Shown: piece by piece, positions 1 through 64,000 of the stretch | How the letters are laid out: each line of letters starts with the position of its first letter | Numbering within the stretch: the first letter of the stretch is position 1 | DNA from: a virus | Taxonomy: Duplodnaviria > Caudoviricetes | Reading direction: 5' to 3' (one strand) | Virus record (IMG/VR): IMGVR_UViG_3300010163_000018 | Coordinates: 9,668-73,667 of that record | Length of the DNA stretch: 64,000 nt | The notes under the pieces: model-generated | Told to the model about the DNA's origin: nothing | What the model saw: the letters and a program-made list of their open reading frames with translations, nothing else | Database searches by the model: none | Program-made: the position numbers and the translations under genes

Positions 1-45
1 GCCAGCGTTGGCAAGCTGGATGAAATGATTAAAAACGAAAGATAA
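1..45 (+). CDS. 3' end of a gene entering the window (ASVGKLDEMIKNER-stop)
   Basis: Open frame from base 1 to TAA at 43-45, directly followed by a terminator-like hairpin. Confidence 0.4.
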   Translation, partial: ASVGKLDEMIKNER

Positions 46-67
46 TGAGGGGCGGACATGCCCCTCA
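46..67 (+). terminator. Intrinsic terminator hairpin
   Basis: TGAGGGGC-ggacat-GCCCCTCA perfect 8-bp stem followed by a T-rich tract. Confidence 0.75.
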
Positions 68-173
68 ATATTCTTTTTATTTTTCTATGCTTCCATGATG
101 ATCCGGTTTATTTTTTATCTCTTAATATGTAGCCAAAACGATTTCTTAATAACTTATAGAAAGGGCTGATATA

Positions 174-368
174 ATGGCACGTGATCCAAGAATGCCGGCA
201 ACATTTGATCTGCCTGATGGTGATTTTGTTGCATTAATAACATGGGCATATGTTGTTGACAAGTTCGAAAAAATCCTTAACGGAGTTATTACCAACATGG
301 ATTTGATTAATAAAGATCTTGGTCGCATTGATAAGAAGATCGATCAATGGACTAATAAGGAGGAATAA
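174..368 (+). CDS. Hypothetical protein, 64 aa
   Basis: ORF with upstream GAAAGGG site; first gene of the tail-fibre operon. Confidence 0.65.
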   Translation: MARDPRMPATFDLPDGDFVALITWAYVVDKFEKILNGVITNMDLINKDLGRIDKKIDQWTNKEE

Positions 369-371
369 ATT

Positions 372-782
372 ATGGCGGATATGGAGGAAGTATTTGTCAA
401 ATTAAATACAATCATAAAGGAACAGCAAGCCGTCATTCATTCAATTGCTGAAAAGCTTGAGAGGCTTGAATCAATCGGCGGTGGTGGAACGGCATCCATC
501 GAGGACTACATGTCTGGGAAGAAATACAAGAGAAATGTCCTCGTTGTTGATACTGCAACCGAAACTGTATATCGTGTTCTTGATGAATATGTTTCAGAAA
601 CGGTTGAGAAGGATTGTGAACTCGGTAAACTCAAGTTAGTTGGCTTCGAATCACAGATCGTTTCTATCTCACACGATCCTACACAAGCAGATATCGATAC
701 ATTTCCTGATGATGCTGTTGTTGCCGTTTACTCAACAACAGACGCTCCGTATGTTCCCGAGGACAGCGGATATGACATATGA
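372..782 (+). CDS. Hypothetical, probably tail-associated protein with N-terminal coiled coil
   Basis: 136-aa ORF with SD AAGGAGG, tightly packed in the operon. Confidence 0.7.
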   Translation: MADMEEVFVKLNTIIKEQQAVIHSIAEKLERLESIGGGGTASIEDYMSGKKYKRNVLVVDTATETVYRVLDEYVSETVEKDCELGKLKLVGFESQIVSISHDPTQADIDTFPDDAVVAVYSTTDAPYVPEDSGYDI

Positions 783-812
783 TTTTATTTTTTGTAGAAA
801 GCGGGTGATATA

Positions 813-3800
813 ATGGCCGAACTTTTAGGATATCACAATAGTCTATGGAAACCCATAATGGAATTTACACACAAGGGTGAACCGGAAGAGTTTACGTTAC
901 AACCGGGGAAATATCTTCTCGTATGTAGTGGGGCCAAAGGGGGTTCTTCATATAGATACTCTAACATGAAGAGCTATGGCGGTGTATCATATGGTATCCT
1001 TAATCTTAAGGAACCCTCTGCATTCTATGCCGTTGTCGGTGGCGATGGTGAGGACTATACCCCCAAGAACACGTCAACATCTGCTAAAGGTGGATACAAC
1101 GGTGGTGGAGATGGTGGTTTAGGTTATGCTGGATATGAGAACGGTCCCGGTGGTGGAGGTGCATCAGATATCCGTTTAACATTGAATGATGAGATCGTAT
1201 ATCCATCAGGAACCGCGAGATTACCAGATGAATATCAGGAAGTTGAATACATTGAATGTGACTATGGTTCATATATTAATACTGGATATATTCACAAATC
1301 CAATACGACGGTGGAATGGATCGGTGAAGCAGTAACCCAATTAAAGACTACCGAAATACTATTCGGGTCCAGAAAAAGTTATGGTTATAATCAACTATGG
1401 TTCCAATCAACAAATGGATCTACTAATTCCGCAGCATATGGTTGTGGCACCACAGATGAACACATTAACAATTTTCCATTCAATAAGAAAGTTAAAATAG
1501 TCGCTAATGGGTCCACATGTAGTTGGTATGTCGGAGATAATCTCGATGAATTTGGTTCATCAATCACAGTAAACAGTTCTATGCAGGATGGTGTATGTCC
1601 ATTATTCCTTTTCAGTATGGCAGATAATTCGACAGTACCAAACAGCAAATACAATGCCGCGGGTAAACTATACTCATTCAAGATATTCGAAGACGGCGAA
1701 CTTGTTCATGATTTTGTTCCATGTTATACACAGGCGAATCCTGAAGTTGTGGGATTATACGACATCTTTGCAAACGAGTTTGTTGAAGCCTCAGGAAAAT
1801 TTAACATAAAGAAATTCCCCACCAAATCATTATTATCAAGGATAATAGTTGCCGGAGGAGGAGGAGGATTTCAATCTACCGATTATATCAATTATTCAGC
1901 AAATGGTGGTGGTGCATTTGGTGGTTGCATAATATCTGGATCAAAGGACCCAAACAATTATAAATATCCAACACAGACAGATGGCTATTCTTTTGGACAA
2001 GGAATGACTCCCAATAAAAAGACCAACAAACCAAACTATGGTGCCGAAGGTGCCGGTGGAGGTGGTGGAGGATGGTTTGGTGGATATTCATCCGGATCTG
2101 ATAATTGTGAATATTCATCATGCAATGGTGGTGGCGGATCAGGATACGTATATACTGAAGCTTCATATAAACCATATGAAGGAACAGATATAATCAGTCC
2201 TGATTATTATCTGACTGATACCACATTGACATGTGGTCAATCAGTTGAGTCATCTATTAAGATATATATCAGAACAATTGCTCCCAATGTAGGAGACACA
2301 ATAGAATTCCCAAACGTATGCAGAACTGAAGAAATCGGTCTATTTTCAGGAACATATGAAATTGAGTGTTACGGCGGCGACGGGGGTATACGATCAGACA
2401 TAAACAGAGCCGCTCGTGGGGGTTACGTTAGAGGAACATTAAACAATACCAAATACCGTAAAATATTTGTCACCGTAGGTGGTAGTGGTATTTCCGGTGG
2501 TATTAGTCCACCGTTCCCCGATAACTACAATCCTTCAATGTCATTCAATGGAGGCGGAAACCCTGGTGTCATGAATGATTATCGTTCATGTGCCGGTGGT
2601 GGTGCATCTGATGTTCGTTTGGATGTAAATGATCTCTATCACCGGATCATTGTTGCTGGCGGTGGAGGAGCCCAAGGATCATCGTCTGACTACGGTGGTG
2701 CTGGTGGTGGAGAAACTGGAGAAGCTGCAACAGGTCGTTATGGAACAACGCCAGGACCAGGAACCCAATCAGGAACACCACAGAATACGACATACCCAAC
2801 AGTGAATGGATCGTTTGGAAAAGGTGGTAATGGTGTTTGTGCAAGTGGTGGATTCGGTGGTGCTGGCGGTGGAGGATGGTTTGGTGGTTCAGGAACATAT
2901 CCAGATGGTAGCGGTGATGATGATCGCGGCGGTTGTGGAGGATCTGGATACGTGTATAATGAATTATCATATAAACCCGACGAATACGAAATTAATGATC
3001 CGGCAGATTATCTAAGTGATACATATATGCTAACAGGTGGTAATTCATTACCACAAGGAATGAGTAAAATCGTGATAACATGTAATGACATACAATCAAT
3101 ACGATTCTTAGCATATGACAATGAAGGATATAAATTCTTCAATAATGAGACTAATTCATGGGAATATTTTTATGCTACCGAATTAACCCCTGAGATTTTC
3201 GAAGAGTATGGAGCTCTCAATGCTACAACCGATCAAGGTTTGTTAAATGAATATACTATATATGCATATAACGACATTAATTACACGGATAAAATCTCTA
3301 TCTATGTATCACCATATAAACAACTGAGAATCAAGGCATACACTGGCACAAATATGATGGCTGATAAGTTATCTATTGATGCTGATTACAATGAAGATTT
3401 GTGTCAGATTAATACTATCGGACGTCGTGTCGGTACAGGTGATGATGCAAAATTAATGATTGACATGTATGTCAATAATAAACCTCGGGGTGAAATTATT
3501 GATATATACTGCGTACACACACTATCAGTGACGAGATCAGTATCAAAGGCAAACAGATATATCAAACCTGTTGACCCAAATCATAAGTACGAACCAGAAT
3601 CTGGATCAGGCGTATTAAGTTATGAATCCGGGATTGACTACAGCACAGGATCTCGTGTTATGGATCCAGACACAGGAAGAGAATATGACGTTATTGCATC
3701 ATATACATCCAAGTCTATAAAAGAAGACTTACGGGAAAATTATATCAAACCAAAGAAAAAGTATTTGTTGAAGGTTGGTAGTAGCTCTGACAAACAGCTC

Positions 3801-5051
3801 TCATATAGAAATTTCTTAGGTACTTATGGTGATGAAACTATTGATACGATCTATTGCAGGTTGTCTGCTATTAATCGGAGAACGTTGTACCTGTTAATGG
3901 ATTGCGTTTCGAGTAGTGGAACCAAATTTGTTCGTATCAAAGCGGTTAATATGATTACATCAAAGACGCGTTTGATCGCTGACCTTCCATGGGATTCATT
4001 AGGTAGTGATTATCATGGAGGATTTCTGGTTGATGACAACTATGGGTATGTATCGCATAGTGAGCAAGTCGGTAGTAGTAATGGATATCGAAGGATATTC
4101 AGATTTTCATTAACCAATCCGGCAGATATAAAATTATTCCAATTTGCCGTCAATGAACGGCGATACAGGTTTGAATCATTCGGCAAGATGGTATGGAAAG
4201 ACAAGAACACTATTATGTTGGACACATACAATGGATGTGTTGAATTCAACACAATAACCCGTCTTTTTACCGAGCACTATTATTCGACGAAGAGTAATAA
4301 CCGAAGGGATTTCTGTGTTGGAAAAAGATACTTCATCTCCAATATAAATGCTAATTCAACGTCGTCATATGTTTATGACATGATTGATGATCTATGGTAT
4401 GACCTTGCAAATACATTTTTTACCCTACCTGTCAACGCCCCATCAGCAACTACATACGATGATGACAACAGTCAATTCATATTCGTGCAGACAGGATACA
4501 TTACATTTGTAGATGAAGAAACTATGACAATAGTCAAATCGGTACCAACGTCTTGGGGCGTTCCAAAAAGTGTTCATTACACAAATGGATATGTCTTTAT
4601 AACGATTAATGATTCCCCATTGATGTGGATATTTGATATTAAGAATAACAGATTTGATGGTTTCTATCTGGATTGGTCTATGGGCGGATTAAGTGAAACC
4701 ACAATAACAAGACCTTCAGTATTTAAAGGATACTTCTTCCAACCATATTGGACACTTTTGGTTTTTACATTCCAAGGAGCAGCTAAATATAACTTTGGTG
4801 GAAAGTACAGCCAATACCAGATACTGTACAACAAAGCCAGTATTACCAATCTTTCGTATGATGAAAACTTTGTTACTGTATATGACGACTTTGTTGAAGT
4901 TCATGACGGAAGCATCCAAAAGGAAACAGTTGAGGATTCTGTTGGTGATGGATATCAAATAACTCATGCGTCGTTTAACAAAAATGAATATTCAGAGTTC
5001 ATCAATTTGAGGGCAAACACGGTCCCAATAGATGAACCTGTGGTAGAATAA
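813..5051 (+). CDS. Glycine-rich tail/receptor-binding protein with two Gly-rich domains and an inserted LamG/ConA-like domain
   Basis: Repeated GGGASD(I/V)RL, RIIVAGGGG and GGGGGWFGG motifs of the phage glycine-rich domain; LPDEYQEVEYIE...GKLYSFKIFEDGELVHDFVPC lectin-like module; aromatic beta-rich C-terminus. Confidence 0.8.
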   Translation: MAELLGYHNSLWKPIMEFTHKGEPEEFTLQPGKYLLVCSGAKGGSSYRYSNMKSYGGVSYGILNLKEPSAFYAVVGGDGEDYTPKNTSTSAKGGYNGGGDGGLGYAGYENGPGGGGASDIRLTLNDEIVYPSGTARLPDEYQEVEYIECDYGSYINTGYIHKSNTTVEWIGEAVTQLKTTEILFGSRKSYGYNQLWFQSTNGSTNSAAYGCGTTDEHINNFPFNKKVKIVANGSTCSWYVGDNLDEFGSSITVNSSMQDGVCPLFLFSMADNSTVPNSKYNAAGKLYSFKIFEDGELVHDFVPCYTQANPEVVGLYDIFANEFVEASGKFNIKKFPTKSLLSRIIVAGGGGGFQSTDYINYSANGGGAFGGCIISGSKDPNNYKYPTQTDGYSFGQGMTPNKKTNKPNYGAEGAGGGGGGWFGGYSSGSDNCEYSSCNGGGGSGYVYTEASYKPYEGTDIISPDYYLTDTTLTCGQSVESSIKIYIRTIAPNVGDTIEFPNVCRTEEIGLFSGTYEIECYGGDGGIRSDINRAARGGYVRGTLNNTKYRKIFVTVGGSGISGGISPPFPDNYNPSMSFNGGGNPGVMNDYRSCAGGGASDVRLDVNDLYHRIIVAGGGGAQGSSSDYGGAGGGETGEAATGRYGTTPGPGTQSGTPQNTTYPTVNGSFGKGGNGVCASGGFGGAGGGGWFGGSGTYPDGSGDDDRGGCGGSGYVYNELSYKPDEYEINDPADYLSDTYMLTGGNSLPQGMSKIVITCNDIQSIRFLAYDNEGYKFFNNETNSWEYFYATELTPEIFEEYGALNATTDQGLLNEYTIYAYNDINYTDKISIYVSPYKQLRIKAYTGTNMMADKLSIDADYNEDLCQINTIGRRVGTGDDAKLMIDMYVNNKPRGEIIDIYCVHTLSVTRSVSKANRYIKPVDPNHKYEPESGSGVLSYESGIDYSTGSRVMDPDTGREYDVIASYTSKSIKEDLRENYIKPKKKYLLKVGSSSDKQLSYRNFLGTYGDETIDTIYCRLSAINRRTLYLLMDCVSSSGTKFVRIKAVNMITSKTRLIADLPWDSLGSDYHGGFLVDDNYGYVSHSEQVGSSNGYRRIFRFSLTNPADIKLFQFAVNERRYRFESFGKMVWKDKNTIMLDTYNGCVEFNTITRLFTEHYYSTKSNNRRDFCVGKRYFISNINANSTSSYVYDMIDDLWYDLANTFFTLPVNAPSATTYDDDNSQFIFVQTGYITFVDEETMTIVKSVPTSWGVPKSVHYTNGYVFITINDSPLMWIFDIKNNRFDGFYLDWSMGGLSETTITRPSVFKGYFFQPYWTLLVFTFQGAAKYNFGGKYSQYQILYNKASITNLSYDENFVTVYDDFVEVHDGSIQKETVEDSVGDGYQITHASFNKNEYSEFINLRANTVPIDEPVVE

Positions 5052-5074
5052 TAACAGAAAGGAGTGATGCTATA

Positions 5075-7921
5075 ATGGATATAATTGAATCACGTCCACG
5101 TGATGAAGTGCTTGACCGTGCAATCGAGTTTGCTCGTAAATTAAGACCCAATAGTGGGTTTTCAAATTTGTATGTTGCTCGAAGAATCGATCGGAATGGT
5201 AATGTCATTGATGAAAAGTATGGAATGAATCTCATGACTGACTATGGCATGAAGCAATTCTTTACATTGGAACAAAACTTTCCGACAAGCTTTTATGTTG
5301 GAAATGGAACAACAACATTCACCGTTGAGACAAATGTTATGGCTGGAAAGATTCCGGGTCTAACCCAGGCAGCAATAAATTCAGACACCAACAAGTATTA
5401 TGGTTATCCAACATATTTCGCATCGGCGGATAGCCTGTCAGGTGATACGGGTCTCATAACATGTGTGATGAAATACTTATCATGTTATTATGATTACAAT
5501 ATAAGCGGTCTATCTAATCCTGTATCAATAACCGAATATGGTATTGGTGGTAGCAGTGACGGTGATATTGATAAATTGTGGACTCATTCATGGGTATATG
5601 ATTCAAAAGGTAAGAAGACATATATAACCAAGAACGTCAACGAACGTCTTGTGTTCGATGTCTATTTATGTATGTCATATTATGAATCATTGATTCTTTC
5701 GGGATACCAAAACCAAGATGAAATCACAAAGAAATGGACGAACAAAGATTACACAAAAGATGATTCTCGTTTCACTGTGATAACAACAATGCATCAATTC
5801 ATGAATAGAATGTTGGAAAATGAGATGGGTACATTCAAACGTAACAATGTACGTTATAACAGAGGCCGTGCCGCGAAGTCTTATTCTGCATTCGCGAATA
5901 ATAGAATATACAACGTTGATACAATGAATACATTTACAATGTATGCTGAAGATTCTTCCAATAGTGGCGCTGTAAACTACTCAGGATATATCGACGGATT
6001 CTATCAAATGCATACAGGATTCCTGACACTTGAAAGACAACATATCGATCCTCCCGAGAATATCGATATCACTGTTAGATCACAACAAGCATGGGAATTT
6101 GATGGTATATCACGACAGTTCGGTTCCAATTATAATGTCCCAGTAACTCAATTGGACGCAACAAGTGTTTGTATGTTCGATCATAAGAGTACCGAAACGG
6201 ATAAAGATAAAAGATGGGGTGTTCCTGTTGCATATCATAATGACAAGAACCACTGGTATACCGAAACATCTATGACCACAACATTTGCCGTTCCTATTTA
6301 CTATACAAACAACGATACCATTTCCACGTTATATTTGTACCAAAACATGAGACCGGACGATCCGATTGAAAAGATTGATATTGCGACCAGTACCATCTAT
6401 GCAACAAACCGATACTGGAATGCCCGGTTTATATCAGACACATCCGTTGACGATCCCGATAACTATTGGATTCTGATAACTGATCCGTCTAACATACCCG
6501 AGAAATGTAAGACTGCTCGATATTGGATTACTAATACAAAAGATGTTAGCATGACAATATATCGTAGATCCGATGTATTCTATCTACGGAGCAATACATC
6601 TGCATATGAAGGTAATGAAATACAGACTATCAATGAATTTCCAAAGGTAATTGGTTCTGAAAAAATATGTGACAACTATGAATATGGATGGTACATGAGA
6701 GGCAATAAAGTATATATCCCAGACCGTCATTCGATGATGACAGTTGGTTCTTCGACCGGAACAGATACTGATACTATGACATATAGAAAATGGTTGGTTA
6801 CGTTTAATTCAAACTCATCAGCAGATTTGTATTATGCTGATATGAGTAATGTTAAAACAGCTGCCAACCCCACGGTTAATACTTTCAAAGTACCATTCAC
6901 GGATACATCTGTAAATATCATGAACCAGTGTTATCGTACAGAATCTGATACTGGTTTGATATGTTTACAAAGTATCAAGAGTGGATGTAACGAAGCAGTT
7001 ATCATCGATCTAAGAAATGACACGTGGGTTACTGACCCCAAGAAAATATCTGATTCAAGGATCGCAACATGTATTTGGGGTACTAACAAGATTGCTTATA
7101 TAAAGAGCACACCAGAAGAAACCCCATGCATTCATGTATTTGATATGGAAACCGAATCCGAAGAAGTAATTACTGTTTCATATGACGGTGAAGAAGGTTT
7201 GACAGATATTTCCACTATATCATTCATGTATGGTAGTAGAAATAAGATATGGATAACCGATGGTAGTAAATATGCATATGCAATAGACATTACATCTACA
7301 GACAAGAAGGCTAAAGGTTTCGATAATGCTATTCTGATATCTTATGGAAATCTTTACAAATACAAGATTACGATTGTGGATGATGTGTTCATCATATATA
7401 ATCCAACGTCTACGGATATTGGTACTGCGATGTATATTTGTTATGATAACCCAACGCATGTATTCTCATTTGACAATACAGGCATTGACTATAATCCTAC
7501 CAATAACATGTCTACCCCTACGACAATGACATTACGGTATTTAAATCGTGATGGTGTGAATAATCGTGGTGCATTGATGTTGTTAATCAACAGAGGAGAT
7601 AGCTCCTCATCATACGATATGCATTGTCAACTGTATGACTTCGGACAGTACTTATTTGATGAAACAGTGACCCGATATAACACCAGTCAAAGAAATATGT
7701 CAACATTGTCACCATATGGCGAATATATGGTTCTTAACTGCAAAACTATATCACCGGCTGTCAACCTTATGCCGGTTCGTATTAAAGGAACCACAAATAC
7801 TATCACAACCCTTAATCACATCAAAAACGTATCCAATAAACAATTCACAATTGAATACACAAACCTTCCGCAGTTTGGTAATTCTGAAAATAATGGTTTA
7901 CCACCTGGGGTTAGGAATTAA
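5075..7921 (+). CDS. Tail fibre/receptor-binding protein, paralog 1 (948 aa)
   Basis: N-terminal anchor-like domain (MNLMTDYG...ITEYGIG...KNVNERL) and C-terminal motif (RIKGTTNTITTLNH) shared with 8506 and 12118. Confidence 0.75.
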   Translation: MDIIESRPRDEVLDRAIEFARKLRPNSGFSNLYVARRIDRNGNVIDEKYGMNLMTDYGMKQFFTLEQNFPTSFYVGNGTTTFTVETNVMAGKIPGLTQAAINSDTNKYYGYPTYFASADSLSGDTGLITCVMKYLSCYYDYNISGLSNPVSITEYGIGGSSDGDIDKLWTHSWVYDSKGKKTYITKNVNERLVFDVYLCMSYYESLILSGYQNQDEITKKWTNKDYTKDDSRFTVITTMHQFMNRMLENEMGTFKRNNVRYNRGRAAKSYSAFANNRIYNVDTMNTFTMYAEDSSNSGAVNYSGYIDGFYQMHTGFLTLERQHIDPPENIDITVRSQQAWEFDGISRQFGSNYNVPVTQLDATSVCMFDHKSTETDKDKRWGVPVAYHNDKNHWYTETSMTTTFAVPIYYTNNDTISTLYLYQNMRPDDPIEKIDIATSTIYATNRYWNARFISDTSVDDPDNYWILITDPSNIPEKCKTARYWITNTKDVSMTIYRRSDVFYLRSNTSAYEGNEIQTINEFPKVIGSEKICDNYEYGWYMRGNKVYIPDRHSMMTVGSSTGTDTDTMTYRKWLVTFNSNSSADLYYADMSNVKTAANPTVNTFKVPFTDTSVNIMNQCYRTESDTGLICLQSIKSGCNEAVIIDLRNDTWVTDPKKISDSRIATCIWGTNKIAYIKSTPEETPCIHVFDMETESEEVITVSYDGEEGLTDISTISFMYGSRNKIWITDGSKYAYAIDITSTDKKAKGFDNAILISYGNLYKYKITIVDDVFIIYNPTSTDIGTAMYICYDNPTHVFSFDNTGIDYNPTNNMSTPTTMTLRYLNRDGVNNRGALMLLINRGDSSSSYDMHCQLYDFGQYLFDETVTRYNTSQRNMSTLSPYGEYMVLNCKTISPAVNLMPVRIKGTTNTITTLNHIKNVSNKQFTIEYTNLPQFGNSENNGLPPGVRN

Positions 7922-7944
7922 CAACATTGTGGTGGTGATTTATT

Positions 7945-8490
7945 ATGGCAAATATTTTCCGTAGTAAGGAGATATATAAAAAGATAAAAACAAATACATC
8001 CGAACAAGACATTGTCTCAATAAGAGGCATGTATGTGGTGGGGGACTATAGTCCCCCATATTACATACAACCAATGATGGTATTGACAAATGTCGAAACG
8101 AATAAGGCAAAGATAGCTGATTATGTTGATCAACGTGAAATAATCAATCCTGGTGATTCTTGCCATGGTTTACTTGATATTGATATAATAGGTGATTTAA
8201 CAATTGCCCGTTATACCAAAGAATATGCACCAACAATTCAATCTGACAACTCATGTCATGGATTATTAGACCTTGATCTCATTGGTGAATTGTCAGTTTA
8301 TAAGTATGGAAAAGACTACCCTCCAAATACATACCCAAATGATTCTTTACACGGGTTATTGGATTTAGACATAGAAGGACATGTGGAATTTATTAAATAT
8401 GAGAACAGACTCAATCCCCAAAAAAATCCCTGCATAAGAATTACTCGTTGTCAAACAACTAAGGCGTTAATAACGAATCAAAATAAATAA
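7945..8490 (+). CDS. 181-aa tail-associated protein with three 31-aa repeats, partner 1
   Basis: Starts MANIFRSKEIYKK; three (D/N)S(C/L)HGLLD(I/L)D repeats spaced 93 nt apart (8155, 8248, 8341). Confidence 0.75.
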   Translation: MANIFRSKEIYKKIKTNTSEQDIVSIRGMYVVGDYSPPYYIQPMMVLTNVETNKAKIADYVDQREIINPGDSCHGLLDIDIIGDLTIARYTKEYAPTIQSDNSCHGLLDLDLIGELSVYKYGKDYPPNTYPNDSLHGLLDLDIEGHVEFIKYENRLNPQKNPCIRITRCQTTKALITNQNK

Positions 8491-8505
8491 AAGGAGGTAA
8501 TATTA

Positions 8506-11500
8506 ATGAATGATACTATGGAATATCACTCTGAAAAAGAATTACCCGATTCAGTACGTAAATTCATAAACAACGTTCATCGTGCTGGGTATGACAACAT
8601 ATATCATGTTCGTAGTGTTGATATAGATGGTACCATTATCGATGAGAAATTCGGAATGAATGTCATGACCAATAAAGGATTAAAAATCATGTTTGGTTCT
8701 ATCAGTGCAAACACTCGATATATGTGGACTGGATTAAACAATGATGTTGAACCCCAAACTACGGATACAAGCATAACAGAAGTTTCCCCTTTCCCAAATT
8801 CAATGAAAACTGGTACATTGGCATTCACTGCATATCCATCCGTATATCATCCTGAAACACATATATTGACGTCTTTGTGCCTAAGGTACCAGGACTTTTA
8901 TTATGATTATAATTATTCTGGTATCACTGAAGATGTCGAAATTAAAGAGATTGGTTATGGCACATCACCCACAGACTTATCAATGCATGCGTTAATATAT
9001 GATGAATATGGAAATAAGTCATCAATCATAAAGAAACCTAATACGAGATTGTACATATCCGTATATATACAAGCTGGAATCAACGTTGACCTGTTTGACC
9101 AATTGTGGCGTAAGGGTATATATTTCTTCACAACACCAAATGCGTGGCTCTTTAGAGATGAACCAGCAGGGGATGACATATATCTTACGATGTGTTATAT
9201 GACACGTCGAGCACAAGGACCCGTACATGCAAATCATAGATATATGGATTATTCCCATCATCGAGGTTATAATGTACACGTAGATGCAGGGGACGATACG
9301 ATATATCAGACAAAAGTCGACCAAAACGGAACAGGTGTACGTGACTGGCAATATGATTATATATCTACAATATGTTTTGGTGATATCTATACCGATGCAA
9401 ATAATTTATATGAAGACAAGTTCACAAGTTTGAATTTCTGGGGATTCAAACTTATCCAGATGAATGAATCTGAGGATATCGTTATTGAAAGAGCATATAC
9501 AAACTCTTCATCGAGTGATAATTTCTCTAACATGTTTGGTTTAACAACAGATTTTCATTATAATACCGACATGACAAATAACAGTTATGGAACCTCTTCA
9601 GATGGAATGTTACCAATGACACATTTCTCCATTGAAGATATCTCTCTATACAATCATAAAACCAAGCAGTGGGATATTCCAGAAGAATTCGTAAGCGATC
9701 CGGAATACTTGTATGATGAAATAAATTCGACATATATGGGAAGAGCTTATATGAAGGATCAATCAGGTGTTGCCAAAGACTGTGTGATATTTATAAATTA
9801 CAAGGCGGACAAGTATAAGATAAAATCGTTCTCAAATTCGAATGTAACAATGTACGCATCTGATGCTTGGTGGGATGTATCCACATGGTCTCCAATATTG
9901 GCTGATTTAAACGATATCCCTACGGAATATCAACAAAAAAGATATTATATACTCACTCAATGGATCACAGATAAACCGTATCAACTTCGACCGGTATATT
10001 ACAAAGATGATGCAACAACGGGTTTGGAGACAACAACATTTCATGGATTAAAATTACCAACAGAAAAGTTTCCATACACCGTCGCAAAAATACCCAATGA
10101 CAGTGTAATTTATAAATCACCACAGACAAGATACGCATTCATCGCATGCTCTAACAAAAACAATTGGTTCATAATATGTGACTATATCATCTATCCGGAA
10201 AACCCAAGTGGTGTTAAATGTTATAAGATAGGCGAATATAATAACGGAGCCGGTGACAGTGGCTGGATTAGTTATTCATATACCACTAACAATACAATGT
10301 TTTCTACTGATGATAGGCTGGTAACAACTTTTTCTAAGTATCGATTAAATGGCAAGTTCTATTATGGCCTTCGCATATATGCATTGGATAATGAAGGATC
10401 TATTGCACCAAAATATGTTGATATTCCTTTATCATCAATATCCGGTGATCTGAATTACTATACCCGATCTTACGGTACCCGATTTTCGACATCATCGAAA
10501 GGATGGGTTATGTACAATTCCGATAAATATTGGCATCCAATCATTCTTGATATTTATGGTGAATCGAATACCAATGTTCTTGAAAATCTGGTTGATGTTG
10601 ATTTCGACAGAAAACCAAAGTGTTATCAGTTGACTGATAAATTGTATAAGTATGCTCATGTTCAAAATCTAACGGATTTCTTGGTATATTATAATTCGAA
10701 TGCTGAAACTGCCAATGTCATTGAAATCATGGATATGAAAACGCGAGAAGTTATACAATCATTCACATTACCAACAGACAGACAATACACTGTTGTCGGA
10801 ATTCATGGATGGAACGATATCGTTTATATAACTGCTACAGCAAATTCGGCATACTACCTATTTATGTATACAATGGCTGATGAAAAGATTGTTCATCTCG
10901 GTATGAGTTCATTCAGCATATTTAATCACAGTGATGTTAAATCATATGATATCCCGGAAATGTCTAATGAATATGTGTACTGTCTCGGGAGCAGTACTGG
11001 TGATTATCGCGCCGTTTTTGTAACTAAGGAAGACCCTACCAATTTTAAATACTTTACCAAGCACAAATATAGTGCATACAGAAACGTCGTAAATGGACAA
11101 TTACACTTTACAGATGATCAACAGACGCACATGGTTCTATCAACATTTAACGATCCTGAAACTCATTGGTACACATACAATTGGAGAACTATTTATGACA
11201 TGTGGGATTTAATTGACAACGGTCCCAATTTAACAATGCCTTATAAAAACTTCTTCTACACGTATACCAATCAAGGAATTGATAATATACCCGTTGTATT
11301 ATATAAAGATCGGGTAATGCGAATTTCGGATTCGGGCGAACCAAACTTTGGTGAGATAACATCATATCCTATACAGTATTCATTACCGCATAGGATGCAT
11401 GGTAAGACAAAAACGTTAACGGCATGGAATAATCCGTTTCAAGTAACCAAGGGTCTTTATTGGCAAACACGATGGACCAATGATATCAACAAAATAAAAG

Positions 11501-11556
11501 CTATATCGAGTGGTGATCAACCATCACCAACATCAAATGGTGATAATAATGGCTAA
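8506..11556 (+). CDS. Tail fibre/receptor-binding protein, paralog 2 (1016 aa)
   Basis: Same N-terminal domain, central DAWWDVSTW motif and C-terminal HGKTKTLTAWNNP motif as its paralogs; SD AAGGAGG. Confidence 0.75.
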   Translation: MNDTMEYHSEKELPDSVRKFINNVHRAGYDNIYHVRSVDIDGTIIDEKFGMNVMTNKGLKIMFGSISANTRYMWTGLNNDVEPQTTDTSITEVSPFPNSMKTGTLAFTAYPSVYHPETHILTSLCLRYQDFYYDYNYSGITEDVEIKEIGYGTSPTDLSMHALIYDEYGNKSSIIKKPNTRLYISVYIQAGINVDLFDQLWRKGIYFFTTPNAWLFRDEPAGDDIYLTMCYMTRRAQGPVHANHRYMDYSHHRGYNVHVDAGDDTIYQTKVDQNGTGVRDWQYDYISTICFGDIYTDANNLYEDKFTSLNFWGFKLIQMNESEDIVIERAYTNSSSSDNFSNMFGLTTDFHYNTDMTNNSYGTSSDGMLPMTHFSIEDISLYNHKTKQWDIPEEFVSDPEYLYDEINSTYMGRAYMKDQSGVAKDCVIFINYKADKYKIKSFSNSNVTMYASDAWWDVSTWSPILADLNDIPTEYQQKRYYILTQWITDKPYQLRPVYYKDDATTGLETTTFHGLKLPTEKFPYTVAKIPNDSVIYKSPQTRYAFIACSNKNNWFIICDYIIYPENPSGVKCYKIGEYNNGAGDSGWISYSYTTNNTMFSTDDRLVTTFSKYRLNGKFYYGLRIYALDNEGSIAPKYVDIPLSSISGDLNYYTRSYGTRFSTSSKGWVMYNSDKYWHPIILDIYGESNTNVLENLVDVDFDRKPKCYQLTDKLYKYAHVQNLTDFLVYYNSNAETANVIEIMDMKTREVIQSFTLPTDRQYTVVGIHGWNDIVYITATANSAYYLFMYTMADEKIVHLGMSSFSIFNHSDVKSYDIPEMSNEYVYCLGSSTGDYRAVFVTKEDPTNFKYFTKHKYSAYRNVVNGQLHFTDDQQTHMVLSTFNDPETHWYTYNWRTIYDMWDLIDNGPNLTMPYKNFFYTYTNQGIDNIPVVLYKDRVMRISDSGEPNFGEITSYPIQYSLPHRMHGKTKTLTAWNNPFQVTKGLYWQTRWTNDINKIKAISSGDQPSPTSNGDNNG

Positions 11557-12094
11557 TATATTCAGATCAAAAGAAATATATAAGAAAACCGTTAATCAAG
11601 ATAACGAAAACAAAATATACGAAATACGTGGTTTATATGTCGTGGGGGATTATTCTCCTGCGACGTATAAGAATCCATTAACATGTATCGTTGATATCCT
11701 TTCAAACAAAGCAAATGTTGTTGATTTTACTATCAAGAACGAGGAATTACAATCTGATCATGTTTTGAATATTGTAAACTTTGACATGGATCCTGATGAT
11801 AGTCCAGCAATAGTTCGGTATTCAGTAAAACAAGAACAAGTAGAAGATCATGTCCTCAATATCGTAGACTTCGATATGGATCCTGATACAACACCAGAGA
11901 TTCTGAAATATACAAAATCATCAAGTGATATTGGTGATGATCATGTTTTGAATATTGTAAACTTTGACATGGATCCACCGGATATTCCTACATTCGTGAA
12001 GTATTTTACGAAGATATATCCACATACACATCAACCATGTATTCGTATAACATCAATAAAAACAACACGTGCTTCATGTGTTGATAGAACATAA
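11549..12094 (+). CDS. 181-aa tail-associated protein with three 30-31-aa repeats, partner 2
   Basis: Start reassigned to ATG 11549 (GGTGAT upstream; MANIFRSKEIYKK identical to 7945); three DHVLNIV(N/D)FDMDP repeats. Confidence 0.75.
   Translation: MANIFRSKEIYKKTVNQDNENKIYEIRGLYVVGDYSPATYKNPLTCIVDILSNKANVVDFTIKNEELQSDHVLNIVNFDMDPDDSPAIVRYSVKQEQVEDHVLNIVDFDMDPDTTPEILKYTKSSSDIGDDHVLNIVNFDMDPPDIPTFVKYFTKIYPHTHQPCIRITSIKTTRASCVDRT
11755..11976 (+). repeat. Intragenic repeat: two identical 39-nt copies (11755-11793, 11938-11976) with a diverged middle copy at 11845
   Basis: TGATCATGTTTTGAATATTGTAAACTTTGACATGGATCC occurs twice; the middle copy differs mostly at synonymous positions. Confidence 0.9.
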
Positions 12095-12117
12095 CAAAGG
12101 AAGGAGTTGGTATTATC

Positions 12118-15100
12118 ATGACAAATGATATGACTTTATCCACAACGGATGAAAAGTTTCCAGACTCTGTAACCGACTTCATTAAGGAATATGACAAAAG
12201 ACATCTCGGGAATGTGACAGTTGGAACCCATAACATATACCATGTCCAAAGTATTGACATGGATGGAAACGTGACCCAAGAAGCATTTGCATTGAATGTG
12301 TTTACCGACTATGGTATGCGATCAATTTACTGGTTCTCTGGTATGCAAGGTTCTCACGACAATTCCGCATACCCACAGTATATGTATATTGGCAATGGTT
12401 CTGAGATAGACAAGGGCTCACAAACATTAACATCACCACTCCCAACATCTCAATCAAATCAGGCAACACTCCATGATGAGGAATATGGTCTTATATATGA
12501 CAAAGAAACGAGATTATTGATATCCAGAAAGAAAGGTGTTTCAGCAACTTACAACTATAACTATGGTAATATGACCCAAGATTATGATATAACCGAAATA
12601 GGTCTCGGGAAGGCATCAAACCAGATATTATTCCATTCGTTGATATATGATGTGGATGGTAATGTGTCTAAAATTCAAAAGCGAATGAATGAACAGCTCA
12701 CGATTACAACATATCATACATGTTGTATGAGGACAGACATATTCGATCGTTTGTGGGATAAAGGAATATATGCAATTTTTGATCCGGTCAAATATTTCAA
12801 TTTACAGTATATCTATAATAATGGTAGAGGAATTGGTGGTTGGCTACTTGCATCAGGTATTCCATTTAACGGTGGAAATAGTTACTCGGACTATTGGAAC
12901 ACCAGTAGTCCGAATTTTCAGATCCCATTGTATGGACGCACAGCAGGTAATGTAGGTCAGACGAATCAAGATGGTACATTTAAATTATTAATCCCAGAAT
13001 TTAAGGGAACACGATTAATCACAGATAAGCGATCGTATATTGCACAGATATTATTAAGTGACATCAACATGTATTCTTCATCAAGTAATCGTGGATTTAG
13101 TCAAGAACCGTGGTTATTAGTCAGATCATACATATATCTATCCGAACCCGAAGAGATATCGTATAATTTGTTAAGAACGAATTCTTGGACTGATCCCAAT
13201 TTATGGACACAATTTGGATTTTTTACTAATCTCTATGGAAATAATTCATACGGCGGGATACCTGTTTTGGATTTCGATATGAAGAAACTAACGATGTATA
13301 ATTATCAAACGAAAAAATGGGATATTGAGGAATCGTTTCAAAATAATCCAGAGAAGCTTCTTTATGAACAGAAAAAATGGTTGGGTCCCGCATGTCGTAT
13401 GTATATATACATAAAGGAATTAGATAAAACTCAAACTGTTTTTATATTCATGAACAGCTTTACAGATCGACCTATCACATCCTTTGGTGGTTCAGGTATT
13501 GTACTATACATGACAGATCAATGGTGGGATACATCTACATGGGTTCAAATAACAAATCTATCACAGGTCCCGGTAGAATTACAGTGTAAAAGGTATATAA
13601 TAACGACTACAAATCTGGATTCCGGGAGTTTTAATAATAACACTACTTTGGAACAATTTCATTATTGTTCAAACCATATGTACGGTAAAGAAAAATATCC
13701 AACAATCAATAGGAAAGATGAATATCATAAGATCTTGTACACCGATGACAGATCCCCTAAATCGTATGCATACCCGACAAAAAGTAATATCAACATACCA
13801 GGGTATAATGATTTTAAATGTGTGGCAAGTGATTCTGTTGGTTATGTAGTAATAGGTGAAATGCTGATATACCCCGACTCAATAGATGAATCGACAAATC
13901 GACCGAAGATATACGAGATCAAAAGCTATAAGGGATATCGGCTTCATAATAGCATTGGTGTATATAATCCAGGTCGGAAAAATATTCTAATAACATTTCC
14001 ATATACGGATTATAGATATGGATTCCGAATCATTACAGTATCGGAAGATCCCGAAGTCGCACCGATATCTCTCGATATCGCTTATGGTACAACATTGCAT
14101 GATTCAAATCTTCATATATCGGAATCGGATAATGGTTATTTGTGTATTTCTGATATGACGAATAAGAAGCTTGTAATAATCGATATTACAGGTATGCTTA
14201 ATGGTGGAACAGAACCAACAGTCACAATTATTGAAAACATACTGGTTGCACATGCAATTGGTTGTACGAATTATTGTTGTTGTCGTGTTCCTGCCGATGA
14301 AGATGGTTTGGTAAAATTCCAAATAATCGATATGAGAAATCCGAATGGCATTATAACCGATTTAACAGAACCGGATCCGAATATTGGGATATTTAAACTA
14401 CCTGAAGGACATACATATCAGGGTATTTGCGGCTGGAGCAATTTCATCTATATTTCAACGAATAACGCGGGTGTTAATTGGACAATCCTATACTATATGC
14501 AGGAGAAGAAAATATCACAATTATCATGGACTTATGCTGCATTGATGGAACATAGATCCATTGACAGCTATGGACAATATATTCATATTGAAAGATGTGT
14601 CGATGATTGTATGGTACTGTGCGGGAATGGTGGTGGCTATTATAGTAATGAGAAAGAGAACTACAGACACCTGTTGTTCAGAGCATCCGATCCCGAAAAT
14701 CCATATCGTGTAATGGTTGATGCAGTGGCACAGAATGAATGTGCTGGAAATGTCTATTGCAATTCTGCCCAATTAACATATCTCGATGAATCGAAACAAC
14801 AATTGATGCTCATTGTGAATGCCAACAGATGTTGTGTATATGATATCGGTAGAATAATTGATGAGGGAGTTCCGCAAACGTATGTTTTCAATCGCCTATA
14901 TCCGTATAGAAACGGTTGTCATGCCGGTGTAATATTCAGAAAGAATGTTGTGTATCGTGACTTTGTAGATAATTCCAAGGACGTTTTATACATTGAACCA
15001 ATCGAACAGTTCATAGACCATCATGTTGAAGGAACAACATGGACGATCAATTCATTCAATAATCCCGTACAAGTGACGTCGGGCGTTAAAAATTTCCAAT

Positions 15101-15162
15101 TGGAAATTTCAAATGTGTTATCAAACTACGGGGAAGAATACAATCCAACACCAAGCACGTAA
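12118..15162 (+). CDS. Tail fibre/receptor-binding protein, paralog 3 (1014 aa)
   Basis: Shares N-terminal domain, DQWWDTSTW motif and C-terminal VEGTTWTINSFNNP motif. Confidence 0.75.
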   Translation: MTNDMTLSTTDEKFPDSVTDFIKEYDKRHLGNVTVGTHNIYHVQSIDMDGNVTQEAFALNVFTDYGMRSIYWFSGMQGSHDNSAYPQYMYIGNGSEIDKGSQTLTSPLPTSQSNQATLHDEEYGLIYDKETRLLISRKKGVSATYNYNYGNMTQDYDITEIGLGKASNQILFHSLIYDVDGNVSKIQKRMNEQLTITTYHTCCMRTDIFDRLWDKGIYAIFDPVKYFNLQYIYNNGRGIGGWLLASGIPFNGGNSYSDYWNTSSPNFQIPLYGRTAGNVGQTNQDGTFKLLIPEFKGTRLITDKRSYIAQILLSDINMYSSSSNRGFSQEPWLLVRSYIYLSEPEEISYNLLRTNSWTDPNLWTQFGFFTNLYGNNSYGGIPVLDFDMKKLTMYNYQTKKWDIEESFQNNPEKLLYEQKKWLGPACRMYIYIKELDKTQTVFIFMNSFTDRPITSFGGSGIVLYMTDQWWDTSTWVQITNLSQVPVELQCKRYIITTTNLDSGSFNNNTTLEQFHYCSNHMYGKEKYPTINRKDEYHKILYTDDRSPKSYAYPTKSNINIPGYNDFKCVASDSVGYVVIGEMLIYPDSIDESTNRPKIYEIKSYKGYRLHNSIGVYNPGRKNILITFPYTDYRYGFRIITVSEDPEVAPISLDIAYGTTLHDSNLHISESDNGYLCISDMTNKKLVIIDITGMLNGGTEPTVTIIENILVAHAIGCTNYCCCRVPADEDGLVKFQIIDMRNPNGIITDLTEPDPNIGIFKLPEGHTYQGICGWSNFIYISTNNAGVNWTILYYMQEKKISQLSWTYAALMEHRSIDSYGQYIHIERCVDDCMVLCGNGGGYYSNEKENYRHLLFRASDPENPYRVMVDAVAQNECAGNVYCNSAQLTYLDESKQQLMLIVNANRCCVYDIGRIIDEGVPQTYVFNRLYPYRNGCHAGVIFRKNVVYRDFVDNSKDVLYIEPIEQFIDHHVEGTTWTINSFNNPVQVTSGVKNFQLEISNVLSNYGEEYNPTPST

Positions 15163-15169
15163 AATATTA

Positions 15170-15202
15170 TTAATAACGGGGGCATGATGCCCCCGTTATT
15201 AA
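15170..15202. terminator. Bidirectional terminator between convergent genes
   Basis: Perfect 16-bp inverted repeat TTAATAACGGGGGCAT-g-ATGCCCCCGTTATTAA. Confidence 0.85.
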
Positions 15203-15210
15203 ATATGATA

Positions 15211-18200
15211 TTATTTTATTACATTGATAACGATGTTGTCTTCTTCGACTACGAACATTTCTGGAGTATATCTTTCAAGTTCATTTTTGGGCATATCCTC
15301 AAGTTTCTTCCATTTCTGGACAATTGCTTGAGTATTGGCATCCATGTAGTTTCCATTGGGCCTGCCCTTCTCTGATGTATACCATCCTTTGAATCTCATC
15401 CATGCCACATTTTCATGTGTTTCCATCTGTTGGATTACATGAGAAATGTATATGTTGTTGTCCATGCTAATTGCATCTACCGGTGTATGTATACCGGTAA
15501 TACGATTGAAGTATGACTTAACCATAGATCTCAATTCATTGATAGTATTGGTTGCTAACGCTTGGTTATACAACTTAACATCAAACTCGAGTTGAATATT
15601 AAGATCCGGCCAGAATGCTCTTGGATCATCATCAGAAAGATCTGCATTCAAATCAGATACATAAGAGTGTGGCAACCCATATGTTGCAATCAATTTACAA
15701 TCGAGGTAGTTATTGCCTTCAAGTCGTTTGAATATGACAGGTTCAATTGCCTTATGAACTTGAGTAAACGATGTTACAAAGTTCTCAAAATCGTCTGACA
15801 ACATCAATGAATATTCAACAAACGGCATGAGTTGAATTTCAACTGCTCCTGTAACATTAACACCTTTATCGATAAATGATTCATTAACATTGTTCACATA
15901 AGATATGAGAACATTATATATTATATTCCAATCGATATTATCACCATTGATATCGGTGATATCGTGGGTGGCAATATCTTCCATAAGTTGAACCATTTCG
16001 GTATACCATTCCGGTGTATCTTCAGATATAATCCTATTATACTCTCTGAAATAGGATTGTATTCTACCCTTCATATCACTTGCGACGGTCTTAAAGAATG
16101 AGAATTCATTATCATGTGATCCAGTGACTAATACCACGGGAATATTATCATTCATCCTGGCGTATGCGAATTCCGTCATGTAAAATATGTTATACGGTTC
16201 AGAAGCATTGTAACGGCTTAAGCCGTATATCTTCTTATACAGATTTACCTGTTCTTCTGTTGGAATCGAAGAATCACCGAACTTAACAACGCTCCGCATC
16301 TCTTTCAATTCTTGAACGAGGTCCACATCATCAAGCATATATTCATCAACAACACGGAATCCAGTGAAGCTATCACCAGCCTCGATTTCAGAATCACGAG
16401 AAGGATCATCGGAACGGATAAGGATTGTTATTTTAATCTGGGGATCTGTTGCATCTATGCTAACAACCTCACCATTTACAGCCTTCCAACTTCCACCACC
16501 ATTTCCAACAGATGCCATGTTGATCCGGTTGTCAATATCAATCAATTCAGTCAACGGATACATTGTTGTCTCGAAACGATATGTTCCATCATCTTCAAGA
16601 CTAACAGGCTGCATTTCTACTCTACCTGTTTCAGAACCATTTACAATTGTATGCATCAAGACACGCATATTGTTCTTCTCTAATGGGAGCTGTTCTGAAT
16701 GAATATAGAACATCGCCTCACCAACAGGAAGTTGTGAGAATGGGATTCTGTAATAATCAACCGATCCTGACTCTGGAGACGGTTTCATATCAGCATAAAG
16801 AATGATACTGGATGCACCGATATTATCCATGTCGAACTGGTAAGAACCTGTGGTATCGAGTTCTTCATTCCACATATATGGCATGTATACATTTGCAGCA
16901 TTTGTGATTGTATATGTGACACGTTTCTCAATAGGTTCTCCATCTTCGTTCTCTTGTTTGTAATATACATTTATGAATACCGAAGGAGCATAACTCTTAC
17001 CGATCTTAACGAGTTTCGTTTCACCATACTTTGTAAGTTCAGTTTCAGATGCTTCACCAACAATGATCTTTGTAATAGATCCTTGAACGGCTTTCTCACT
17101 TAGTCTCATCTCGTAATAATTCTGGGTCTTGACACGAGTAAATGTAATCAAGTCATCCGAAGTAGGCTTTGGATATATATCGATTTCGGTTTCTCCCGAA
17201 ACATATACTTCATGTCCTTTGGATACTCCATCATCTCCCCATACTTCATTAGATCCATATAGATAGATATTTTCTGCCGTAATAGGAAGATTGATAACTT
17301 TCGTTTCAGCGGTGGTTTTGTCTTCAACCCAAATGTCAGTTAATTTCCATTCATTCTCCGATATTCTGTCTTTTGATTTTACACAGAAGAATGTTCTTTC
17401 GGGGTCAAATGGAACATATCCATTATCCAATGTCAAAGGAATCACAGGGATTACATTTGCATACAGATCAAGTGGTTGTTTGAAATAATTCCACATTACT
17501 TGATAGAACTGTGGAGCGATTGCATTCTTACGAAGGTACTCAACAAGAGGACGACCATCACTCATACCAGGTGTTGGTGAAAGAATATATGAAATAAACT
17601 TATAATGGTCATCTTTATATGTTCTCTTGATGTTTGTCCTAACAGGAGTTGCATGGTAGATATAAGACATATCTTCGTTGTTATTATCAACAGCCTGGGA
17701 CACGTGGGCTGTATTTATTTTTGTTGCAGTAACATATTGATTCACCCATGGATTGAAATATCCTATTGCAAATGGAACCTTCTGAATTCTGATACCAAAG
17801 GGATTTGCAAACACAAACTTATCTGAAATACTTGCTAATGTATTCACAGATTCAATTGTCTTTCCATCACCCTTTGTATATGGAACAACAGTCCATTTGT
17901 TTTCGGTACCATAAACCCATACCCAGCCAGGAGGAATTATGATCTCATTGTTTGATATCGAATTTCCTGCATTGTTATACAGCTCTTCGTATGTCAGCTT
18001 ACCATGTAACGTATTTGTTTTGAATACTTCTCCATGCTCATCATTCAGAGCAATATATCCGCTCCATACTCTGCCCCACGGATCATCTCTCCGTTTAAAG
18101 AAAAAGGGATACAATATGTTTTTGAAGTGGAATGTCTTGAACCATTCATCGATGTCATGGTCGGTGCTTAATACATTCGCTGTATTATATGCTTCGATTG

Positions 18201-19284
18201 TTTCTCTTCGTACTGTTTCCATTGTACCAATGTCTGAACCCCCTGCACATCCGCCGATTATAAATGCGGCCTTCATAACATTCGCATTATTGGAATATCT
18301 GTTAGATGCGGTAATGACCTTTGGTTGTTCTTCATTTTTGTAATTGGGTGCGTTTGCTGATTTACCATGACATGTGTAAATGGTTATTTCAAATGAAGAA
18401 TTCGTTTCCGGAACGAAATAACGATTACCATTTAATTGCCACATAAAACGAATTGTCTGTGGGTTGTCCATTATATAATGGACATATGGATTATTATCCG
18501 ATACTGTATCGTGGATTGAAAGAATGTGATCACGCGGTAGGAATTGCTCGTTTCCTTTACTGTCAATATACTTAACATCGAAACCGGCAATATGATTCTC
18601 ACACATAATAACCTTATCTTCATTAGGTACCCCGCCTGTCATGTTGTTTATAACAGTATGGGTTTCTCTCTCATATTCATTCACCTGTATGAGTAAACAT
18701 AACCATGTTTCAGTAACCCTGTAAGTGATGTAAATGTCTTTGTTAGTTGCACACATGTTTGTATCATCACGGTTAATGTACTGAACATTCCACGCCGGTA
18801 CAGGAGAATCAATACTTGAAGTTTTGATATCCTTGTACTGAATAAGAATATCATAATCGAGTGAATACACGAAACCCTCGGGGAGATTGAACTTCGTATT
18901 CTTATCAAGAATGAATTCATTCAAACCATTATCCGGATTGAACACGGAATTGTTTTGGATATCTTCGATCTTTAATTCCAATAATACATTGGTGGATGCA
19001 GGTGTAGCAAAGGAATATCCGATGTTGAATATTGCAGCTTCAGCATATATTGAATCCGGCAATACGGCTTTTGTTATAAATGATTCATTGAAATAGAATG
19101 ACGAAGTGTATCCGAGCTGTTCTGTAATTTGTGAGATATACTCACTGACAAGCGAGAAGAATCCCGTGTTAAGTACATTTAAGGGAACATTATGAAACAC
19201 ACGAGGAGCCAATTCTTCTACCATAAACTTCTTTATCTGACTATCATCAGAGTAGTTATTAAGAAGGACTTTTTCATCAGCCAT
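15211..19284 (-). CDS. Baseplate wedge protein, T4 gp6-like
   Basis: ESFITKAVLPDSIYAEA...GYSFATPA and GGSDIGTMETVRRETIEAYNTANVLSTDHD match the pattern of gp6/baseplate-J-type proteins; 1357 aa. Confidence 0.7.
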   Translation of the reverse strand: MADEKVLLNNYSDDSQIKKFMVEELAPRVFHNVPLNVLNTGFFSLVSEYISQITEQLGYTSSFYFNESFITKAVLPDSIYAEAAIFNIGYSFATPASTNVLLELKIEDIQNNSVFNPDNGLNEFILDKNTKFNLPEGFVYSLDYDILIQYKDIKTSSIDSPVPAWNVQYINRDDTNMCATNKDIYITYRVTETWLCLLIQVNEYERETHTVINNMTGGVPNEDKVIMCENHIAGFDVKYIDSKGNEQFLPRDHILSIHDTVSDNNPYVHYIMDNPQTIRFMWQLNGNRYFVPETNSSFEITIYTCHGKSANAPNYKNEEQPKVITASNRYSNNANVMKAAFIIGGCAGGSDIGTMETVRRETIEAYNTANVLSTDHDIDEWFKTFHFKNILYPFFFKRRDDPWGRVWSGYIALNDEHGEVFKTNTLHGKLTYEELYNNAGNSISNNEIIIPPGWVWVYGTENKWTVVPYTKGDGKTIESVNTLASISDKFVFANPFGIRIQKVPFAIGYFNPWVNQYVTATKINTAHVSQAVDNNNEDMSYIYHATPVRTNIKRTYKDDHYKFISYILSPTPGMSDGRPLVEYLRKNAIAPQFYQVMWNYFKQPLDLYANVIPVIPLTLDNGYVPFDPERTFFCVKSKDRISENEWKLTDIWVEDKTTAETKVINLPITAENIYLYGSNEVWGDDGVSKGHEVYVSGETEIDIYPKPTSDDLITFTRVKTQNYYEMRLSEKAVQGSITKIIVGEASETELTKYGETKLVKIGKSYAPSVFINVYYKQENEDGEPIEKRVTYTITNAANVYMPYMWNEELDTTGSYQFDMDNIGASSIILYADMKPSPESGSVDYYRIPFSQLPVGEAMFYIHSEQLPLEKNNMRVLMHTIVNGSETGRVEMQPVSLEDDGTYRFETTMYPLTELIDIDNRINMASVGNGGGSWKAVNGEVVSIDATDPQIKITILIRSDDPSRDSEIEAGDSFTGFRVVDEYMLDDVDLVQELKEMRSVVKFGDSSIPTEEQVNLYKKIYGLSRYNASEPYNIFYMTEFAYARMNDNIPVVLVTGSHDNEFSFFKTVASDMKGRIQSYFREYNRIISEDTPEWYTEMVQLMEDIATHDITDINGDNIDWNIIYNVLISYVNNVNESFIDKGVNVTGAVEIQLMPFVEYSLMLSDDFENFVTSFTQVHKAIEPVIFKRLEGNNYLDCKLIATYGLPHSYVSDLNADLSDDDPRAFWPDLNIQLEFDVKLYNQALATNTINELRSMVKSYFNRITGIHTPVDAISMDNNIYISHVIQQMETHENVAWMRFKGWYTSEKGRPNGNYMDANTQAIVQKWKKLEDMPKNELERYTPEMFVVEEDNIVINVIK

Positions 19285-19436
19285 GTTTAAAAACCTCCAA
19301 AATCAGTATTATATATGTTAGGGAAACCTCGAAATAATGTTAACCTTACTCCATAGGGTTTCAAACACACATTATGGTTTGGTCGGGAATCTTCTGACAT
19401 TCCATAATAAAATACTAAGAAAAGGAGATGACAATT
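19285..19436. promoter_or_regulatory. Divergent intergenic region between baseplate and tail operons
   Basis: Non-coding gap with SD sites for both directions; contains AAACACACATTAT (19363-19375), also seen near 63412-63424. Confidence 0.5.
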
Positions 19437-22400
19437 ATGGCTACAAATGACCGCATTCAACTGAAACGGGAAGAAATCGTTGGTAATGATGTTGTTTTAA
19501 CGGATATAAATCCTAAGTCAAATACCAAATCAATCGACGATACAAATTCTGGTGTTTCATTGGAAAAAACTATCGAACGTTTGTGGAATGCGATTAATAA
19601 CAAACTGTCCAGAATTGTCAATAGTGTCAATGGTAGGACCGGAGTTGTTGTTCTTAATGCGAATGATGTCGGTCTTGGTAATGTCGACAACGTTTCTCTT
19701 GCTGATATAAAGAACTGGGTTATCGAAAGAACGATACAGGAATTCAGAAACAAGAGAATCGAATTGTTCAATTCATTGAATGAGGTTGATAATTTAATCA
19801 CTCAATGGAATAACGATGAAGCATACGCCGATAAACCTTACTATTCTCACCATGGATATGATGATGATAAACGTGGCTACATAGGTTATATCTATATAGA
19901 CCCTGGTACAGGACGGCTTACCCATACCTTTGATATGGTAATTGATACTGTGGGATGGACAGATAATTCTCTTGTATATAATGAGAATATTAACGATAAA
20001 GAATTTGCCGAAACCGGTGGTCTTGGTGTCAATATATGGAAATACGAGGATGCACTTGAATTATATAACGATGCATCCGGAAACAAGGCTGCTTCTGGTT
20101 TACGTATCGACAAATCGAATATATCTCCCAAGGTTCATTATTTCGATGGAGTATATGGAAATGGTGATCCCAACGATTCAAACGCATTGTTGTTCTTCGA
20201 TCCCAATACGTTCCCTTCCACCAATATCAAAACGGTTGATATATATGTCGATGGTATCTTGAGGAAATGTGAAGGAAAGGAATTCCCCGAGGGAATAATT
20301 ACCAAATTCGCCGGGGAAAATATAATGCGTCAACGTCTTAAGTTGTATGATATCATTGTTTGTAATTTCAGTGATAAGGGTTATGTTGCGAAGACAGATG
20401 ACAGTAATATTGAAATGCTTAATCCATACATGAATCCTCTTCTCATATTGAGGAATCCGGCAATCGGACAAGTTACCACAGCACCAACACTTGAACATCC
20501 TGAAAACAACTACGTGATCGAATTCTATTCATTAAAACCCAACGTATATAAGGGTCTTCAAGAATATACTTCATCGAGCCGTATCAGTATAGATTCAAAG
20601 TACAAAGCGAATTCCATTGGATTATCATTGTTGGAAACGGATGAGATTCGTTCTTGGCAATTAGATCCAAACGTTGGTGGTGAAAGGGTACATTACTCTG
20701 GTTCTCCGGTAAACATATCTGGTGTTAATGCATTCTCACCGTATTCTATCAATTATCCAAGAATACTTGGGTCTACCAAAGATAGAAAACTATCAACGGT
20801 ATTACCAACAGGCGAAACATCAGACATCTTCAAAAATAATAATGACAGAAATAAATCTTCATCAACATATATATTACCAAACTTCTCATTGTGTGTAATT
20901 CCGTATAAGACATACAACTCTGACAATGAAAAGAACCTGATAAAGAACTGGCCGGTATCTGCCCCGACAATCACCGATGATCCTAACGAAACCACTGAAG
21001 AAAGATCCCTGTTGGGAATCAATCTTGACAAAATAATTACCAGTGATGGTAATGCGATAAATAATTCCGGTTTGAGAATAAATACTGATAAAGACTTGTT
21101 TACACATTCTTGGTATGGTATGTCAGATGAATTTCATAAGGATGAACCAGTCTCAAATCCTAATCGATCAGGTGGTCTTTCCGTTAATGTCGGTGAATTT
21201 CTTGAAATAGGAACATATAATGAATCAACCCCCGCAGAAAAGAAGAACTTCTATAATCAAGGTAAAGTCAACGTTCGTATTGACAGATCTAAGAGCTTGT
21301 ATAATACTGGCGATAACAAAATTGGTGTTCGCGTGTGGAGTACATTAGCGGGACTTCCAGATGGATTTAAAATGCCCGCTGGTGGAATTGTACATGCTAA
21401 AGGATCCGGTAATTCTTCAGCTTTATCGATAAACCCAGGAAAAGGTATATTTTTCTCGGGACAAGACAGTTTTGGTGTTCCCATGTCTTATACTTCAGAA
21501 AAGACATTGTCAATCAATATAATAGATACTCTCAATGAAGATGATTACGGCATTTCTGATGATACGCTTCCGGATAAGAGAAGTCATTATGGTGGACTTA
21601 GATTCATAATTGATGATGGTCACGGAGGATCAAGTATTGGAATAAGGGTAAATGAAGATGACACATATATCCATCAGAAAGTAGATTCGGATGGAAATCC
21701 TGTGTTTAATGATGATGGAATAACTCCTGTGTATGCTCTATATCATACGAACAGATCTAAGATACATGGTTACCATACTGGAACTGAAGGTCTGAGAATT
21801 ACGGATAAGAATGTTCTTGGTATCCAATTATACAACAATGATAGGGATATCGAAATATCAAGAAACCCGTTAAGAATTAAGTCTTTTGAAGAATGGCTTA
21901 TCGAAAATTTTGCCGAAACACCTGTGCGAATTCCTTCTGAAGATGGGACTGGTTTTAATGTCGAACGCCGTCTTCCTGAGAAGTGTGTTGTCTCAAAAAC
22001 AGCACCGGAAAATATAACATCTCCTAATGATAAATTGGTTTATTTGATTGACAATTCCCATGAACGGGAATACTATAGATTCATCGATTATGGTGAAGGA
22101 CTCGTTGCTACTAAGTTAATCCATTATTATGACCAAGAAAGTAATCTCCCTGATCCTAACGATGGCGAAACAATCCAACGAGAACACCTGGGATTCTGTC
22201 TGTTTGTTGTCAAAGGTAATCCACTTACTGCCAATGAATCCGGAAAGATCAAGGTATGCAAATTGACAGCTGCGGATACTGGTCCCGTTTATGCAACATT
22301 GGTTGATTGGATAACGCCACCAACTGGAGGATTGAACCTCGAATATTCCAAGGGCTTACGTACGGAACATTCTCAACTATTCGATGTCAACCGTCTTACG

Positions 22401-22778
22401 GTGGACCTGAATGACAAAACCGAAGATGATGATCTTAGCACTTTAGGTGGATTACGGTTTTCCAGAGATGGTTCTATCGCAATCCGACTTAATACGAAAG
22501 ACGATGACAACAGAACAGGCGACAGAGGTTTATCTATTGATGATCGTAATGTTCTTGGTGTGAGAGTCAATCCTGATAATAAGGATCTTAAGATTGATGA
22601 TAATGGTCATCTTATAATTGACCCTGAATTCAAGCCAACAATGAAGACATTAAAGATCACCGATAGTAAGGGTATGTCGGCAACATATAATGGATCCCAG
22701 GATGAAGAAATCATCCTGGGTCCGGGTCTCATATTTACAGAAGTTATTACTGGTGGGGGATCGACTGGTACATGGTAA
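19437..22778 (+). CDS. Long tail fibre/spike-like structural protein
   Basis: SVNGRTGVVVLNANDVGLGNVDN is a common tail-fibre motif; repeated GGL(R/S/G) beta motifs; start placed at ATG 19437 by SD spacing. Confidence 0.65.
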   Translation: MATNDRIQLKREEIVGNDVVLTDINPKSNTKSIDDTNSGVSLEKTIERLWNAINNKLSRIVNSVNGRTGVVVLNANDVGLGNVDNVSLADIKNWVIERTIQEFRNKRIELFNSLNEVDNLITQWNNDEAYADKPYYSHHGYDDDKRGYIGYIYIDPGTGRLTHTFDMVIDTVGWTDNSLVYNENINDKEFAETGGLGVNIWKYEDALELYNDASGNKAASGLRIDKSNISPKVHYFDGVYGNGDPNDSNALLFFDPNTFPSTNIKTVDIYVDGILRKCEGKEFPEGIITKFAGENIMRQRLKLYDIIVCNFSDKGYVAKTDDSNIEMLNPYMNPLLILRNPAIGQVTTAPTLEHPENNYVIEFYSLKPNVYKGLQEYTSSSRISIDSKYKANSIGLSLLETDEIRSWQLDPNVGGERVHYSGSPVNISGVNAFSPYSINYPRILGSTKDRKLSTVLPTGETSDIFKNNNDRNKSSSTYILPNFSLCVIPYKTYNSDNEKNLIKNWPVSAPTITDDPNETTEERSLLGINLDKIITSDGNAINNSGLRINTDKDLFTHSWYGMSDEFHKDEPVSNPNRSGGLSVNVGEFLEIGTYNESTPAEKKNFYNQGKVNVRIDRSKSLYNTGDNKIGVRVWSTLAGLPDGFKMPAGGIVHAKGSGNSSALSINPGKGIFFSGQDSFGVPMSYTSEKTLSINIIDTLNEDDYGISDDTLPDKRSHYGGLRFIIDDGHGGSSIGIRVNEDDTYIHQKVDSDGNPVFNDDGITPVYALYHTNRSKIHGYHTGTEGLRITDKNVLGIQLYNNDRDIEISRNPLRIKSFEEWLIENFAETPVRIPSEDGTGFNVERRLPEKCVVSKTAPENITSPNDKLVYLIDNSHEREYYRFIDYGEGLVATKLIHYYDQESNLPDPNDGETIQREHLGFCLFVVKGNPLTANESGKIKVCKLTAADTGPVYATLVDWITPPTGGLNLEYSKGLRTEHSQLFDVNRLTVDLNDKTEDDDLSTLGGLRFSRDGSIAIRLNTKDDDNRTGDRGLSIDDRNVLGVRVNPDNKDLKIDDNGHLIIDPEFKPTMKTLKITDSKGMSATYNGSQDEEIILGPGLIFTEVITGGGSTGTW

Positions 22779-22790
22779 AGAGGTGATTAA

Positions 22791-23255
22791 ATGTTCAAAT
22801 TGACTCTTGATTTAGATAAAGATTTAGAGGTGAATGCCGATAATCAAGTCACTATTAAATGTTCCGAAGAACCTGGGAATACTCTCGAAATCCGAGATGA
22901 TGGCCTGTATGCCGAAGCAACTCAGGGTATCGATGGAACCGGTGGCACCGGTTACACAAGAAAAGGGGACTATGAAGGTGTCAGAATAGGTTATGAATCA
23001 CCGTACGGGATGACGGAATCTTCACGTCGCGTAGTATTGACAAATGTTATACACCGGGTTTATACTGCCGAAGGGGATGACATTAATAATCTGAAGGATT
23101 ATCGCGTTAAAATAGATTATGTCCTTCCAGGGGATATTGTTCTTTTTAACGGCAATATCTATCTCGTAACATCAGTATCAATGAGTGGTGCTAATGGTGT
23201 ATATGGTTCCCCAGGAAACAGAATAAACTCGGCTATTTGTTTACAAGAGGGATGA
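22791..23255 (+). CDS. Small tail/collar protein, M(F/Y)KL paralog 1
   Basis: SD GAGGTG; N-terminal module ending GIDGTGGT shared with the next two genes. Confidence 0.7.
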   Translation: MFKLTLDLDKDLEVNADNQVTIKCSEEPGNTLEIRDDGLYAEATQGIDGTGGTGYTRKGDYEGVRIGYESPYGMTESSRRVVLTNVIHRVYTAEGDDINNLKDYRVKIDYVLPGDIVLFNGNIYLVTSVSMSGANGVYGSPGNRINSAICLQEG

Positions 23256-23259
23256 ATAT

Positions 23260-23589
23260 ATGTTCAAATTAGAAATCAATACAGATAAAAAATCTATTGG
23301 GCATGATTCTACTGGTGCTCTTTGTATAAAAATATCGGAAGCTGCTAATAATGGATTATCGTTTGATGGTGATAAAATAAAAGTCACCAAAGGTAAGAAC
23401 GGTAATCCTGGCACCGGTGGAACGTCAAATTTACCGGGCAATGGTATTGCCGGAGAATATAATAAAGGTATCTCCATCCTCAGAGCTAACTCGACAGTGT
23501 CACGTCTTAAAGGTGGTGACCCAACGTCTGGAAATGAGGGGCCATTGATGTCTGATATTGTTGTCAGAATAAAGAAAGGTAGCTGGTGA
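23260..23589 (+). CDS. Small tail/collar protein, M(F/Y)KL paralog 2
   Basis: MFKLEIN...GKNGNPGTGGT; operonic spacing. Confidence 0.7.
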   Translation: MFKLEINTDKKSIGHDSTGALCIKISEAANNGLSFDGDKIKVTKGKNGNPGTGGTSNLPGNGIAGEYNKGISILRANSTVSRLKGGDPTSGNEGPLMSDIVVRIKKGSW

Positions 23590-23595
23590 TAATAT

Positions 23596-24252
23596 ATGTA
23601 TAAACTAAATATTGCTCTTGGTAATGGACTTGGGTTCAATGATAATTCTATTACAACATCATGGTCTCAATCCAAAATTGATGATAAGGATATAAAACAA
23701 CCTGATGGGTTATATATACCTAATCTCAAAGGTGCTGATGGATCTGGTGGCGGTACAATAGTTGATAATCACACATTGAAAGAAAAATCTTTGTCTGATG
23801 GTGCCAGTGTCAACATTAATAGGGACGTCGTACAATTGATTTTTGCAATGAGTGTTTGTAAAACTCAAACTAATGGACGATATAATGGAAATATTCCTAT
23901 TGTCAGTGGTAAGAAAACGGCAACAGACATCAAGAATGAGATCAACTTTGTATTCGACAATGGTTCACCGAATCCATATACGACATATGCAGTTCGGAAA
24001 AACGATCTGCTTATGTTATACACGGGCGGGACCAATTCTTCCGGTGGATTAGCGCATACATTCAATAATGGTTATGCCATAATGGAAGACGGTAATAGAT
24101 ATGTTGATCAAACAGCAGTTGCCCTATTCATTGTTAACAGTGTTACCAATTCCGCTTCAAACGGATTGATTGGTTATGTTGAACACATAACCCTGGAGTG
24201 TCTCTGGTCCGCAGATGGATACTACACTAAAGGTCAGAAGCTCCAATGTTAA
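23596..24252 (+). CDS. Small tail/collar protein, M(F/Y)KL paralog 3
   Basis: MYKLNIA...DGLYIPNLKGADGSGGGT. Confidence 0.7.
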   Translation: MYKLNIALGNGLGFNDNSITTSWSQSKIDDKDIKQPDGLYIPNLKGADGSGGGTIVDNHTLKEKSLSDGASVNINRDVVQLIFAMSVCKTQTNGRYNGNIPIVSGKKTATDIKNEINFVFDNGSPNPYTTYAVRKNDLLMLYTGGTNSSGGLAHTFNNGYAIMEDGNRYVDQTAVALFIVNSVTNSASNGLIGYVEHITLECLWSADGYYTKGQKLQC

Positions 24253-24286
24253 TAAACTATTGAAAAATAAAAAGGAGGTTTTTTAA

Positions 24287-25639
24287 TTGAATGAGAATCC
24301 CAATATAAAAATTGAAGATTGTCTTTCATTTAAGGATAATTCAGATATAAAACACGGTCTCCGTGGTCATGTAAAAATCGTACTTGAGAACGTTGACACA
24401 AAAGAAAAGAAATTCTGGTACGAGGATGACAATATCATTCCTATTTCAGGATATCAGTGGATTCTGATGAAGATGTTTGGATTACATCTTGATTCCGTTC
24501 ATGATCCTCGTGTTAATTATGAAGACATGGGGCAAGATACATCGATTGTTATTCCTGATTTGAACAATGACGATCAACTCCGAATCGGCCGTAATCCCAA
24601 TGGAGAGTATGATCCTACGAATAATGTATTCAAGGGATATACTCCAATTGAAGAAGATATTCCTTCCAACCATTTCATTCAGGGATTCATGGTTGGAAAT
24701 GGCGGTGCTGGTGAAGATGCGATAACAACGAAAAACACGGACTATTCGTTTATCAAGCTTCGTAACCCGATACCGTTCCAACAGACAACGGGTTCAGAAG
24801 GACTTGATCCTTCAATATCAGGCAAGTACCTTGGTGTATATCGGCAGCCTGGTAAAGATGAGAAAAATTACTTCATCAAGAAATTCGATGAACGCCCGCA
24901 TATCTATCACAATTGGTGGAGAGATGGTCAACGTTGGGATTACCTTGATCCCGTACGTCAATCTGAACTCGGTCCCGATGGTAACGGTACAGCAAAGACT
25001 AACCGTATCGAAACATATGCCCAAGTGGAAATGTCTATTGACACGATGAATTCAGATTGTTTTGGTTATTTCCAACACGCTGGAAATGGAGAAACGGCTG
25101 TTATAAATGAACTGGGTCTCGTTGCCTTTGATACAGTCCCGGGTGAACGATCAACAATCGAGATGCTTTATAATTCTCGAATCAAAAGAGTCATCAACCT
25201 TATATTTGATAATAATCGTCCTGCTACTGCTGGTGATGAGCTTGTTGCATTATCAAAGGATATCGCTGAATGTCTCACTGCTATAATGGATAAGGTCGGA
25301 GTGACCCAGGGTAACATCAATAAATTCATCAGGTTGATGAGTGTATTGTCTTCTACTGATCCTGCATCAATAGACTATGAGGAATATCAGAAAGCTTTGA
25401 CATCTGTTGATAATGACGGTGTTCCTACAAGTATCGGCGTTGAAGCATTCTATAATCATAATGGTTCATTTGTATATGCAACTGATCGTTTCCTGGAATA
25501 TTTGAATTCTTCTGAATTCGGTAGCCTTACAACGGATGAGGCTCAAAGAATCAAACTCATTACATATTATACGTTTAATTCAATACCTCTTCAAGCCAAC
25601 TGGAAAGTATTGATCAGCTATCGTATATATGCTAACTGA
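24287..25639 (+). CDS. Virion structural protein (tail/baseplate region)
   Basis: TTG start after AAGGAGG; GHVKIVLE...NIIPISG...INELGL pattern typical of phage tail structural proteins. Confidence 0.6.
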   Translation: MNENPNIKIEDCLSFKDNSDIKHGLRGHVKIVLENVDTKEKKFWYEDDNIIPISGYQWILMKMFGLHLDSVHDPRVNYEDMGQDTSIVIPDLNNDDQLRIGRNPNGEYDPTNNVFKGYTPIEEDIPSNHFIQGFMVGNGGAGEDAITTKNTDYSFIKLRNPIPFQQTTGSEGLDPSISGKYLGVYRQPGKDEKNYFIKKFDERPHIYHNWWRDGQRWDYLDPVRQSELGPDGNGTAKTNRIETYAQVEMSIDTMNSDCFGYFQHAGNGETAVINELGLVAFDTVPGERSTIEMLYNSRIKRVINLIFDNNRPATAGDELVALSKDIAECLTAIMDKVGVTQGNINKFIRLMSVLSSTDPASIDYEEYQKALTSVDNDGVPTSIGVEAFYNHNGSFVYATDRFLEYLNSSEFGSLTTDEAQRIKLITYYTFNSIPLQANWKVLISYRIYAN

Positions 25640-25671
25640 TATTTGTTCTAAGAAATGGGAGATGTATATAA

Positions 25672-26274
25672 ATGACTACAAAAGAACAAATCATATCATC
25701 AATAGATGCTATAGATGAAACATGTTTCTTAATGGAAATGTCAATATATAATACACTGGCTGATGCATATGTCAAATCCTTATTGATTATGGAGAATTAT
25801 GATGGTGATGACATTGATAAGTTCTCTATAATTCAAGAAGGTAAGATTCTTGATAAAACAATCGGCAAAGGGAAAGATGAAAATATATTAACTAAAATCA
25901 TTAAATTTATCCCTCGGCTTATTGGAGCATTAATTGATGCTATAAAGAATTCAATAAATAATTTCCGTCGAAAGAGAGCAAATAAGTCCGTTGATAAAAT
26001 AATCATCAATTCTGATCCCAAAGGAAAAGAACTTCTTGAGAAGGCTTTAGAAGAGATAGGTTGTGTTGGAACAGTTGATGACGGTGTCTTGTCAGTTAGT
26101 CGCATTAAATCCATTGAGAAAGATCTGGCCATTGAATTCAAGGATGATGTGAAATTTAAAATAAGTGAATCAGGCATAATGAAGGTAGTATTTCCTTATT
26201 ATAAAATCGATCAAATCATTGATTTTAATAAAGACATAAACATCAAGATTGTTGGCATAAAAAAAAATGTTTAA
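25672..26274 (+). CDS. Leader-bearing head protein, 5' part of a gene split at an A9 tract
   Basis: Conserved leader ending FSIIQEG, then the amphipathic helix ENILTKIIKFIPRLI; stops just after A9 (26259-26267). Confidence 0.75.
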   Translation: MTTKEQIISSIDAIDETCFLMEMSIYNTLADAYVKSLLIMENYDGDDIDKFSIIQEGKILDKTIGKGKDENILTKIIKFIPRLIGALIDAIKNSINNFRRKRANKSVDKIIINSDPKGKELLEKALEEIGCVGTVDDGVLSVSRIKSIEKDLAIEFKDDVKFKISESGIMKVVFPYYKIDQIIDFNKDINIKIVGIKKNV

Positions 26275-27988
26275 CAAACAGAATTATGACAAACTCGTGA
26301 AGTCACTAAAAGAACTGGATCTGTCATTTAAAGGAATTGCTACAAACCAAGCAAATATAAAAGAGAAATCTTTTAAAGATATAAGTGCGTGGGATGATTA
26401 TATGAACACAGTTCTCGACGCATTTAATACGTTCTCTGATAGACTGTCTGTCATAAAGAAAATGTTTGATGATATGGATACTGACATTGACGGTATGAAA
26501 GCACCATTGGGTTCTTTGGTGGATGATATCAAAAACCTTCTTATCAAAACCCCTAAGGATATCAAGCTTATAACAGAACTTGATAAAACAATACATGAGG
26601 TATACGATGTCCTGACAGATCAATCTGCTGACAAATCGAAATATAAAGATTTCCTGTATGTAATACCCGACACAAAGAATCTTGTCAACATCAATAATTT
26701 TGACAATCATCATATAATTGCCGCCATCAATAAATTTAATGATTTTTATAAAAATGAAATCATTAAAAACGCAGGAAAAGATCCCAATGTTATTGCCAAG
26801 AATTCAAATGCTTTTAAAGAAGCAATTAATGAATTAAATAAACAATTCAATGTGGATATAAAAATAAATACGAATGTTAAAAATCTTGGAATGCAGACAA
26901 CGCCAGGTAAAATGAGAGGTGGATCCTCTCGCCAATTAACTGTCTCTAAAACAAAAGGATTTGATCTTGGTGGTGTAGAGATATTCATTCGTAGTGAATT
27001 ATATACGGATTGTATCCAAATGATTCGTCGTTCAGGAAAAATGATATTTGGGCAAGTAATGTGTAGCAGCATCTGTCATGAGATATTCCATAACATATCA
27101 TTTATGATGTTGCATGGTAATTCTGGTCCTGGTAAACTGTTATCGGCTATTACCAGTTTAACATCGGCTATTTTTGATACAGCTATGACTATCGAAAGAG
27201 CGGTATCACAATTCTTGGCAAAACTCGGTATCAAGTCAGAAACCGTCAAATATGAAAATATGATATCTATTATGATTAAAAATGTAACATATTCATCATA
27301 TGATAAATCATTATTCAAGACCATTTGTGACAAAATATTTGATAAAAAGATAGACGAGGTATCATTGAGAGAAGTTGATGGCATTCGTGAAATTCCTATT
27401 GAAGAATTAAAAAAGATGCCAGTCAATGTCAAGAAAATCGTTACTAAAGTTCTGACAATTGGAGTATTATTATTACTTGCATTAGGACGATCTGTGCCAA
27501 CAGTGATACAAATCCCTGCTGCTATTATTTTGGGACTTAACATTAGCTCACTGCTTGGTGGAATCCCACATTTTAGTCACGATAATGAGGAATCAATGGC
27601 GGATGCATTTGCAGCAATGTATAAATTACCAGTTGTATTCGGGGATACTGCGTTGGAGTCTAAAGATGGAAAGAATCGGTTTAAGTATAATAACACGGAC
27701 AACAAAAACGATGAACACCCCGCAACATATGACAGATCAGTTGTTGGTTATAATATGGCGAAAGAAATACTTAATTCTGGAGAAAAAATAAATCCTGAAT
27801 TGAAAGAATATCTCGAATTCATCGTAAAGGAATTTAACGGAGTTAATAAGGTTGAACGTCGGTTCACCAAGGATCAAATCAATAAATCTGCTCCGGAGTT
27901 CAATTCTAATATAAATTCTGCATTGAATGATTTCATTGCCAAACATAATATATCCGTGACTGAATCATCGTTAATATATGATACGTAA
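26267..27988 (+). CDS. HtpX/M48-like zinc metalloprotease, 3' part of the split head-protein gene
   Basis: HEIFH (27077-27091), hydrophobic hairpin, EESMADAFA (27587), HPATYDR (27716); no SD before ATG 26267; paralog of 61005-62630. Confidence 0.75.
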   Translation: MFNKQNYDKLVKSLKELDLSFKGIATNQANIKEKSFKDISAWDDYMNTVLDAFNTFSDRLSVIKKMFDDMDTDIDGMKAPLGSLVDDIKNLLIKTPKDIKLITELDKTIHEVYDVLTDQSADKSKYKDFLYVIPDTKNLVNINNFDNHHIIAAINKFNDFYKNEIIKNAGKDPNVIAKNSNAFKEAINELNKQFNVDIKINTNVKNLGMQTTPGKMRGGSSRQLTVSKTKGFDLGGVEIFIRSELYTDCIQMIRRSGKMIFGQVMCSSICHEIFHNISFMMLHGNSGPGKLLSAITSLTSAIFDTAMTIERAVSQFLAKLGIKSETVKYENMISIMIKNVTYSSYDKSLFKTICDKIFDKKIDEVSLREVDGIREIPIEELKKMPVNVKKIVTKVLTIGVLLLLALGRSVPTVIQIPAAIILGLNISSLLGGIPHFSHDNEESMADAFAAMYKLPVVFGDTALESKDGKNRFKYNNTDNKNDEHPATYDRSVVGYNMAKEILNSGEKINPELKEYLEFIVKEFNGVNKVERRFTKDQINKSAPEFNSNINSALNDFIAKHNISVTESSLIYDT

Positions 27989-28034
27989 ATATCTATATAC
28001 CAATTCAGATAATTTATGGAGGTGAATAATAAAC

Positions 28035-28619
28035 GTGATACCTGATAAAGTAAAACAAAATGTGGATGCCTTAATACAGGAAGTGAGTAATGTTGTACAA
28101 ACAAAAGTATCAAGCGTTCTCGCGGTGTATTCATCAGTGAAATGGAAGAATGTATCATTTACAATACCTACGATACCCGTTCCATCACACAGACCAAGAT
28201 TATCTGGATATAGGGTTTATGTTCCCGGTGCTGCAAAGAACCAGTCGTTCTTCAACAGAAATGTTTTACCTAAACTCAAGGGGTTGTTTATTACGACCCC
28301 TTGTAAAATAAAGGTGGATATATATTGCCCAACACCGAAGTCTTTCTCTAAAGCGCAACAGATACTCGCCGAAATGAGGATACTGAGACCTTGGGTTAAC
28401 ACTGGTGATGTCGACAATTACGACAAAGCAGTATTCGATATGATGCAACCAAATGAAAAACGTGGTCATATCGGAATAATGAGCAATGACTGTCTTATTA
28501 TCGAAAGTCATACGAATAAATATTATTCTGTCAATCCCCGTTATGAGGTTACCATATCATACATGGATAAAGTCCCTGATTCAATTTCATCTACACTGAG
28601 ATTGAAAGATAAATCATAA
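28035..28619 (+). CDS. rusA: RusA-like Holliday junction resolvase
   Basis: HRPR N-terminal motif; GDVDNYDKAVFD and NDCLI acidic motifs of the RusA family. Confidence 0.8.
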   Translation: MIPDKVKQNVDALIQEVSNVVQTKVSSVLAVYSSVKWKNVSFTIPTIPVPSHRPRLSGYRVYVPGAAKNQSFFNRNVLPKLKGLFITTPCKIKVDIYCPTPKSFSKAQQILAEMRILRPWVNTGDVDNYDKAVFDMMQPNEKRGHIGIMSNDCLIIESHTNKYYSVNPRYEVTISYMDKVPDSISSTLRLKDKS

Positions 28620-28646
28620 ATTAAACTAACCAAGGAGGTTATTAAC

Positions 28647-30566
28647 ATGGCAAAAAATACAGATGTATTGAGCCAATTCGCTTCCGCTGGTAATGACGCT
28701 GTCGGTCTTATTAATAGACTTGACGACGCAACCGGTAAATTCCAACCTGGGAAGAGAAAAGGTTCGATTGTCAAAGCCGCACAGGGGAATGTATTTGAAT
28801 TCCCTGTATTCTTTTCAAACAGCATTCCTGTTGATTATGCTGAAGCGGTATCATCATTACTTGAACAAGTATATGCTGCATATCTCCAGATGGCTATATC
28901 AATCAACCCCGTCGTCGATGCCGATTCCATTAAGAACGGACTTCAGTTCGCCGATTACAAAACAAACACCAACAAGTATCTTGAATGTGTTGACAGTGAT
29001 TTCCAGAAGGATGCATGTCATGCTGTCTACCAGGAGGGAGCATACAAATTTGAATTCGACATGATGTCCATTGAAGATAGAGATGCTCGTATCATCAATG
29101 AATCTGTTAATTATCAACCTTTGTCTGAATTCTCACATTTCTTCCAAGAGGCTGAACATCCTGATTCATATTATGAAGAAAGAATCCCACTTCCAAAACT
29201 TGAGACCAATGATGCAACGGGAAGACCGGAACTCGTCCTGTTACATTCCGGATTTTCAAATCAGATGCCTCTATATGATGTCGAACGTGATAAAAATGGA
29301 GAGATCGTTTATGGTACATTAGACGAAGTACGTATGAGACTTGTCAGTGCGGCCAAAGTTGATACAAACGAGACCGATAATGGTAAAAGAAAACAGGAGC
29401 CTGCATATGATGCGTATATAAGATCTGTAAGAAATTATAAACTGGCAATGCCGGCTCAGAGCGAAATAGATAAGCTTTCAAGAGCTGAGGATGATTATTT
29501 GAGAAACAATTCTGATCCTTTAGGAAATAGGCTTGATACTTTAAATGAAAGACGATTTCATGCAGCACGGGCTGATGAAAAGGAGGCCCAGGCTCGTAGG
29601 GCTAACAGTCCATATTACCGTACAAATGATGCTATTTCTACCGGTGCTAATACAGTAGGATCTGTAGCAAACGCAGTTAAAAACACAACAGATGCAATAT
29701 ACAATGTGGGAACTCTTGGTACACGTATCAAGGATACAAAGCTCAATCATGAAGTTCTCAAAGACAGAGTTGCCAATCTTGATACTGATAGGGCTCTCAA
29801 GAAAACTGAAGTCATGGCGAAAACAGCTGCAAAGGCACCTGAATATGTTGATGACGGTAAGTGTGCAAAACTCAATACGATGAAGCCGCTGTTGATGCGT
29901 GTAACGATCAACATGCTCAACAAGGACGAGTCACTCCAGCCTATCAACTACATCGTTGGTGTTAAGACACATAACCGTGTCATTCCTGCAAGCATACTTC
30001 CGGAAGTTGCTCGTTATCCTCTTAAGGAAATGGACAAAATCGCCAGAAAGATCAAGTGGAGAGCTGGAGAAATCAAGTTCTTCAAGGATCTTGTGTTCCG
30101 TATAAAAGAGAAGAAACAGACTGCCGCTGACTCAAGGGATCCCAACAGAAAGTGGTATCGTCGTCTTTATGAACTTGCACATATGAAGGGTGATGCTCCA
30201 GCCACAGCAGTTGTACAGGGCAAGTCTCTGTTTGCAACATTTATTCGTGATAAACAGGGTAAGGGCAATATCAAGAACGGTATGATTCCGAATGCATCGA
30301 TTGTTATGTCTCAAGCTGACGTTGATAACATTAAACGTCAGACAGAGATTAATCTGCTCAAGGGATCAACTGCTAAGACTTTCTGTAGAGAGTTATTCTT
30401 GATAAGCCTTGTTATTATAGACACGGATTCGGAGTCTATTAAGATAATGCTTCCTGATATGAATAATGACTTTGATGTACATTCTCTTGGTGCTGTAAAC
30501 AAGCAGCTTGCAATGCTTGACACAGCCGGTACAAAAACAAGAGACATGTTCAAATTACTTGGTTAA
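28647..30566 (+). CDS. Virion head protein with internal FFQEA site
   Basis: 639 aa, SD AAGGAGG; carries VYQEG, IINES and FFQEA motifs. Confidence 0.6.
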   Translation: MAKNTDVLSQFASAGNDAVGLINRLDDATGKFQPGKRKGSIVKAAQGNVFEFPVFFSNSIPVDYAEAVSSLLEQVYAAYLQMAISINPVVDADSIKNGLQFADYKTNTNKYLECVDSDFQKDACHAVYQEGAYKFEFDMMSIEDRDARIINESVNYQPLSEFSHFFQEAEHPDSYYEERIPLPKLETNDATGRPELVLLHSGFSNQMPLYDVERDKNGEIVYGTLDEVRMRLVSAAKVDTNETDNGKRKQEPAYDAYIRSVRNYKLAMPAQSEIDKLSRAEDDYLRNNSDPLGNRLDTLNERRFHAARADEKEAQARRANSPYYRTNDAISTGANTVGSVANAVKNTTDAIYNVGTLGTRIKDTKLNHEVLKDRVANLDTDRALKKTEVMAKTAAKAPEYVDDGKCAKLNTMKPLLMRVTINMLNKDESLQPINYIVGVKTHNRVIPASILPEVARYPLKEMDKIARKIKWRAGEIKFFKDLVFRIKEKKQTAADSRDPNRKWYRRLYELAHMKGDAPATAVVQGKSLFATFIRDKQGKGNIKNGMIPNASIVMSQADVDNIKRQTEINLLKGSTAKTFCRELFLISLVIIDTDSESIKIMLPDMNNDFDVHSLGAVNKQLAMLDTAGTKTRDMFKLLG

Positions 30567-30581
30567 TGAGGTGGGATTTGA

Positions 30582-31583
30582 ATGTTTAAAAAAGATAAGA
30601 ACGAAGCATCGAAAGACCATGCATATGTAGCTGTCGAATCAATGCTTAATAATCTGAAAAGGCTCTATTCAAACAAGAGTGATGAATTATACAAATGCAA
30701 GGGTGATATTTCAAAATCACCCTCATATTATCTGCTTGAGGCACGGGTAGCTAATCTATCTTCGGTTAAAAAGTATCCTGCTGCCGAAACACAAGCATTG
30801 AAAAACATGTTCAATGTGTTACATCGTCCAATCTTCAATAAGATGGTTATGGAGTTCTTGAACAAACCTGAAGAAAGAAATATCATCTTCACAGCGTTCT
30901 TCACAACGGGTTACAGAGTTCTCGCTGGTGAACTTGCCCGAGTATTTACTTCTGTCAAGGCAACTGATAAGGGGTTCATTTACCATCCGGATAAAATATC
31001 TCGTAAAGAGAGTACAATGAAGTTTATCAAAAAATTCAACAATGAACTTGAAAAAGGTATTGATGATATGATTAAGAGAGAACACAGACCAGTACAGGAA
31101 GCTGCAATCTTGAGTGCCGTAACAGATGTGGCAAATCTTGCGGTTGGTATGGTTGAAGGTGTGTTCGGGGTTATCAATGGAATATTCCGTTCTGCAGCAT
31201 CTCTCAATCCTATTTCTTTTATGAGTGCAATCCTTACGAGAAGTTACGACAAGAAAGTCGAGAAGTTCCAAAAGGTCGCCAAAGAATACGAAGTAGCATT
31301 GAAATTGTATGAGGATTACAAGAAACTTCCTGAAACAAACAGAAGGGCTCGTCAGGAACATAAGTACGCCAAGATCGTTGAGAAGTACAATATCAAGATG
31401 GAGAAGCTTAAGGCTGAAATTGACCACTATGATATGCGTGCTAAAGAAGAGGCCGAAGAGGATATTGCGGAGATCAAGAAGAAAAAAGATTCGAAGAAAA
31501 CTGAAACGCAAAACAATTCAGACTCCAAGGATTCTGATTCTTCATCCGACGACAATTCCGACAATGATGGTTTTGATTTCTAA
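30582..31583 (+). CDS. Virion head protein with internal PVQEA site and coiled-coil/acidic tail
   Basis: 333 aa; RPVQEAAIL followed by an amphipathic segment; acidic C-terminus. Confidence 0.6.
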   Translation: MFKKDKNEASKDHAYVAVESMLNNLKRLYSNKSDELYKCKGDISKSPSYYLLEARVANLSSVKKYPAAETQALKNMFNVLHRPIFNKMVMEFLNKPEERNIIFTAFFTTGYRVLAGELARVFTSVKATDKGFIYHPDKISRKESTMKFIKKFNNELEKGIDDMIKREHRPVQEAAILSAVTDVANLAVGMVEGVFGVINGIFRSAASLNPISFMSAILTRSYDKKVEKFQKVAKEYEVALKLYEDYKKLPETNRRARQEHKYAKIVEKYNIKMEKLKAEIDHYDMRAKEEAEEDIAEIKKKKDSKKTETQNNSDSKDSDSSSDDNSDNDGFDF

Positions 31584-31601
31584 ACAAAAAATATGTATAT
31601 G

Positions 31602-31630
31602 AATCAACGGGGCGCAATGCCCCGTTGATT
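31602..31630. terminator. Bidirectional terminator between convergent genes
   Basis: AATCAACGGGGC-gcaat-GCCCCGTTGATT perfect 12-bp stem. Confidence 0.8.
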
Positions 31631-31642
31631 ACAATACTAAAC

Positions 31643-31810
31643 TTAATAGTTTACGATGTACGCCTCAGCCGTTGCGCGATCCATACTTGAACGGACGTCG
31701 TCATCGCAAGGAACTTCAATATCCTCTACATCATCAGGCTTACTGAGTATGTGTTCTCTGATGTCTGCAAGAACCATTCCGATGAGTTCACCATAGCTGC
31801 AATTATCCAT
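31643..31810 (-). CDS. Small acidic hypothetical protein, 55 aa
   Basis: Start at ATG 31810 overlapping the upstream stop (TAATG), with GGAGAG upstream. Confidence 0.6.
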   Translation of the reverse strand: MDNCSYGELIGMVLADIREHILSKPDDVEDIEVPCDDDVRSSMDRATAEAYIVNY

Positions 31811-32271
31811 TACGTCTCTCCTCCGCATTTTATGCTGTTCGAAACCAGCTGTAAGTCCTGTTTAAGCTGTTCGATCTGTGCATACGAAGCACTGGTTCTG
31901 GCGAACGCGATACGACTCTCGTACGTATCTTTTAACTCCGCATAATTTGGGTAATGTTTAGCGAATATATCCCCAAGACCGTATGTCATAAATCCGTTCT
32001 TATCATTGATGATATCAAACACGATGATAGAACAGTTGGCCTTAATAGCCATTTTGATAAAATGTTCAGCAGATACATATGTGTCATGGTTCTCCAGAAT
32101 TACACCAACAACATTTGATGAATCGGTGAGCGCACTTATCTGCTCGGGACTGTAGACCTCACCAAGTAAGGCTTTGAAGCCTTCAACAGCAAAACCAAAC
32201 ATGGGTAATGCACATGTATAGTTTACTTCAGTTGAGTACTCTGATAAGGAATACATTCTAATGTCTTTCAT
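31810..32271 (-). CDS. Hypothetical non-structural protein, 153 aa
   Basis: SD AAGGAG; AT-rich promoter-like region upstream. Confidence 0.7.
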   Translation of the reverse strand: MKDIRMYSLSEYSTEVNYTCALPMFGFAVEGFKALLGEVYSPEQISALTDSSNVVGVILENHDTYVSAEHFIKMAIKANCSIIVFDIINDKNGFMTYGLGDIFAKHYPNYAELKDTYESRIAFARTSASYAQIEQLKQDLQLVSNSIKCGGET

Positions 32272-32393
32272 GTTAACAACTCCTTTAAAGTTTTAAACGT
32301 AGTCTACAGTACACTTACTATTACCCACGTCAATATTATTATATATAGATTTAGAAAAAGAAAAAATAGAAATACTTTAGACAATAGATATAG

Positions 32394-32409
32394 ATATTAT
32401 TAAAATGAA
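32394..32409 (+). promoter_or_regulatory. Candidate early promoter ATATTATT-N4-TGAA
   Basis: ATATTATT-AAAA-TGAA; same fixed positions at 34720 (+) and 63970-63985 (-), each directly upstream of a non-structural gene. Confidence 0.6.
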
Positions 32410-32422
32410 AGGAGTGATAATA

Positions 32423-32821
32423 ATGCACATTACAAATATCTTAAACCTAATAACAGATATATGCATATACTATTACATTGAATACTATAAAAGGATATTG
32501 GGTAAAAAGCTTAACATATCAGATAATATCCGTAATGTATTAATGAAAAACATATATTGGGGATATATAAATGCATTCCATACATCTTTTGTATATGATA
32601 TACAGATTATGGAATTTCCTTACGATAAACATTGTACATTAAATGAAGATGACATTTGTATTGATGGTATGAAAAAGGTAATTGACGAATATATAGAAAC
32701 ACATCGTCGTTATTATAATCATTCACCACATGTATTATCTATGAGCAATCATCCAATAGAGAACTTTATGCATTTTGATCATAGATGGATAAAGAATTCA
32801 CTTGATGTATATTTGTTTTAA
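32423..32821 (+). CDS. Hypothetical protein, 132 aa, very AT-rich
   Basis: Start reassigned to ATG 32423 after SD AAAGGAGTG. Confidence 0.65.
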   Translation: MHITNILNLITDICIYYYIEYYKRILGKKLNISDNIRNVLMKNIYWGYINAFHTSFVYDIQIMEFPYDKHCTLNEDDICIDGMKKVIDEYIETHRRYYNHSPHVLSMSNHPIENFMHFDHRWIKNSLDVYLF

Positions 32822-32870
32822 AATAGATAAAGACAAAAGAAAGAAATAACAATGAAAGGAGTGATAAACT

Positions 32871-33068
32871 ATGGAAACTTATTCCATCACCATATTAGAT
32901 AAAAACCATAAAAAAGTTGGTGAATTAATGACAGCTACAGGAACCGAAGTATTGTCATTAATCAACAAGGGTTTCACAGTGGAAGATAAGGCATCTGGTA
33001 AACAGATAACCGAAGATTCCATAAACACTGTGATGGGTGTATCCGATGGACTTATTAATATCGGATAA
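32871..33068 (+). CDS. Hypothetical protein, 65 aa
   Basis: SD GAAAGGAGTG upstream. Confidence 0.7.
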   Translation: METYSITILDKNHKKVGELMTATGTEVLSLINKGFTVEDKASGKQITEDSINTVMGVSDGLINIG

Positions 33069-33164
33069 TTTTTGTCTTACGATACACATATGATTACAAT
33101 GGTTACGAGAGATATGTAATGTATCTCTTGTTAATACATCAACATCCACAAGGAGGAAATAACA

Positions 33165-33593
33165 ATGGCAACTACAAAAACATTTTCATTTGCTGCACTT
33201 GCTAATTATGGCAATAGCTCAGCAACACCAGCAGAGAACTTCCAGAAGGCTTTCGTAACTGATGCTAAGAAGTTCTATGCAAAGGCAGGTTATCCGTCAA
33301 AGGATGAAATCGGTATTCTCGATGAGATCAAACCCGATGTATCCAATACGGTTTCTGCAATTCCTGAATTTGTCTCCGGCTTCATGCATGACGAACAGAG
33401 ATCATTCGATCTTCCCGCACCCGATGACAACACGGCACCGGCAACTCTTACAGTTGTTCATGTGCCTGAAAAGACTACTGAAGGTGTTGTGACAATCGAC
33501 GGACCCAACAAGGGTGAAAAGTGGACATCGACTGTCGGCGAGCATGATGAGCTCAAGGTTAAGAACCGCCGCAACAAGTTCAAGAAGAAGTAA
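33165..33593 (+). CDS. Probable HU/IHF-like DNA-binding protein
   Basis: TLTVVHVPEKTTEGVVTIDGPNKGEKWTSTVGEHDELKVK resembles the HU beta-ribbon arm; basic C-terminus; SD AAGGAGG. Confidence 0.5.
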   Translation: MATTKTFSFAALANYGNSSATPAENFQKAFVTDAKKFYAKAGYPSKDEIGILDEIKPDVSNTVSAIPEFVSGFMHDEQRSFDLPAPDDNTAPATLTVVHVPEKTTEGVVTIDGPNKGEKWTSTVGEHDELKVKNRRNKFKKK

Positions 33594-33639
33594 TAAGAAA
33601 TCTCCGAGCGTTTCGAATGCTCATATATCTCCAGTTTGT

Positions 33640-33690
33640 GGGAAAGACCCGGGTCCAAATGGACCCGGAATTCCCATGTATTTTTTTTTT
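33640..33690 (+). terminator. Intrinsic terminator
   Basis: CCGGGTCCA-aa-TGGACCCGG stem within GGGAA...TTCCC, then T10. Confidence 0.8.
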
Positions 33691-33702
33691 GAGGTGATAA
33701 CT

Positions 33703-34635
33703 ATGAAAGTTCCAGAAACTAACACCCAAGTCCCTGTCATTAATAAATCCGTGACAACAGCCCGTGTTATTCAAAATATGTTATTGAACATATGCGGAAC
33801 GAACATACAGTTCATTGATGATCCTAATGAAGCACAATGTTTGATAGCTGTTCAACAGGATGGGTTGGTAATTAAATATATCCCGGAACACAATAGGACT
33901 ATTAATGTCAATAAGGCCGCTATTCAGAATGCCCCCGAGGCAATAAAATTTATCCAGATAAAGTCTTTAGAAGAGTTCTGTGAGTACTTGGAAATAGACA
34001 ACGACATTTTACAATCTGTCAACTTTAACAATATGCCAGAATCATTGAGAGATGTGATTCTGGATTATTTGATCAGTAAAGATCCATATTATATCCTACG
34101 GACTAATGTAGAGTATACATCAGTTGAAATGTGGCTGGCTGCAATTGAAGAACAACCGGATATATTGGAAAAAATGAGTAGTGTTGAATATGACAAATTC
34201 GGAGATGAACTAATTAATCAATTAATTCCCCGTTTCCCAGACTATCTTATCCGATCTTACTGGATAGACCGGATGAATGGACAACAGGTAAAATGGTTAA
34301 TAGAACAGCGTCCTCTTGATGCCAAACGTATTATTGAGAAAAGATCAAGCCGCGAATATACTGAGTTAGGTATATATGCTGTTGGAATACAACCATCAGT
34401 GGTGTCCTCTGTTGCAAGAACCTTTGAATTCCATGAAGATATATTCAAGTTTTATAAAACGGCTATATCCGTATACGGAAGCATAGCTGTTGAATATATC
34501 TGTGAATCTGATCTCCATGATAAGCATCTTGAGGATTTCATTGTGACGCACTTTACCAAATATGCGCTTAAAAAATTAAATTATAAACCCAAGAAAATAT
34601 CAAATAAACTCAGGCTGTTGTTTAGACGGTATTAA
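33703..34635 (+). CDS. DUF4116-like repeat protein
   Basis: AVQQDGLVIKYIP / AAIQNAPEAIKFI / AAIEEQPDILE repeats; start reassigned to ATG 33703 after GAGGTG. Confidence 0.65.
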   Translation: MKVPETNTQVPVINKSVTTARVIQNMLLNICGTNIQFIDDPNEAQCLIAVQQDGLVIKYIPEHNRTINVNKAAIQNAPEAIKFIQIKSLEEFCEYLEIDNDILQSVNFNNMPESLRDVILDYLISKDPYYILRTNVEYTSVEMWLAAIEEQPDILEKMSSVEYDKFGDELINQLIPRFPDYLIRSYWIDRMNGQQVKWLIEQRPLDAKRIIEKRSSREYTELGIYAVGIQPSVVSSVARTFEFHEDIFKFYKTAISVYGSIAVEYICESDLHDKHLEDFIVTHFTKYALKKLNYKPKKISNKLRLLFRRY

Positions 34636-34653
34636 ACGGTAAATATATATTAA

Positions 34654-34675
34654 CACGGGGGCATATGCCCCCGTG
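34654..34675. terminator. Palindromic terminator-like hairpin
   Basis: Perfect palindrome CACGGGGGCATATGCCCCCGTG. Confidence 0.75.
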
Positions 34676-34719
34676 ATTATAATTCTAAGTCCTTTCTATT
34701 TTTATTACTTTCTATACAT

Positions 34720-34735
34720 ATATTATTTATATGAA
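34720..34735 (+). promoter_or_regulatory. Candidate early promoter ATATTATT-N4-TGAA
   Basis: ATATTATT-TATA-TGAA upstream of a 49-aa ORF. Confidence 0.6.
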
Positions 34736-34791
34736 TAAGAAAGTAGAAATACTGACGTTATTCAAATAAATATAGAAAGGACGATGAGCAA

Positions 34792-34941
34792 ATGTTCAAC
34801 ACGTTTGTTGAGATAAACAGCCATCTCATAAGGCTGTATCAGGAACTCGGTAAGGTTGTTGTCCGTGATAACAACAATGGATTGATAACCTACGAACATC
34901 CTGAATTTGGCGTTCTCGCTACGGTGAGATATGCCAAATAA
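34792..34941 (+). CDS. Small protein, 49 aa (MFNTFVEINSHLIRLYQELGKVVVRDNNNGLITYEHPEFGVLATVRYAK), not in the ORF track
   Basis: GAAAGGA SD, upstream promoter motif and downstream terminator. Confidence 0.65.
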   Translation: MFNTFVEINSHLIRLYQELGKVVVRDNNNGLITYEHPEFGVLATVRYAK

Positions 34942-34950
34942 AAAGATTCA

Positions 34951-35002
34951 AGACGGGTTGAACATTAATCATATGTTAATCTCCCCACCCGTCTTTTTTT
35001 TT
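34951..35002. terminator. Terminator between convergent genes
   Basis: AGACGGGT...ACCCGTCT stem followed by a long T run. Confidence 0.6.
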
Positions 35003-35008
35003 CTTGGA

Positions 35009-38000
35009 TTATCCTCTTGATAATCTTGTTACTTGTTCTGGAATGTCATTGCTTTGGAAAAGATTTGTATCCGTAGCATCCGTTGTAGGTTGCGGTTTGG
35101 GTTTATCACCGTCAATCTTCTCAATGAGTTCCTCGAGCAATTGTTCTACACGTCGAGCACGAACATTGAATGTCATCTTGCTCATTTTGTCTAACAATTC
35201 TGAATTGTTTGTTTGATCTGGTTTTATATCGTATTTATTTACGATGATAGGACTTACTCCATTATTTTCATTAGATTCATCCATAAGCTTGGACATATCA
35301 AGAGGCGGAACATCCATCTGTACATTATTAGATCCATATACAGAATCCGTCCAGAAGTCTGATACATCGCCACTACCCTTCGGCGCAGTAGCACCGGAGA
35401 ACGCGAATTTTGAATTACTGGAATCATCTTCAGCAGGGGCTTTTGAACCAACATATCTAAGTGTAGTTCTAAGACCAGGATATGACGGACCCATAGTCCA
35501 TTGTAATTTAGACCGCCAGTTTGGATCTCCGTCAAGATAACTCTTTGCTTGTCCAGGTCCAACTATTGCTGTTCTCGAACCATTGCCTGCATCAAAGCCT
35601 AAAGCATTTTGATCATCAGAACCGGGTTGAATATACATTCCGACATGCTCTTGTGTTGTTATGATATCTCCTTCTTGCATGTCATTCGGATCAAAATCCA
35701 TAAATATCCAATCGTCTGAAGGTTTTCCATCAGGACCAAGAATGAAACCGTCACTACCTCGTTTTCCAACGATGTCATACGTACACCATCTATATTTATC
35801 ACAAGATCCTGCCTGACTCTTGGTTGGGTCAAATGTATAACCCATATAGTTCATAGTTGCACTAAGCATACCAGAACAGTCTGGGTGAAGGTGCTCAAGA
35901 GTAATACCGCTACGTGTTGTAACAGGTCCTCTGTTGCCATGATCATATGTTCCTGAAGGCACTTTATTAGTGTATGCCTCCCATACCTGTGATGCAGCTT
36001 CAATCAGATCACCTTTATTACCTCCGGTTGCATTGGACACGGTTGATACAAATCTGCCATTAATAACTCCTTCCTTATCTGAGGCCTTGTTTGACGAACC
36101 CGATGGACTAATATGTTTATTACCGAAAGAATTATAATATTCTTCGGCAGAATTATGTCTCGCAACAACACCATTGGGATTTGATTGTAACATCCATGGA
36201 TATGCTTTGAGGACCTGTTCATCACTGGTATAACCTGTTCCTGCTTCATATTTCCAAAGAAAGATCTTGTTTGCCTCAACAGGATTTGAAGCATTTTTAA
36301 TAGGCTCAAATATTCCACGTTCTTTAAGAACAGACAATATTGCGTCAAGTTGTGCTGGCTTGTCTGTTATCGATTTTCCCTTCTTAACGGTTTTATTATA
36401 TAAATCCCTTTTAAGACCAGACGATGTGAATTGTGCTATACCGAAACCTACTGCCTCACCAGGCGTCTGTCCACCATATGCTGTTGCATGTCTTCCATAT
36501 ACAAAGTCATCTTCTGATTCCTTCTTACTGTCAACATCAGCGGCATACGAAGCATCACCTTCTGCTCCTGCTTTATAACCGAACTTGTCTTGATAAATAT
36601 TTTCGAGATTATCATATTGGAAATTAGATTCGTGTTTGAAGCAGCCCATCATACCAGCGGCACCAATAGGAGACATTCCAGCACTTACCAAATAACTGTA
36701 TGTCTGCTCTTCTGGTGTATCACCTGACAATTCACCGCCACTTTCTTCGAACTTCCAATATGTCAATGGGTTAATATGACCATCATCTCCTGTTTGACGA
36801 CTGTTAGATTTAGTAACCATGTAACGTAATAACTTAAAGTCCTCACTACGTCCAGTCATACCGGTACTACCGAACTTACCCAGTATCTGGTTAGGTTCAA
36901 TGTTTGAACCCTCTTGAACAGCTTTGTCAACTTCATCAAGATGGAAGTACCAGTGATACATACCTGCAGAATCTCTCCATTTAACGGAATTTCCAAGACC
37001 ACCGTTTGGATCGGAGTTACCATGTTTACCACCACGAGTTACATATGTTACAGTACCACCAGTGATAGCACGGACAGTATCGTCATTGCCTCCATTGTTA
37101 ATAACAATAGCTTCTGAGTCATTACCTGTTGATCCAACACCTTCTTTTGATACAGGTGCATCAGATTTTCCATACCAACCACTATCAAGCGTTGATATAC
37201 TCGTCAATCTTTTACTATCATCATCAAATGCATCACCTGATGTTGCAGCGAAATAGTCATGTACGGGTGATTTAGAAGAAGTTTTGTCAGAAATGTCTGT
37301 TATTGTATTTATTATAGGACTAAATGGAGCCATTTCTGCACCAAGAGCAGATTCACCAGAGCTACCTGCTGAGTCAATTTCGCTGAGATCAATTTTCTCC
37401 ATAGCTGATGATGCTTCTTCATAACCAGCAGCAGCCTCTTCGGCGCCTTTCAACATGTTCTTTCCGCGTTCACTACCCTTGTCGTATGCAGCTTGACCGC
37501 CGAGTTTTACAATGTATGAATTACCTTTTTTCTCCCATAGTTTTTCCATACGTGTTTCATATGCGGCATCGTCTTCTCCATCACGTTTTGGATTATCTGC
37601 TTTGAGTTGATCTTTGGCTTGTTTTTCTATAGCTTCGTATTCATCACCGAGTTCACGTTTTATAGTTTTAGCTTTATTTTCTTCATCGGCTGCTTCTATT
37701 GTCTTCTTCATACTATCGGCCTTTGAATCACCGGTAAATATAGAAGTAAGTTTTCCAGTAAGAGTTTTGAGTTTGTTGAGAGCTTCTGTTGTTGCTTCAT
37801 CAAAACCATACTGTTCATATTCATTCTCCTCATCACCAGATCCATACAGACCCAATTTAGAGTTCAATGTTAATGATGTAGCCGACTGTCGTTCAACCTT
37901 GCCTGTCATAGGATTAGCAACATAAGCACCACCATTTCGGTCGGTTCCAACGACATTGACATAGTGACTGTTACCACTCTTGGTACCGAAACCAGTACCA

Positions 38001-41000
38001 CTGCCGAGAAGCGTAATTGGATTAGTTGGTGACGCTTGTTTCAGTGAAGCCTGTGTAACTCCACCAACACGCATACCCATACCCATTGCACTACCAGTGC
38101 TAACCATTGATCCAACAGAAGTGCCTCTGCTTGGTTCATAAGCACCACTACCGGCCATTCTTGCTGCAAGTGAAGCAGGATTAACCTTTTCACCTGTTCG
38201 ACGCGAGTATGCGTCAGCTAATACAACAGGACCACATCCGCGTTCACCCATATTCATATAATTACCATATGAATGCTGGTTCATTGTTGTATTATTACCA
38301 GATCCATACATATATGACCATGAGTTGTTTACCGTGCTTGTATTTACATCACCGGCACCGAAGTCACTACCGAGATTAACCTTTTCTGTATCAACTTTAG
38401 GATCTTCCTTTTCTTCCTCCTTTTTGGAACCGTCTTCACCACCAGGTAGTATTGCTTGGAGTTGAGAGATCATTCCCTCAATACCTTGTTTCATCTGGTC
38501 TACACCTGATGTTATCATTGTCTTTGAGGTGTTGAGCATGTTCTTACCTGTATCGGCAAGACTATCTCCTACTTTACCTACACTACCACCTAAAACTGGG
38601 AATTTACCAATCAATTTAGCGACTGCACCTATGCCGAATAACAAACCACCCAACATACCGATTATAATACCCATTCCTATCTGAAGAATACCTGATATCA
38701 TCTGAAGTTGATAACCGATGTTTTCAATGATAGGCTGAATTATTTGCATTATTATCATGATAGGAACCATGATAACATCTACTAATGCAGTTATGATTTC
38801 TAATATCGGAGTAAGGACATCAAGTAGTGTCTGAATGATTGGTTGTATTGCTTCAATAATAGGCTGAATTACCGCTATCAACGATTCTGCTATTGTAACA
38901 ACTGTTTCGGCTATTGTGGTAACCATGTCTTTGAGTATTGATACTATGGGCTTAATTAACTCCATAACAGCTTCAAATGCTTGATTCAACGGTTCAAGTC
39001 CCTCAGTCAGTATACTCATTACGAGGTCTTTAAGAGCCTGAAGTCCTTCCAAGCTTGCTACAATCGATACAATCAATTCACCTATACCGAGTAATGCCTG
39101 CGAGAATCCTCCGAATATCTCACCGAGATTACCGAGCATATCACCGATAAGACCACCCTTTTTATTAGAACCACCACTGCTACCAGCTGATCCTGCATCG
39201 GGTGTAGATGAGGTTGGTGTCGATGATTCGCCGGAATCTGTTGATCCTTCTTCTCCACTACCACCAGTACCGGCTGATCCTGCATCGGGTGTAGATGAAG
39301 TAGTCGTTTCATCTGAAGGAGGTGTAGTTGATGGATCCGTTCCTGTATCAGTAGAATCTTCTCCATTTTCAGCAACCTGTTCATCATGTATCAGCCCAAG
39401 TTTCTCAGCAATTCCCTTCAGTGATTCATGCATCTTGGATATGATTGATTCTTTCTTTCCAGTGATAGTATCCTCGATGTTTGCCTGTATAGGATTTGCC
39501 TCACGAGCTTCCTTTTCGGATTGCTTCTTTTTCTCCTCAGCAGCTTTTTCTTTAGCCTTTTTGAATCCCTTTGTCATTCCGGATGTAAATCTACCACCAA
39601 GAACTTTCAGTCTACCTTCACCATCACTGGATCTTTTATTCTTTATCTTAGAAACAGCGTTCTTAGCGAACTGTCCAACCTTGCTGTCTGCAATACTCTT
39701 CATTGCTTCTTGTATTTTGTTTTTTACACTCGACATTACATTCTCGGCAAAATCTTTTAATGAACTACCAACCTTGCCTAAGAACCCTACAACCAAACCC
39801 ACAGCTTGACCGATCTTCGAGTTCTTTATTACCGACGTAACTTTCCCAAATTTATCCTTGAAATCTGATATTATGTTCTTAAATGATTTTGTAACATCGG
39901 TTGATATATTCTCGAAAGACTGTTTCAGTACCTTTTTAGGATCTTTAAGAAGATCAGCAACAGTCGCAGTGTTGGTCATCTTCTTTCGTTCTTTTTCTCT
40001 ACCTTTTTTGTCGGTGTATGTTTCTCTCGCAATAGAACCATCGTCATTCCGTACCCATTGACCTGTGAACGTTGTATTGAGTATCTTATCTTTAGCTATG
40101 CCTGCCACTTCTCGGGTTGTAAGGACATTTCCTTTTTTATCTGTAATATGTTTGGAAAACTCCATGTCACCGATTTTATTTACAGCTTTCTTTCCGAGGT
40201 TTATTGCTCCCGCATATACTTTTTTCGGGGCTTCAATAGCAAGGTTCCTTATAAGTCCCTTGTTCTCCGATATAACGTTACCATTTTCATCTTTTTCTTT
40301 TGAACCGAATAAACCGTCCTTCATTGAAAGGAGACCATATTTCAGATCCCTCATGCCTTTCTCAGCTATCTTCATTACGAATTTAGCAATTTTACCAAGT
40401 ACCTTAGTAATACCAGAAAGACCTTTTTTAATTACCTCGAACGGAGATGAAGCTTCGTCACCAGAATCCTTTTGAGGTTTTTCTGGAGCATCTTGTAAAA
40501 CAGAACCGATTTCAGGAGTTTCACCATTAGCAAGTGCTGTTTCTCCCTTCTTACGTTTCTCCTTTATCTCGTCTATTTTTCTTATATCTTTGATATGTTG
40601 AAGTATTGCAGTTTTGACTTTACTGTCATCTATTGATTCTGCCATCAGTTCAGCATCATCAAGAGCACCATCTCCAATATATTGAAGAGCTAACCGTGCC
40701 TGTGATAATGCCATATCATCAGACAATTCCTCAGGATCAAATTCGAAGTTCTTTACACGATTCTCTGCACCTTTTAATGCCATACTGTCGACATTGTATA
40801 TAGCATTATTTGCAAGTCGTCCACCAGTCTGTTTAATTTTCTGGGCATGCTCATTGCTGTCAATTTTACTCTTGACTTTACCGGCAACTTCTTTAACTTT
40901 ACCCTTCGCTCTATCAACAAGACCGTCTTCACCGAAAACCTTTTCCTGTGCTTCTTTCACTCGGCTATCATATGCATACCTGCCAGTGACATATCCTGTG

Positions 41001-43126
41001 GCATCCTTGATTTTCCCCATTGCCTGAGAAGCAGCTTGCCCAACTTTACCTTCCTTTCTGAATAGGCCCTTAATATCATCCTTCAGTGTACCGCTCAATG
41101 CGCGATCAATTAAGGATCCCATTCCTCTACCACCGGCAATACCTAAGAAGTTTCCGAGGAAGGAACCCAATCCGCTTCCTCCTCCGCCAGAGCCTCCTCC
41201 ACCAGCATTATTACCAGTAAGAGAATTCATAGTACCAGACATTACACTGTTTACAGTCTTCTTGATGAGATCATCATCGTCATTTACACCACCACCGTTG
41301 ATCAATGCAGCCATTGCTTTACCAAAGGCTTGATCAGTTGTTGGTAATGGTTTGTCTGGGTTATGCTCAAGATCAAGTTCAGGGAATGGATCCTTTCCTG
41401 TCGTACGAACATTGATTCCTCGGTTCAGGAGTCTAAATATATTACCAAGGTATTCATTGTTGGTATATTTTTCATTTGATCCGGATGCGGTTTTAATTCT
41501 ACCATCGGTAATTTTACCACTATCATCCGAGCTACCGCTTTCACCAGGTTTGATGTATTGATCTTTATGTTCATTCCAGAATTGTGACATTACCATTTTC
41601 TGGGTGATCTTAGATGCTTGTGTTGCATTTCTCTTACCAGATTGAGAAAAATCAATGGCATCAGACATCATATTTTGTAATGACTGATTTATGTTCTGGA
41701 TGAATGTTTGGGAATTCATTATTCCAGATGACAATTGTAAAATGATCGTGTTACAAACAGAAGCCCAGTATTCAGGATCGTTCTTCAAACCACATAATGT
41801 TCTAACAGCGGGAATGACATATTGACTCATGTCTCCCTTAAGATCTGTTAATCTGAACTGTCTGCTTCCCCTTTGGTGTAAGTCCTGGACAATAACTGCG
41901 TTCAACGCTTTAGCGGCAGTATCAACATCAGCCTCCGAGAATTTATCACCAAGAGTCTGTTTCCCTACAGTATTAATACGGTCCTGAACTGTCTGTGATA
42001 ATCCAGTTGATGCAAATGCCTGTTTTGTTACTGAAGCAAATTCATTCTTTGCAGGGCCTTTAACCCAACCACCGTTGTTACTGATATGCCAAGAAACACC
42101 CGAGATAGATTCATTAATGTTAGCGAGCATTTCAGGAATAAGATTGACGATTGTATGGCGGGTCATTCCATCGAACTGTGCCTTCTTGGTATCATATGAA
42201 TTCTTTATAATGGTTCCGTAATCTTTGTCGCCTTCGAATGATGTTATATCACCAAATAATTTTTGGAACGGTTTAGAACCAATTATCTCATTCATTGCAG
42301 CCTGTGTTGCAGTACCAATAGCTTCATTGAAACGCTTACCTATTTCATCAATAGATTTACCACCAAGAGCATTGAACTGTTTATGGGTCACCATTTCAAG
42401 ACCCATCTTGGCAATTTGTTCAGGGGATGTACCCTCGGCGAGTAATTGAGTAGCCAAGGATAGTGAGCTAACAACACTGTTACCACCCAGACCTCGTTTG
42501 GATGCTTCGAATATTCTACCTAACGAAAGCTTTCCATCAGAATATAATCCACCCTTGTCGATCTCTTTTTCTTCTTTTTTATCTTCAAATCCGGTTGTTT
42601 GAATTTTGATAATTTTGTCAAGACGATCACTGATACCCAGAAGTGTTTTGTTGATATTGTTGATGGATGCGAGCATTTCAGATGATCTGTTGTTTACTAC
42701 AGAAATTATTTCCGCTGTATTAGCAACACTTTGCTCTGTTTGACGACGTCCAATCTTAAGGGCTGTTGCGGATTGTTTGTTAGCTATGTCAGACATTGAA
42801 TCCGCATCAAGAGCCTTTGGTCTATCCTCACCATCCAGCTTTGCGCCTTCGGAATCATCTATCTTAAAACCAGCATCAAAGTCATCGCCCATAGATGAAT
42901 CAAATGAATTCTCTTCACCATAAAACCAGTCGGAAATTTTCTTGGTAACATTTGAGGTCTTTAGCCTTGCAAATGTATCAGCTGCATCTGTTGTTGATTT
43001 AGTAAGATTACTTTTTATATCCTTGGCATCATTTATCAATGATTGGATATTCGATGTGTATTCTTTACCAGTCTCCTTAAGTGTGTTACTGATAATCTCA
43101 AAGCTTCGGTTAATAAATTTACTCAT
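35009..43126 (-). CDS. Tape-measure-like tail lysin with C39-like, M23-like, phage tail lysozyme and NlpC/P60 domains
   Basis: 2705 aa, helical N-terminal two thirds; GCGP...HYV...ANP; GNSV...YFHL...GSTG; GMMGCFKHES...GFGIAQFT; DCSG...GDII...HVGMY. Confidence 0.8.
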   Translation of the reverse strand: MSKFINRSFEIISNTLKETGKEYTSNIQSLINDAKDIKSNLTKSTTDAADTFARLKTSNVTKKISDWFYGEENSFDSSMGDDFDAGFKIDDSEGAKLDGEDRPKALDADSMSDIANKQSATALKIGRRQTEQSVANTAEIISVVNNRSSEMLASINNINKTLLGISDRLDKIIKIQTTGFEDKKEEKEIDKGGLYSDGKLSLGRIFEASKRGLGGNSVVSSLSLATQLLAEGTSPEQIAKMGLEMVTHKQFNALGGKSIDEIGKRFNEAIGTATQAAMNEIIGSKPFQKLFGDITSFEGDKDYGTIIKNSYDTKKAQFDGMTRHTIVNLIPEMLANINESISGVSWHISNNGGWVKGPAKNEFASVTKQAFASTGLSQTVQDRINTVGKQTLGDKFSEADVDTAAKALNAVIVQDLHQRGSRQFRLTDLKGDMSQYVIPAVRTLCGLKNDPEYWASVCNTIILQLSSGIMNSQTFIQNINQSLQNMMSDAIDFSQSGKRNATQASKITQKMVMSQFWNEHKDQYIKPGESGSSDDSGKITDGRIKTASGSNEKYTNNEYLGNIFRLLNRGINVRTTGKDPFPELDLEHNPDKPLPTTDQAFGKAMAALINGGGVNDDDDLIKKTVNSVMSGTMNSLTGNNAGGGGSGGGGSGLGSFLGNFLGIAGGRGMGSLIDRALSGTLKDDIKGLFRKEGKVGQAASQAMGKIKDATGYVTGRYAYDSRVKEAQEKVFGEDGLVDRAKGKVKEVAGKVKSKIDSNEHAQKIKQTGGRLANNAIYNVDSMALKGAENRVKNFEFDPEELSDDMALSQARLALQYIGDGALDDAELMAESIDDSKVKTAILQHIKDIRKIDEIKEKRKKGETALANGETPEIGSVLQDAPEKPQKDSGDEASSPFEVIKKGLSGITKVLGKIAKFVMKIAEKGMRDLKYGLLSMKDGLFGSKEKDENGNVISENKGLIRNLAIEAPKKVYAGAINLGKKAVNKIGDMEFSKHITDKKGNVLTTREVAGIAKDKILNTTFTGQWVRNDDGSIARETYTDKKGREKERKKMTNTATVADLLKDPKKVLKQSFENISTDVTKSFKNIISDFKDKFGKVTSVIKNSKIGQAVGLVVGFLGKVGSSLKDFAENVMSSVKNKIQEAMKSIADSKVGQFAKNAVSKIKNKRSSDGEGRLKVLGGRFTSGMTKGFKKAKEKAAEEKKKQSEKEAREANPIQANIEDTITGKKESIISKMHESLKGIAEKLGLIHDEQVAENGEDSTDTGTDPSTTPPSDETTTSSTPDAGSAGTGGSGEEGSTDSGESSTPTSSTPDAGSAGSSGGSNKKGGLIGDMLGNLGEIFGGFSQALLGIGELIVSIVASLEGLQALKDLVMSILTEGLEPLNQAFEAVMELIKPIVSILKDMVTTIAETVVTIAESLIAVIQPIIEAIQPIIQTLLDVLTPILEIITALVDVIMVPIMIIMQIIQPIIENIGYQLQMISGILQIGMGIIIGMLGGLLFGIGAVAKLIGKFPVLGGSVGKVGDSLADTGKNMLNTSKTMITSGVDQMKQGIEGMISQLQAILPGGEDGSKKEEEKEDPKVDTEKVNLGSDFGAGDVNTSTVNNSWSYMYGSGNNTTMNQHSYGNYMNMGERGCGPVVLADAYSRRTGEKVNPASLAARMAGSGAYEPSRGTSVGSMVSTGSAMGMGMRVGGVTQASLKQASPTNPITLLGSGTGFGTKSGNSHYVNVVGTDRNGGAYVANPMTGKVERQSATSLTLNSKLGLYGSGDEENEYEQYGFDEATTEALNKLKTLTGKLTSIFTGDSKADSMKKTIEAADEENKAKTIKRELGDEYEAIEKQAKDQLKADNPKRDGEDDAAYETRMEKLWEKKGNSYIVKLGGQAAYDKGSERGKNMLKGAEEAAAGYEEASSAMEKIDLSEIDSAGSSGESALGAEMAPFSPIINTITDISDKTSSKSPVHDYFAATSGDAFDDDSKRLTSISTLDSGWYGKSDAPVSKEGVGSTGNDSEAIVINNGGNDDTVRAITGGTVTYVTRGGKHGNSDPNGGLGNSVKWRDSAGMYHWYFHLDEVDKAVQEGSNIEPNQILGKFGSTGMTGRSEDFKLLRYMVTKSNSRQTGDDGHINPLTYWKFEESGGELSGDTPEEQTYSYLVSAGMSPIGAAGMMGCFKHESNFQYDNLENIYQDKFGYKAGAEGDASYAADVDSKKESEDDFVYGRHATAYGGQTPGEAVGFGIAQFTSSGLKRDLYNKTVKKGKSITDKPAQLDAILSVLKERGIFEPIKNASNPVEANKIFLWKYEAGTGYTSDEQVLKAYPWMLQSNPNGVVARHNSAEEYYNSFGNKHISPSGSSNKASDKEGVINGRFVSTVSNATGGNKGDLIEAASQVWEAYTNKVPSGTYDHGNRGPVTTRSGITLEHLHPDCSGMLSATMNYMGYTFDPTKSQAGSCDKYRWCTYDIVGKRGSDGFILGPDGKPSDDWIFMDFDPNDMQEGDIITTQEHVGMYIQPGSDDQNALGFDAGNGSRTAIVGPGQAKSYLDGDPNWRSKLQWTMGPSYPGLRTTLRYVGSKAPAEDDSSNSKFAFSGATAPKGSGDVSDFWTDSVYGSNNVQMDVPPLDMSKLMDESNENNGVSPIIVNKYDIKPDQTNNSELLDKMSKMTFNVRARRVEQLLEELIEKIDGDKPKPQPTTDATDTNLFQSNDIPEQVTRLSRG

Positions 43127-43165
43127 TTAACATCCACCTCCTCCTTTATAAAATATAATAAACAT

Positions 43166-43191
43166 TGGAAGGGCACATAACGTGCCCTCCA
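43166..43191. terminator. Terminator-like hairpin
   Basis: GGGCAC-ataac-GTGCCC core with TGGA/TCCA outer pairing, between the neck and tape-measure genes. Confidence 0.6.
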
Positions 43192-43200
43192 TTCCTTGTA

Positions 43201-43959
43201 TCAGAAGAATTGAATTAATTCGCTATCATCAAGATGGAAACTCTGAGTCCATTCTTTGAGCAATTCTCTTTGAGCGGCTTCAGCACCTGACCACTCATCG
43301 ATCTTAAGTTGTATTTCTTTAAATGCAGAGCCGACGTTCTGCATGTTCTTCAGATTATTGTATAATGTCCTTTGAACATCCAGTGTTGCCAGTTCAACAA
43401 ATGATGTATAAAATGAATCTTCGATGGTTTCCAATGACATATCATGTTCACATTTTACATCAAACTTTATCAAACATTTTTCAGGAAAATGGAACAATTG
43501 TATCTTGTTATGACCCAAGTATTTTGAGTTAGGGACCTGTGATGTTACACCAAGAAATTTGTTGACGGCGGCGCCAGTCATAGTTGCATTGACGATGTCC
43601 TGGGGGTAATAGGAACCAAATCCAACAAATGGTGATCCAACGGTAAATGCATTTACACTTGCAGTACCCGGTTGATATGAAGCAGAAGCCATACAGGCAT
43701 CAGCAGTTTTAACTCTCGTAATGAGCAAATTTGGTGGAATCAAGTATATTCCCAATTTCTTTGCAGTTTCGTTTGGAGATAATAGATCCTGCCGCATTGC
43801 ATATCCTTCCCTGACATATGGCTTAAAGTCGGAGAATTCACGTACAGTTATCTTTAATATCTCCTGAATGACATTCTCAATAGGTTCCTTATATGGAAGA
43901 GCAATTCCATTTAAACCCTGAGAAAGTTTTATATCATTCACTACATCAGTTATATTCAT
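43201..43959 (-). CDS. Probable neck/head-tail connector protein (T4 gp13-like)
   Basis: Size, position and C-terminal FVELATLDVQRTLYNNLK...EIQLKIDEWSGAEAAQRELLKEW pattern; recognised by eye only. Confidence 0.5.
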   Translation of the reverse strand: MNITDVVNDIKLSQGLNGIALPYKEPIENVIQEILKITVREFSDFKPYVREGYAMRQDLLSPNETAKKLGIYLIPPNLLITRVKTADACMASASYQPGTASVNAFTVGSPFVGFGSYYPQDIVNATMTGAAVNKFLGVTSQVPNSKYLGHNKIQLFHFPEKCLIKFDVKCEHDMSLETIEDSFYTSFVELATLDVQRTLYNNLKNMQNVGSAFKEIQLKIDEWSGAEAAQRELLKEWTQSFHLDDSELIQFF

Positions 43960-44541
43960 TTAATCAGAACCTTTCACATATTTGTGCATAACAGGTGATT
44001 TTTTGTTTGAGAATTCGCGACGGGTCGCTTCATCAAGATTAAATGCAAAGAACTTCGAATTTCCTGTAGTTAACCATAGATAGATCTTCATATCATCACG
44101 ACATACTTTAGAAAGTTTTTTATACTGATTATTCGTCATTCTAACCAACGAATTCATTTCCGCCGATACAGTGTCAGCATTGATATACTTCTCCAATGTT
44201 CCCTGGAGAACCTTTGTCTTTCTCAGATATTCCTTGTTGATTTCTTTGAATTGTTCAAGGTTTATCTTCTTCCGGTACTCTTTATCGGTGAACATCCTGT
44301 CGTAGAAATTTCTTGAAATGGTCAGAACCTTTCCATCATACTTGTGATCGTCACCTTCCTCATACTGTTTATATCCGTCGAGGAATTCGATCATCTGATC
44401 GAGTATCTTGTCATAATCAAGTATTGTATATTGAACACGGTAGACATCCTTGGCATTGACGAAACCTTTAGCGACTTTCTCAAACAGGTTTCTGTCACGT
44501 TCAACAGAATCACGTGTCGATAATTCATTAGTTGATAACAT
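43960..44541 (-). CDS. Hypothetical helical protein, probably virion-associated
   Basis: 193-aa ORF with SD GGAGGTG in the head operon. Confidence 0.65.
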   Translation of the reverse strand: MLSTNELSTRDSVERDRNLFEKVAKGFVNAKDVYRVQYTILDYDKILDQMIEFLDGYKQYEEGDDHKYDGKVLTISRNFYDRMFTDKEYRKKINLEQFKEINKEYLRKTKVLQGTLEKYINADTVSAEMNSLVRMTNNQYKKLSKVCRDDMKIYLWLTTGNSKFFAFNLDEATRREFSNKKSPVMHKYVKGSD

Positions 44542-44555
44542 TTAAACACCTCCAA

Positions 44556-45857
44556 TCAAGTAGTGGGATAATTAACTCGCCAGATCTGCTCTGATCTGTT
44601 TATGGGACGAATACGGAGAATTTTCGCGAGAAGAGTTTCCAATTCCCGTTTCATCATCTCCAAGTATTGTTTGTTATGTGGGACAATATAACGAGCATCC
44701 TGTGTATCGAGTACCGTGAGATAGAAATCAACGAGTTCTATCTTTGAGCAAGTGTAACCGCTCAACATTGCCTGATCATTTGCAGAATGTATATCATTCA
44801 TTTCGACAGTTATGTATGCTATAATGTCCCTTGGGATCGGCTTAAGTTTCTTGGGTTTCTTTGATAAGAAGCCTTCCTGCTTGACTTCTGGTACCTTGAT
44901 ACTGTTAGATGTAGCATTGTTAGCGGCGTTAGCAGCAGCTTTTGTGGTAATATCGGATTTTGTTTGTGCTGACATATGTGAAGGAACAGTATTAACAGAA
45001 CCATTGACTGTTGCTTCCGTGGCAGCCTCTTCTTCAACTACCTCTTCTCCTTCTTCTGGAGAATCACTACTGTCATCAACTACTTCTGTTTCTGCAGTGC
45101 CTTCATCGCCGTCACCCGACTCTTTTATTGTTTCTTCGTCCTCTTCATCTTCGTCGGCATCGTTATCTTCGTTCTCATCTTTATCCTCGTCTTTGTCCTC
45201 ACCCTTCTCAAGAGCGTCAATATCGAAATCATCATAAGAATCGCAACAGTCATCATCTGTTACACAATCCTCAGGATCGGTATCACATATCTCATAGACA
45301 TCTTTACGAAGACCCCTTATTTCTTTACCGAGTTCCATGCCGTATGGGACTTCCTTATCCTTCTCAATGTAGTTATCAACGACATCGGAAACATCATGTT
45401 TCTTAGATGAAAGGTCTTTGATAAGATTAACACCATTCTGACGATCCCCATCATCAACACTAAATGAACCATCATCATGCATCTTACCAATGACGATTGC
45501 AATTATGGGTTTCAAATGTTTGGGTGTACATCTGCCATCATTTACCATGGCCTCATAAGGAATTGATGTACGTTCGATCATTGTCGCATTGCGATCAACT
45601 TCATCTGCATCATCGAATATAGTACCATTGGCAATAGCCTGGGCAACATGACCCTCTTGAACATAAGTCATATCTTTGGGACACAATACCCTTGTATTGC
45701 CGTTGGTATCTTTGTATATTCTGACACCATTGCCAGCATATTCGTTGATAATGATATCACTCTTATCTGGATGACCTATGTGGGCATATTCAGATATCAC
45801 AGAATATTTCTTCTGATTTATGAGGTTTTTAACAATATCAAAATCAATACTACTCAT
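44556..45857 (-). CDS. Head protein with long acidic linker and YVQEG / VKQEG sites
   Basis: D/E-rich middle; hydrophobic-X-E motifs; start taken as MSSIDF at 45857. Confidence 0.65.
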   Translation of the reverse strand: MSSIDFDIVKNLINQKKYSVISEYAHIGHPDKSDIIINEYAGNGVRIYKDTNGNTRVLCPKDMTYVQEGHVAQAIANGTIFDDADEVDRNATMIERTSIPYEAMVNDGRCTPKHLKPIIAIVIGKMHDDGSFSVDDGDRQNGVNLIKDLSSKKHDVSDVVDNYIEKDKEVPYGMELGKEIRGLRKDVYEICDTDPEDCVTDDDCCDSYDDFDIDALEKGEDKDEDKDENEDNDADEDEEDEETIKESGDGDEGTAETEVVDDSSDSPEEGEEVVEEEAATEATVNGSVNTVPSHMSAQTKSDITTKAAANAANNATSNSIKVPEVKQEGFLSKKPKKLKPIPRDIIAYITVEMNDIHSANDQAMLSGYTCSKIELVDFYLTVLDTQDARYIVPHNKQYLEMMKRELETLLAKILRIRPINRSEQIWRVNYPTT

Positions 45858-45908
45858 TATAAATAACACATCCGTTCTATATTAAATTTAATTTTGGAGG
45901 TTTTACCC

Positions 45909-46445
45909 ATGATCAATCAATTGAACGAAAACATCATACCAATCTTATTATTGGTGATAATGGCATTAGTTGCAACAATACTTATTTCATTATTCATTTT
46001 CATATTACCAATGAAAAACAGAATAAATGAAATGTCACGTATCATGTTCTTCTTATTAAAGAAAGATGAGAAGTACAATAACTCACATGACTCGATAAAA
46101 CATGCATTGCAAATCATTAATGATAACATAGGGTCGTTATCCAGCAGTACCAGTCAGTCATTCGAGAAACTCGTTGCATTGACCAAACAGACTAACAGTA
46201 TAACCATTCTACCAACACCTGAAAAGGCAAAGATGATGAGGGAAACGATATTAGAAAACATAAACATGGAAGTGTTGTTATCTAAAAACATGCGAATACA
46301 AAATCCTAAATCTATTATACATATTGCCGAGAATACCATAAAAACATATCCAGACATTGACGTGGAATTCACTGCCAAACTATGTTTGGCAATGATTGAA
46401 AATTACATGCTAACGATAGATGATCAAACAAAAGAAAATCAATAA
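45909..46445 (+). CDS. Single-pass membrane protein with coiled coil (holin-like or other envelope protein)
   Basis: IIPILLLVIMALVATILISLFIFILPM TM segment; start reassigned to ATG 45909 after GGAGG. Confidence 0.6.
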   Translation: MINQLNENIIPILLLVIMALVATILISLFIFILPMKNRINEMSRIMFFLLKKDEKYNNSHDSIKHALQIINDNIGSLSSSTSQSFEKLVALTKQTNSITILPTPEKAKMMRETILENINMEVLLSKNMRIQNPKSIIHIAENTIKTYPDIDVEFTAKLCLAMIENYMLTIDDQTKENQ

Positions 46446-46454
46446 CCATAATTC

Positions 46455-46476
46455 GGGTGGGGCAATTGCCCCACCC
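46455..46476. terminator. Bidirectional terminator downstream of the capsid gene
   Basis: Perfect palindrome GGGTGGGGCAATTGCCCCACCC between convergent genes. Confidence 0.8.
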
Positions 46477-46519
46477 AACTTTTATGGTTTATTTGGAATT
46501 ATTACAAATGGCGTATTTA

Positions 46520-48526
46520 TTAGCCTCCGATTTCAGTTGAACCTGCATCAGCGTCAACAGTCTTAACAACACCAGCCTTGATATCAGGAACGATTTCAGT
46601 GTTCTTGAAGATTACGCGACCCTGGATACCCTGAACTGCGATTGTCTTGTACTGGGATGATGTTGTAACGAGAGCAGCCTGACCACCTGGATTGTTGATA
46701 TCCTGGTAACCAGCATTCTCAGGTGAGTTTGTAAGGTGACGTGCGAAGCGGAGGTGCTTGTTTGTGATGTGGTGAGGATCCATCGGATATGCAACGATAT
46801 TGAGGAAGTACTCTCTTGACATATCGCCCTCAGCAGAACCTTCCTGGTATGCAGGAATAAGCGTGTATGCATCAACACGGTTAGAAGCAACGACACGAAT
46901 AGGAAGATCGGAATCTGTAACAAGGCCGTAGCTGTGATTCATCTTAACGCCGCCGATTTCTGTAGATTTCTTAACAGTCCATGATACAAAAGGATTGAGG
47001 AGTCTGCAAGCCTTAGGGTTGCCGTATACAACGAAGCCGAGGTTTTCAAGCTTGCCGCGGTCACTGAGCTCGTAGATTACAGAATTGATAGCATTGTAGA
47101 TAGCATTTGATCTGTATTCGAAAGGATCACCAGCAAAGCCGGGAGAGATAGATGTAGGACTGAGGTCTACGTACTCTGTATGAGTATAGCTCTCGAGAGA
47201 CCATATATCCGAATCATAGCCGTCGTACATATCAAACTGCTCATCAAGGAATTCAAGAATTGATTCATCCTCGAACAGCTCCTGATTGATGATAAGCTGC
47301 TGAACAAGTCTGTTGTAGAGATTGAAGTTAAGTGAAGTATTAGCTTCAGTAAAGTCTTCCACAGTGAAAGGAACCTGGAATCTGCAGCCATCGTCGATGA
47401 GGAACTTACGGATTTCAGGATACTCACGGAAGCCGATTGTTCTGAGGTTTGTTTCGTTTGAGATAGTGCCGTTTACATAGAGGCCTGTGATCTGACCGCA
47501 TGCAGAAGCTGTAAGAGTACCCTTAACGAAATCAACGTAACCAGAAAGATGATCAGAGAAAGAAACTGTTTCACCAGTATTCTTGTTTGTTTCCGGATCA
47601 ACAACGGGAAGCTTCATGTTCTCAGTAATACCGCCGTTAAGAAATACGCCGCCTGTCTGAATATCAATAGCAATACCAGCACCGGGGAGCTTTACCTTCT
47701 TACCGTCATACTGAATGTACTGAATGTTGAAGTTATAGGAAAGACGAGTACGCAGTGTCTTCTCGAAAGCGCCTGCAGAGCCCTGAGCTGGATACGGTGT
47801 ACCATCGTCCTGGAGCAGGTGGTTGAACATATCATATTTCTTATTAGGTGCATTTTTGATATCATCGAGCAGGATAGGATCCTTGTCATTGATTCTTACA
47901 CCCTTACCAGCGTTATAGAGCTTCTTCCATGTAGGTGTGCCGTCAGGCTCCTTCTGCCAGTATACATGCGGTACTTCATACTCTTCGCCGGTCTGGTTGT
48001 TTACGAGATACTTGATAAGAATACGCTGTTCGATGTTAACAGAGGATGTTGTCTGAACAGGCATAATCTCCTTGCCGAGGAAGCGGATATACTGCTTAAT
48101 CAGTGCCGGGAAGTCGAGAGTTGCAAGAGGAAGATATGTAGATGTATTGTAAGATTCCTGGATCAGGAAGCTCTTAACAGATTCATCCCACGCCTTGTCA
48201 AGCTGATGAGCAACGCTCTCAAGATGATACTTCTCACCGGGATCTGTTGCAGCATCAGCTGCCTCCATGAACTCTTGGAGAATAGGCTGAAGCATCTCCT
48301 CTTTGTATGAATTCATAATGTCGGGATTATCCATCATCTTCTTGACATCTTTTCTGATATCAACGCCGTTATATGCATCCTTGATATTCATTGCAGCTTC
48401 CTGGAAGTTCTGATCGAAAGTATCGTTTAATGCGTCGAGTTCCGCTTCAGATAATGAATTCACCATATTCATCTGCTCCTGGAACCATGTTCCACGAGTA
48501 CCTACTAATGATCTGTTGTAAGCCAT
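46520..48526 (-). CDS. Major capsid protein precursor
   Basis: 668 aa with high-expression codon bias; prodomain ending FLIQE(124)-SYNTSTYLPLATLDFP, then IMPVQT; located downstream of scaffold-like and protease genes. Confidence 0.8.
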   Translation of the reverse strand: MAYNRSLVGTRGTWFQEQMNMVNSLSEAELDALNDTFDQNFQEAAMNIKDAYNGVDIRKDVKKMMDNPDIMNSYKEEMLQPILQEFMEAADAATDPGEKYHLESVAHQLDKAWDESVKSFLIQESYNTSTYLPLATLDFPALIKQYIRFLGKEIMPVQTTSSVNIEQRILIKYLVNNQTGEEYEVPHVYWQKEPDGTPTWKKLYNAGKGVRINDKDPILLDDIKNAPNKKYDMFNHLLQDDGTPYPAQGSAGAFEKTLRTRLSYNFNIQYIQYDGKKVKLPGAGIAIDIQTGGVFLNGGITENMKLPVVDPETNKNTGETVSFSDHLSGYVDFVKGTLTASACGQITGLYVNGTISNETNLRTIGFREYPEIRKFLIDDGCRFQVPFTVEDFTEANTSLNFNLYNRLVQQLIINQELFEDESILEFLDEQFDMYDGYDSDIWSLESYTHTEYVDLSPTSISPGFAGDPFEYRSNAIYNAINSVIYELSDRGKLENLGFVVYGNPKACRLLNPFVSWTVKKSTEIGGVKMNHSYGLVTDSDLPIRVVASNRVDAYTLIPAYQEGSAEGDMSREYFLNIVAYPMDPHHITNKHLRFARHLTNSPENAGYQDINNPGGQAALVTTSSQYKTIAVQGIQGRVIFKNTEIVPDIKAGVVKTVDADAGSTEIGG

Positions 48527-48580
48527 TATTAAAACACTCCTTTTTATATTCTTTTATTGAAAATGATTTAGCATTTTCTA

Positions 48581-49198
48581 TTATTGACTATTTTTAATCT
48601 TCTTCAGATTGGTATCGATTTTCTTCAGTAGAAGAGTATACAAGCTATCTAACTTTTGATAGAAAAGAAGATTCTCACCATAACCAGAATCTACGAAATC
48701 ATTGATAACGTATTTTTGTCCTTTGGATAAGGCGGACTTGAGTTGACCTATTGATTCATCATTACTCTTGACAACATCAGATGGAAGCAAGGGTACAATA
48801 TCTTTGATGTCATTGAGAATTTCATCTATCTCACTATTACGAGCAACCATCTTTTTATACAATTGCTCATTCAAGATATTATTAGCTTTATCAGAAAGCT
48901 TTGTATCCTTTTTATCAGCTTCTTCTTCACCATCATCTGAGCTACCTGAAGAATCACCTCCGTCATCCATACCACCATCGCCATCGTCACCAGACATCGA
49001 TGAAAAGTCCATACCACCATCGTCTTCATTTAATGCGGGTGGATCACCAATATCTCCACCATCATCACCAGTATCAGTAGCAGGAGGGGCAATGTCTTCA
49101 GAGGGCATATCACCACCTGTGTCAGCCCCGCCTCCATCGAACGGTTGTAACTCGTCTCCGTCGGCTTCCATGACTGCAAAAAATAAACCTTTTGACAT
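48581..49198 (-). CDS. Acidic protein, candidate scaffold/core protein
   Basis: Directly upstream of the capsid gene; FAVMEA motif, D/G-rich disordered half, helical C-terminus. Confidence 0.5.
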   Translation of the reverse strand: MSKGLFFAVMEADGDELQPFDGGGADTGGDMPSEDIAPPATDTGDDGGDIGDPPALNEDDGGMDFSSMSGDDGDGGMDDGGDSSGSSDDGEEEADKKDTKLSDKANNILNEQLYKKMVARNSEIDEILNDIKDIVPLLPSDVVKSNDESIGQLKSALSKGQKYVINDFVDSGYGENLLFYQKLDSLYTLLLKKIDTNLKKIKNSQ

Positions 49199-49219
49199 TT
49201 CTATCCCCTCCTTTCTATA

Positions 49220-52200
49220 TTACCATGATTCACGAGGATGTTTGATCTTAGAACCTGTGATACGCATGTAATTTTCTTCCATTTTACCTTTAAGACGCAT
49301 ATATTCAAATTTCGTCTTAACATCTTCAAGTTTACTGGAATGATCCAGTTCACGTATCTTCTCATTAATGATTTTGAGCTCTGTTTCAAGCTCATGTTGC
49401 GCTTCCTTTTTGAGTCGCTGCTTGTCTGCAAGTTTGAGACCTTGGATACCAGCATATGCAGCAGCCAGATAAGGTTGTAATGTAAACAGGATACCAGTGG
49501 CTCCTAATTTCAGACCAACCCTTGCAGCTTTATATACTGACGAACGATAGCTCGGATTATCAAGAATCTCAGCTTTAACCTGATCTTCATCCCTTTTGAT
49601 AAGGGAATCGACCGTTTTAGTCAGCCATTGTTTGGTTCTGGTAATGGGCTTAAGTACAGCTCTACCGGTATTAGCAACTTTCTGCACACCTTTCTTACCC
49701 TTCTGCTGAAGAGCCAGGGTTTTACGGTCTGCATCCATTGCTTTTGTAAGTGTGTCCTCCTTAGGAGGTTTTCCAGCACCTTCTCCTTTTGACAGGGGCT
49801 CTTTGGATTCCAAGAACATAAACATCTCCTGAATGGTTTGTCCAGAGGATAGTTTCTGTTTACCGTCCTTTTGGGCGATGGACTCCTTAGTGTCAGCAGG
49901 TTCGTTGCTATTATTATTATTGTTAGAACCCTTGCCGATTCCCTTCTTACTTCCACCTTCATTATGTGAGGAATCGTAAGTGTTGTGATGGGAACTGTTA
50001 TTGTTGGAGTCTCTTGTGGTCTTTCCGGTGGAATGATCATCGATGGTTGTTGTCTTAGTATTGTTGGAGTCCTTATTAAAGGAATTGGTATAGTTGTTCG
50101 TTATGTTGACGACAATCTTTCCATCAGCATCTTTCTTGTTCGGATTGTTTTCAAATCCGGAACCGAGCATATCCCCAAGGGTGTCTCCATCAGTATCCAT
50201 TTTAGCATCAACCGAATCAGCAATGTCATCAATGGGATTTGTAGGAACCCCTTCAGGCAGCGATGTTGGAGTAACTGTTGTCCTGAGATCATCGGACATC
50301 TTAAATCGAGTCTTCATGTACTCAGGTATTTCGCCCTTCTCCTGTTCCATTATTACTTGGAAATCGTCAAGATCGATAATACCATACTCCTTGACATATT
50401 TCTGAATGAACTTCTGTCTCATTTTGCAGCCACGTCTTGCCTCGACCAATATTTCGCTCATGTCATCGAGCGCTTTTTCTGCGGCGTTTAACAGTGTTAC
50501 TGGATTTTGTTTAAGCAGTTCTTGTTTTGACTTGAGAAGCTTGCGATAATCACGAATCGATCTTCTAAGGTCGTCAAACATTTTATCAATGTTTGTGTCT
50601 GTTCCGGCACAATATTCCATAGGAGTCGTTCCTATTGATTTACAAGATTGATCAATCTCTTTCTTCAATTGATCATTGCTTTCTTTAATGGACTTTATTT
50701 TCTCGGAAAGACGTTCTGTTTGTTTTGTAAGAGCGTCCAAATCAGCAGGTGATAGACTCTTCATCTTTTTCTTTGCGATTTTTAATTCTTTACGGGCTTT
50801 TTCGTAGTCTTCTAATGCAAAATTTGAATCCAATAACGTCTTTTCATTATCTTTGTATAAATGATTAAGAGCATTGATCGCCGTTCTCTTGGATGTATGT
50901 TCTGCAGCATATTTATCAGCAACATATTCAGTTCGCTGACGATCATGTTCATTTAATTGATTATGCTGTTTGCTGTCTTTAATGAACTTCTTCGCAAGAG
51001 CTTCTTGACCCTTTGCCTTATCCTCATCATATGAAGGATGTGTTGGACAACCGGCCATAACATTGATATGGTCATATGCAATATGCCCTTCTTCGTGTTT
51101 TAAAGCAAAAGCAGATTTCCACTCTTTCTGCTTTAAAGCTTTACGAGTAATATGAATCTCATATTTGCTGGGGTCAATCTTGAAATTTCCGGTTTCTTTG
51201 TCAATAACATAATCACCATTGGGATCCCTGACAATCTGGTTTGTAACACAGGGTCCGTATATTTTAGCTATATCGTCATCGATCGAAAGTTTAACACGCA
51301 TCTTCTCCTTACCACCAGGAAGATCAATGTCAGTTTTGATTGTATCAGTTTTGGGATCATAATCAAACTTCTTGAGCGTTCTCTTGAAATGAGTTTGTTT
51401 ACTCTCCTGGAATACAAATGACTCTTGTGTTGTTTCGCCTTCATTAGAATCTTTCGGTTCTTCGTCAGGTGTAGCACTCTCAAGAGACTTGATGAAACCG
51501 AGCGAAGGTTCTATCCCAAGAATTTCCTTTGCAATAGATGCGACCTTACGGGTATCATTAGATTCCTTGATATTCTTACCGATCAAGGGATTCATCTTGA
51601 TTCCCTTAACAAGTTTGAGCATATCGTCAATCTTCTCTTGAAGATCTTTAAGAATTTCTACATCACTCGAATTGTACTTACCACAAGAACCACCTTTAGC
51701 AATATTAATATACTTTGCAGCCTGTTTAAGATTTCCCATTGTTTCGGACTTGAATATGTTTATACAAGCATTGTTCGTCCACTGTTTCTTCTTACTGAGG
51801 TCTTCGATTGTTTTCATGTCCCTCATAAGAAGTGAAATAGCAGTATTGAGTCTTTCGTTGTTGGTTTTGGTAGTTGCCTCTTGGAATACATAATCCGGGG
51901 AACCATCATAATATGCTTCTCTTACAAAAGATTCATCCTGGAGGAATTCAAGGTCGTCCTTCAGATCAACGATTCTTTTCGCAATAACAGCGATCTCTTT
52001 GACACGGGATTGAATCTTTGTATTATTGAACAGATTCATGTGTTTAGACCAGTTAACTGGGTTAACCCAAAACAGTTTAACACATGCCCACAAGTCACCA
52101 GTAAGATCATTCAAATGGGTCAACGTTTTAAGTTGCTCATTGGTAAAGTTACCACTCTTACCTTTGATGGCCTTCTTTGTCCATTTATAAACCTGCTTTA

Positions 52201-53929
52201 TATCAGTATGACCTTCAGTAGATCCAGTTACATTTGGGAGCAAGGATAACACCATACCAGCAGTTGTTTTGTAACGATGAACAAATGAATTGTTATTCCA
52301 ACGATGCTTCTTATCCATGTCAACGATCTTTTCCATCTCATCCATCAAAGCACTTACAGCCGTCTGAAGATTCTCACGCCTCTTTTCAACACTGGCTTCC
52401 TGGATAAGGTCCTCGAGCTGTTCATTGAGATCGTTAAATGATTCTCCGATATATGCATCGATAAGGAACGGTGACAGATTTGCATTGTACATCTTGTCAG
52501 AAATCGTTTCGATCTCTTTCTCAACAAGATAACCATACTGTTCACAATACATCATATCAGATATTGACATATCGCCGAAGGAACGTAATTCATCAATAAC
52601 AGATTCTGATACTGTTTTCGAAGTTTGTTTTGTGGTATCATTTGTATCGTTACCGGAACCATCATCATTTTTGTATGCTGCCTTGGTCCGAGAGTTCTTA
52701 TTGATTCTGCCTCTTACATCTTTAACGAATCGATCCTCATCATTAGTCGTACCTCCACGTACATTGTGGGCGATATCGAGATATATGCGTGAATCAAATA
52801 TATTGAAAATTGTAAGAAGTGTATTGTTTGAAATAGATGCATCGGGGTCATTGATGAGGTTAAGTTTGAAGAAGTCTTCAATGAACTTGATCGTTCCTTC
52901 CTTGTCTGATTTGAATGTAGAGAACAGATCATATTTCTCAAATCTCTTAGCACCTTTATTCTGTTTGAGAATTGATTCATATGACTTATGGTAGTCTTCA
53001 CACAAAACCGTATCAAACGGAAATTTCTTAGTATTATTGAAGACTTTCACGAGGATATATGGAACTATGTTTTCGTCCAATTTAATACGTGTCCAGAAAT
53101 AAAAGTCTTTACTAAAGAATTTAAGGAGATCTTCTGTTGTATCACATTTACGCAATTCCATAACCAAATCATCGGTAAATTTTTCAAACTCTTTAGATAT
53201 TACCCACTTCTTTGACTTTTCGTTGTACTTAATGTGTTCAGGTTTTGTCTTCTCGAAGTAATTCACTTCAGCAGCCTCTTGAACCGAGTCATCAACAAAT
53301 ATCTCAATGTCAACAAGATCCTGACGGTTGTATACTCTTTCAATCTCTTTTTCTTCATCCATGTCTTCAGGAAGAGAAATGAGATCATTTTTCATAATAC
53401 CATCAACATAGATTTTCTCATCAAAGATTCTCTCTTCGATATCCAGTTCAGGGATCTCATCAAATTTCAAGGGTTCCGAAAAAGTATTGAGAACGTCTGC
53501 AATCTCGGACGGTTTGACGAATGCATTGAACGTGTATATACCGTTGATGAATTTAGTGAAGTCCTCGAAATTGTCAGCAATATGCTGAAGCATCTTGAAA
53601 CCGACATATGAATCAATTGCTCCCGTGAGGGTATCATTATTTGAATTTACAATAGTCTCGTATACTCCATCAGCGGGATTAATATCCTGAATGGTGTCGT
53701 TAATCATCTGGATTACTGCATTCACTTTAGACTCGTCTTCAAGCCATGTAGGATCAACTGTTTCGAGTCGTGTCATTACTCTTTCAACAATCGGCTCAAG
53801 CTGATAGTCCTCGTCAAGAACAGGAAAGTTCCTGACTTTGAATCCCGATTGAATGAATTCATTTAAGCTGTTTATAGCAGTCTGAATACCGGTGAAGTAT
53901 TCATTTTTGATTATAATATTCTTGCTCAT
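49220..53929 (-). CDS. Large head protein / apparent polyprotein with duplicated domain and HEXXH zincin module
   Basis: VQE218, IQE511, FQE684, FQE842, VKE1181/IME1195, FLE1374; two homologous ~160-aa domains; HEEGH(945-949)...EYVAD(1001). Confidence 0.75.
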   Translation of the reverse strand: MSKNIIIKNEYFTGIQTAINSLNEFIQSGFKVRNFPVLDEDYQLEPIVERVMTRLETVDPTWLEDESKVNAVIQMINDTIQDINPADGVYETIVNSNNDTLTGAIDSYVGFKMLQHIADNFEDFTKFINGIYTFNAFVKPSEIADVLNTFSEPLKFDEIPELDIEERIFDEKIYVDGIMKNDLISLPEDMDEEKEIERVYNRQDLVDIEIFVDDSVQEAAEVNYFEKTKPEHIKYNEKSKKWVISKEFEKFTDDLVMELRKCDTTEDLLKFFSKDFYFWTRIKLDENIVPYILVKVFNNTKKFPFDTVLCEDYHKSYESILKQNKGAKRFEKYDLFSTFKSDKEGTIKFIEDFFKLNLINDPDASISNNTLLTIFNIFDSRIYLDIAHNVRGGTTNDEDRFVKDVRGRINKNSRTKAAYKNDDGSGNDTNDTTKQTSKTVSESVIDELRSFGDMSISDMMYCEQYGYLVEKEIETISDKMYNANLSPFLIDAYIGESFNDLNEQLEDLIQEASVEKRRENLQTAVSALMDEMEKIVDMDKKHRWNNNSFVHRYKTTAGMVLSLLPNVTGSTEGHTDIKQVYKWTKKAIKGKSGNFTNEQLKTLTHLNDLTGDLWACVKLFWVNPVNWSKHMNLFNNTKIQSRVKEIAVIAKRIVDLKDDLEFLQDESFVREAYYDGSPDYVFQEATTKTNNERLNTAISLLMRDMKTIEDLSKKKQWTNNACINIFKSETMGNLKQAAKYINIAKGGSCGKYNSSDVEILKDLQEKIDDMLKLVKGIKMNPLIGKNIKESNDTRKVASIAKEILGIEPSLGFIKSLESATPDEEPKDSNEGETTQESFVFQESKQTHFKRTLKKFDYDPKTDTIKTDIDLPGGKEKMRVKLSIDDDIAKIYGPCVTNQIVRDPNGDYVIDKETGNFKIDPSKYEIHITRKALKQKEWKSAFALKHEEGHIAYDHINVMAGCPTHPSYDEDKAKGQEALAKKFIKDSKQHNQLNEHDRQRTEYVADKYAAEHTSKRTAINALNHLYKDNEKTLLDSNFALEDYEKARKELKIAKKKMKSLSPADLDALTKQTERLSEKIKSIKESNDQLKKEIDQSCKSIGTTPMEYCAGTDTNIDKMFDDLRRSIRDYRKLLKSKQELLKQNPVTLLNAAEKALDDMSEILVEARRGCKMRQKFIQKYVKEYGIIDLDDFQVIMEQEKGEIPEYMKTRFKMSDDLRTTVTPTSLPEGVPTNPIDDIADSVDAKMDTDGDTLGDMLGSGFENNPNKKDADGKIVVNITNNYTNSFNKDSNNTKTTTIDDHSTGKTTRDSNNNSSHHNTYDSSHNEGGSKKGIGKGSNNNNNSNEPADTKESIAQKDGKQKLSSGQTIQEMFMFLESKEPLSKGEGAGKPPKEDTLTKAMDADRKTLALQQKGKKGVQKVANTGRAVLKPITRTKQWLTKTVDSLIKRDEDQVKAEILDNPSYRSSVYKAARVGLKLGATGILFTLQPYLAAAYAGIQGLKLADKQRLKKEAQHELETELKIINEKIRELDHSSKLEDVKTKFEYMRLKGKMEENYMRITGSKIKHPRESW

Positions 53930-53930
53930 A

Positions 53931-54773
53931 TTAGAAACCTCCCTCCATAATTATGGAAAGAGCTTCCTTACGAATATCCCCTCTTAACGGAACATGAATC
54001 TTGGACTTGCATTGTTCAAATACAATACTTCCGTTGTCAATACCCATAATCTCATCAGTCGAGAACTGGAAAGCTTCACACACAACCTGCATTGTCTCAT
54101 CCTTCTCGCAACAATACTTTGCCAGTTCCTTAAGGAATACAACAGAACCTTCCATATGTACTGCGGGTTTGATATCTGCTTCTGCACCATCATGCGATGG
54201 AAAGTCCACCATGTCAAACGTAATAACCTTTGACACACTCATATTAGGCTGAGTGGGTGATGCATTAGGAATCATGTTGCCAAGCAAACGAACCGAGAAA
54301 CAAGGTACGGCACCGATATCCATTATTTCAGAATTAACAGATCTACCATTCGCTGTAGCCGGATGCACAACAATATGAGCACGATAACGACTACCCTCAA
54401 GTCGAGGGCGGAATATAAAATGAGAAGAGAGTTCAGGTTCCGGAATAGTCATACGGATGTCTGTTAACTGTTCACCCTTAATGTCCGGATTGGGGTGGTT
54501 CCATTCACCACGCCATTGATTACGGCGAAGAAGATCGCGAATTCTTTCATCTGATGCAATTACAGTATCGATATTATTGCCATCATAACGACGATGCATT
54601 CTGTTATGAACACCAAACGTCATCATTGTTGAATCGAATTCACAGTATGGGAGTCCAGTAGCAGCCGACTTTTTCACAATGTACCCATTAGGAGACAATT
54701 CAGATGATACCGGAGATTCTTGAACAAAACATGCAGTCTCATACTTGTTTGTCTGTGTACTCTTTAAAGCCAT
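53931..54773 (-). CDS. Prohead maturation serine protease (T4 gp21 / phiKZ gp175 type)
   Basis: GEWNHP (H93), CFSVR (S160), TFDMVDFPSH (D187) match the gp21 triad pattern; self sites FVQE19 and HME208. Confidence 0.85.
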   Translation of the reverse strand: MALKSTQTNKYETACFVQESPVSSELSPNGYIVKKSAATGLPYCEFDSTMMTFGVHNRMHRRYDGNNIDTVIASDERIRDLLRRNQWRGEWNHPNPDIKGEQLTDIRMTIPEPELSSHFIFRPRLEGSRYRAHIVVHPATANGRSVNSEIMDIGAVPCFSVRLLGNMIPNASPTQPNMSVSKVITFDMVDFPSHDGAEADIKPAVHMEGSVVFLKELAKYCCEKDETMQVVCEAFQFSTDEIMGIDNGSIVFEQCKSKIHVPLRGDIRKEALSIIMEGGF

Positions 54774-54815
54774 AACACATCTATTCCTTTCATAAAATTT
54801 TCAGTATAATAAATA

Positions 54816-54843
54816 ATTGGGTGACCCATATGGGTCACCCAAT
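54816..54843. terminator. 28-bp perfect palindrome, terminator-like
   Basis: ATTGGGTGACCCATATGGGTCACCCAAT. Confidence 0.7.
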
Positions 54844-54867
54844 ATCATTGGATTGTTTATATGTCGG

Positions 54868-56472
54868 TCACATATTGTACCATGACGAAGAAGTTCCTGT
54901 TGTTTCATCGTCATAATCATCGTCGTCATTGATATCAAAATATGACTCAAGAATGATCTTGCCATCCTTACCAACATTCACACTCTTAATTCCGGGAACA
55001 ATATCTTTACCATTGTTGCCGTAGCTGTTTGCTTTGACAAATTTCTCGTTACCGTCCTTAGAAGTTACCAGTTTGCCGTCTTTAACTGACCAGCTTTTGT
55101 ATTTACCAGTACTCTGGAGGAGTTTAAGAGCTTCGTCTGCAGATACTTCGTCTCCGGATTTATATGACTTCTTTGTATCAGATGAACCGGCGTCACCATT
55201 ATTATCATCAGAGTGTTTAGTTTCATTACCGAAGTCCTTTGCATCTTCTTCCGCTGAAGCGCTCAGATCATCGGTTGCAGGTTGGTCGGCGTCACCTTTT
55301 GATACGCCGTAATCGAGCAGTTTATCCAATTCACCTTCGCTGTTAAAGATATTTTTAACGTGGTTAAAAGCACCTTTGACCAAATCATTGACAGTCGTTG
55401 TGATAAACGATCCCACATTGTTAGTTGCCGTCTGCAGCTGGTTCATTTTTTGCTGGATGGGACCCATTGAAGCAGCCATATTTTTAATTTCTTCGTCTGC
55501 AAATTTTATGTCCCATTTAGTAGCATCACATTCAGGATTCTTCATGACAATATCAATAGCATCACTGGTACCTTTGATAGCTTCATAGATTTCCATCGCA
55601 GTATACTCAGCCGCCTCTGTGGTTACGATCTCATCCGCAGGAATATTCGCAATTGCGTCATACGCTTTGAGAGCAGCATCAACCGAAGCCTCAACTTCAG
55701 GGACCTTTGCAGTCGCTACTTCGGCATTCTTAATTTGCTGACGCCATTGTTTGTTGTACAACTTAATTTCTTTGATCCTCTTGAAATATTCCGGAATCGC
55801 TTTGATTGCCTCGATAATCTTTTTAAAGCCGACGTTGGTTTTGAATTTATTTCCAACAGTTATCTCGAAAATAACCTTTCGACCTTTCAATCCAGACTCC
55901 AGATTTCTGAAGATCTTCTTGAACTTGTCGATTATAGCCTGAAACATTCCTGTCAATTTGTCTCTGTTGATAAAACCAACGAAACCGAGAACAGCAGTAA
56001 GCGCAGCAGCACTACCAATACCAAGTTCCTTAGCATGCTCCTTTACCCATGACTCATCCTTACCGAGAACCTTGTTAACAAAGCCAACGAATGAATTAGA
56101 AACATCTTTAACTTTATTAACAGCCTGTAGTGCCGCAGGTTCGATCTCACCCTTCCAAGCCTGCTTTATGAAAACCCATATCTTTTTAATAAGATTGACA
56201 GGGAACATCAATATCCTGTACCAGAGTTTGTCTGCATGGGGTGACTTCTTTGCATTAGCATCTGATCCGGAGGGATCACCATCAGCAACTTCTGCTTCCT
56301 GGAATATAGAGAACATGTCGAGATCTTCACCGGAATAATTCTCCATAATAGTTACTGCCTTGTCATATGATGCTGATAACGCATCAAATACGGACATCTC
56401 GGATTCCATAACGGTATTGTTTATACCATTAATAGAACTGAGCACTTCATCACGTAATGTTGTATTGTTCAT
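54868..56472 (-). CDS. Leader-bearing internal head (ejection-type) protein
   Basis: Leader ending FSIFQE59-A; amphipathic helix; hydrophobic LGIGSAAALTAVLGFVGFIN; C-terminal IILES plus acidic tail. Confidence 0.75.
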   Translation of the reverse strand: MNNTTLRDEVLSSINGINNTVMESEMSVFDALSASYDKAVTIMENYSGEDLDMFSIFQEAEVADGDPSGSDANAKKSPHADKLWYRILMFPVNLIKKIWVFIKQAWKGEIEPAALQAVNKVKDVSNSFVGFVNKVLGKDESWVKEHAKELGIGSAAALTAVLGFVGFINRDKLTGMFQAIIDKFKKIFRNLESGLKGRKVIFEITVGNKFKTNVGFKKIIEAIKAIPEYFKRIKEIKLYNKQWRQQIKNAEVATAKVPEVEASVDAALKAYDAIANIPADEIVTTEAAEYTAMEIYEAIKGTSDAIDIVMKNPECDATKWDIKFADEEIKNMAASMGPIQQKMNQLQTATNNVGSFITTTVNDLVKGAFNHVKNIFNSEGELDKLLDYGVSKGDADQPATDDLSASAEEDAKDFGNETKHSDDNNGDAGSSDTKKSYKSGDEVSADEALKLLQSTGKYKSWSVKDGKLVTSKDGNEKFVKANSYGNNGKDIVPGIKSVNVGKDGKIILESYFDINDDDDYDDETTGTSSSWYNM

Positions 56473-56537
56473 AGTAAATACTTCCTTTCACAGTAAATTT
56501 GATTTGTTAATCATTATATAAACGTCAAACAAATACA

Positions 56538-57985
56538 TCATTCTTTGTCGTCAGATACATCTCCAACTCCAAATGAATCAGACATCTGGGCAACTGAATC
56601 GATGTACTCATTGACAGCATCAATAGAATTTGTTATTTGCAACTGAGTTTCAAATATTCCACGCAATGTTTGAGAAATATCTTTTTCAACAGGGAAGAAC
56701 TTATCCGTTCTGGAATCGTTCTCAATTCGCTTTTCATAAATATCACTCAACTGCTTTGACTTTTCACACAGTTTTGCTAACTTGATAGCAAACGTTTCTG
56801 CTTGTTTTCCAAATTCTTCTATCGGTTGATATTTTTGTTTGGTATTGGTCTTCTTCGTGAGTGACTGCAGATGTTTGACATAGTTGTTCAAAACTTCAGC
56901 AGCATCAGGACCATTGAATATTATTTTATTTCCTGTGTCATGTTCCCTCTGGGCATCTATGAGAACACCTGTCCTCTTGGCCTTATCATCAACGATGTTC
57001 CGCTTTAATTCTCCTTTTTCGAATTTATAAGCGATGAATTTCGCAGACTGAACAACAAACGATATCGATGCATCGATCCAATTCATCCACATGTCCAAAT
57101 CAAGAGTGACATATAATGTACCAGTCTTAACATCTATTTTACACAGAACCTTTTCTTCAGGTGTTTGCTCATACTTCAGCAGGTGTATGTTAAAGAATTT
57201 CTTGATCGCATTATATAATTTGCTGATAAAATCTATCGCCTTCTCCATCGCTTTTTTACAAGCGTTGGCAACAGCTTCAATTTTTTCTGCTGCTTTATCA
57301 GCAGCGTCAGCAACTTTAGAACCCACTTCACGCATAGGATCTAATACAGTTTCATCAATCTTCTTGAGAATTCGACCACTGTATTCCGAAACTTTTTGCT
57401 GAATTAATTCTTTTTTATTATTTATGAAATATGCTGTTCCACCAATAACAATTGCTCCACCACCAGCTTTAAGACCAAGTCTCATAAGCTTCTCCCTAAA
57501 ATCAGCCCTTTTCAGTTCTTTTCGGATAATTTCCTTCATTTGTTTTGCGTCCACGTTCTGATCCATGATTGTGTAAAACAGTTCAATCTCACCGGGGGGA
57601 CATTTGAGACAAATCAGTATTTATCTTTTTTGCCTGTTTTTGAATCTTTTTAAGCTTTTTCTCTTGAAGCTTAATCGCATGGACTTCTTGAACATGAGCT
57701 ATTAGTCTTGGAATTAGTTTAATAATGCTCTTCAAGATACTCTCTTTAGCACCCGTCTTTTTATCATTTTGCCTAAACTGGAATTTTGGTTTGCCTTCGG
57801 ATACCCCCCCCCTGTGAAGGTATCGTTTGATGTGCCTCTTGGAATATCTGGAACGAGTCTATGTCTTCACCATCATAGTTTTCAAGAATACATAACGCTT
57901 TATCATACGAATTAAATAGTGCTTCTAAAACGTCATATTCACATTCAAGACACGTCTCACTGATACATTCTAATTGTGTCATCAT
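56538..57985 (-). pseudogene. Leader-bearing head-protein paralog interrupted at G9 and C6 tracts (fragments 57773-57985 and 56538-57566)
   Basis: Removing one base from each run gives one 481-aa frame containing KESILKSIIKLIPRLI, homologous to ENILTKIIKFIPRLI of the 25672 gene. Confidence 0.75.
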
Positions 57986-58006
57986 ATGCTAAATCTCACC
58001 CCTCAT

Positions 58007-59200
58007 TTATTTTACATCATTTATACGATACATGATATATGTGGCAACTAAACATATATACGCCTTAACTATGCTTGAATCTACCTTATACTTTTCTGAC
58101 ATAACCAATATAATTGGCTTACCTGCTATGGCCCTGTCAATGGCAGTAGGTAAATTCGTTATTCGAGAAATATATTTAGTAGAATTAATGTCTTCAATAG
58201 AATTTCCCTCTTTTACAATGAATACATAGAATATTGTATCAATGATTCTACCAAGATCCCTGTCATCCACAACTTGGGCAAAGTTGTATAGACTGTCAAC
58301 CTTGACATTTTTTAACCGGGCAATTCCGCTATATAAATTTCCCTTGCTTCGGTATAATTGATCCCCGTCATTTATTCGTCGGACAAGACTTTCTCTGATC
58401 TTGATCGTGTTGTTCGTTTCCAAATATTCATCAGAAGAATCAACATCACCACCAACAAGATTACCATTATCCATATTCGAATAATATTGATTTGCCAATA
58501 ATCGGAGGTTCTGCTGGAATGATGTTCTAACCCGATTCAAAAATTGTACAAGAACATTCGGTGAAACATCCAAATCCAAACGTGTTCTCCAAAACCCATA
58601 TGCAGTTTCGATAGTACTGCCTATCCAATTTATTACATTCTCAGATTTTACCAAGTTCCATGAATTATCAAGATTCATATAAACATATGCCATCGTAGAT
58701 TCTATTGGATGTGGTGGATGGAAAAAATGATTGAATACGTTGTTATATACCGACAGACCCATTTGCTGCCTTGCGGAGTCACGTAATTGACGATGTTGGA
58801 CCATATCGGAATATATAAGAACAATCGAATGGATAACATTTGTAGGATTGGCAACAATCGTTTGGAAAGACGTCTTATCATTAACTGTCTTAAGAATCGT
58901 CTTGACAGTCTCCTTAAAGGTTTTCTGTTCGAAACCAAACATCTTGAAAATGTTATCAACATACATTCGTGGGAATGATACTGCCTTAGTAGGGAATTCT
59001 TTAGATAACATCTCGGAATTTGCTTCAAGGAATTCATTACCATATCTTATGTATTCGGCTCGTTTCTTCGGATGTTCCATAACGCTAATTATCGGATCGA
59101 TTATTGAAGTTTTAAGGGGAGAATCATTGGTATCATTATAAGCTTCCACAAATACGGAAGCCTCTTCTTCTGTAAAAGCTTCTTCTTGAAAGAAAAACAT
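58007..59200 (-). CDS. Probable virion protein with short FFFQE/FVEA leader, function unknown
   Basis: 397 aa; begins MFFFQEEAFTEEEASVFVEAYN; SD GGAGG. Confidence 0.65.
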   Translation of the reverse strand: MFFFQEEAFTEEEASVFVEAYNDTNDSPLKTSIIDPIISVMEHPKKRAEYIRYGNEFLEANSEMLSKEFPTKAVSFPRMYVDNIFKMFGFEQKTFKETVKTILKTVNDKTSFQTIVANPTNVIHSIVLIYSDMVQHRQLRDSARQQMGLSVYNNVFNHFFHPPHPIESTMAYVYMNLDNSWNLVKSENVINWIGSTIETAYGFWRTRLDLDVSPNVLVQFLNRVRTSFQQNLRLLANQYYSNMDNGNLVGGDVDSSDEYLETNNTIKIRESLVRRINDGDQLYRSKGNLYSGIARLKNVKVDSLYNFAQVVDDRDLGRIIDTIFYVFIVKEGNSIEDINSTKYISRITNLPTAIDRAIAGKPIILVMSEKYKVDSSIVKAYICLVATYIMYRINDVK

Positions 59201-59219
59201 CCAATACCTCCCTAACTAA

Positions 59220-59744
59220 TCAACCCTTATTGTTGTTATAGTGGTTCTTCTTCTTGTTCTTCTTGTTACCATTATAATGAGGCTGTGTATCAGCAGCCGG
59301 TACCTCAGCAGATGTTGCTTCTTCAGCCACTACGTCAGTATCAGTAATAACATCCGTTACTTCCTCTGAAGGTGTTTCATCTGCCGTTTCTTCAACTATG
59401 GGTTCGTCCTCTTCAGGTGTAGAATTACCAGGTATATCCGTATCACCCTGATACTGACGGGTTTCCTGTGCAATAACCTCAGGGGCTTCTGTCTCATGTT
59501 CCTCTGTTTTGGTTGCCGGAATTTCTGTTGGCTTCTCCAAAACTGGAGTTGGCCTGATATCGGCATCGAAAACCGCATCGATATTTCTTTTAGTTATGAG
59601 ACCAATGCCGTTTGCTCCATATACTCTTAAATTTGAATAATTAAGAATACGACGGATCAAGGGTTTTTCAAGTTCCTGATTGTATACAGGAGCCAGTTGG
59701 TTGATTCCCGGGATAAGTCCCTTTCCGGTAATGTTTACTTTCAT
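59220..59744 (-). CDS. Small protein with compact N-terminal domain, acidic P/T/E tail and basic N/K end
   Basis: SD GAAAGGAG; low-complexity tail. Confidence 0.65.
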   Translation of the reverse strand: MKVNITGKGLIPGINQLAPVYNQELEKPLIRRILNYSNLRVYGANGIGLITKRNIDAVFDADIRPTPVLEKPTEIPATKTEEHETEAPEVIAQETRQYQGDTDIPGNSTPEEDEPIVEETADETPSEEVTDVITDTDVVAEEATSAEVPAADTQPHYNGNKKNKKKNHYNNNKG

Positions 59745-59784
59745 TATTTTAAACTCTCCTTTTCTTCATACTATATTGAACAAA

Positions 59785-60522
59785 TTATGTTCCATCAACC
59801 GCTTTCTTAACCTTTTCGACACTGTAATATGATTCGGATATGAGATCAGTTTTCAATCCCATAGCCATCAAATACATATCAGCAGCCAACAAAGTTGGCT
59901 TATCGTACGCATTCGTTTTAATATCGGCTAATTTGACAGAACCTGTATTGGCAATAGATTTAAGCATGTTATCATACTCTATAACATTATCGCCTCGAGC
60001 ACCCGATATCTCAGATAAGATAATATCTCCACCAACACCAGCAAGCAGTTCGTTTTCGATACCCGTTGTTGTACCGCCTTTAGAATCTCCCTTGGCTGCA
60101 CCGGTCATATCGTCACGATCATCATCACTCAATGCCAGACCCGTTTTCTTAGTGCTGAATTGCTGGGTTCGTTTAGTATTAAGCCATCCCACGAGGACGG
60201 GTTGCTTTGTTCTTATCGGACGGTTCGGATTGCTGGATACGTGGGGGACGTACACATATTCAAATAATTTTATTCCAATAACATCTGCAGCTTTCTCAAT
60301 ATTCTCAAATTTCAGATTTCGAGAACCATCACCGAATTCCTCTATATCAACACGGAAATTACTTTTCTCATCTTTCAGAAAAGCCTCTATCCATGATTTG
60401 AATTGTTGATCGTTCATCGTTTGGAATTTATTTCGGTATTTCTTTGCATTGATACCTGTCGGATCCAATGCCATCAATGTCTTATCTATCAACGCCTCAA
60501 TATTTTTCCGTTTATCAGTCAT
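59785..60522 (-). CDS. Split RNA polymerase beta subunit, C-terminal piece (probably virion RNAP, phiKZ gp149-like)
   Basis: PVLVGWLNTKRTQQFSTKK, RDDMTGAAKGDSKGG, ENELLAGVG...LSEISGARGDN align by eye to RpoB C-terminal regions; embedded in structural genes. Confidence 0.75.
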   Translation of the reverse strand: MTDKRKNIEALIDKTLMALDPTGINAKKYRNKFQTMNDQQFKSWIEAFLKDEKSNFRVDIEEFGDGSRNLKFENIEKAADVIGIKLFEYVYVPHVSSNPNRPIRTKQPVLVGWLNTKRTQQFSTKKTGLALSDDDRDDMTGAAKGDSKGGTTTGIENELLAGVGGDIILSEISGARGDNVIEYDNMLKSIANTGSVKLADIKTNAYDKPTLLAADMYLMAMGLKTDLISESYYSVEKVKKAVDGT

Positions 60523-60535
60523 TTATATCACTTCC

Positions 60536-61015
60536 TTACAATGCAATCTTTCTGATATATAAGCGATTTAATCTATCATAAGAAATTCCTATGATAACAT
60601 GTGCACTTTCATTACCATATCCAAGTCTCTCAGTTCCGGATACTTCCACAACGAGTGCAGTTATACCATCAGAAGTTTTATCAAATCGAACATCAATATC
60701 GAAACCAACCATATCAATGTAATTACATTGATTTATCAATTTCTCTTTGATTTTACCAGGAAGCTTACGATCATCATCATACTCAAACAGATATGATTCT
60801 ATATCAATTCCGAGTTCGGGGATTGATGGATATTGACCGGGTTTCATAAACAACAGCATCAGGATAGTATTGACACCCAATTCAAAGGTTGATAAAACCT
60901 TTGGCTTAAACATCGAATCCGTATCTAACACAACATCGTAGTTGAGTGTTTGAAAAACTTGAGGGATCCTACCATTGATTTCTTCAAGGTAAATACCTTT
61001 AGTATCAAGAGCCAT
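60536..61015 (-). CDS. gp25-like baseplate/sheath-initiator protein
   Basis: ILMLLFMKPGQYPSIPELGIDIESYLFE matches the gp25 family motif; start reassigned to 61015 after GGAGGTG. Confidence 0.7.
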   Translation of the reverse strand: MALDTKGIYLEEINGRIPQVFQTLNYDVVLDTDSMFKPKVLSTFELGVNTILMLLFMKPGQYPSIPELGIDIESYLFEYDDDRKLPGKIKEKLINQCNYIDMVGFDIDVRFDKTSDGITALVVEVSGTERLGYGNESAHVIIGISYDRLNRLYIRKIAL

Positions 61016-62630
61016 AGTATTCACCTCCATTGATGAAATCATCAGTGAAACTTTCCGTAACAACAACCCCTGTCTTATCCACAAAATTCTTCAATGTTTC
61101 CTTCAAATCCTTTGCTGCTTCCGGATCAAGTTTCTTTGCCTGTTTTCTATCATTAGGATTATCGATATCTTCAATACCTTCATGAAGATCGACAATGTAT
61201 TGGAGATATTTCCTTACCGCCGGTTTTAATTTTTCTCCTGACGAGAGTACCTGTTTAGCCATTCGATACGAAGTCAGTTCTCTGTCAAAGTTCAACGGAT
61301 GTTCATCCTTTGTAGAATTGCTTATCTGTTGATCAATACGTCGCATCTTCTTTGCTTTTTGAGCGTTCTGTTTATTGAGTTTGATTTGCCTATTGAATGA
61401 GCTTAAATGAATAGGGAGTTTATACATTCCCGCAAACAGATCACAGAAGTATTCTTCCTTAACGGTAACACTTATACCAAATAGGGTCATTACTTTCTTC
61501 TTCAACATTGATAAAGCCATGATTGCCATACACACGGTTCCTGCAATGGCAGCGATGGAACTACCAACAATGAAACCAATACCAGCTAACAATATAGAAC
61601 ATACTGCCCCAATGATCTTACCGGTCTTTCCTATATTAACGACTTTTTTGATCAATAGGAGTTGTTCGATATATTTATCCATTTCTTCTTCATTGTTTGT
61701 TTTGTCGGCATTGTTTTGAACATCTGATTCAAACTTTTTAATCGCCGCAGTATTGTCCTTTATCTGGGCCAATACATATAAACGATTAGAAGTCCGTTTC
61801 TTATCAATCTCTTTTTTCTTAATATTAAACATATTCATGAATCTATCAATAAATGATGATATAATCGAAGACGAAGAAACGACATTCTTTGACTCACCCA
61901 CAGAAGATATAGTCTTCTGTATATCCGCGTGGAGTCGTTTGTTTCTAATATCCATCATATGTACAATGTTATGATAAATTTCATGAAGAGTTACTGCGAC
62001 AAAAGATTGACCGAATAACGTCCTATCGGCAGGACATATTTCCAATACCTGACGTGGATTAATGTTCAGAGTAACTAACAACCCACCCAATTGGAAACCC
62101 TTTGACTTAGATATCGTGAGTTTTCCAATATTGTCTCCCGTAGGGAATACGGTTCCAATGCCTTGCTTCTCACTTACATATATTTTGAATTTACAATCAA
62201 ATTGTTTTTCCAATTCATTGAATCCTTCAGCAAATCGACCATTGGGTTTTCTGAATTCATTCCGGACATTTTGTACTATCTCATCTGGATATTTTGATCC
62301 AGGAGCAAATGTATCAATAGCCTTTAATTCACCACGTTCTTGTCTCCTTTTCAACTCATCAAATTCTTCATTAAATGCAACCTTTGAAAATGATTTATTG
62401 AAACATTTGATTGCTTTTAAGATGTGCTTATTTTCAAATTTAAACACATCGAGTTCTTTTGAGGAACCCGGTTTAAAAAACCCTTCTTGGAAACAATCAT
62501 ATTTACTTTCGAGATCTATATCGTCAGAATATTCCATGATCATTTGCTGTTTGATATACATCTGATCAATTGAATTTCTAACTTCATCGATCATCTCGAG
62601 ACTGCATTCATTAATGAATGATAAATCCAT
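61005..62630 (-). CDS. Leader-bearing HtpX/M48-like membrane zinc metalloprotease
   Basis: Diverged leader ending DCFQE49-G; HEIYH (61971-61985), two-TM hairpin, EEYFCDLFA (61440-61457), HPLNFDR; C-terminal VVTES. Confidence 0.75.
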   Translation of the reverse strand: MDLSFINECSLEMIDEVRNSIDQMYIKQQMIMEYSDDIDLESKYDCFQEGFFKPGSSKELDVFKFENKHILKAIKCFNKSFSKVAFNEEFDELKRRQERGELKAIDTFAPGSKYPDEIVQNVRNEFRKPNGRFAEGFNELEKQFDCKFKIYVSEKQGIGTVFPTGDNIGKLTISKSKGFQLGGLLVTLNINPRQVLEICPADRTLFGQSFVAVTLHEIYHNIVHMMDIRNKRLHADIQKTISSVGESKNVVSSSSIISSFIDRFMNMFNIKKKEIDKKRTSNRLYVLAQIKDNTAAIKKFESDVQNNADKTNNEEEMDKYIEQLLLIKKVVNIGKTGKIIGAVCSILLAGIGFIVGSSIAAIAGTVCMAIMALSMLKKKVMTLFGISVTVKEEYFCDLFAGMYKLPIHLSSFNRQIKLNKQNAQKAKKMRRIDQQISNSTKDEHPLNFDRELTSYRMAKQVLSSGEKLKPAVRKYLQYIVDLHEGIEDIDNPNDRKQAKKLDPEAAKDLKETLKNFVDKTGVVVTESFTDDFINGGEYYGS

Positions 62631-62649
62631 AACTTATCACCTCCTTTGT

Positions 62650-63393
62650 TTATTCAGGTTTATTGTTATCCGACTTAACATATATTCGATCGAAATCAGT
62701 ATAATCTTTGTCGACGATCTTGATGTAATGGATGTTTGTTTTCTTTGTCTCATACCCAAGGCGCTGATCCTTAAGATGTTCTATCTCTCTGGAATGTTCC
62801 ATTCGTGGGTGTGTATTGTCACTTTCTTTGATCTCTACCTCTAACGAAAGAGATGGAATATAGAAATCGGGAATGTATAAATGTTTTGAACCGTCTTTCC
62901 ATTTATACCAATAATTATTTGGGGATGGGCTTATGATATCATTTGCAGTCCATCCTAATGATTTCAAATGATCCAAAAAATCAACTTCGTATGATCCTAT
63001 TACTCGGAACTTAAATTTGTCGTCCCATACATAATCTTTTGCCTGTGCATGATTGGCAATCATCTTTCGTTGCATGTCAGGATCATTAAGAAGATGCTCC
63101 TTACCATATACTTTGGTCATTCTGGATTTCATCATCTTAACATATTCCTCTTTACACTTGGGATCACCACACAATCTTTCATACTTCAATGTCTCTTGGT
63201 TAAAGTGTACAGAATTCTTATGACATTGAACACATACTCGACCAACCGGTTTGTTGACGATTAATGAGTATGCCCATTCAAGTGGTTCACAATCCATCGG
63301 GACCTGATCGTTATGTTGTCTGGCTATATGTTTACAGAAGGCTTGTTTGTCCGTAAATATCTTGGGACAAAAGGGACACCTCGTATTCCTCAT
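62650..63393 (-). CDS. Zinc-finger PD-(D/E)xK nuclease, TnsA / T4 gp4 head-completion-like
   Basis: CPFC...HIARQH C2H2 finger, CVQC...CGDPKC, GSYEVDF...YIPDFYIPSLSLEVEIK. Confidence 0.7.
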   Translation of the reverse strand: MRNTRCPFCPKIFTDKQAFCKHIARQHNDQVPMDCEPLEWAYSLIVNKPVGRVCVQCHKNSVHFNQETLKYERLCGDPKCKEEYVKMMKSRMTKVYGKEHLLNDPDMQRKMIANHAQAKDYVWDDKFKFRVIGSYEVDFLDHLKSLGWTANDIISPSPNNYWYKWKDGSKHLYIPDFYIPSLSLEVEIKESDNTHPRMEHSREIEHLKDQRLGYETKKTNIHYIKIVDKDYTDFDRIYVKSDNNKPE

Positions 63394-63431
63394 ATTTTAA
63401 ACCTCCAATATATAATGTTTGTTTAGCTTTC

Positions 63432-63496
63432 GGTTCATCACATTAATGAACCAAAAAAAAAAAGAAAAAGATATTCCGACCTCATAATGAGGTCGG
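63432..63496 (-). terminator. Tandem hairpins terminating the 63511-63954 gene
   Basis: CCGACCTCAT-a-ATGAGGTCGG (63476-63496) followed on the minus strand by a long T tract; second hairpin GGTTCAT...ATGAACC (63432-63452). Confidence 0.75.
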
Positions 63497-63510
63497 ATAT
63501 TTTTATTATG

Positions 63511-63954
63511 TCAAATTTTCGCAAAATGATCACAATCGAGAACATCGCAAATTCGATTTGCGAGCTCAGTTATCAGATCAGTTGCCCAGCAATAGAGCAA
63601 TACTTCGAAATCGCTCCAGTTCACTGTCAGCACTGCGGTGTCGTTGTCGGAAACGATATGAATTACGGTTATTTTTCTTTTGTCTTCGATCACTCGCAGT
63701 TTTTCATCACCGAAGTTCTTTTCGACGATGAATCCATCATCAGGGAGTTCATGCATATCAAACCCCGGCTCATCGCCGAAGTTCTTTACAACTTCGAATA
63801 TCTCCGCATCCACACACATGCGCTCATATTTTCTGTCGTTTTGGAAACGCTTCTTTGTGTTATCTGGACATGATACTGTGATTGAATTTTTCATAATAAT
63901 CTCCAGCTCGTTAACCGCATCGAGCCACAGCGGTAATTTCGTTAAAGGAAGCAT
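63511..63954 (-). CDS. Hypothetical acidic non-structural protein, 147 aa
   Basis: AAAGGA SD, upstream promoter motif and own terminator. Confidence 0.7.
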   Translation of the reverse strand: MLPLTKLPLWLDAVNELEIIMKNSITVSCPDNTKKRFQNDRKYERMCVDAEIFEVVKNFGDEPGFDMHELPDDGFIVEKNFGDEKLRVIEDKRKITVIHIVSDNDTAVLTVNWSDFEVLLYCWATDLITELANRICDVLDCDHFAKI

Positions 63955-63969
63955 ATTGCTATTCCTTTA

Positions 63970-63985
63970 TTCACTATAATAATAT
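63970..63985 (-). promoter_or_regulatory. Candidate early promoter ATATTATT-N4-TGAA
   Basis: Minus strand reads ATATTATT-ATAG-TGAA, 16 nt upstream of the 63954 start. Confidence 0.6.
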
Positions 63986-64000
63986 ATATTTGAAGAATTA

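Follow-up and report, generated by a model that had tools for sequence, protein, structure and literature searches.

A conserved N-terminal module ending in F-Q-E, a candidate propeptide of internal head proteins in an uncultured jumbo phage lineage

Results

Four genes in the window begin with a common leader

The window, a 64,000-nucleotide stretch of viral DNA (IMGVR_UViG_3300010163_000018:9668-73667), contains four genes, here named g1 to g4, as well as a block of head genes (Table 1). As first noted, the four products start with a common leader, in which a Glu at position 56, 59, 50 and 49, respectively, is followed by G, A, A and G. By sequence comparison the four N-termini are one family. 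The g1, g2 and g3 leaders match each other pairwise with 52-62 bits and 42-44% identity. The g4 leader alone is weak, with 27 bits against g1 and an E of 0.26 with a three-sequence HMM (yet as the top non-self match), but a 151-sequence profile makes it clear (E 1e-10), and so do intermediates in relatives, in which CFQEG-type leaders like that of g4 are present. The likeness is at the protein level, nucleotide identity being 57-61% and the longest exact run 15 nt. When the whole 73.7-kb record was scanned with the three-sequence HMM and the broad profile, only g1 to g4 matched and no fifth copy was found. The genes had been described as dispersed, which holds for the distant g1, but g2 and g3 are adjacent and g4 lies 4.5 kb off in the same head block.

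Table 1. Genes and protein features of the window, with coordinates counted from its first nucleotide (↓, putative cut)
Feature	Coordinates	Strand	Remarks
g1 as one ancestral gene	25672..27988	+	200-aa ORF and 573-aa zincin-like ORF (HEIFH)
g1 leader, M1-E56	25672..25839	+	ends IIQE then G; broad HMM E 1e-20
g1 linker and basic amphipathic helix (IIKFIPRLI motif), residues ~57-109	25840..25998	+	second conservation peak
Major capsid protein gene	46520..48526	-	phrog_20655
Inferred 124-residue major capsid protein propeptide	48155..48526	-	sites E43, E88, E124
1569-aa head-module protein	49220..53929	-	four phi-Q-E↓[AS] sites, 4 vs 0.29 expected
Putative prohead maturation protease	53931..54773	-	directly downstream of g2; phrog_3014 E 4e-10
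g2, intact 534-aa cargo protein	54868..56472	-	
g2 leader, M1-E59	56296..56472	-	ends IFQE then A; broad HMM E 4e-24
g3 whole gene, three frames	56538..57985	-	colinear with intact orthologues
g3 leader, M1-E50	57836..57985	-	ends IFQE then A; broad HMM E 2e-23
g4, 541 aa, zincin-like membrane protein	61005..62630	-	HEIYH, EE-x3-D, hydrophobic segment 336-377
g4 leader, M1-E49, diverged	62484..62630	-	ends CFQE then G; broad HMM E 1e-10

Comparison with relatives, in which each is a single ORF, indicates that g1 and g3 are broken at homopolymers. In g1, an A9 tract (26259-26267) cuts off the leader ORF from the zincin-like body; an intact 788-aa relative, P0150, from a cluster of five members on separate contigs, is colinear with both ORFs (E 9e-47 and 1e-105). 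The g3 gene is not intact: two tracts, G9 (57804-57812) and C6 (57594-57599), break its reading into three frames, while its intact orthologues (480-513 aa) are colinear over all three frames and have DNA free of these homopolymers. At 73.7 kb, the record seems to be just a part of a jumbo phage genome of ~230-260 kb. Among the proteins of its lineage is a split RNA polymerase beta-like subunit, and near-complete relatives have six to eight leader-bearing genes each.

As for the cargo, the window encodes two zincin-like membrane proteins (g1 and g4) and two helical proteins, with a hydrophobic segment in each. The g2 protein consists of the leader, an acidic linker, a basic helix, the hydrophobic segment (149-169), a helical body and a small beta domain. 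The paralogous g1 and g4 bodies (E 7e-34) display invariant HExxH and EE-x3-D motifs with the hydrophobic segment in between, and the g4 residues H216, E217, H220, E392, E393 and D397 are invariant in eight homologues. A sequence match that would identify these bodies as M48/M56 (HtpX/BlaR1-like) was found neither in Pfam or PHROGs nor in the PDB, and a zincin family profile found nothing among PDB sequences. A conserved C-terminal V-T-E↓S site and an aromatic tail are also found on bodies.

The leader is a strictly N-terminal module with an invariant Glu at its end

Searching 1.84 billion proteins with a leader profile yielded 348 clusters (E<=1e-3), all metagenomic in source; the lineage is uncultured. 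The module spans residues ~5-60, its match begins at residue 20 or earlier in 142 of 143 representatives, and the proteins that bear it (143 checked) are 54-788 aa long. It ends with the pattern F-x-[I/V]-F-Q-E, then G/A/S. In a site logo of the 143 proteins, P1 is Glu in every one, while F at P6 (133), I/V at P4 (130), F at P3 (134), Q at P2 (131) and G/A/S at P1' (130) are nearly as constant. A second phi-x-E/D site is present no more than 11 residues from the first in 80 of these proteins, and redundant sites of this kind have been described for SPN3US and phiKZ propeptides (PMC10052503, PMC9026906). Of 29 related loci, 22 have leader-bearing genes next to the protease. The bodies, in 126 representatives, fall into 44 BLAST clusters, the largest of which has 48 members and includes g2 and g3; rapid divergence of paralogues, not truly different cargo, may account for many of the bodies.

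Pfam and PHROGs models cover neither the leader nor most bodies, and the ESM Atlas gave no usable feature match, the structural neighbours being generic helices. Among the cultured-phage records of INPHARED, no match was found for window DNA 54000-63000 or for g4. A tblastn match of g1 to "Listeria phage LM 4-14-1" (E 0.07) was set aside as chance, the matching ORF being devoid of leader motifs; that record is unverified, and the ORF next to the match resembles a DNA methyltransferase. The broad leader HMM gave no match (E > 0.2) in 41 kb around the capsid-protein gene of the Staphylococcus jumbo phage Madawaska, the nearest cultured relative checked; this stretch takes in the annotated prohead protease. 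A kinase-like C-terminal motif seen in the leader-bearing relatives P0142 and P0146 was discarded, as it had no Pfam or PDB support.

A basic helix follows the leader in a shuffled N-terminal cassette

The leader is far better conserved than the downstream sequence, but the claim that conservation stops at QE is wrong, since a conserved basic helix (IL-x-FIPRLI) comes after a short linker. Column information goes from 2.2-2.9 bits in the leader to 1.45 in the ~15-residue linker, returns to 2.3 at IL-x-FIPRLI and then drops to ~1.0. In this region, P0001 and the second frame of g3 are 54% identical across 28 residues. The two conserved parts are oppositely charged: the net charge in g1 is -9 for the leader and +7 for the linker and basic helix, and across the family the leader carries -9.9+-1.5 and residues +21 to +70 carry +5.6.

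AF2, run for g1 with a 126-sequence alignment, predicts one long helix in the leader (residues 3-42, pLDDT 89-98) and another for the basic part (residues 72-109, pLDDT 87-90). A separate model from a shallow alignment gives the leader a pLDDT below 50. Conserved hydrophobic residues of the leader show heptad-like spacing. Since pTM is only 0.33 and the two helices are not confidently packed, the deep-alignment model does not fix their relative placement. A Foldseek search of the PDB with the g1 model returned nothing meaningful, and the g2 model had no match in BFVD at E<=1e-3; the weak top rows for g2 are jumbo-phage virion proteins, which we do not count as evidence because their TM is only 0.1-0.2.

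The idea of a portable leader stands in that the same N-terminus is found on unrelated bodies. However, the unit that occurs on two bodies is a ~110-residue cassette of leader, linker and basic helix, not the bare leader: it precedes the zincin-like body in g1/P0150 and, in P0007, a helical body unrelated to it. In g4, the bare leader is joined directly to the zincin-like body, and both g4 and its orthologues are without the FIPRLI helix.

Head genes of the window have the same Q-E motif

The protease matches the PHROG "head maturation protease" (Table 1). Its match to Pfam S80 (phiKZ gp175) is just under threshold (22.6 bits, cut-off 23.4; E 7e-5), that to S77 is weak (E 5e-3), and no PDB sequence was matched. 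His (NHP), Ser (FSVR) and His (PSH) are invariant in 24 homologues and are candidate residues only. FVQE↓S at E19 is invariant in the protease itself, which has a phi/H-x-E site as well, ~75 residues before its C-terminus. The major capsid protein, whose nearest cultured homologues are in Staphylococcus jumbo phages (22% identity), has four motifs against 0.18 expected, and 12 relatives all keep its LIQE↓SYN at E124, where variable sequence gives way to conserved. Taken together, the head genes defined a priori (capsid protein, 205-aa, 1569-aa and protease) have 11 sites against ~0.65 expected, while upstream non-head proteins (~10,000 residues) have one against ~1.5 expected. The 1569-aa protein has no family match; it is a candidate core or scaffold polyprotein and a possible docking partner.

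Discussion

The common N-terminus is, we think, somewhat more probably than otherwise the propeptide of internal head (ejection) proteins in an uncultured jumbo phage. That the cargo consists of internal head proteins is suggested by gene context, beside the protease and the capsid protein. In the proposed mechanism, the precursor would begin with a strongly acidic amphipathic helix of ~40 residues, followed by a short loop that displays F-x-[I/V]-F-Q-E, then G/A/S. During prohead assembly the acidic helix would dock the precursor to the assembly core, a role suggested by analogy with the T4 capsid-targeting sequence (CTS) and the SPN3US gp47 propeptide (PMC5694885). Judging from the conserved motifs, a gp21/gp175-type prohead protease would then cut after the Glu, often again five to six residues on, and would trim the capsid protein and itself at the same type of site. 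The acidic peptide would be discarded and the mature protein kept in the head, with the basic amphipathic helix as its new N-terminus. The predicted release by the protease is thus well supported by comparison, because the Q-E↓S motif is common to the leader, the major capsid protein and the protease, although the cut itself is deduced from these sequences. A conserved motif is no proof of cleavage, since about 80% of SPN3US head proteins are uncleaved and homologous propeptide regions are kept in some phages (PMC10052503, PMC5694885).

More tentatively, and with odds that we put well below even, the ~110-residue bipartite cassette might be the general route by which this clade loads arbitrary proteins into the head. 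The acidic helix would serve both as address, by pairing with a basic element of the core or scaffold, and as charge mask, by covering the charge of the basic helix, and one protease cut would turn the cargo from "docked and inert" into "free, DNA- or membrane-binding".

Masking could also be the main function. The acidic helix would then be an inhibitory prodomain until it is cut inside the prohead, neutralising the basic helix of the same chain or holding the membrane-active and zincin-like bodies inactive in the cytoplasm, with loading by, for example, the basic helix or the C-terminal tail. The opposite charges of the helices, their conservation and joint travel as one cassette, and the hydrophobic segments and HExxH motifs of the bodies are in line with this, and V-T-E↓S with its aromatic tail offers an alternative docking element. 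Yet the retention of the leader in g4 and its orthologues without the FIPRLI helix shows that it has a role independent of that helix, AF2 does not pack the helices confidently, and masking and targeting need not exclude each other. We regard a prodomain of this kind as rather unlikely.

Less probable still is a permanent, uncleaved N-terminal domain of one large paralogous internal-head family, such as a coiled-coil oligomerisation element of an inner-body-like structure, in which F-Q-E would be structural. It would suit the heptad-like spacing, the single long helix and the many helical bodies joined in one BLAST cluster, as well as the propeptide regions retained in some giant-phage homologues (PMC5694885) and weak, sub-threshold matches to the Pfam family phiKZ_IP (PF12699). 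That family likewise comprises helical internal-head candidates near head genes in jumbo phages with split RNA polymerases, but its matches here reach no more than 19-22 bits (cut-off 27; E<=1e-3 in only 2 of 100 members) and fall in different regions of different proteins. Against a permanent domain are the invariant P1 Glu, the small P1', the frequent tandem second sites and the fall in conservation right after the site, together with the identical motif in the protease and at the capsid-protein maturation boundary, and the presence of the module on the non-homologous zincin-like body. A sorting signal for another destination (secretion, membrane or a phage-nucleus-like compartment) would fit a strictly N-terminal module in a lineage that, like nucleus-forming jumbo phages, has a split polymerase subunit, but is very improbable for a leader that is highly acidic, lacks the hydrophobic core of Sec or Tat signals, has its genes among those for the protease, capsid protein and other head proteins, and ends in the capsid-protein site.

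A propeptide of head cargo has precedents. The T4 CTS, found on IPI, IPII, IPIII and Alt, is removed by gp21 (Mullaney and Black 1996; reviewed in PMC9026906). Like the leader, it is N-terminal, common to diverged and dispersed internal-head-protein genes with varied cargo within the lineage, and ends in hydrophobic-x-Glu, at which gp21-type proteases cut. In contrast, the CTS has ~10 residues, whereas the leader has ~50, of which 40 are predicted to form an acidic helix. The leader also shows no sequence similarity to the CTS, has Gln nearly always at P2 and Phe at P3, and is followed by a conserved basic helix after the site. Targeting by the CTS was demonstrated experimentally, while the leader is known from sequences alone.

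Closer parallels come from SPN3US gp47, gp53 and gp54 and the internal proteins of phiKZ and 201phi2-1, whose long N-terminal propeptides are cut by gp245/gp175 (PMC5694885, PMC10052503). These too are jumbo phages with a gp21/gp175-like protease, propeptides longer than those of T4 and several redundant sites; mature gp47 has a hydrophobic N-terminal segment, and SPN3US paralogues are conserved at the N-terminus, as gp53 and gp54 are over their first 15 residues. Their propeptides have already been proposed to be CTS-like (PMC5694885, PMC10052503), so the idea of a long CTS in giant phages is published and the novelty here is below what was first implied. However, they measure 111-254 residues (or 20-24), have A-x-E or S/A/G-x-E as their cut sites, and do not form one module common to many bodies, whereas here a single ~50-residue family ending in F-Q-E is found on 348 protein clusters.

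By what means giant phages choose the dozens of proteins for packaging and injection is, to our knowledge, largely unknown; long propeptides are the suspected address in SPN3US and phiKZ, but we know of no common signal that has been defined. Fused to a reporter, the leader is a concrete construct for in vitro work with the protease, capsid and core proteins, although, until a member is in culture, it is of limited practical value for loading capsids to order. If true, the bipartite cassette would be a defined, transferable and structured packaging signal, distinct from the short linear CTS of T4. For this uncultured clade, a single, sharply delimited module marks a candidate cargo set of six to eight genes per near-complete relative, predicts the specificity of the protease (phi-Q-E, then a small residue) and provides a sequence rule for predicting the packaged proteome.

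The four leaders form one family and are the first part of a larger module

The original prediction of a shared leader on four genes, at 25672(+), 56472(-), 57985(-) and 62630(-) (g1 to g4), is borne out, with each N-terminus running to a Q-E that is followed by Gly or Ala, at E56, E59, E50 and E49, respectively. The leaders of g1, g2 and g3 match one another pairwise with 52-62 bits. The g4 leader taken alone is weak (27 bits; E 0.26 with a three-sequence HMM), yet it is the top non-self match, scores E 1e-10 against a 151-sequence profile composed mostly of relatives, and is linked to the other leaders through CFQEG-type leaders in related loci. No fifth copy was found by HMM scan of the 73.7-kb record. 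As anticipated, the likeness is at the protein and not the DNA level; nucleotide identity is just 57-61%, and the leader genes are therefore old paralogues.

Conservation does not stop at Q-E, as had been proposed, since a second conserved stretch (IL-x-FIPRLI) is found beyond the linker. Column information over 100 representatives amounts to 2.2-2.9 bits in the leader, 1.45 in the ~15-residue linker and 2.3 at IL-x-FIPRLI, before falling to ~1.0. A motif of this type is present in 82 of 143 relatives; its median distance past the Q-E site is 26 residues. In an AF2 model of the g1 N-terminus, based on a 126-sequence alignment, residues 3-42 form one long helix (pLDDT 89-98), followed by a short turn, the Q-E in a loop of lower confidence, the linker and a second long helix at residues 72-109 (pLDDT 87-90); at a pTM of 0.33, the mutual placement of the two helices is not fixed by the model. 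In a shallower model of g2, the leader has a pLDDT <50 and the linker (residues 59-82) is disordered, which fits a leader that would make no packing contacts with its own body.

The leader is strongly acidic (net charge -9.9±1.5 over 50 residues), residues +21 to +70 are basic (+5.6) and the remainder is near neutral. The main rival to a loading signal is that the acidic helix masks the basic helix or toxic bodies, with loading directed by something else. Masking and targeting are nevertheless compatible with each other, not exclusive.

The end of the leader is probably a maturation protease site

In 143 representatives, the residues at the leader end are Phe at P6 (133), Ile/Val at P4 (130), Phe at P3 (134), Gln at P2 (131), Glu at P1 (143/143) and Gly/Ala/Ser at P1' (130), P1 being the Glu before the putative cut. 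A second site, a hydrophobic residue (phi) followed by x-E/D, occurs no more than 11 residues downstream in 80 of the 143. Gp21, gp175 and gp245 cut after a Glu with a hydrophobic or small P3 (PMC9026906). The leader end is probably a protease site.

The same motif is found in head proteins. The capsid protein displays phi-[Q/M]-E-[GAS] at E43, E88 and E124, the last of which (LIQE↓SYN, the arrow marking the putative cut) is kept in 12/12 relatives with 55-72% identity and is the exact border between a variable N-terminal ~124 residues and a highly conserved body. The maturation site of the T4, phiKZ and SPN3US capsid proteins has the same layout (PMC5694885, PMC10052503). The protease itself has an invariant KYETACF[V/I]QE↓[A/S], in which the Glu before the arrow is E19, and a second site (phi/H-x-E) ~75 residues before its C-terminus, suggesting on sequence grounds that it may be trimmed at both ends. 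The latter site recalls SPN3US gp245, in which autoprocessing removes 64 C-terminal residues (PMC10052503). Four head genes chosen a priori contain 11 motif sites versus ~0.65 expected, and ~10,000 residues of upstream non-head proteins contain one versus ~1.5 expected.

Features of the head module and positions of the C-terminal V-[T/Q]-E↓S site
Feature	Coordinates	Strand	Assignment
Head module	46520-62630	-	capsid, 205-aa, 1569-aa, protease and RNA polymerase beta-like genes
Major capsid protein	within 46520-62630	-	phrog_20655
205-aa protein	within 46520-62630	-	head-module member
1569-aa protein	within 46520-62630	-	head-module member
Head maturation protease	53931-54773	-	phrog_3014/207; Pfam S80 (the phiKZ gp175 family) at 22.6 bits, below the 23.4 cut-off
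Split RNA polymerase beta-subunit-like, 245 aa	59785-60522	-	phrog_3233, E 2e-43
C-terminal site, g4	61005-61100		
C-terminal site, C-terminus of 26267-27988			
C-terminal site, g2	54868-54960		
C-terminal site, P0010, P0012, P0047, P0075 and others			

The RNA polymerase beta-like gene, amid head and cargo genes, fits a packaged virion RNA polymerase as in phiKZ/AR9-type phages. Outside the head module, a 2705-aa ORF (35009-43126) has tape-measure-like regions (phrog_305, E 4e-10) and, if a true tape measure, implies a very long tail. A T10 tract (33681-33690) lies just 5' of a ribosome-binding-like GAGGTGA within the mechanically called ORF 33514-34635, the real start of which is probably downstream of the tract.

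The N-terminal module is carried by unrelated bodies

The bodies that follow the ~110-residue cassette (leader, linker and basic helix) form 44 BLAST clusters in a set of 126 representatives. Much of this diversity may reflect a single helical family that diverges fast, because a single cluster of 48 takes in both g2 and g3 types. A clear case of portability is provided by P0007, a leader-bearing relative whose first ~110 residues match g1 (44% identity) before a g3-like helical body, and by P0150 and g1, in which the same cassette precedes a zincin-like body; the two bodies are clearly unrelated. The idea of a portable leader thus holds for an N-terminal part on unrelated bodies, while the unit transferred there is ~110 residues long. 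In g4, which lacks the basic helix, a bare leader is joined directly to a zincin-like body. Within the zincin-like family, HExxH and EE-x3-D motifs are invariant and flank a hydrophobic segment; the family has no match in Pfam, PHROG or PDB entries.

A conserved V-[T/Q]-E↓S and, after it, a short aromatic tail (WY-x-R, EYYGS) are found at the C-terminus of several of these proteins; V-T-E is kept in eight of eight zincin-family members and is frequent in the g2 subfamily. By analogy with T4 Alt, site and tail may act as a propeptide at the C-terminal end or as a second element for docking. The C-termini of leader-bearing P0142 (534 aa) and P0146 (518 aa) display a DIH-x-x-N-VG ... CFDYG pattern that resembles the catalytic loop of kinases, a reading that was rejected as it has no Pfam/PDB sequence support.

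Two leader genes contain frame breaks

Two of the four leader genes, g1 and g3, are broken, and every frame break found falls in a leader gene. g3 spans three frames, with breaks at G9 (57804-57812) and C6 (57594-57599), both on the coding strand, and in g1 an A9 tract (26259-26267) joins a 200-aa ORF to the next, a 573-aa zincin-like ORF. One base less in the tract would restore the frame at each of the three breaks. Intact g3 orthologues (480-513 aa) are colinear with all three g3 frames, and the DNA of the four checked has neither tract; a 788-aa single-ORF relative, whose cluster has five members, spans both g1 ORFs. Apart from G9 and C6, the 73.7-kb record has no G or C run of at least six bases, and A9 belongs to a set of just four A or T runs of at least eight. 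Related loci totalling 501 kb contain just two such G or C runs, and the four intact g3 orthologues checked contain none. The breaks are either homopolymer assembly errors or real slippage/phase variation of head cargo genes.

The leader is widespread in an uncultured lineage of probable jumbo phages

Among 1.84 billion representatives, a four-sequence leader profile matched 348 clusters when the cut-off was E<=1e-3 and 49 when it was E<=1e-10, in proteins of 54-788 aa. All ten clusters looked up are metagenomic and without a functional name. Of 143 usable representatives, 142 have a leader that begins no later than residue 20. When copies were counted with a narrow profile over the full length of five of the largest related contigs, eight matches were found in a 231-kb record that has terminal repeats and a completeness rating of 100%, six in a 258-kb record (96% complete), six in a 212-kb record (76% complete) and none in the two contigs that are most distant, whose protease is 52-56% identical. 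In relatives, leader genes are scattered, with one cluster adjoining the protease. At the sensitivity used, searches of cultured phages did not find the leader, which has no Pfam or PHROGs entry either.

The window corresponds to bases 9668-73667 of one 73,667-bp virus record. Protease homologues (52-79% identity) are found on 29 IMG/VR contigs, the longest of 258 kb, and the closest cultured capsid proteins (22% identity) belong to Staphylococcus jumbo phages of ~260 kb. Most likely, therefore, the record is a piece of an uncultured jumbo phage, distant kin of AR9/S6/phiKZ-type phages with split RNA polymerases. A 69-bp direct repeat common to both ends (genome bases 1-69 and 73599-73667) makes the record look circular or complete; relatives that share its head module, however, measure 212-258 kb. 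The apparent closure may be an artefact of assembly across a repeat that contains an AT-rich promoter-like motif.

Discussion

The best reading, which we favor with some reserve, is that the leader has two roles, as a propeptide that the protease removes from internal or ejection proteins and as a loading signal for them. That it is a removable propeptide of head proteins appears quite probable, while the odds that it is an address for loading are roughly even, hence our intermediate confidence in the whole. The functional paradigm is the T4 capsid-targeting sequence (CTS), which is ~10 residues long and with which the leader shares no sequence similarity. Propeptides of 111-254 residues in giant phages have already been proposed to be CTS-like, and the same likeness has been noted in SPN3US gp53 and gp54 for their 15 conserved N-terminal residues (PMC5694885). 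While long giant-phage propeptides in a CTS-like role were thus already proposed, what is new here is one sharply bounded, structured module that recurs on hundreds of protein clusters and combines a distinctive F-Q-E site with a basic helix coupled to it.

Follow-up and report, generated by a model that had tools for sequence, protein, structure and literature searches.

The 64,000-nucleotide stretch of phage DNA analysed here (the window) encodes two paralogous gluzincins with the motif layout of M48/HtpX proteases, and we judge it probable (roughly 0.6) that both are packaged in the head, trimmed by the prohead protease, ejected and active at a membrane. Their family forms a deep branch of the head zincin that is conserved among jumbo phages of the phiKZ-like and AR9-like groups. 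A sequence-only reading of the window had taken the pair for membrane zinc proteases carried as virion cargo; this idea is largely sound and, because the proteins are distantly related to a head protein that was already familiar from phiKZ-like phages, their kind is not new. A zincin-like metallopeptidase conserved in group 1 jumbo phages has been described before (PMC7824862).

Homology between the two proteins, P0001 and P0002, is established by one BLASTP alignment (26% identity, E 7e-34), which is far beyond chance and marks them as paralogues. All of the motifs over which they had been said to align are present within it, namely FDNHHIIAAINKFN/FENKHILKAIKCFN, LNKQF/LEKQF, LTVSKTKGFDLGG/LTISKSKGFQLGG, FGQ, HEIFH/HEIYH, EESMADAFAAMYKLP/EEYFCDLFAGMYKLP, HPATYDR/HPLNFDR and SVTES/VVTES. 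The zincin family is phage-only and comprises 148 clusters (about 150), with no tail of weaker matches behind it. Its motif invariance is evident from an alignment of 104 sequences sharing only about 25% identity. The H, E and H of HExxH are invariant in 104/104 members, as are the E and D of the ExxxD motif (ESMAD in P0001, EYFCD in P0002), the R of [H/Y]P-x4-R, the Y and P of MYxLP, and one Tyr. The residue before the D is C in 86, A in 15 and S in 3 members; the [H/Y]P motif has H in 55 and Y in 49, and its P is present in 95/104. Conservation is at least 90% for the N that follows HExxH, and likewise for the P in HP and the E in TES. The intervening hydrophobic hairpin also held up, in that a hydrophobic segment lies between HExxH and ExxAD in 93/104 members (Kyte-Doolittle ≥1.6 over 19 aa). 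Judged by these motifs, the family has the HtpX/M48 layout. The lineage is that of an uncultivated ruminant-gut jumbo phage, represented by IMG/VR contigs, with one MAG match from sheep colon; no evidence was found for a Gram-positive host.

The earlier claim that both proteins carry a leader and a C-terminal VTES site needs amending for one of them. VTES is present in both and the leader in 61005-62630, but 26267-27988 lacks a leader of its own; this sits in the upstream ORF 25672-26274, across a frame break at a run of nine A residues (Table 1). The product of that ORF aligns with the N-termini of homologues P0003-P0005 (785-788 aa), and removal of one base from the run gives a 771-aa protein reading ...GIKKMFNKQ... 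at the junction. On each of three related contigs the orthologue is a single ORF (788, 777 and 768 aa), and the tblastn matches of the 777-aa orthologue fall in two different frames, at 25660-26271 and 26330-27964. Because the orthologues are intact and the match is spread over two frames, we read the true first gene as 25672-27988, encoding about 771 aa and starting outside the interval first assigned to it. A second leader gene (56538-57985) is spread over three frames in tblastn, with breaks at G and C runs, and its orthologue is one 503-aa ORF in L018; for this reason an assembly error is the likeliest cause of the A9 break.

Table 1. Features of the window that bear on the two zincins (↓, candidate cleavage site)
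Feature	Position (nt)	Strand	Match or basis
Long paralogue, N-terminal 200 aa: leader and linker	25672-26274	+	leader HMM E 6.6e-29
Long paralogue, leader (residues 1-56), end SIIQE↓G	25828-25842	+	
A9 homopolymer, reading frame breaks	26259-26267	+	sequence read
Long paralogue, catalytic body (P0001, 573 aa)	26267-27988	+	
P0001 HEIFH	27077-27091	+	
P0001 hydrophobic hairpin	about 27428-27568	+	
P0001 ESMAD	27590-27604	+	
P0001 HPATYDR	27716-27736	+	
P0001 VTE↓S, then 7-aa tail	27956-27967	+	
Prohead protease, S80/S77 type, presumed processing enzyme	53931-54773	-	phrog_3014 E 4.3e-10; phrog_207 E 1.5e-5
Third leader-bearing gene (534 aa)	54868-56472	-	leader HMM E 9.1e-20
Fourth leader-bearing gene: leader and phiKZ_IP-like body	56538-57985	-	leader HMM E 2.1e-19 on 57773-57985
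Short paralogue (P0002, 541 aa)	61005-62630	-	
P0002 leader, residues 1-49	62484-62630	-	
P0002 CFQE↓G	62481-62495	-	
P0002 HEIYH	61971-61985	-	
P0002 hydrophobic hairpin	61476-61628	-	
P0002 EYFCD	61440-61454	-	
P0002 HPLNFDR	61281-61301	-	
P0002 VTE↓S, then 15-aa tail	61050-61061	-	
Predicted cut residues: leader end E49 (P0002) and E56 (long); tail E526 (P0002) and E764 (fused long)			

Assignment of the zincins to an M48/HtpX-like type stands at the level of motifs, of a modest structural match to BepA and of homology to AR9 g051, but not at that of the Pfam M48 profile. PF01435 gave no match at E up to 10 for P0001 or P0002, at E up to 1 among 31 family members, or anywhere in the whole 73.7-kb record, and searches of Pfam, PHROG and PDB sequences returned nothing for the zincins. 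The structure predicted for residues 51-527 of P0002 is confident (pLDDT 89.6, pTM 0.89) and places the HExxH on a helix (model residues 153-196) with pLDDT above 90. The candidate zinc ligands of P0002 are H216, H220 and E393, the role of the Glu being suggested by homology. Solved structures matching the catalytic part are all gluzincins, at Z values that lie below the tool's safe level throughout and that are similar for M13 and M48 enzymes: in the wide search, neprilysin (4cth), PepO (9kn2 and 4iuw) and ECE-1 (3dwb) at 5.9-6.3, and, on the M48 side, ZMPSTE24 at 5.9, BepA 6sar at 5.5, and 3c37 and Ste24 at 5.3. The top solved M48 match is E. coli BepA (6ait_C), which ranked first in pdb_via; its Z of 6.0 (rmsd 3.9, 133 residues aligned) is likewise below that level.

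Relative to bacterial M48, the order HExxH, hairpin, ExxAD, HPxxxxR and the internal spacing are those of E. coli HtpX, which has HEISH at 139, EFHAD at 222 and HPPLDKR at 276, with TM3/TM4 between the first two. The gap from HExxH to ExxAD is, however, about 175 residues in the zincin family and 83 in HtpX. Unlike HtpX, BepA and Ste24/ZMPSTE24, the zincins lack N-terminal TM helices and a Pfam score, half of the members have Tyr rather than His in the HP motif, and the genes are phage-encoded and their products flanked by candidate prohead protease sites. One caveat is that the hairpin may be merely buried in the fold; a membrane-hairpin protein stored in a capsid would be unusual.

HMMER with the zincin family profile found no match in AR9, phiKZ, PhiPA3 or SPN3US, and hence the tie to cultivated zincins is based on profile-profile and fold comparison. 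In hhalign, the catalytic core scored 92% in local mode (E 6e-7) and 96% in global mode (E 2e-9) against a cultivated set (AR9 g051, SPN3US gp45, PhiPA3 gp086, phiKZ gp84 and an AR9 paralogue), with about 300 columns aligned collinearly. The comparison with M48 by Foldseek that had been suggested gave a divided result: the model retrieved nothing from the PDB, but in BFVD it retrieved the AR9 'zincin protease' (E 2.3e-6, probability 1.0). BFVD also yielded virion structural proteins from Klebsiella phages Miami and Eowyn, from Ralstonia RP12 and from PhiPA3, along with proteins named Peptidase M48 or BepA. Pfam M48 does match the cultivated head zincins, with one AR9 paralogue exceeding the cut-off, and AR9 g051 is annotated pfam01435.

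The head zincins already known are phiKZ gp84, 201phi2-1 gp145, PhiPA3 gp086, SPN3US gp45 and AR9 g051. The family described here has in common with them the order HExxH, E-x-x-A-D-x-F-A, HP/DP...R, a place in jumbo phage genomes near a virion RNA polymerase subunit and head genes (the gene for SPN3US gp45 is three genes away from that for RNA polymerase subunit gp42), and an N-terminal propeptide ending in x-x-E, which is putative except in SPN3US gp45. Mass spectrometry places gp45 in the head and shows that the prohead protease gp245 cleaves it, with loss of a 20-aa propeptide (PMC10052503, PMC5694885), and its sequence at residue 20, ...AVASE↓S, agrees with this length. The leader here is modular and 50-56 aa long, compared to those 20 aa; the other cultivated homologues have a short putative x-x-E stretch near the N-terminus. 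Beyond the absence of HMMER-level similarity, the family here also differs in having about 110 aa of helical insert downstream of HExxH, a conserved and putatively cleavable C-terminal tail, sometimes with extra domains beyond the C-terminal site, HEIFHN in place of HEIGH, mostly Cys in ExxCD, and two paralogues per genome.

To describe the candidate sites we used a strict cleavage motif, hydrophobic-(Q/T)-E↓(G/S). Each zincin has exactly two (about 0.3 expected), one at each predicted boundary, i.e. after the shared leader and before the short C-terminal tail. There are 5 in the major capsid protein, versus 0.29 expected, and the motif is rare in large proteins outside the head module (813-22778), with 1 in about 6900 aa; this enrichment is partly circular, because the motif was defined on these same genes. 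Family-wide, the site positions are conserved: of the 95 members having any upstream site, 73 have one of the form hydrophobic-x-E-[ASG] at 10-29 aa ahead of the domain, and 98/104 have a (V/L/I)-T-E site. After the latter comes a tail of 10-20 aa or, in 14 members, one of at least 40 aa (up to 414 aa), and SUKH immunity domains are fused there in relatives. The conserved C-terminal strand could instead be a structural or autoinhibitory element.

The leader HMM matches four genes of the window. The predicted N-terminal peptide with its candidate Glu site recalls T4 internal proteins and Alt, and the ejection proteins of phiKZ and SPN3US. In those systems, a homologous prohead protease cleaves off the targeting peptide after Glu, and the cargo exits with the DNA (PMC5694885). 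Different from such cargo are the folded leader module common to four genes, the second candidate site, which would remove a C-terminal tail, and the payload, a putative membrane-type metalloprotease.

The location of the zincin gene in the head module is conserved. In the window, the genes for the prohead protease and the major capsid protein share a block with a fragment of RNA polymerase beta (phrog_3233, E 1.6e-43), and the surroundings of the zincin gene include a polyprotein. In most of 46 IMG/VR loci, on contigs of up to 294 kb, a zincin gene adjoins that of the prohead protease and further genes of the head module; the major capsid protein is also in view at some loci, and both paralogues occur together on two contigs. 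The prohead protease matches Pfam Peptidase_S80 at E 7e-5 (22.6 bits, cut-off 23.4) and S77 at E 0.005, and itself bears strict-type motifs close to either end (CFVQE↓S at E19, IIME↓G at E277). The third leader-bearing product has a leader ending SIFQE↓A and, zincin-style, an acidic tail after its C-terminal site (IILE↓SYFD...); the phiKZ_IP match of the fourth is weak.

Packaging and trimming at both ends, as first proposed, are well supported by analogy, given that SPN3US gp45 is cut in the head and that both proteins here have two sites, a protease encoded nearby and a conserved head-module position. Each gene would be translated late as a pro-protein in which a helical leader precedes the catalytic body and an acidic/aromatic tail of 7-15 aa follows it. 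The leader, a module also present in two other head-module genes, and/or the tail would carry the pro-protein into the assembling prohead, where the S80-type protease would cut after Glu at both ends and leave mature zincins of about 477 and about 708 aa. While packaging and cleavage have this precedent among homologues, the later steps are our conjecture: on infection, the zincins would exit with the DNA and the virion RNA polymerase, the hairpin would seat the active site at the membrane, much as TM3/TM4 in HtpX, and some substrate there would be cleaved. A broader view, possible but doubtful, is one of modular addressing, in which folded leader and cleavable acidic tail load interchangeable payloads (two membrane-inserting M48-like proteases, an internal-protein-like protein and, in relatives, the SUKH domains) and the ejected proteases cut host membrane-bound sensors or defence proteins.

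Alternatively, the packaged zincins might do their work within the prohead, trimming or clearing scaffold and propeptide fragments as an additional maturation protease, and never be delivered to the host. Iyer et al. 2021 proposed this role for the conserved zincin-like metallopeptidase that group 1 jumbo phages encode (PMC7824862), and it accords with catalytic residues that are invariant and genes that adjoin the prohead protease and polyprotein. We nevertheless find it unlikely. The candidate boundary sites of the zincins and their neighbours fit the motif of a Glu-specific serine protease, so no second specificity is called for; the conserved hairpin has no obvious use in a capsid; and two diverged paralogues with C-terminal domain fusions resemble variable cargo rather than a core assembly enzyme.

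T4-type proheads begin assembly on the membrane. This fact, the hairpin and the HtpX-like motif layout would suit zincins that are unpackaged and inserted late into the host cytoplasmic membrane, like HtpX, with host membrane proteins or membrane-bound prohead initiation as possible targets and with Glu sites that are coincidental or serve turnover. Such a role seems quite improbable for proteins with neither a signal peptide nor an N-terminal TM segment, with a leader common to the phiKZ_IP-like protein, and with conserved sites at both domain boundaries; moreover, a homologue is found in purified SPN3US virions and that of PhiPA3 is annotated as a virion structural protein. The large helical insert and the hairpin could also play a structural part if the proteins have kept the zincin fold but are inert, serving in the head or in ejection as structural or channel-forming components. 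However, all catalytic and metal-binding positions are invariant at so low an overall identity, which would not be expected of a pseudo-enzyme and makes this explanation very improbable.

Both phiKZ-like and AR9-like jumbo phages conserve the zincin, a head protein where tested. Its logic is easier to read in the family described here, owing to the invariant M48 motifs, clear hairpin, candidate protease sites at both ends and shared leader. These features therefore provide testable boundaries for the mature enzyme and connect HtpX-type membrane proteases with the family of phiKZ gp84. If delivered into the cell, the zincin would be a pre-made protease working ahead of any phage gene expression, and delivery, if true, bears on how jumbo phages deal with envelope-associated defences. 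Should modular addressing also hold, these phages would bring a packaged, pre-made counter-defence protease to the site of entry.

P0001, the long paralogue of the window (573 aa), and P0002, the short one (541 aa), align at 26% identity (E 7e-34), a level of similarity that makes them clear paralogues. All the motifs picked out in the sequence-only reading are present in this alignment. A word-indexed search returned 42 homologues, all metagenomic and none of them named, and an exhaustive profile search yielded 148 clusters at 50% identity, ending sharply without a tail of weaker matches. Across 104 aligned sequences, all three fixed residues of HExxH are invariant, as are both acidic residues of E-x-x-[C/A/S]-D, the Y and P in MYxLP, the Arg in [H/Y]P-x4-R and a single Tyr. 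Conservation is at least 90% for the Asn that follows HExxH, the second Glu in EE, the proline in HP and the Glu in the C-terminal (V/L/I)-T-E-S. A hydrophobic stretch between HExxH and ExxAD, also anticipated earlier, was found in 93 of the 104 members, ∼35 residues before ExxAD.

Against 50,697 phage records, tblastn gave no match, even at E 10. Among 185,579 species genomes there were only three matches, all on short MAG contigs from unrelated phyla, and IMG/VR contigs carrying the family reach 294 kb; this is thus a jumbo-phage family. The three short contigs come from MAGs of Clostridia (sheep colon), Bacteroidales and Spirochaetaceae (L063, L064 and L065). They are probably mis-binned phage DNA and offer no clue to the host, so host assignment from bacterial and archaeal assemblies was rejected.

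Motif order and internal spacing are the same as in E. coli HtpX (HEISH 139, TM3/TM4, EFHAD 222, HPPLDKR 276). Neither single proteins nor the family profile drew a meaningful match from Pfam, PHROGs or PDB sequences, and no member received a PF01435 score; a few showed sub-threshold Pfam matches to SprT-like and DUF3810, both of zincin type. When the whole family alignment was compared with a single HtpX sequence using hhalign, HExxH alone was aligned. An initial structural model (P0001, 31 sequences) was poor, with a pLDDT of 63.5, and its fold searches were discarded because the N-terminal helical bundle dominated the results. A model of P0002 residues 51–527, built with 104 sequences, was confident, at pLDDT 89.6 and pTM 0.89. 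With this model, Foldseek gave no match in the PDB at E ≤0.001. Exhaustive structural alignment matched the catalytic part to gluzincins throughout, at modest scores: neprilysin (4cth), PepO (9kn2 and 4iuw) and ECE-1 (3dwb) at Z 5.9–6.3, ZMPSTE24 at 5.9, BepA at 5.5, and the M48 protein 3c37 and Ste24 at 5.3 each. A second-look structural search placed E. coli BepA (M48) at the top (Z 6.0, rmsd 3.9, 133 residues), with the next row more than one unit lower. Nuclear-receptor ligand-binding domains matched the helical insert (model residues 177–336, Z 6–7) and were taken to reflect a generic helical sandwich.

The decisive link to cultivated phages came from comparison with predicted viral structures. 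Here the best match was the 'zincin protease' of Bacillus phage AR9 (E 2.3e-6, probability 1.0). After it came virion structural proteins from the phages Miami and Eowyn (Klebsiella), RP12 (Ralstonia) and PhiPA3 (Pseudomonas), along with proteins of uncultured myoviruses annotated as Peptidase M48 or BepA. The family HMM did not match AR9, phiKZ, PhiPA3 or SPN3US. Profile comparison required trimming to the catalytic core, the untrimmed alignments (A2 versus A3) giving an hhalign probability of 14%. Once trimmed, the core aligned with that of the cultivated head zincins at 92% in local mode (E 6e-7) and 96% in global mode (E 2e-9), collinearly over ∼300 columns that span HExxH, the hydrophobic stretch, ExxADxFA and HP...R. 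The Pfam M48 model hits AR9 three times, once above the cut-off, and also hits SPN3US gp45 at 16 bits and PhiPA3 gp086 at 9.5 bits. In GenBank records, AR9 g051 is 'zincin protease, pfam01435', PhiPA3 gp086 is a virion structural protein resembling phiKZ gp84 and 201phi2-1 gp145, and SPN3US gp45 is 'virion structural protein 1'. From these profile and model comparisons, we conclude that the family branches deeply within the jumbo-phage head zincins, a group that as a whole is M48-like. The earlier assignment to M48 is upheld in part: the motif layout and the fold matches to AR9 and, modestly, BepA favor it, whereas the Pfam M48 scores do not support strict membership and Foldseek against the PDB adds nothing. 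Literature searches on a metallopeptidase in Chimalliviridae, M48 in phiKZ and the AR9 zincin protease found no papers, those on 'gp84' dealing with other phages.

The IMG/VR virus record, of which the window is a part, is 73.7 kb long, with a CheckV completeness of 27%. Its predicted genes give the window the hallmarks of a phiKZ/AR9-type jumbo phage (see table).

Features of the window, with coordinates, strand and supporting matches
Feature	Coordinates	Strand	Match or size
ORF upstream of P0001	25672-26274		200 aa
P0001 ORF (long zincin)	26267-27988	+	573 aa
Major capsid protein	46520-48526	-	
Head-module polyprotein	49220-53929	-	1569 aa
Head maturation (prohead) protease	53931-54773	-	phrog_3014 E 4.3e-10; Pfam S80 22.6 bits
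Leader + phiKZ_IP-like gene	56538-57985	-	
Split RNA polymerase beta fragment	59785-60522	-	phrog_3233 E 1.6e-43
P0002 ORF (short zincin)	61005-62630	-	541 aa
C2H2 zinc-finger + DUF7487 endonuclease-like gene	62650-63393	-	phrog_15137 E 4.7e-44
Very large tail-type and other large proteins	in window		

Orthologues of head-module genes surround the family member at most of the 46 IMG/VR loci; among them are the protease, the polyprotein and, if the flank extends far enough, the capsid protein. By position, the short paralogue corresponds to the one copy that more distant phages carry. The long paralogue occupies a second conserved context, with a 450-aa protein on one side and RusA plus a virion structural protein on the other, and both paralogues occur together on two contigs. 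The RNA polymerase beta fragment lies two genes from the short zincin, and SPN3US gp45 lies three from the RNA polymerase subunit gp42. The zinc-finger/endonuclease-like gene directly adjoins the short zincin on its upstream side, both in the window and in the closer relatives, and most related contigs have a homologue somewhere in their 10-kb flanks. The polyprotein contains a small zincin-like segment, HEEGH...EYVADKYA (residues ∼843–1190). This segment was considered as a third family member and as the true gp84 orthologue, and rejected as both, since in hhalign nothing is shared beyond HExxH.

The 200-aa ORF directly upstream of P0001 corresponds to the N-terminal 200 residues of 785–788-aa homologues, and only a frame break at an A9 run (26259–26267) separates the two. 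On three related contigs the orthologues of the long zincin are single ORFs (788, 777 and 768 aa) with gene order kept, and tblastn shows the window copy spread across two frames. The leader-bearing phiKZ_IP-like gene is likewise split, occupying three reading frames with switches at a G8 run (∼57806–57813) and a C run (∼57595–57600); its orthologue in the related contig L018 is one 503-aa ORF. Given the intact orthologues, and given that this second leader gene is also broken at G and C runs, homopolymer assembly errors are the simplest explanation for the breaks in both genes. The long zincin gene should therefore be read as 25672–27988, ∼771 aa. The long zincin ORF as originally delimited begins too late, the real gene starting in the upstream ORF.

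SPN3US gp45 is a head protein cut by the prohead protease gp245, with a 20-residue propeptide that has been compared to the capsid targeting sequence of T4 (PMC5694885, PMC10052503); its translation reads ...AVASE/S at residue 20 (here and below, a slash marks the cut or candidate cut). In the window, an HMM of the N-terminal leader (50–56 aa) detects exactly four ORFs at E <1e-18 (next best, E 0.047): both zincins, a 534-aa protein adjoining the protease, and the phiKZ_IP-like gene. Each zincin has exactly two copies of a strict candidate protease motif, hydrophobic-[Q/M/T]-E-[A/S/G], versus ∼0.3 expected from shuffling: one at the leader end (IIQE/G, CFQE/G) and one before the C-terminal tail, where the VTES noted earlier is indeed present in both (VTE/S). 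Cleavage at these sites would give predicted mature termini at G50 and E526 in P0002, and at G57 and E764 in the joined 771-aa protein. The major capsid protein has five such motifs versus 0.29 expected by shuffling, and six large proteins outside the head module (813–22778) have one in ∼6900 residues. One caveat here is that these counts are partly circular, as the motif was read from these same genes. The protease itself carries a motif near each end (CFVQE/S at residue 19, IIME/G at residue 277), which fits the self-cleavage reported for gp245 (PMC5694885).

Across the family, a site lies 10–29 residues before the domain in 73 of the 95 members having any upstream site, and the Glu of the C-terminal site is kept in 98 of 104. 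What follows the latter is either a 10–20-aa acidic/aromatic tail or at least 40 aa, up to 414 aa (14 members, with further sites). Extensions of 190–414 residues past TE/S are found in P0022, P0026, P0045, P0051, P0060, P0062, P0063, P0067, P0077, P0079, P0083 and P0108. P0022 and P0026 are extended by a SUKH/SMI1-KNR4 immunity-type domain. The remaining extensions carry no Pfam name, and a Pfam search with nine long homologues left the domains past the C-terminal site unnamed. Extended members have more hydrophobic-Q-E/S sites beyond the tail, lending them a polyprotein look. The 534-aa leader protein ends in a tail similar to those of the zincins (IILE/SYFD...). Collectively, the sites, the shared leader, the conserved head-module location and the SPN3US precedent are consistent, if indirectly, with virion cargo trimmed at both ends. 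An autoinhibitory C-terminal strand in the active-site cleft is described for minimal gluzincins, and the conserved C-terminal strand could be such an element, which would not conflict with cleavage at TE/S.

We propose that the zincins would be ejected with the DNA, that the hairpin would insert into the host membrane, and that a substrate would be cleaved there. The main rival stems from Iyer et al. (PMC7824862), who proposed that the group 1 zincin serves within the head as a second maturation protease. We rate this lower on three grounds: the Glu-specific motif accounts for the candidate boundary sites; a capsid offers no obvious use for a conserved hydrophobic hairpin; and the gene occurs in duplicate and in fusions with variable domains. 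Two further readings are less likely again: an enzyme of the membrane that never enters the virion, and a structural protein without activity.

The protein is of a known kind: phiKZ/AR9-type jumbo phages have a head protein that is zincin-like and annotated as M48, and in SPN3US the prohead protease processes it. What is new is a large uncultivated branch beyond HMMER's reach from the cultivated head zincins. Compared to these, the family described here has a modular leader that other cargo shares, a helical insertion of ∼110 aa, a hairpin clearly like that of HtpX, a C-terminal tail predicted to be cleavable, paralogue pairs and polyprotein-style fusions. The central claim extends published knowledge, rather than coming as a surprise.

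Follow-up and report, generated by a model that had tools for sequence, protein, structure and literature searches.

The internal proteins of phage T4 (IPI-III and Alt) enter the prohead by means of a short N-terminal leader that is removed by the prohead protease, and this cargo is injected with the DNA. Proteases of the S80/T4 type (phiKZ gp175, SPN3US gp245 and T4 gp21) cut after Glu in the capsid protein, in themselves and in many internal head proteins, and long propeptides in these systems receive several cuts, which leave small removable pieces; in SPN3US, 13 of the 14 mapped cuts are the removal of an N-terminal propeptide from a single protein (PMC10052503, PMC5694885). Iyer, Burroughs, Anand, de Souza and Aravind described in 2017 the polyvalent proteins found in phages and in conjugative elements. 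Genes for these large multidomain proteins lie among the virion genes, their domain content is mosaic, changes fast and often includes a zincin-like peptidase, and the proteins are predicted to be delivered together with the DNA; that study predicted processing by the protein's own metallopeptidase, defined no junction motif and does not mention SUKH (PMC5512222).

Here we analysed a gene within a 64,000-nucleotide stretch of phage DNA (the whole stretch is called the window below) whose product is, judging from the sequence, probably a polyprotein of the head in an uncultured jumbo phage (∼270 kb). As in phiKZ, SPN3US and T4, a serine protease is encoded among the head genes and the sites are of the Glu type, and the window protease belongs to PF20034 at the family level. 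However, SPN3US is described without a multi-product chain or a cassette slot, and the window motif, with a hydrophobic residue at P3 and Gln preferred at P2, does not follow the A/S/G-x-E rule that was measured with the phiKZ and SPN3US proteases and is closer to the (L/I)-x-E of T4. The likeness to the T4 internal proteins lies in a leader family found on three window genes and on stand-alone zincin proteins; this leader has no sequence similarity to that of T4, and in the polyprotein several cargo modules form one string behind a shared chassis and do not each have a leader. The polyprotein starts with a folded 218-residue domain and not with the ∼55-residue leader, and it may work like T4-type capsid-targeted cargo though it is not a member of that class. 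It shares with the polyvalent proteins the presence of at least two unrelated domains, the virion late-gene setting and the mosaic architectures, whereas its joints carry the phage head-protease motif, its chassis is constant and some of its cassettes are non-enzymatic. As far as they are mentioned in PMC5512222, MuF-toxin fusions likewise join a constant virion part to variable cargo, but unlike the window polyprotein, in which no MuF domain was detected, they have a single C-terminal cargo and no cleavage joints. Our literature search found no paper describing the present arrangement.

Architecture of the probable polyprotein gene and its neighbours

The polyprotein ORF, 49220-53929(-), encodes 1569 residues and lies directly 3′ of the S80-type prohead protease gene. 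An earlier note on this DNA had given the ORF, its coordinates and several motifs, all of which we found in the sequence, and had placed the gene against the protease gene with a 2-nt gap; the two genes do abut, but the gap is 1 nt (TAA T ATG), and they are probably translationally coupled. The protein has a constant chassis, N1 and N2 in front and C1 and C2 at the back, with a single insertion point in between, which in the window protein holds R1, R2 and a zincin module.

The helical N-terminal domain N1 (residues 1-218; 53276..53929 (-)), which may be a propeptide or a targeting part, ends at the universal site D-S-V-Q-E218|A-A, with V-Q-E|A-A retained by 59-61 of the 62 homologs. When a minimal homolog is modelled with AF2, the equivalent of this first site is a low-confidence loop (221-225) separating two confident domains, which suggests that the site would be accessible. 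The best conserved core domain, N2 (219-496; 52442..53275 (-)), is found in 153/153 homologs, has a pLDDT of 80-93 in the homolog model md92cd31dcfa0, ends at Y-I-G-E496|S and gave no match in PDB or BFVD. The cassette slot is the spacer 497-511 (52397..52441 (-)) between E496 and LIQE511|A, the equivalent of which in the minimal homologs P0098, P0116 and P0087 runs straight from the N core into the C core. Behind it are the helical R1 cassette (512-671; 51917..52396 (-)), the spacer 672-684 (51878..51916 (-)) between FVRE671|A and VFQE684|A, with both Glu present in 62/62 homologs, the R1 paralog R2 (685-836; 51422..51877 (-)), the spacer 837-842 (51404..51421 (-)) between TTQE836|S and VFQE842|S, and the zincin cassette (843-1181; 50387..51403 (-)), a zincin-like module followed by a coiled coil, which ends at the family-conserved V-K-E1181|. 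The next spacer (1182-1195; 50345..50386 (-)) leads into the C core with its invariant end V-I-M-E1195|Q-E, and the anchor hydrophobic-[QM]-E|QE.G[DE]IP.YM is retained family-wide. C1 (1196-1368; 49826..50344 (-)) is disordered, with N, T, D and S abundant and a pLDDT <50 for its equivalent in a homolog model, and ends at T-I-Q-E1368|M-F. The spacer 1369-1374 (MFMFLE1374|S) leads into C2 (1375-1569; spacer and domain together 49223..49825 (-)). This last domain is basic and helical, contains a hydrophobic helix rich in Gly and Ala (1471-1498), has a helical hairpin at its C terminus and appears as long helices in the homolog model. Searches of Pfam and PHROGs with the whole polyprotein gave nothing meaningful, and tblastn against 50,697 phage records gave zero matches, with no cultured relative in this collection; the chassis model of a minimal homolog had no match in BFVD and found only generic helical hairpins in the PDB (residues 805-885), and two protein-atlas look-ups yielded nothing of use.

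The prohead serine protease (53931..54773 (-), 280 aa) matches phrog_3014, 'head maturation protease' (E 4e-10). The window copy scores 22.6 bits against PF20034 (Peptidase_S80), just below the cut-off of 23.4, and 12/12 aligned homologs match this family at E <= 0.01 (best 3.8e-8), which places the protease within it; there was no sequence match in the PDB. All 12 homologs share H93, S160 (within CFSVR), H194 and Q18-E19, and by analogy the first three are candidates for catalytic residues. The protease domain is flanked by FVQE19|S and HME207|G, at which the enzyme may cut itself. The major capsid protein (46520..48526 (-), 668 aa, phrog_20655) has a predicted maturation site S-F-L-I-Q-E124|S-Y-N at its leader boundary, and IQE124|SYN is invariant in 19 capsid homologs. 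Protease, polyprotein, the 205-residue protein p205 and capsid protein are encoded adjacently and in this order at 30 of the 39 loci fetched.

Cassettes are exchanged within the junction spacers

Each junction bears a single site or a pair of sites with the pattern hydrophobic-x-Glu|Ala/Ser/Gly, with x being Q more often than M and M more often than T. Five junctions are double (496/511, 671/684, 836/842, 1181/1195 and 1368/1374), with spacers of 6-15 residues; because of this, E496, E671, E836 and E1368 were added to the previously proposed sites, all of which are present but did not form a complete list. A further candidate, LQE765|K, was dropped since it is not conserved. The pattern of motifs and sites is far beyond chance: [VILFMY]QE[ASG] occurs 19 times in the 35 window ORFs against 2.3 expected (2.27), one occurrence being the invariant site of the capsid protein leader. 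The polyprotein alone has four (expectation 0.20) and the remaining 34 ORFs have 15 (expectation 2.07), and in each case 0/2000 shuffles were as high. Moreover, 62 non-redundant homologs share an invariant P1 Glu at positions 218, 511, 671, 684, 836, 1195, 1368 and 1374 (E1374 in 61-62/62). Invariant Glu make up 12 of the 102 in the polyprotein and 8 of them are P1 positions, so that 8 of the 9 predicted P1 Glu are invariant compared with 4 of the 93 other Glu (Fisher p 2e-8; 62 homologs). E842 is seen only in homologs in which a zincin follows. Three motifs of the [VILFMY]QE[ASG] type are also present in the tail tape-measure protein, though the head protease is not expected to reach a tail protein, and therefore some occurrences may mean something else.

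The N and C cores are common to 153 homologs and the middle varies, being minimal in 39 and consisting of R in 9, R-R in 75, R-R-zincin in 7 and a SUKH-like cassette in 18; at least 26 architecture changes are required on the core tree. Because global alignments of distant homologs break up long gaps, the boundaries were assessed in near-identical pairs. In seven near-isogenic pairs with cores 96-98% identical, the proteins differ by whole cassettes of 168-299 residues and the edges of the indels fall within the junction spacers. For example, the zincin is gained or lost as one unit between P0006 and P0028 (cores 98.1% identical), and R1 is missing as a unit in P0076 and P0081. The earlier note had suggested that the intervals between sites act as cassette slots and that homolog indels should respect their boundaries, and this is what all seven pairs show: cassettes are gained, lost and exchanged through recombination inside the spacers. 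DNA direct repeats flanking the cassettes were not found within the window. Some short C-core matches have the appearance of ORFs cut off at contig ends or at internal Met codons, and we do not claim naturally split forms.

Content of the cassettes

The homology noticed before between segments 512-684 and 685-842 is clear from an end-to-end BLASTP alignment (E 7e-17, 26% identity), and R1 and R2 form one family across six phages. R modules had no match in Pfam or PDB and no stand-alone relatives, being restricted to the polyprotein family. We infer that the modules are effectors, but the R modules may be structural instead. The SUKH-like cassettes of relatives, absent from the window protein, match PF09346 in 7 of 8 cases over nearly the full profile but score under the cut-off (E between 6.5e-5 and 0.06; 24.0 bits at best, with 25.4 required), and a SUKH profile search of PDB sequences gave no match.

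The zincin motif reported at the outset, HEEGH at 945-949 with E1001 as the downstream Glu, is well conserved: H945, E946, G948, H949 and E1001 are invariant across 18 sequences of the module, which at the sequence level conserve the HExxH and downstream Glu ligand of gluzincins. Its relatives number 27 among 1.8 billion representative proteins, with HE[EQLV]GH in 27/27. Many of them begin directly after a hydrophobic-x-E site, and one lies within a 1887-residue protein that also bears a Gln_amidase toxin domain. The module has no Pfam family at E <= 1 and no PDB sequence match. Its AF2 model is confident for residues 1-190, and the weak fold matches by VIA-align are M48 and M13 metalloproteases at Z 7.4-8.5, namely ZMPSTE24 (Z 8.5, rmsd 3.8, 128 residues aligned) and PepO, ECE-1 and BepA (Z 7.4-7.7), values that are within noise for helical models; Foldseek against the PDB returned mostly coiled-coil noise.

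Proposed processing and fate of the chain

Because swappable modules are bounded by a probable protease motif, the ends are constant and a protease gene is adjacent, we consider it likely that the phage loads several proteins into the head as one chain that is cut by this protease. The whole chain would co-assemble into the prohead, and the adjacent S80-family protease most likely cuts it after the junction Glu, as would occur at the capsid-protein leader, to give about seven products (1-218, 219-496, 512-671, 685-836, 843-1181, 1196-1368 and 1375-1569) and five short spacer peptides. The specificity for hydrophobic-Q-E-small is a prediction from motif statistics. Processing is supported by the presence of this motif at the leader boundary of the capsid protein and on either side of the protease domain, both of them established cutting places of S80 and T4-type proteases (PMC10052503, PMC5694885). 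A single chain would allow cargo without its own leader to enter at fixed stoichiometry, and products that are folded and too large to exit the shell would remain in the head and probably be ejected with the DNA. If cleavage is confirmed, this would be a true polyprotein strategy for virion cargo in tailed phages, with a simple sequence-readable rule (a chassis that stays constant, Glu-specific sites in pairs, spacers that are discarded) by which packaged proteins and their mature termini could be predicted from jumbo-phage metagenomes.

That the chain is cut as proposed and its products are structural, forming a scaffold, core or inner body for the ordering of the large head or its DNA rather than injected effectors, with small pieces expelled like T4 gp22 fragments, seems rather unlikely to us, although the gene does occupy the scaffold position between the protease and capsid genes, p205 has no cleavage-type site and no other cleavable scaffold is evident, and the family-confined R modules and C2 are helical without a catalytic motif. 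The metal-binding motif of the zincin is invariant, and the module recurs in cargo genes that bear a leader and in multi-enzyme proteins of 1900-2400 residues; relatives carry SUKH-like domains in the same slot, and fast swapping between near-identical phages suits conflict-driven cargo better than a structural part. Still less probable is an intact multidomain protein in the virion with the hydrophobic-Q-E-small motif as only a favoured linker or recombination joint; some polyvalent proteins, for example the N4 virion RNA polymerase, are indeed packaged unprocessed (PMC5512222), but paired sites, short spacers and an invariant P1 Glu in otherwise variable linkers are not expected of passive linkers, and the motif at these joints is the very one that marks the capsid leader boundary and flanks the protease domain, positions at which processing is usual for this protease superfamily. 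Processing of the chain by the zincin itself, as predicted for polyvalent proteins by Iyer et al. 2017 (PMC5512222) and compatible with the intact HExxH...E motif, is hardly credible, since 146 of 153 homologs lack the zincin and retain all junction sites, and the motif is phage-wide, capsid protein included.

Loading as one protease-cut chain may also be a lineage-wide cargo platform, a broader proposal to which we give a little less than an even chance. The chassis junction would act like a multiple-cloning site into which protease-site-flanked domains are dropped by recombination in discarded spacers; zincin, SUKH-like and other cassettes would shuttle between a leader gene, the chassis (A) and a carrier (B), and near-identical phages would differ in their injected anti-defence proteins. 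Should cleavage be confirmed, the rule given above would also point to a set of injected proteins that evolves fast, with a new family of zincins and with SUKH-like domains, for which neutralising host toxins is a possible role, and would suggest a natural means of packing foreign proteins into the heads of large phages. The near-isogenic cassette swaps are ready-made natural experiments. The zincin module occurs in three formats: in the polyprotein, in the carrier P0123 and in stand-alone genes behind a cleavable-type leader, which is the same as the ∼55-residue leader common to window genes 54868-56472, 25672-26274 and 61005-62630. The second carrier protein of the window, P0179 (44556..45869 (-), 437 aa), consists of an N domain, an acidic linker, the site V-K-Q-E332|G-F-L-S and a C domain, and is 51% and 82% identical to the two ends of its ortholog P0123 from a related phage, in which the zincin cassette replaces the acidic linker. 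The locus of P0123 (L041) has the same gene order as the window, with the zincin in P0123 and missing from the polyprotein.

Conserved paired Glu sites at module junctions

The 1569-residue polyprotein encoded at 49220-53929(-) is modular in architecture, and its junctions carry paired Glu sites that are conserved; every motif that the earlier note quoted from it was found in the sequence. We studied junction conservation in a non-redundant set of 62 R-R-type homologs, which carry the paralogous helical cassettes R1 and R2. The P1 Glu was invariant (62/62) at 511, 671, 684, 836, 1195 and 1368; positions 218 and 1374 retain it in 61 of the 62, and position 496 in 57. P3 was hydrophobic, P2 was Q, M or T, and P1' was A, S, G or Q. 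Outside the zincin cassette, 12 of the 102 Glu residues are invariant, and eight of these 12 are predicted sites (Fisher p 2e-8). Five junctions have double sites separated by short spacers (496/511, 671/684, 836/842, 1181/1195 and 1368/1374). The predicted products would be 1-218, 219-496, 512-671, 685-836, 843-1181, 1196-1368 and 1375-1569.

R1 (512-684) and R2 (685-842) had been proposed to be homologous, each starting right after a QE, and they do align over their full length, starting with the residue that follows one QE and ending at the final QE (E 7e-17); they form a single family in six phages. Searches gave no assignable fold or family for the R modules, N1 (1-218), N2 (219-496) or C2 (1375-1569). 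The constant cores, or chassis, were modelled with AF2 on a minimal homolog (pLDDT 70), in which two confident domains are linked by a loop of low confidence that contains the first site, disorder follows the slot, and long helices extend over the C-terminal 170 residues.

Cassette turnover between constant cores

Searching 5.8 billion proteins and 37 viral loci yielded 153 polyprotein homologs of 869-1577 residues, all of which share the N core (to Y-I-G-E/S, the slash marking the predicted cut after Glu) and the C core (from hydrophobic-[QM]-E/QE.G[DE]IP.YM). Between these cores lie only a spacer of 4-21 residues in 39 homologs, a single R module in 9, R-R in 75, R-R plus zincin in 7, and one or two domains opening E/GFFS.LFGKK in 18. 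Seven of eight tested members of the last class match nearly the whole PF09346 SMI1_KNR4 (SUKH-1) profile, at scores below the cut-off. The core tree (FastTree, 105 rows) requires at least 26 architecture changes.

Cassettes turn over at the spacers. Homologs with near-identical cores differ by whole-cassette indels whose edges fall in spacers, which agrees with the expectation of the earlier note that indels keep to QE boundaries. P0006 and P0028 (core identity 98.1%) differ by a zincin insert of 287 residues between VTE/ and IME/, and P0096 and P0098 (97.4%) by 168 residues with a repeated E/SY[DN]IF at the flanks; P0103 differs from P0098 (98.1%) by 259 residues at the same place and with the same repeated flank. 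The difference between P0095 and P0108 (96.5%) is 299 residues, and between P0053 and P0076 (96.6%) R1 was lost through a spacer-to-spacer join. A further slot is present within N1 of some relatives (viral loci L028:3001-6792 and L034:3001-6960), at about residue 82 in window-protein numbering and bounded by VQQE/G and PVQE/AAEE, where the insert starts with a hydrophobic Gly/Ala-rich helix, GVIGAAMGITAALFALANIV.

A portable zincin-like cassette

The zincin-like cassette (843-1181, HEEGH at 945-949), here called the zincin, is portable. When 1.84 billion representative proteins were scanned in full with residues 843-1195 as query, 27 relatives emerged, carried by proteins 280-2368 residues long. 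Many of these modules start directly after IYQE/, IFME/, VITE/, IIQE/ or similar, and the module ends with a conserved F..K.VKE/; the H, E, G, H and a downstream E are invariant. Residues 1-190 of the module are confidently folded in the predicted model as a sheet plus the HEEGH helix, fold matches to M48 and M13 metalloproteases are weak (Z 7.4-8.5), and no Pfam family covering the module was found. A distant relative lies alongside a Gln_amidase toxin domain in a 1887-residue protein, which ties the module to polyvalent proteins (PMC5512222).

The zincin also occurs in P0123, a 756-aa protein on a 249-kb contig, which is at the same position as the 437-residue gene 44556-45869(-) of the window and orthologous to its product (the N domains are 51% identical and the C domains 82%). 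The window protein consists of an N domain, an acidic low-complexity linker of 120 residues and a C domain opening VKQE332/GFLSKKPKK; in P0123 the zincin takes the place of the linker, and the polyprotein of that phage is R-R and lacks the zincin. The 44556-45869(-) product is a second, smaller carrier. Stand-alone zincin proteins from other samples (P0135, P0129) have a leader of ~55 residues ending FSI[FI]QE/. The same leader, ending FSI[FI]QE/ or CFQE/, is common to window genes 54868-56472(-), 25672-26274(+) and 61005-62630(-), with 46% identity across 52 residues for P0135; the family looks like capsid-targeting leaders. Thus, one cassette occurs in three delivery formats: the polyprotein, P0123 and the stand-alone leader proteins.

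The predicted cleavage motif, the neighbouring protease and probable processing

The motif [VILFMY]QE[ASG] is a phage-wide feature: it occurs 19 times in 35 window ORFs against 2.27 expected, and 15 times against 2.07 without the polyprotein, and none of 2000 shuffles reached either count. A, S or G comes next after hydrophobic-Q-E in 19 of 31 cases. The major capsid protein (668 residues, 46520-48526(-); phrog_20655; 22% identity to Staphylococcus jumbo phage capsid proteins) has S-F-L-I-Q-E124/S-Y-N, invariant among 19 homologs, where related systems remove a leader, and the paired Glu sites of the polyprotein have the same motif as this capsid leader. A second motif near its N terminus, W-F-Q-E17/Q, is invariant in 19/19 homologs, and hence the leader may be cut in several pieces.

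Known substrates of S80 and T4-type prohead proteases are the capsid protein, internal head proteins and the proteases themselves, all cut after a Glu at a motif of three residues (PMC10052503, PMC5694885). The 280-aa prohead protease at 53931-54773(-) matches phrog_3014 and PF20034 Peptidase_S80; the window copy scores 0.8 bit below the Pfam cut-off, and all 12 aligned homologs match PF20034 (best E 3.8e-8), with H93, S160 and H194 invariant. Its predicted catalytic part is flanked by an invariant FVQE19/ and a semi-conserved H[QM]E207/[SG]. The polyprotein gene does adjoin the protease gene, but a gap of 1 nt, not the 2 nt first reported, separates its start from the protease stop codon, and the Shine-Dalgarno sequence of the polyprotein gene sits within the final protease codons. 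Protease, polyprotein, a 205-residue gene and capsid gene are contiguous in this order in 30 of 39 fetched loci.

We consider it fairly probable that the polyprotein is processed: the neighbouring protease would cleave it within the prohead, and the products would be retained and then ejected; the released cassettes may act as effectors. The main alternative accepts processing and takes the products as structural, which we judge unlikely. That the protein stays uncleaved is more doubtful still and fits the data poorly, and self-processing by the zincin, also a poor fit, is highly improbable. That prohead proteases process many head proteins, that leaders direct cargo and that polyvalent proteins are mosaic has been established or published before; we found no description in the literature of a phage head polyprotein in which a constant chassis holds cassettes bounded by prohead-protease sites.

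The source record is a 73.7-kb IMG/VR viral contig with 27% completeness by CheckV, and contigs bearing relatives of window genes are 250-295 kb, which indicates that the record covers only part of the genome of an uncultured jumbo phage; for the same reason, the direct terminal repeats flagged by IMG/VR are probably not a true genome end. Its structural module in the window comprises the tape-measure protein, tail proteins, the major capsid protein and the head-maturation protease. The tape-measure protein (2705 residues, 35009-43126(-)) contains IQE1140/A, VQE2072/G and MQE2485/G, three such motifs against ~0.3 expected from window-wide shuffles. A tail protein is an unexpected substrate for a head protease, which leaves two readings: processing of the tape measure, or another meaning for some occurrences of the motif. 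The 205-residue protein at 48581-49198(-), conserved between the polyprotein and capsid genes, has an extreme, acidic Gly/Asp-rich tract as its N-terminal half and is without protease motif; its role may be scaffolding or decoration.
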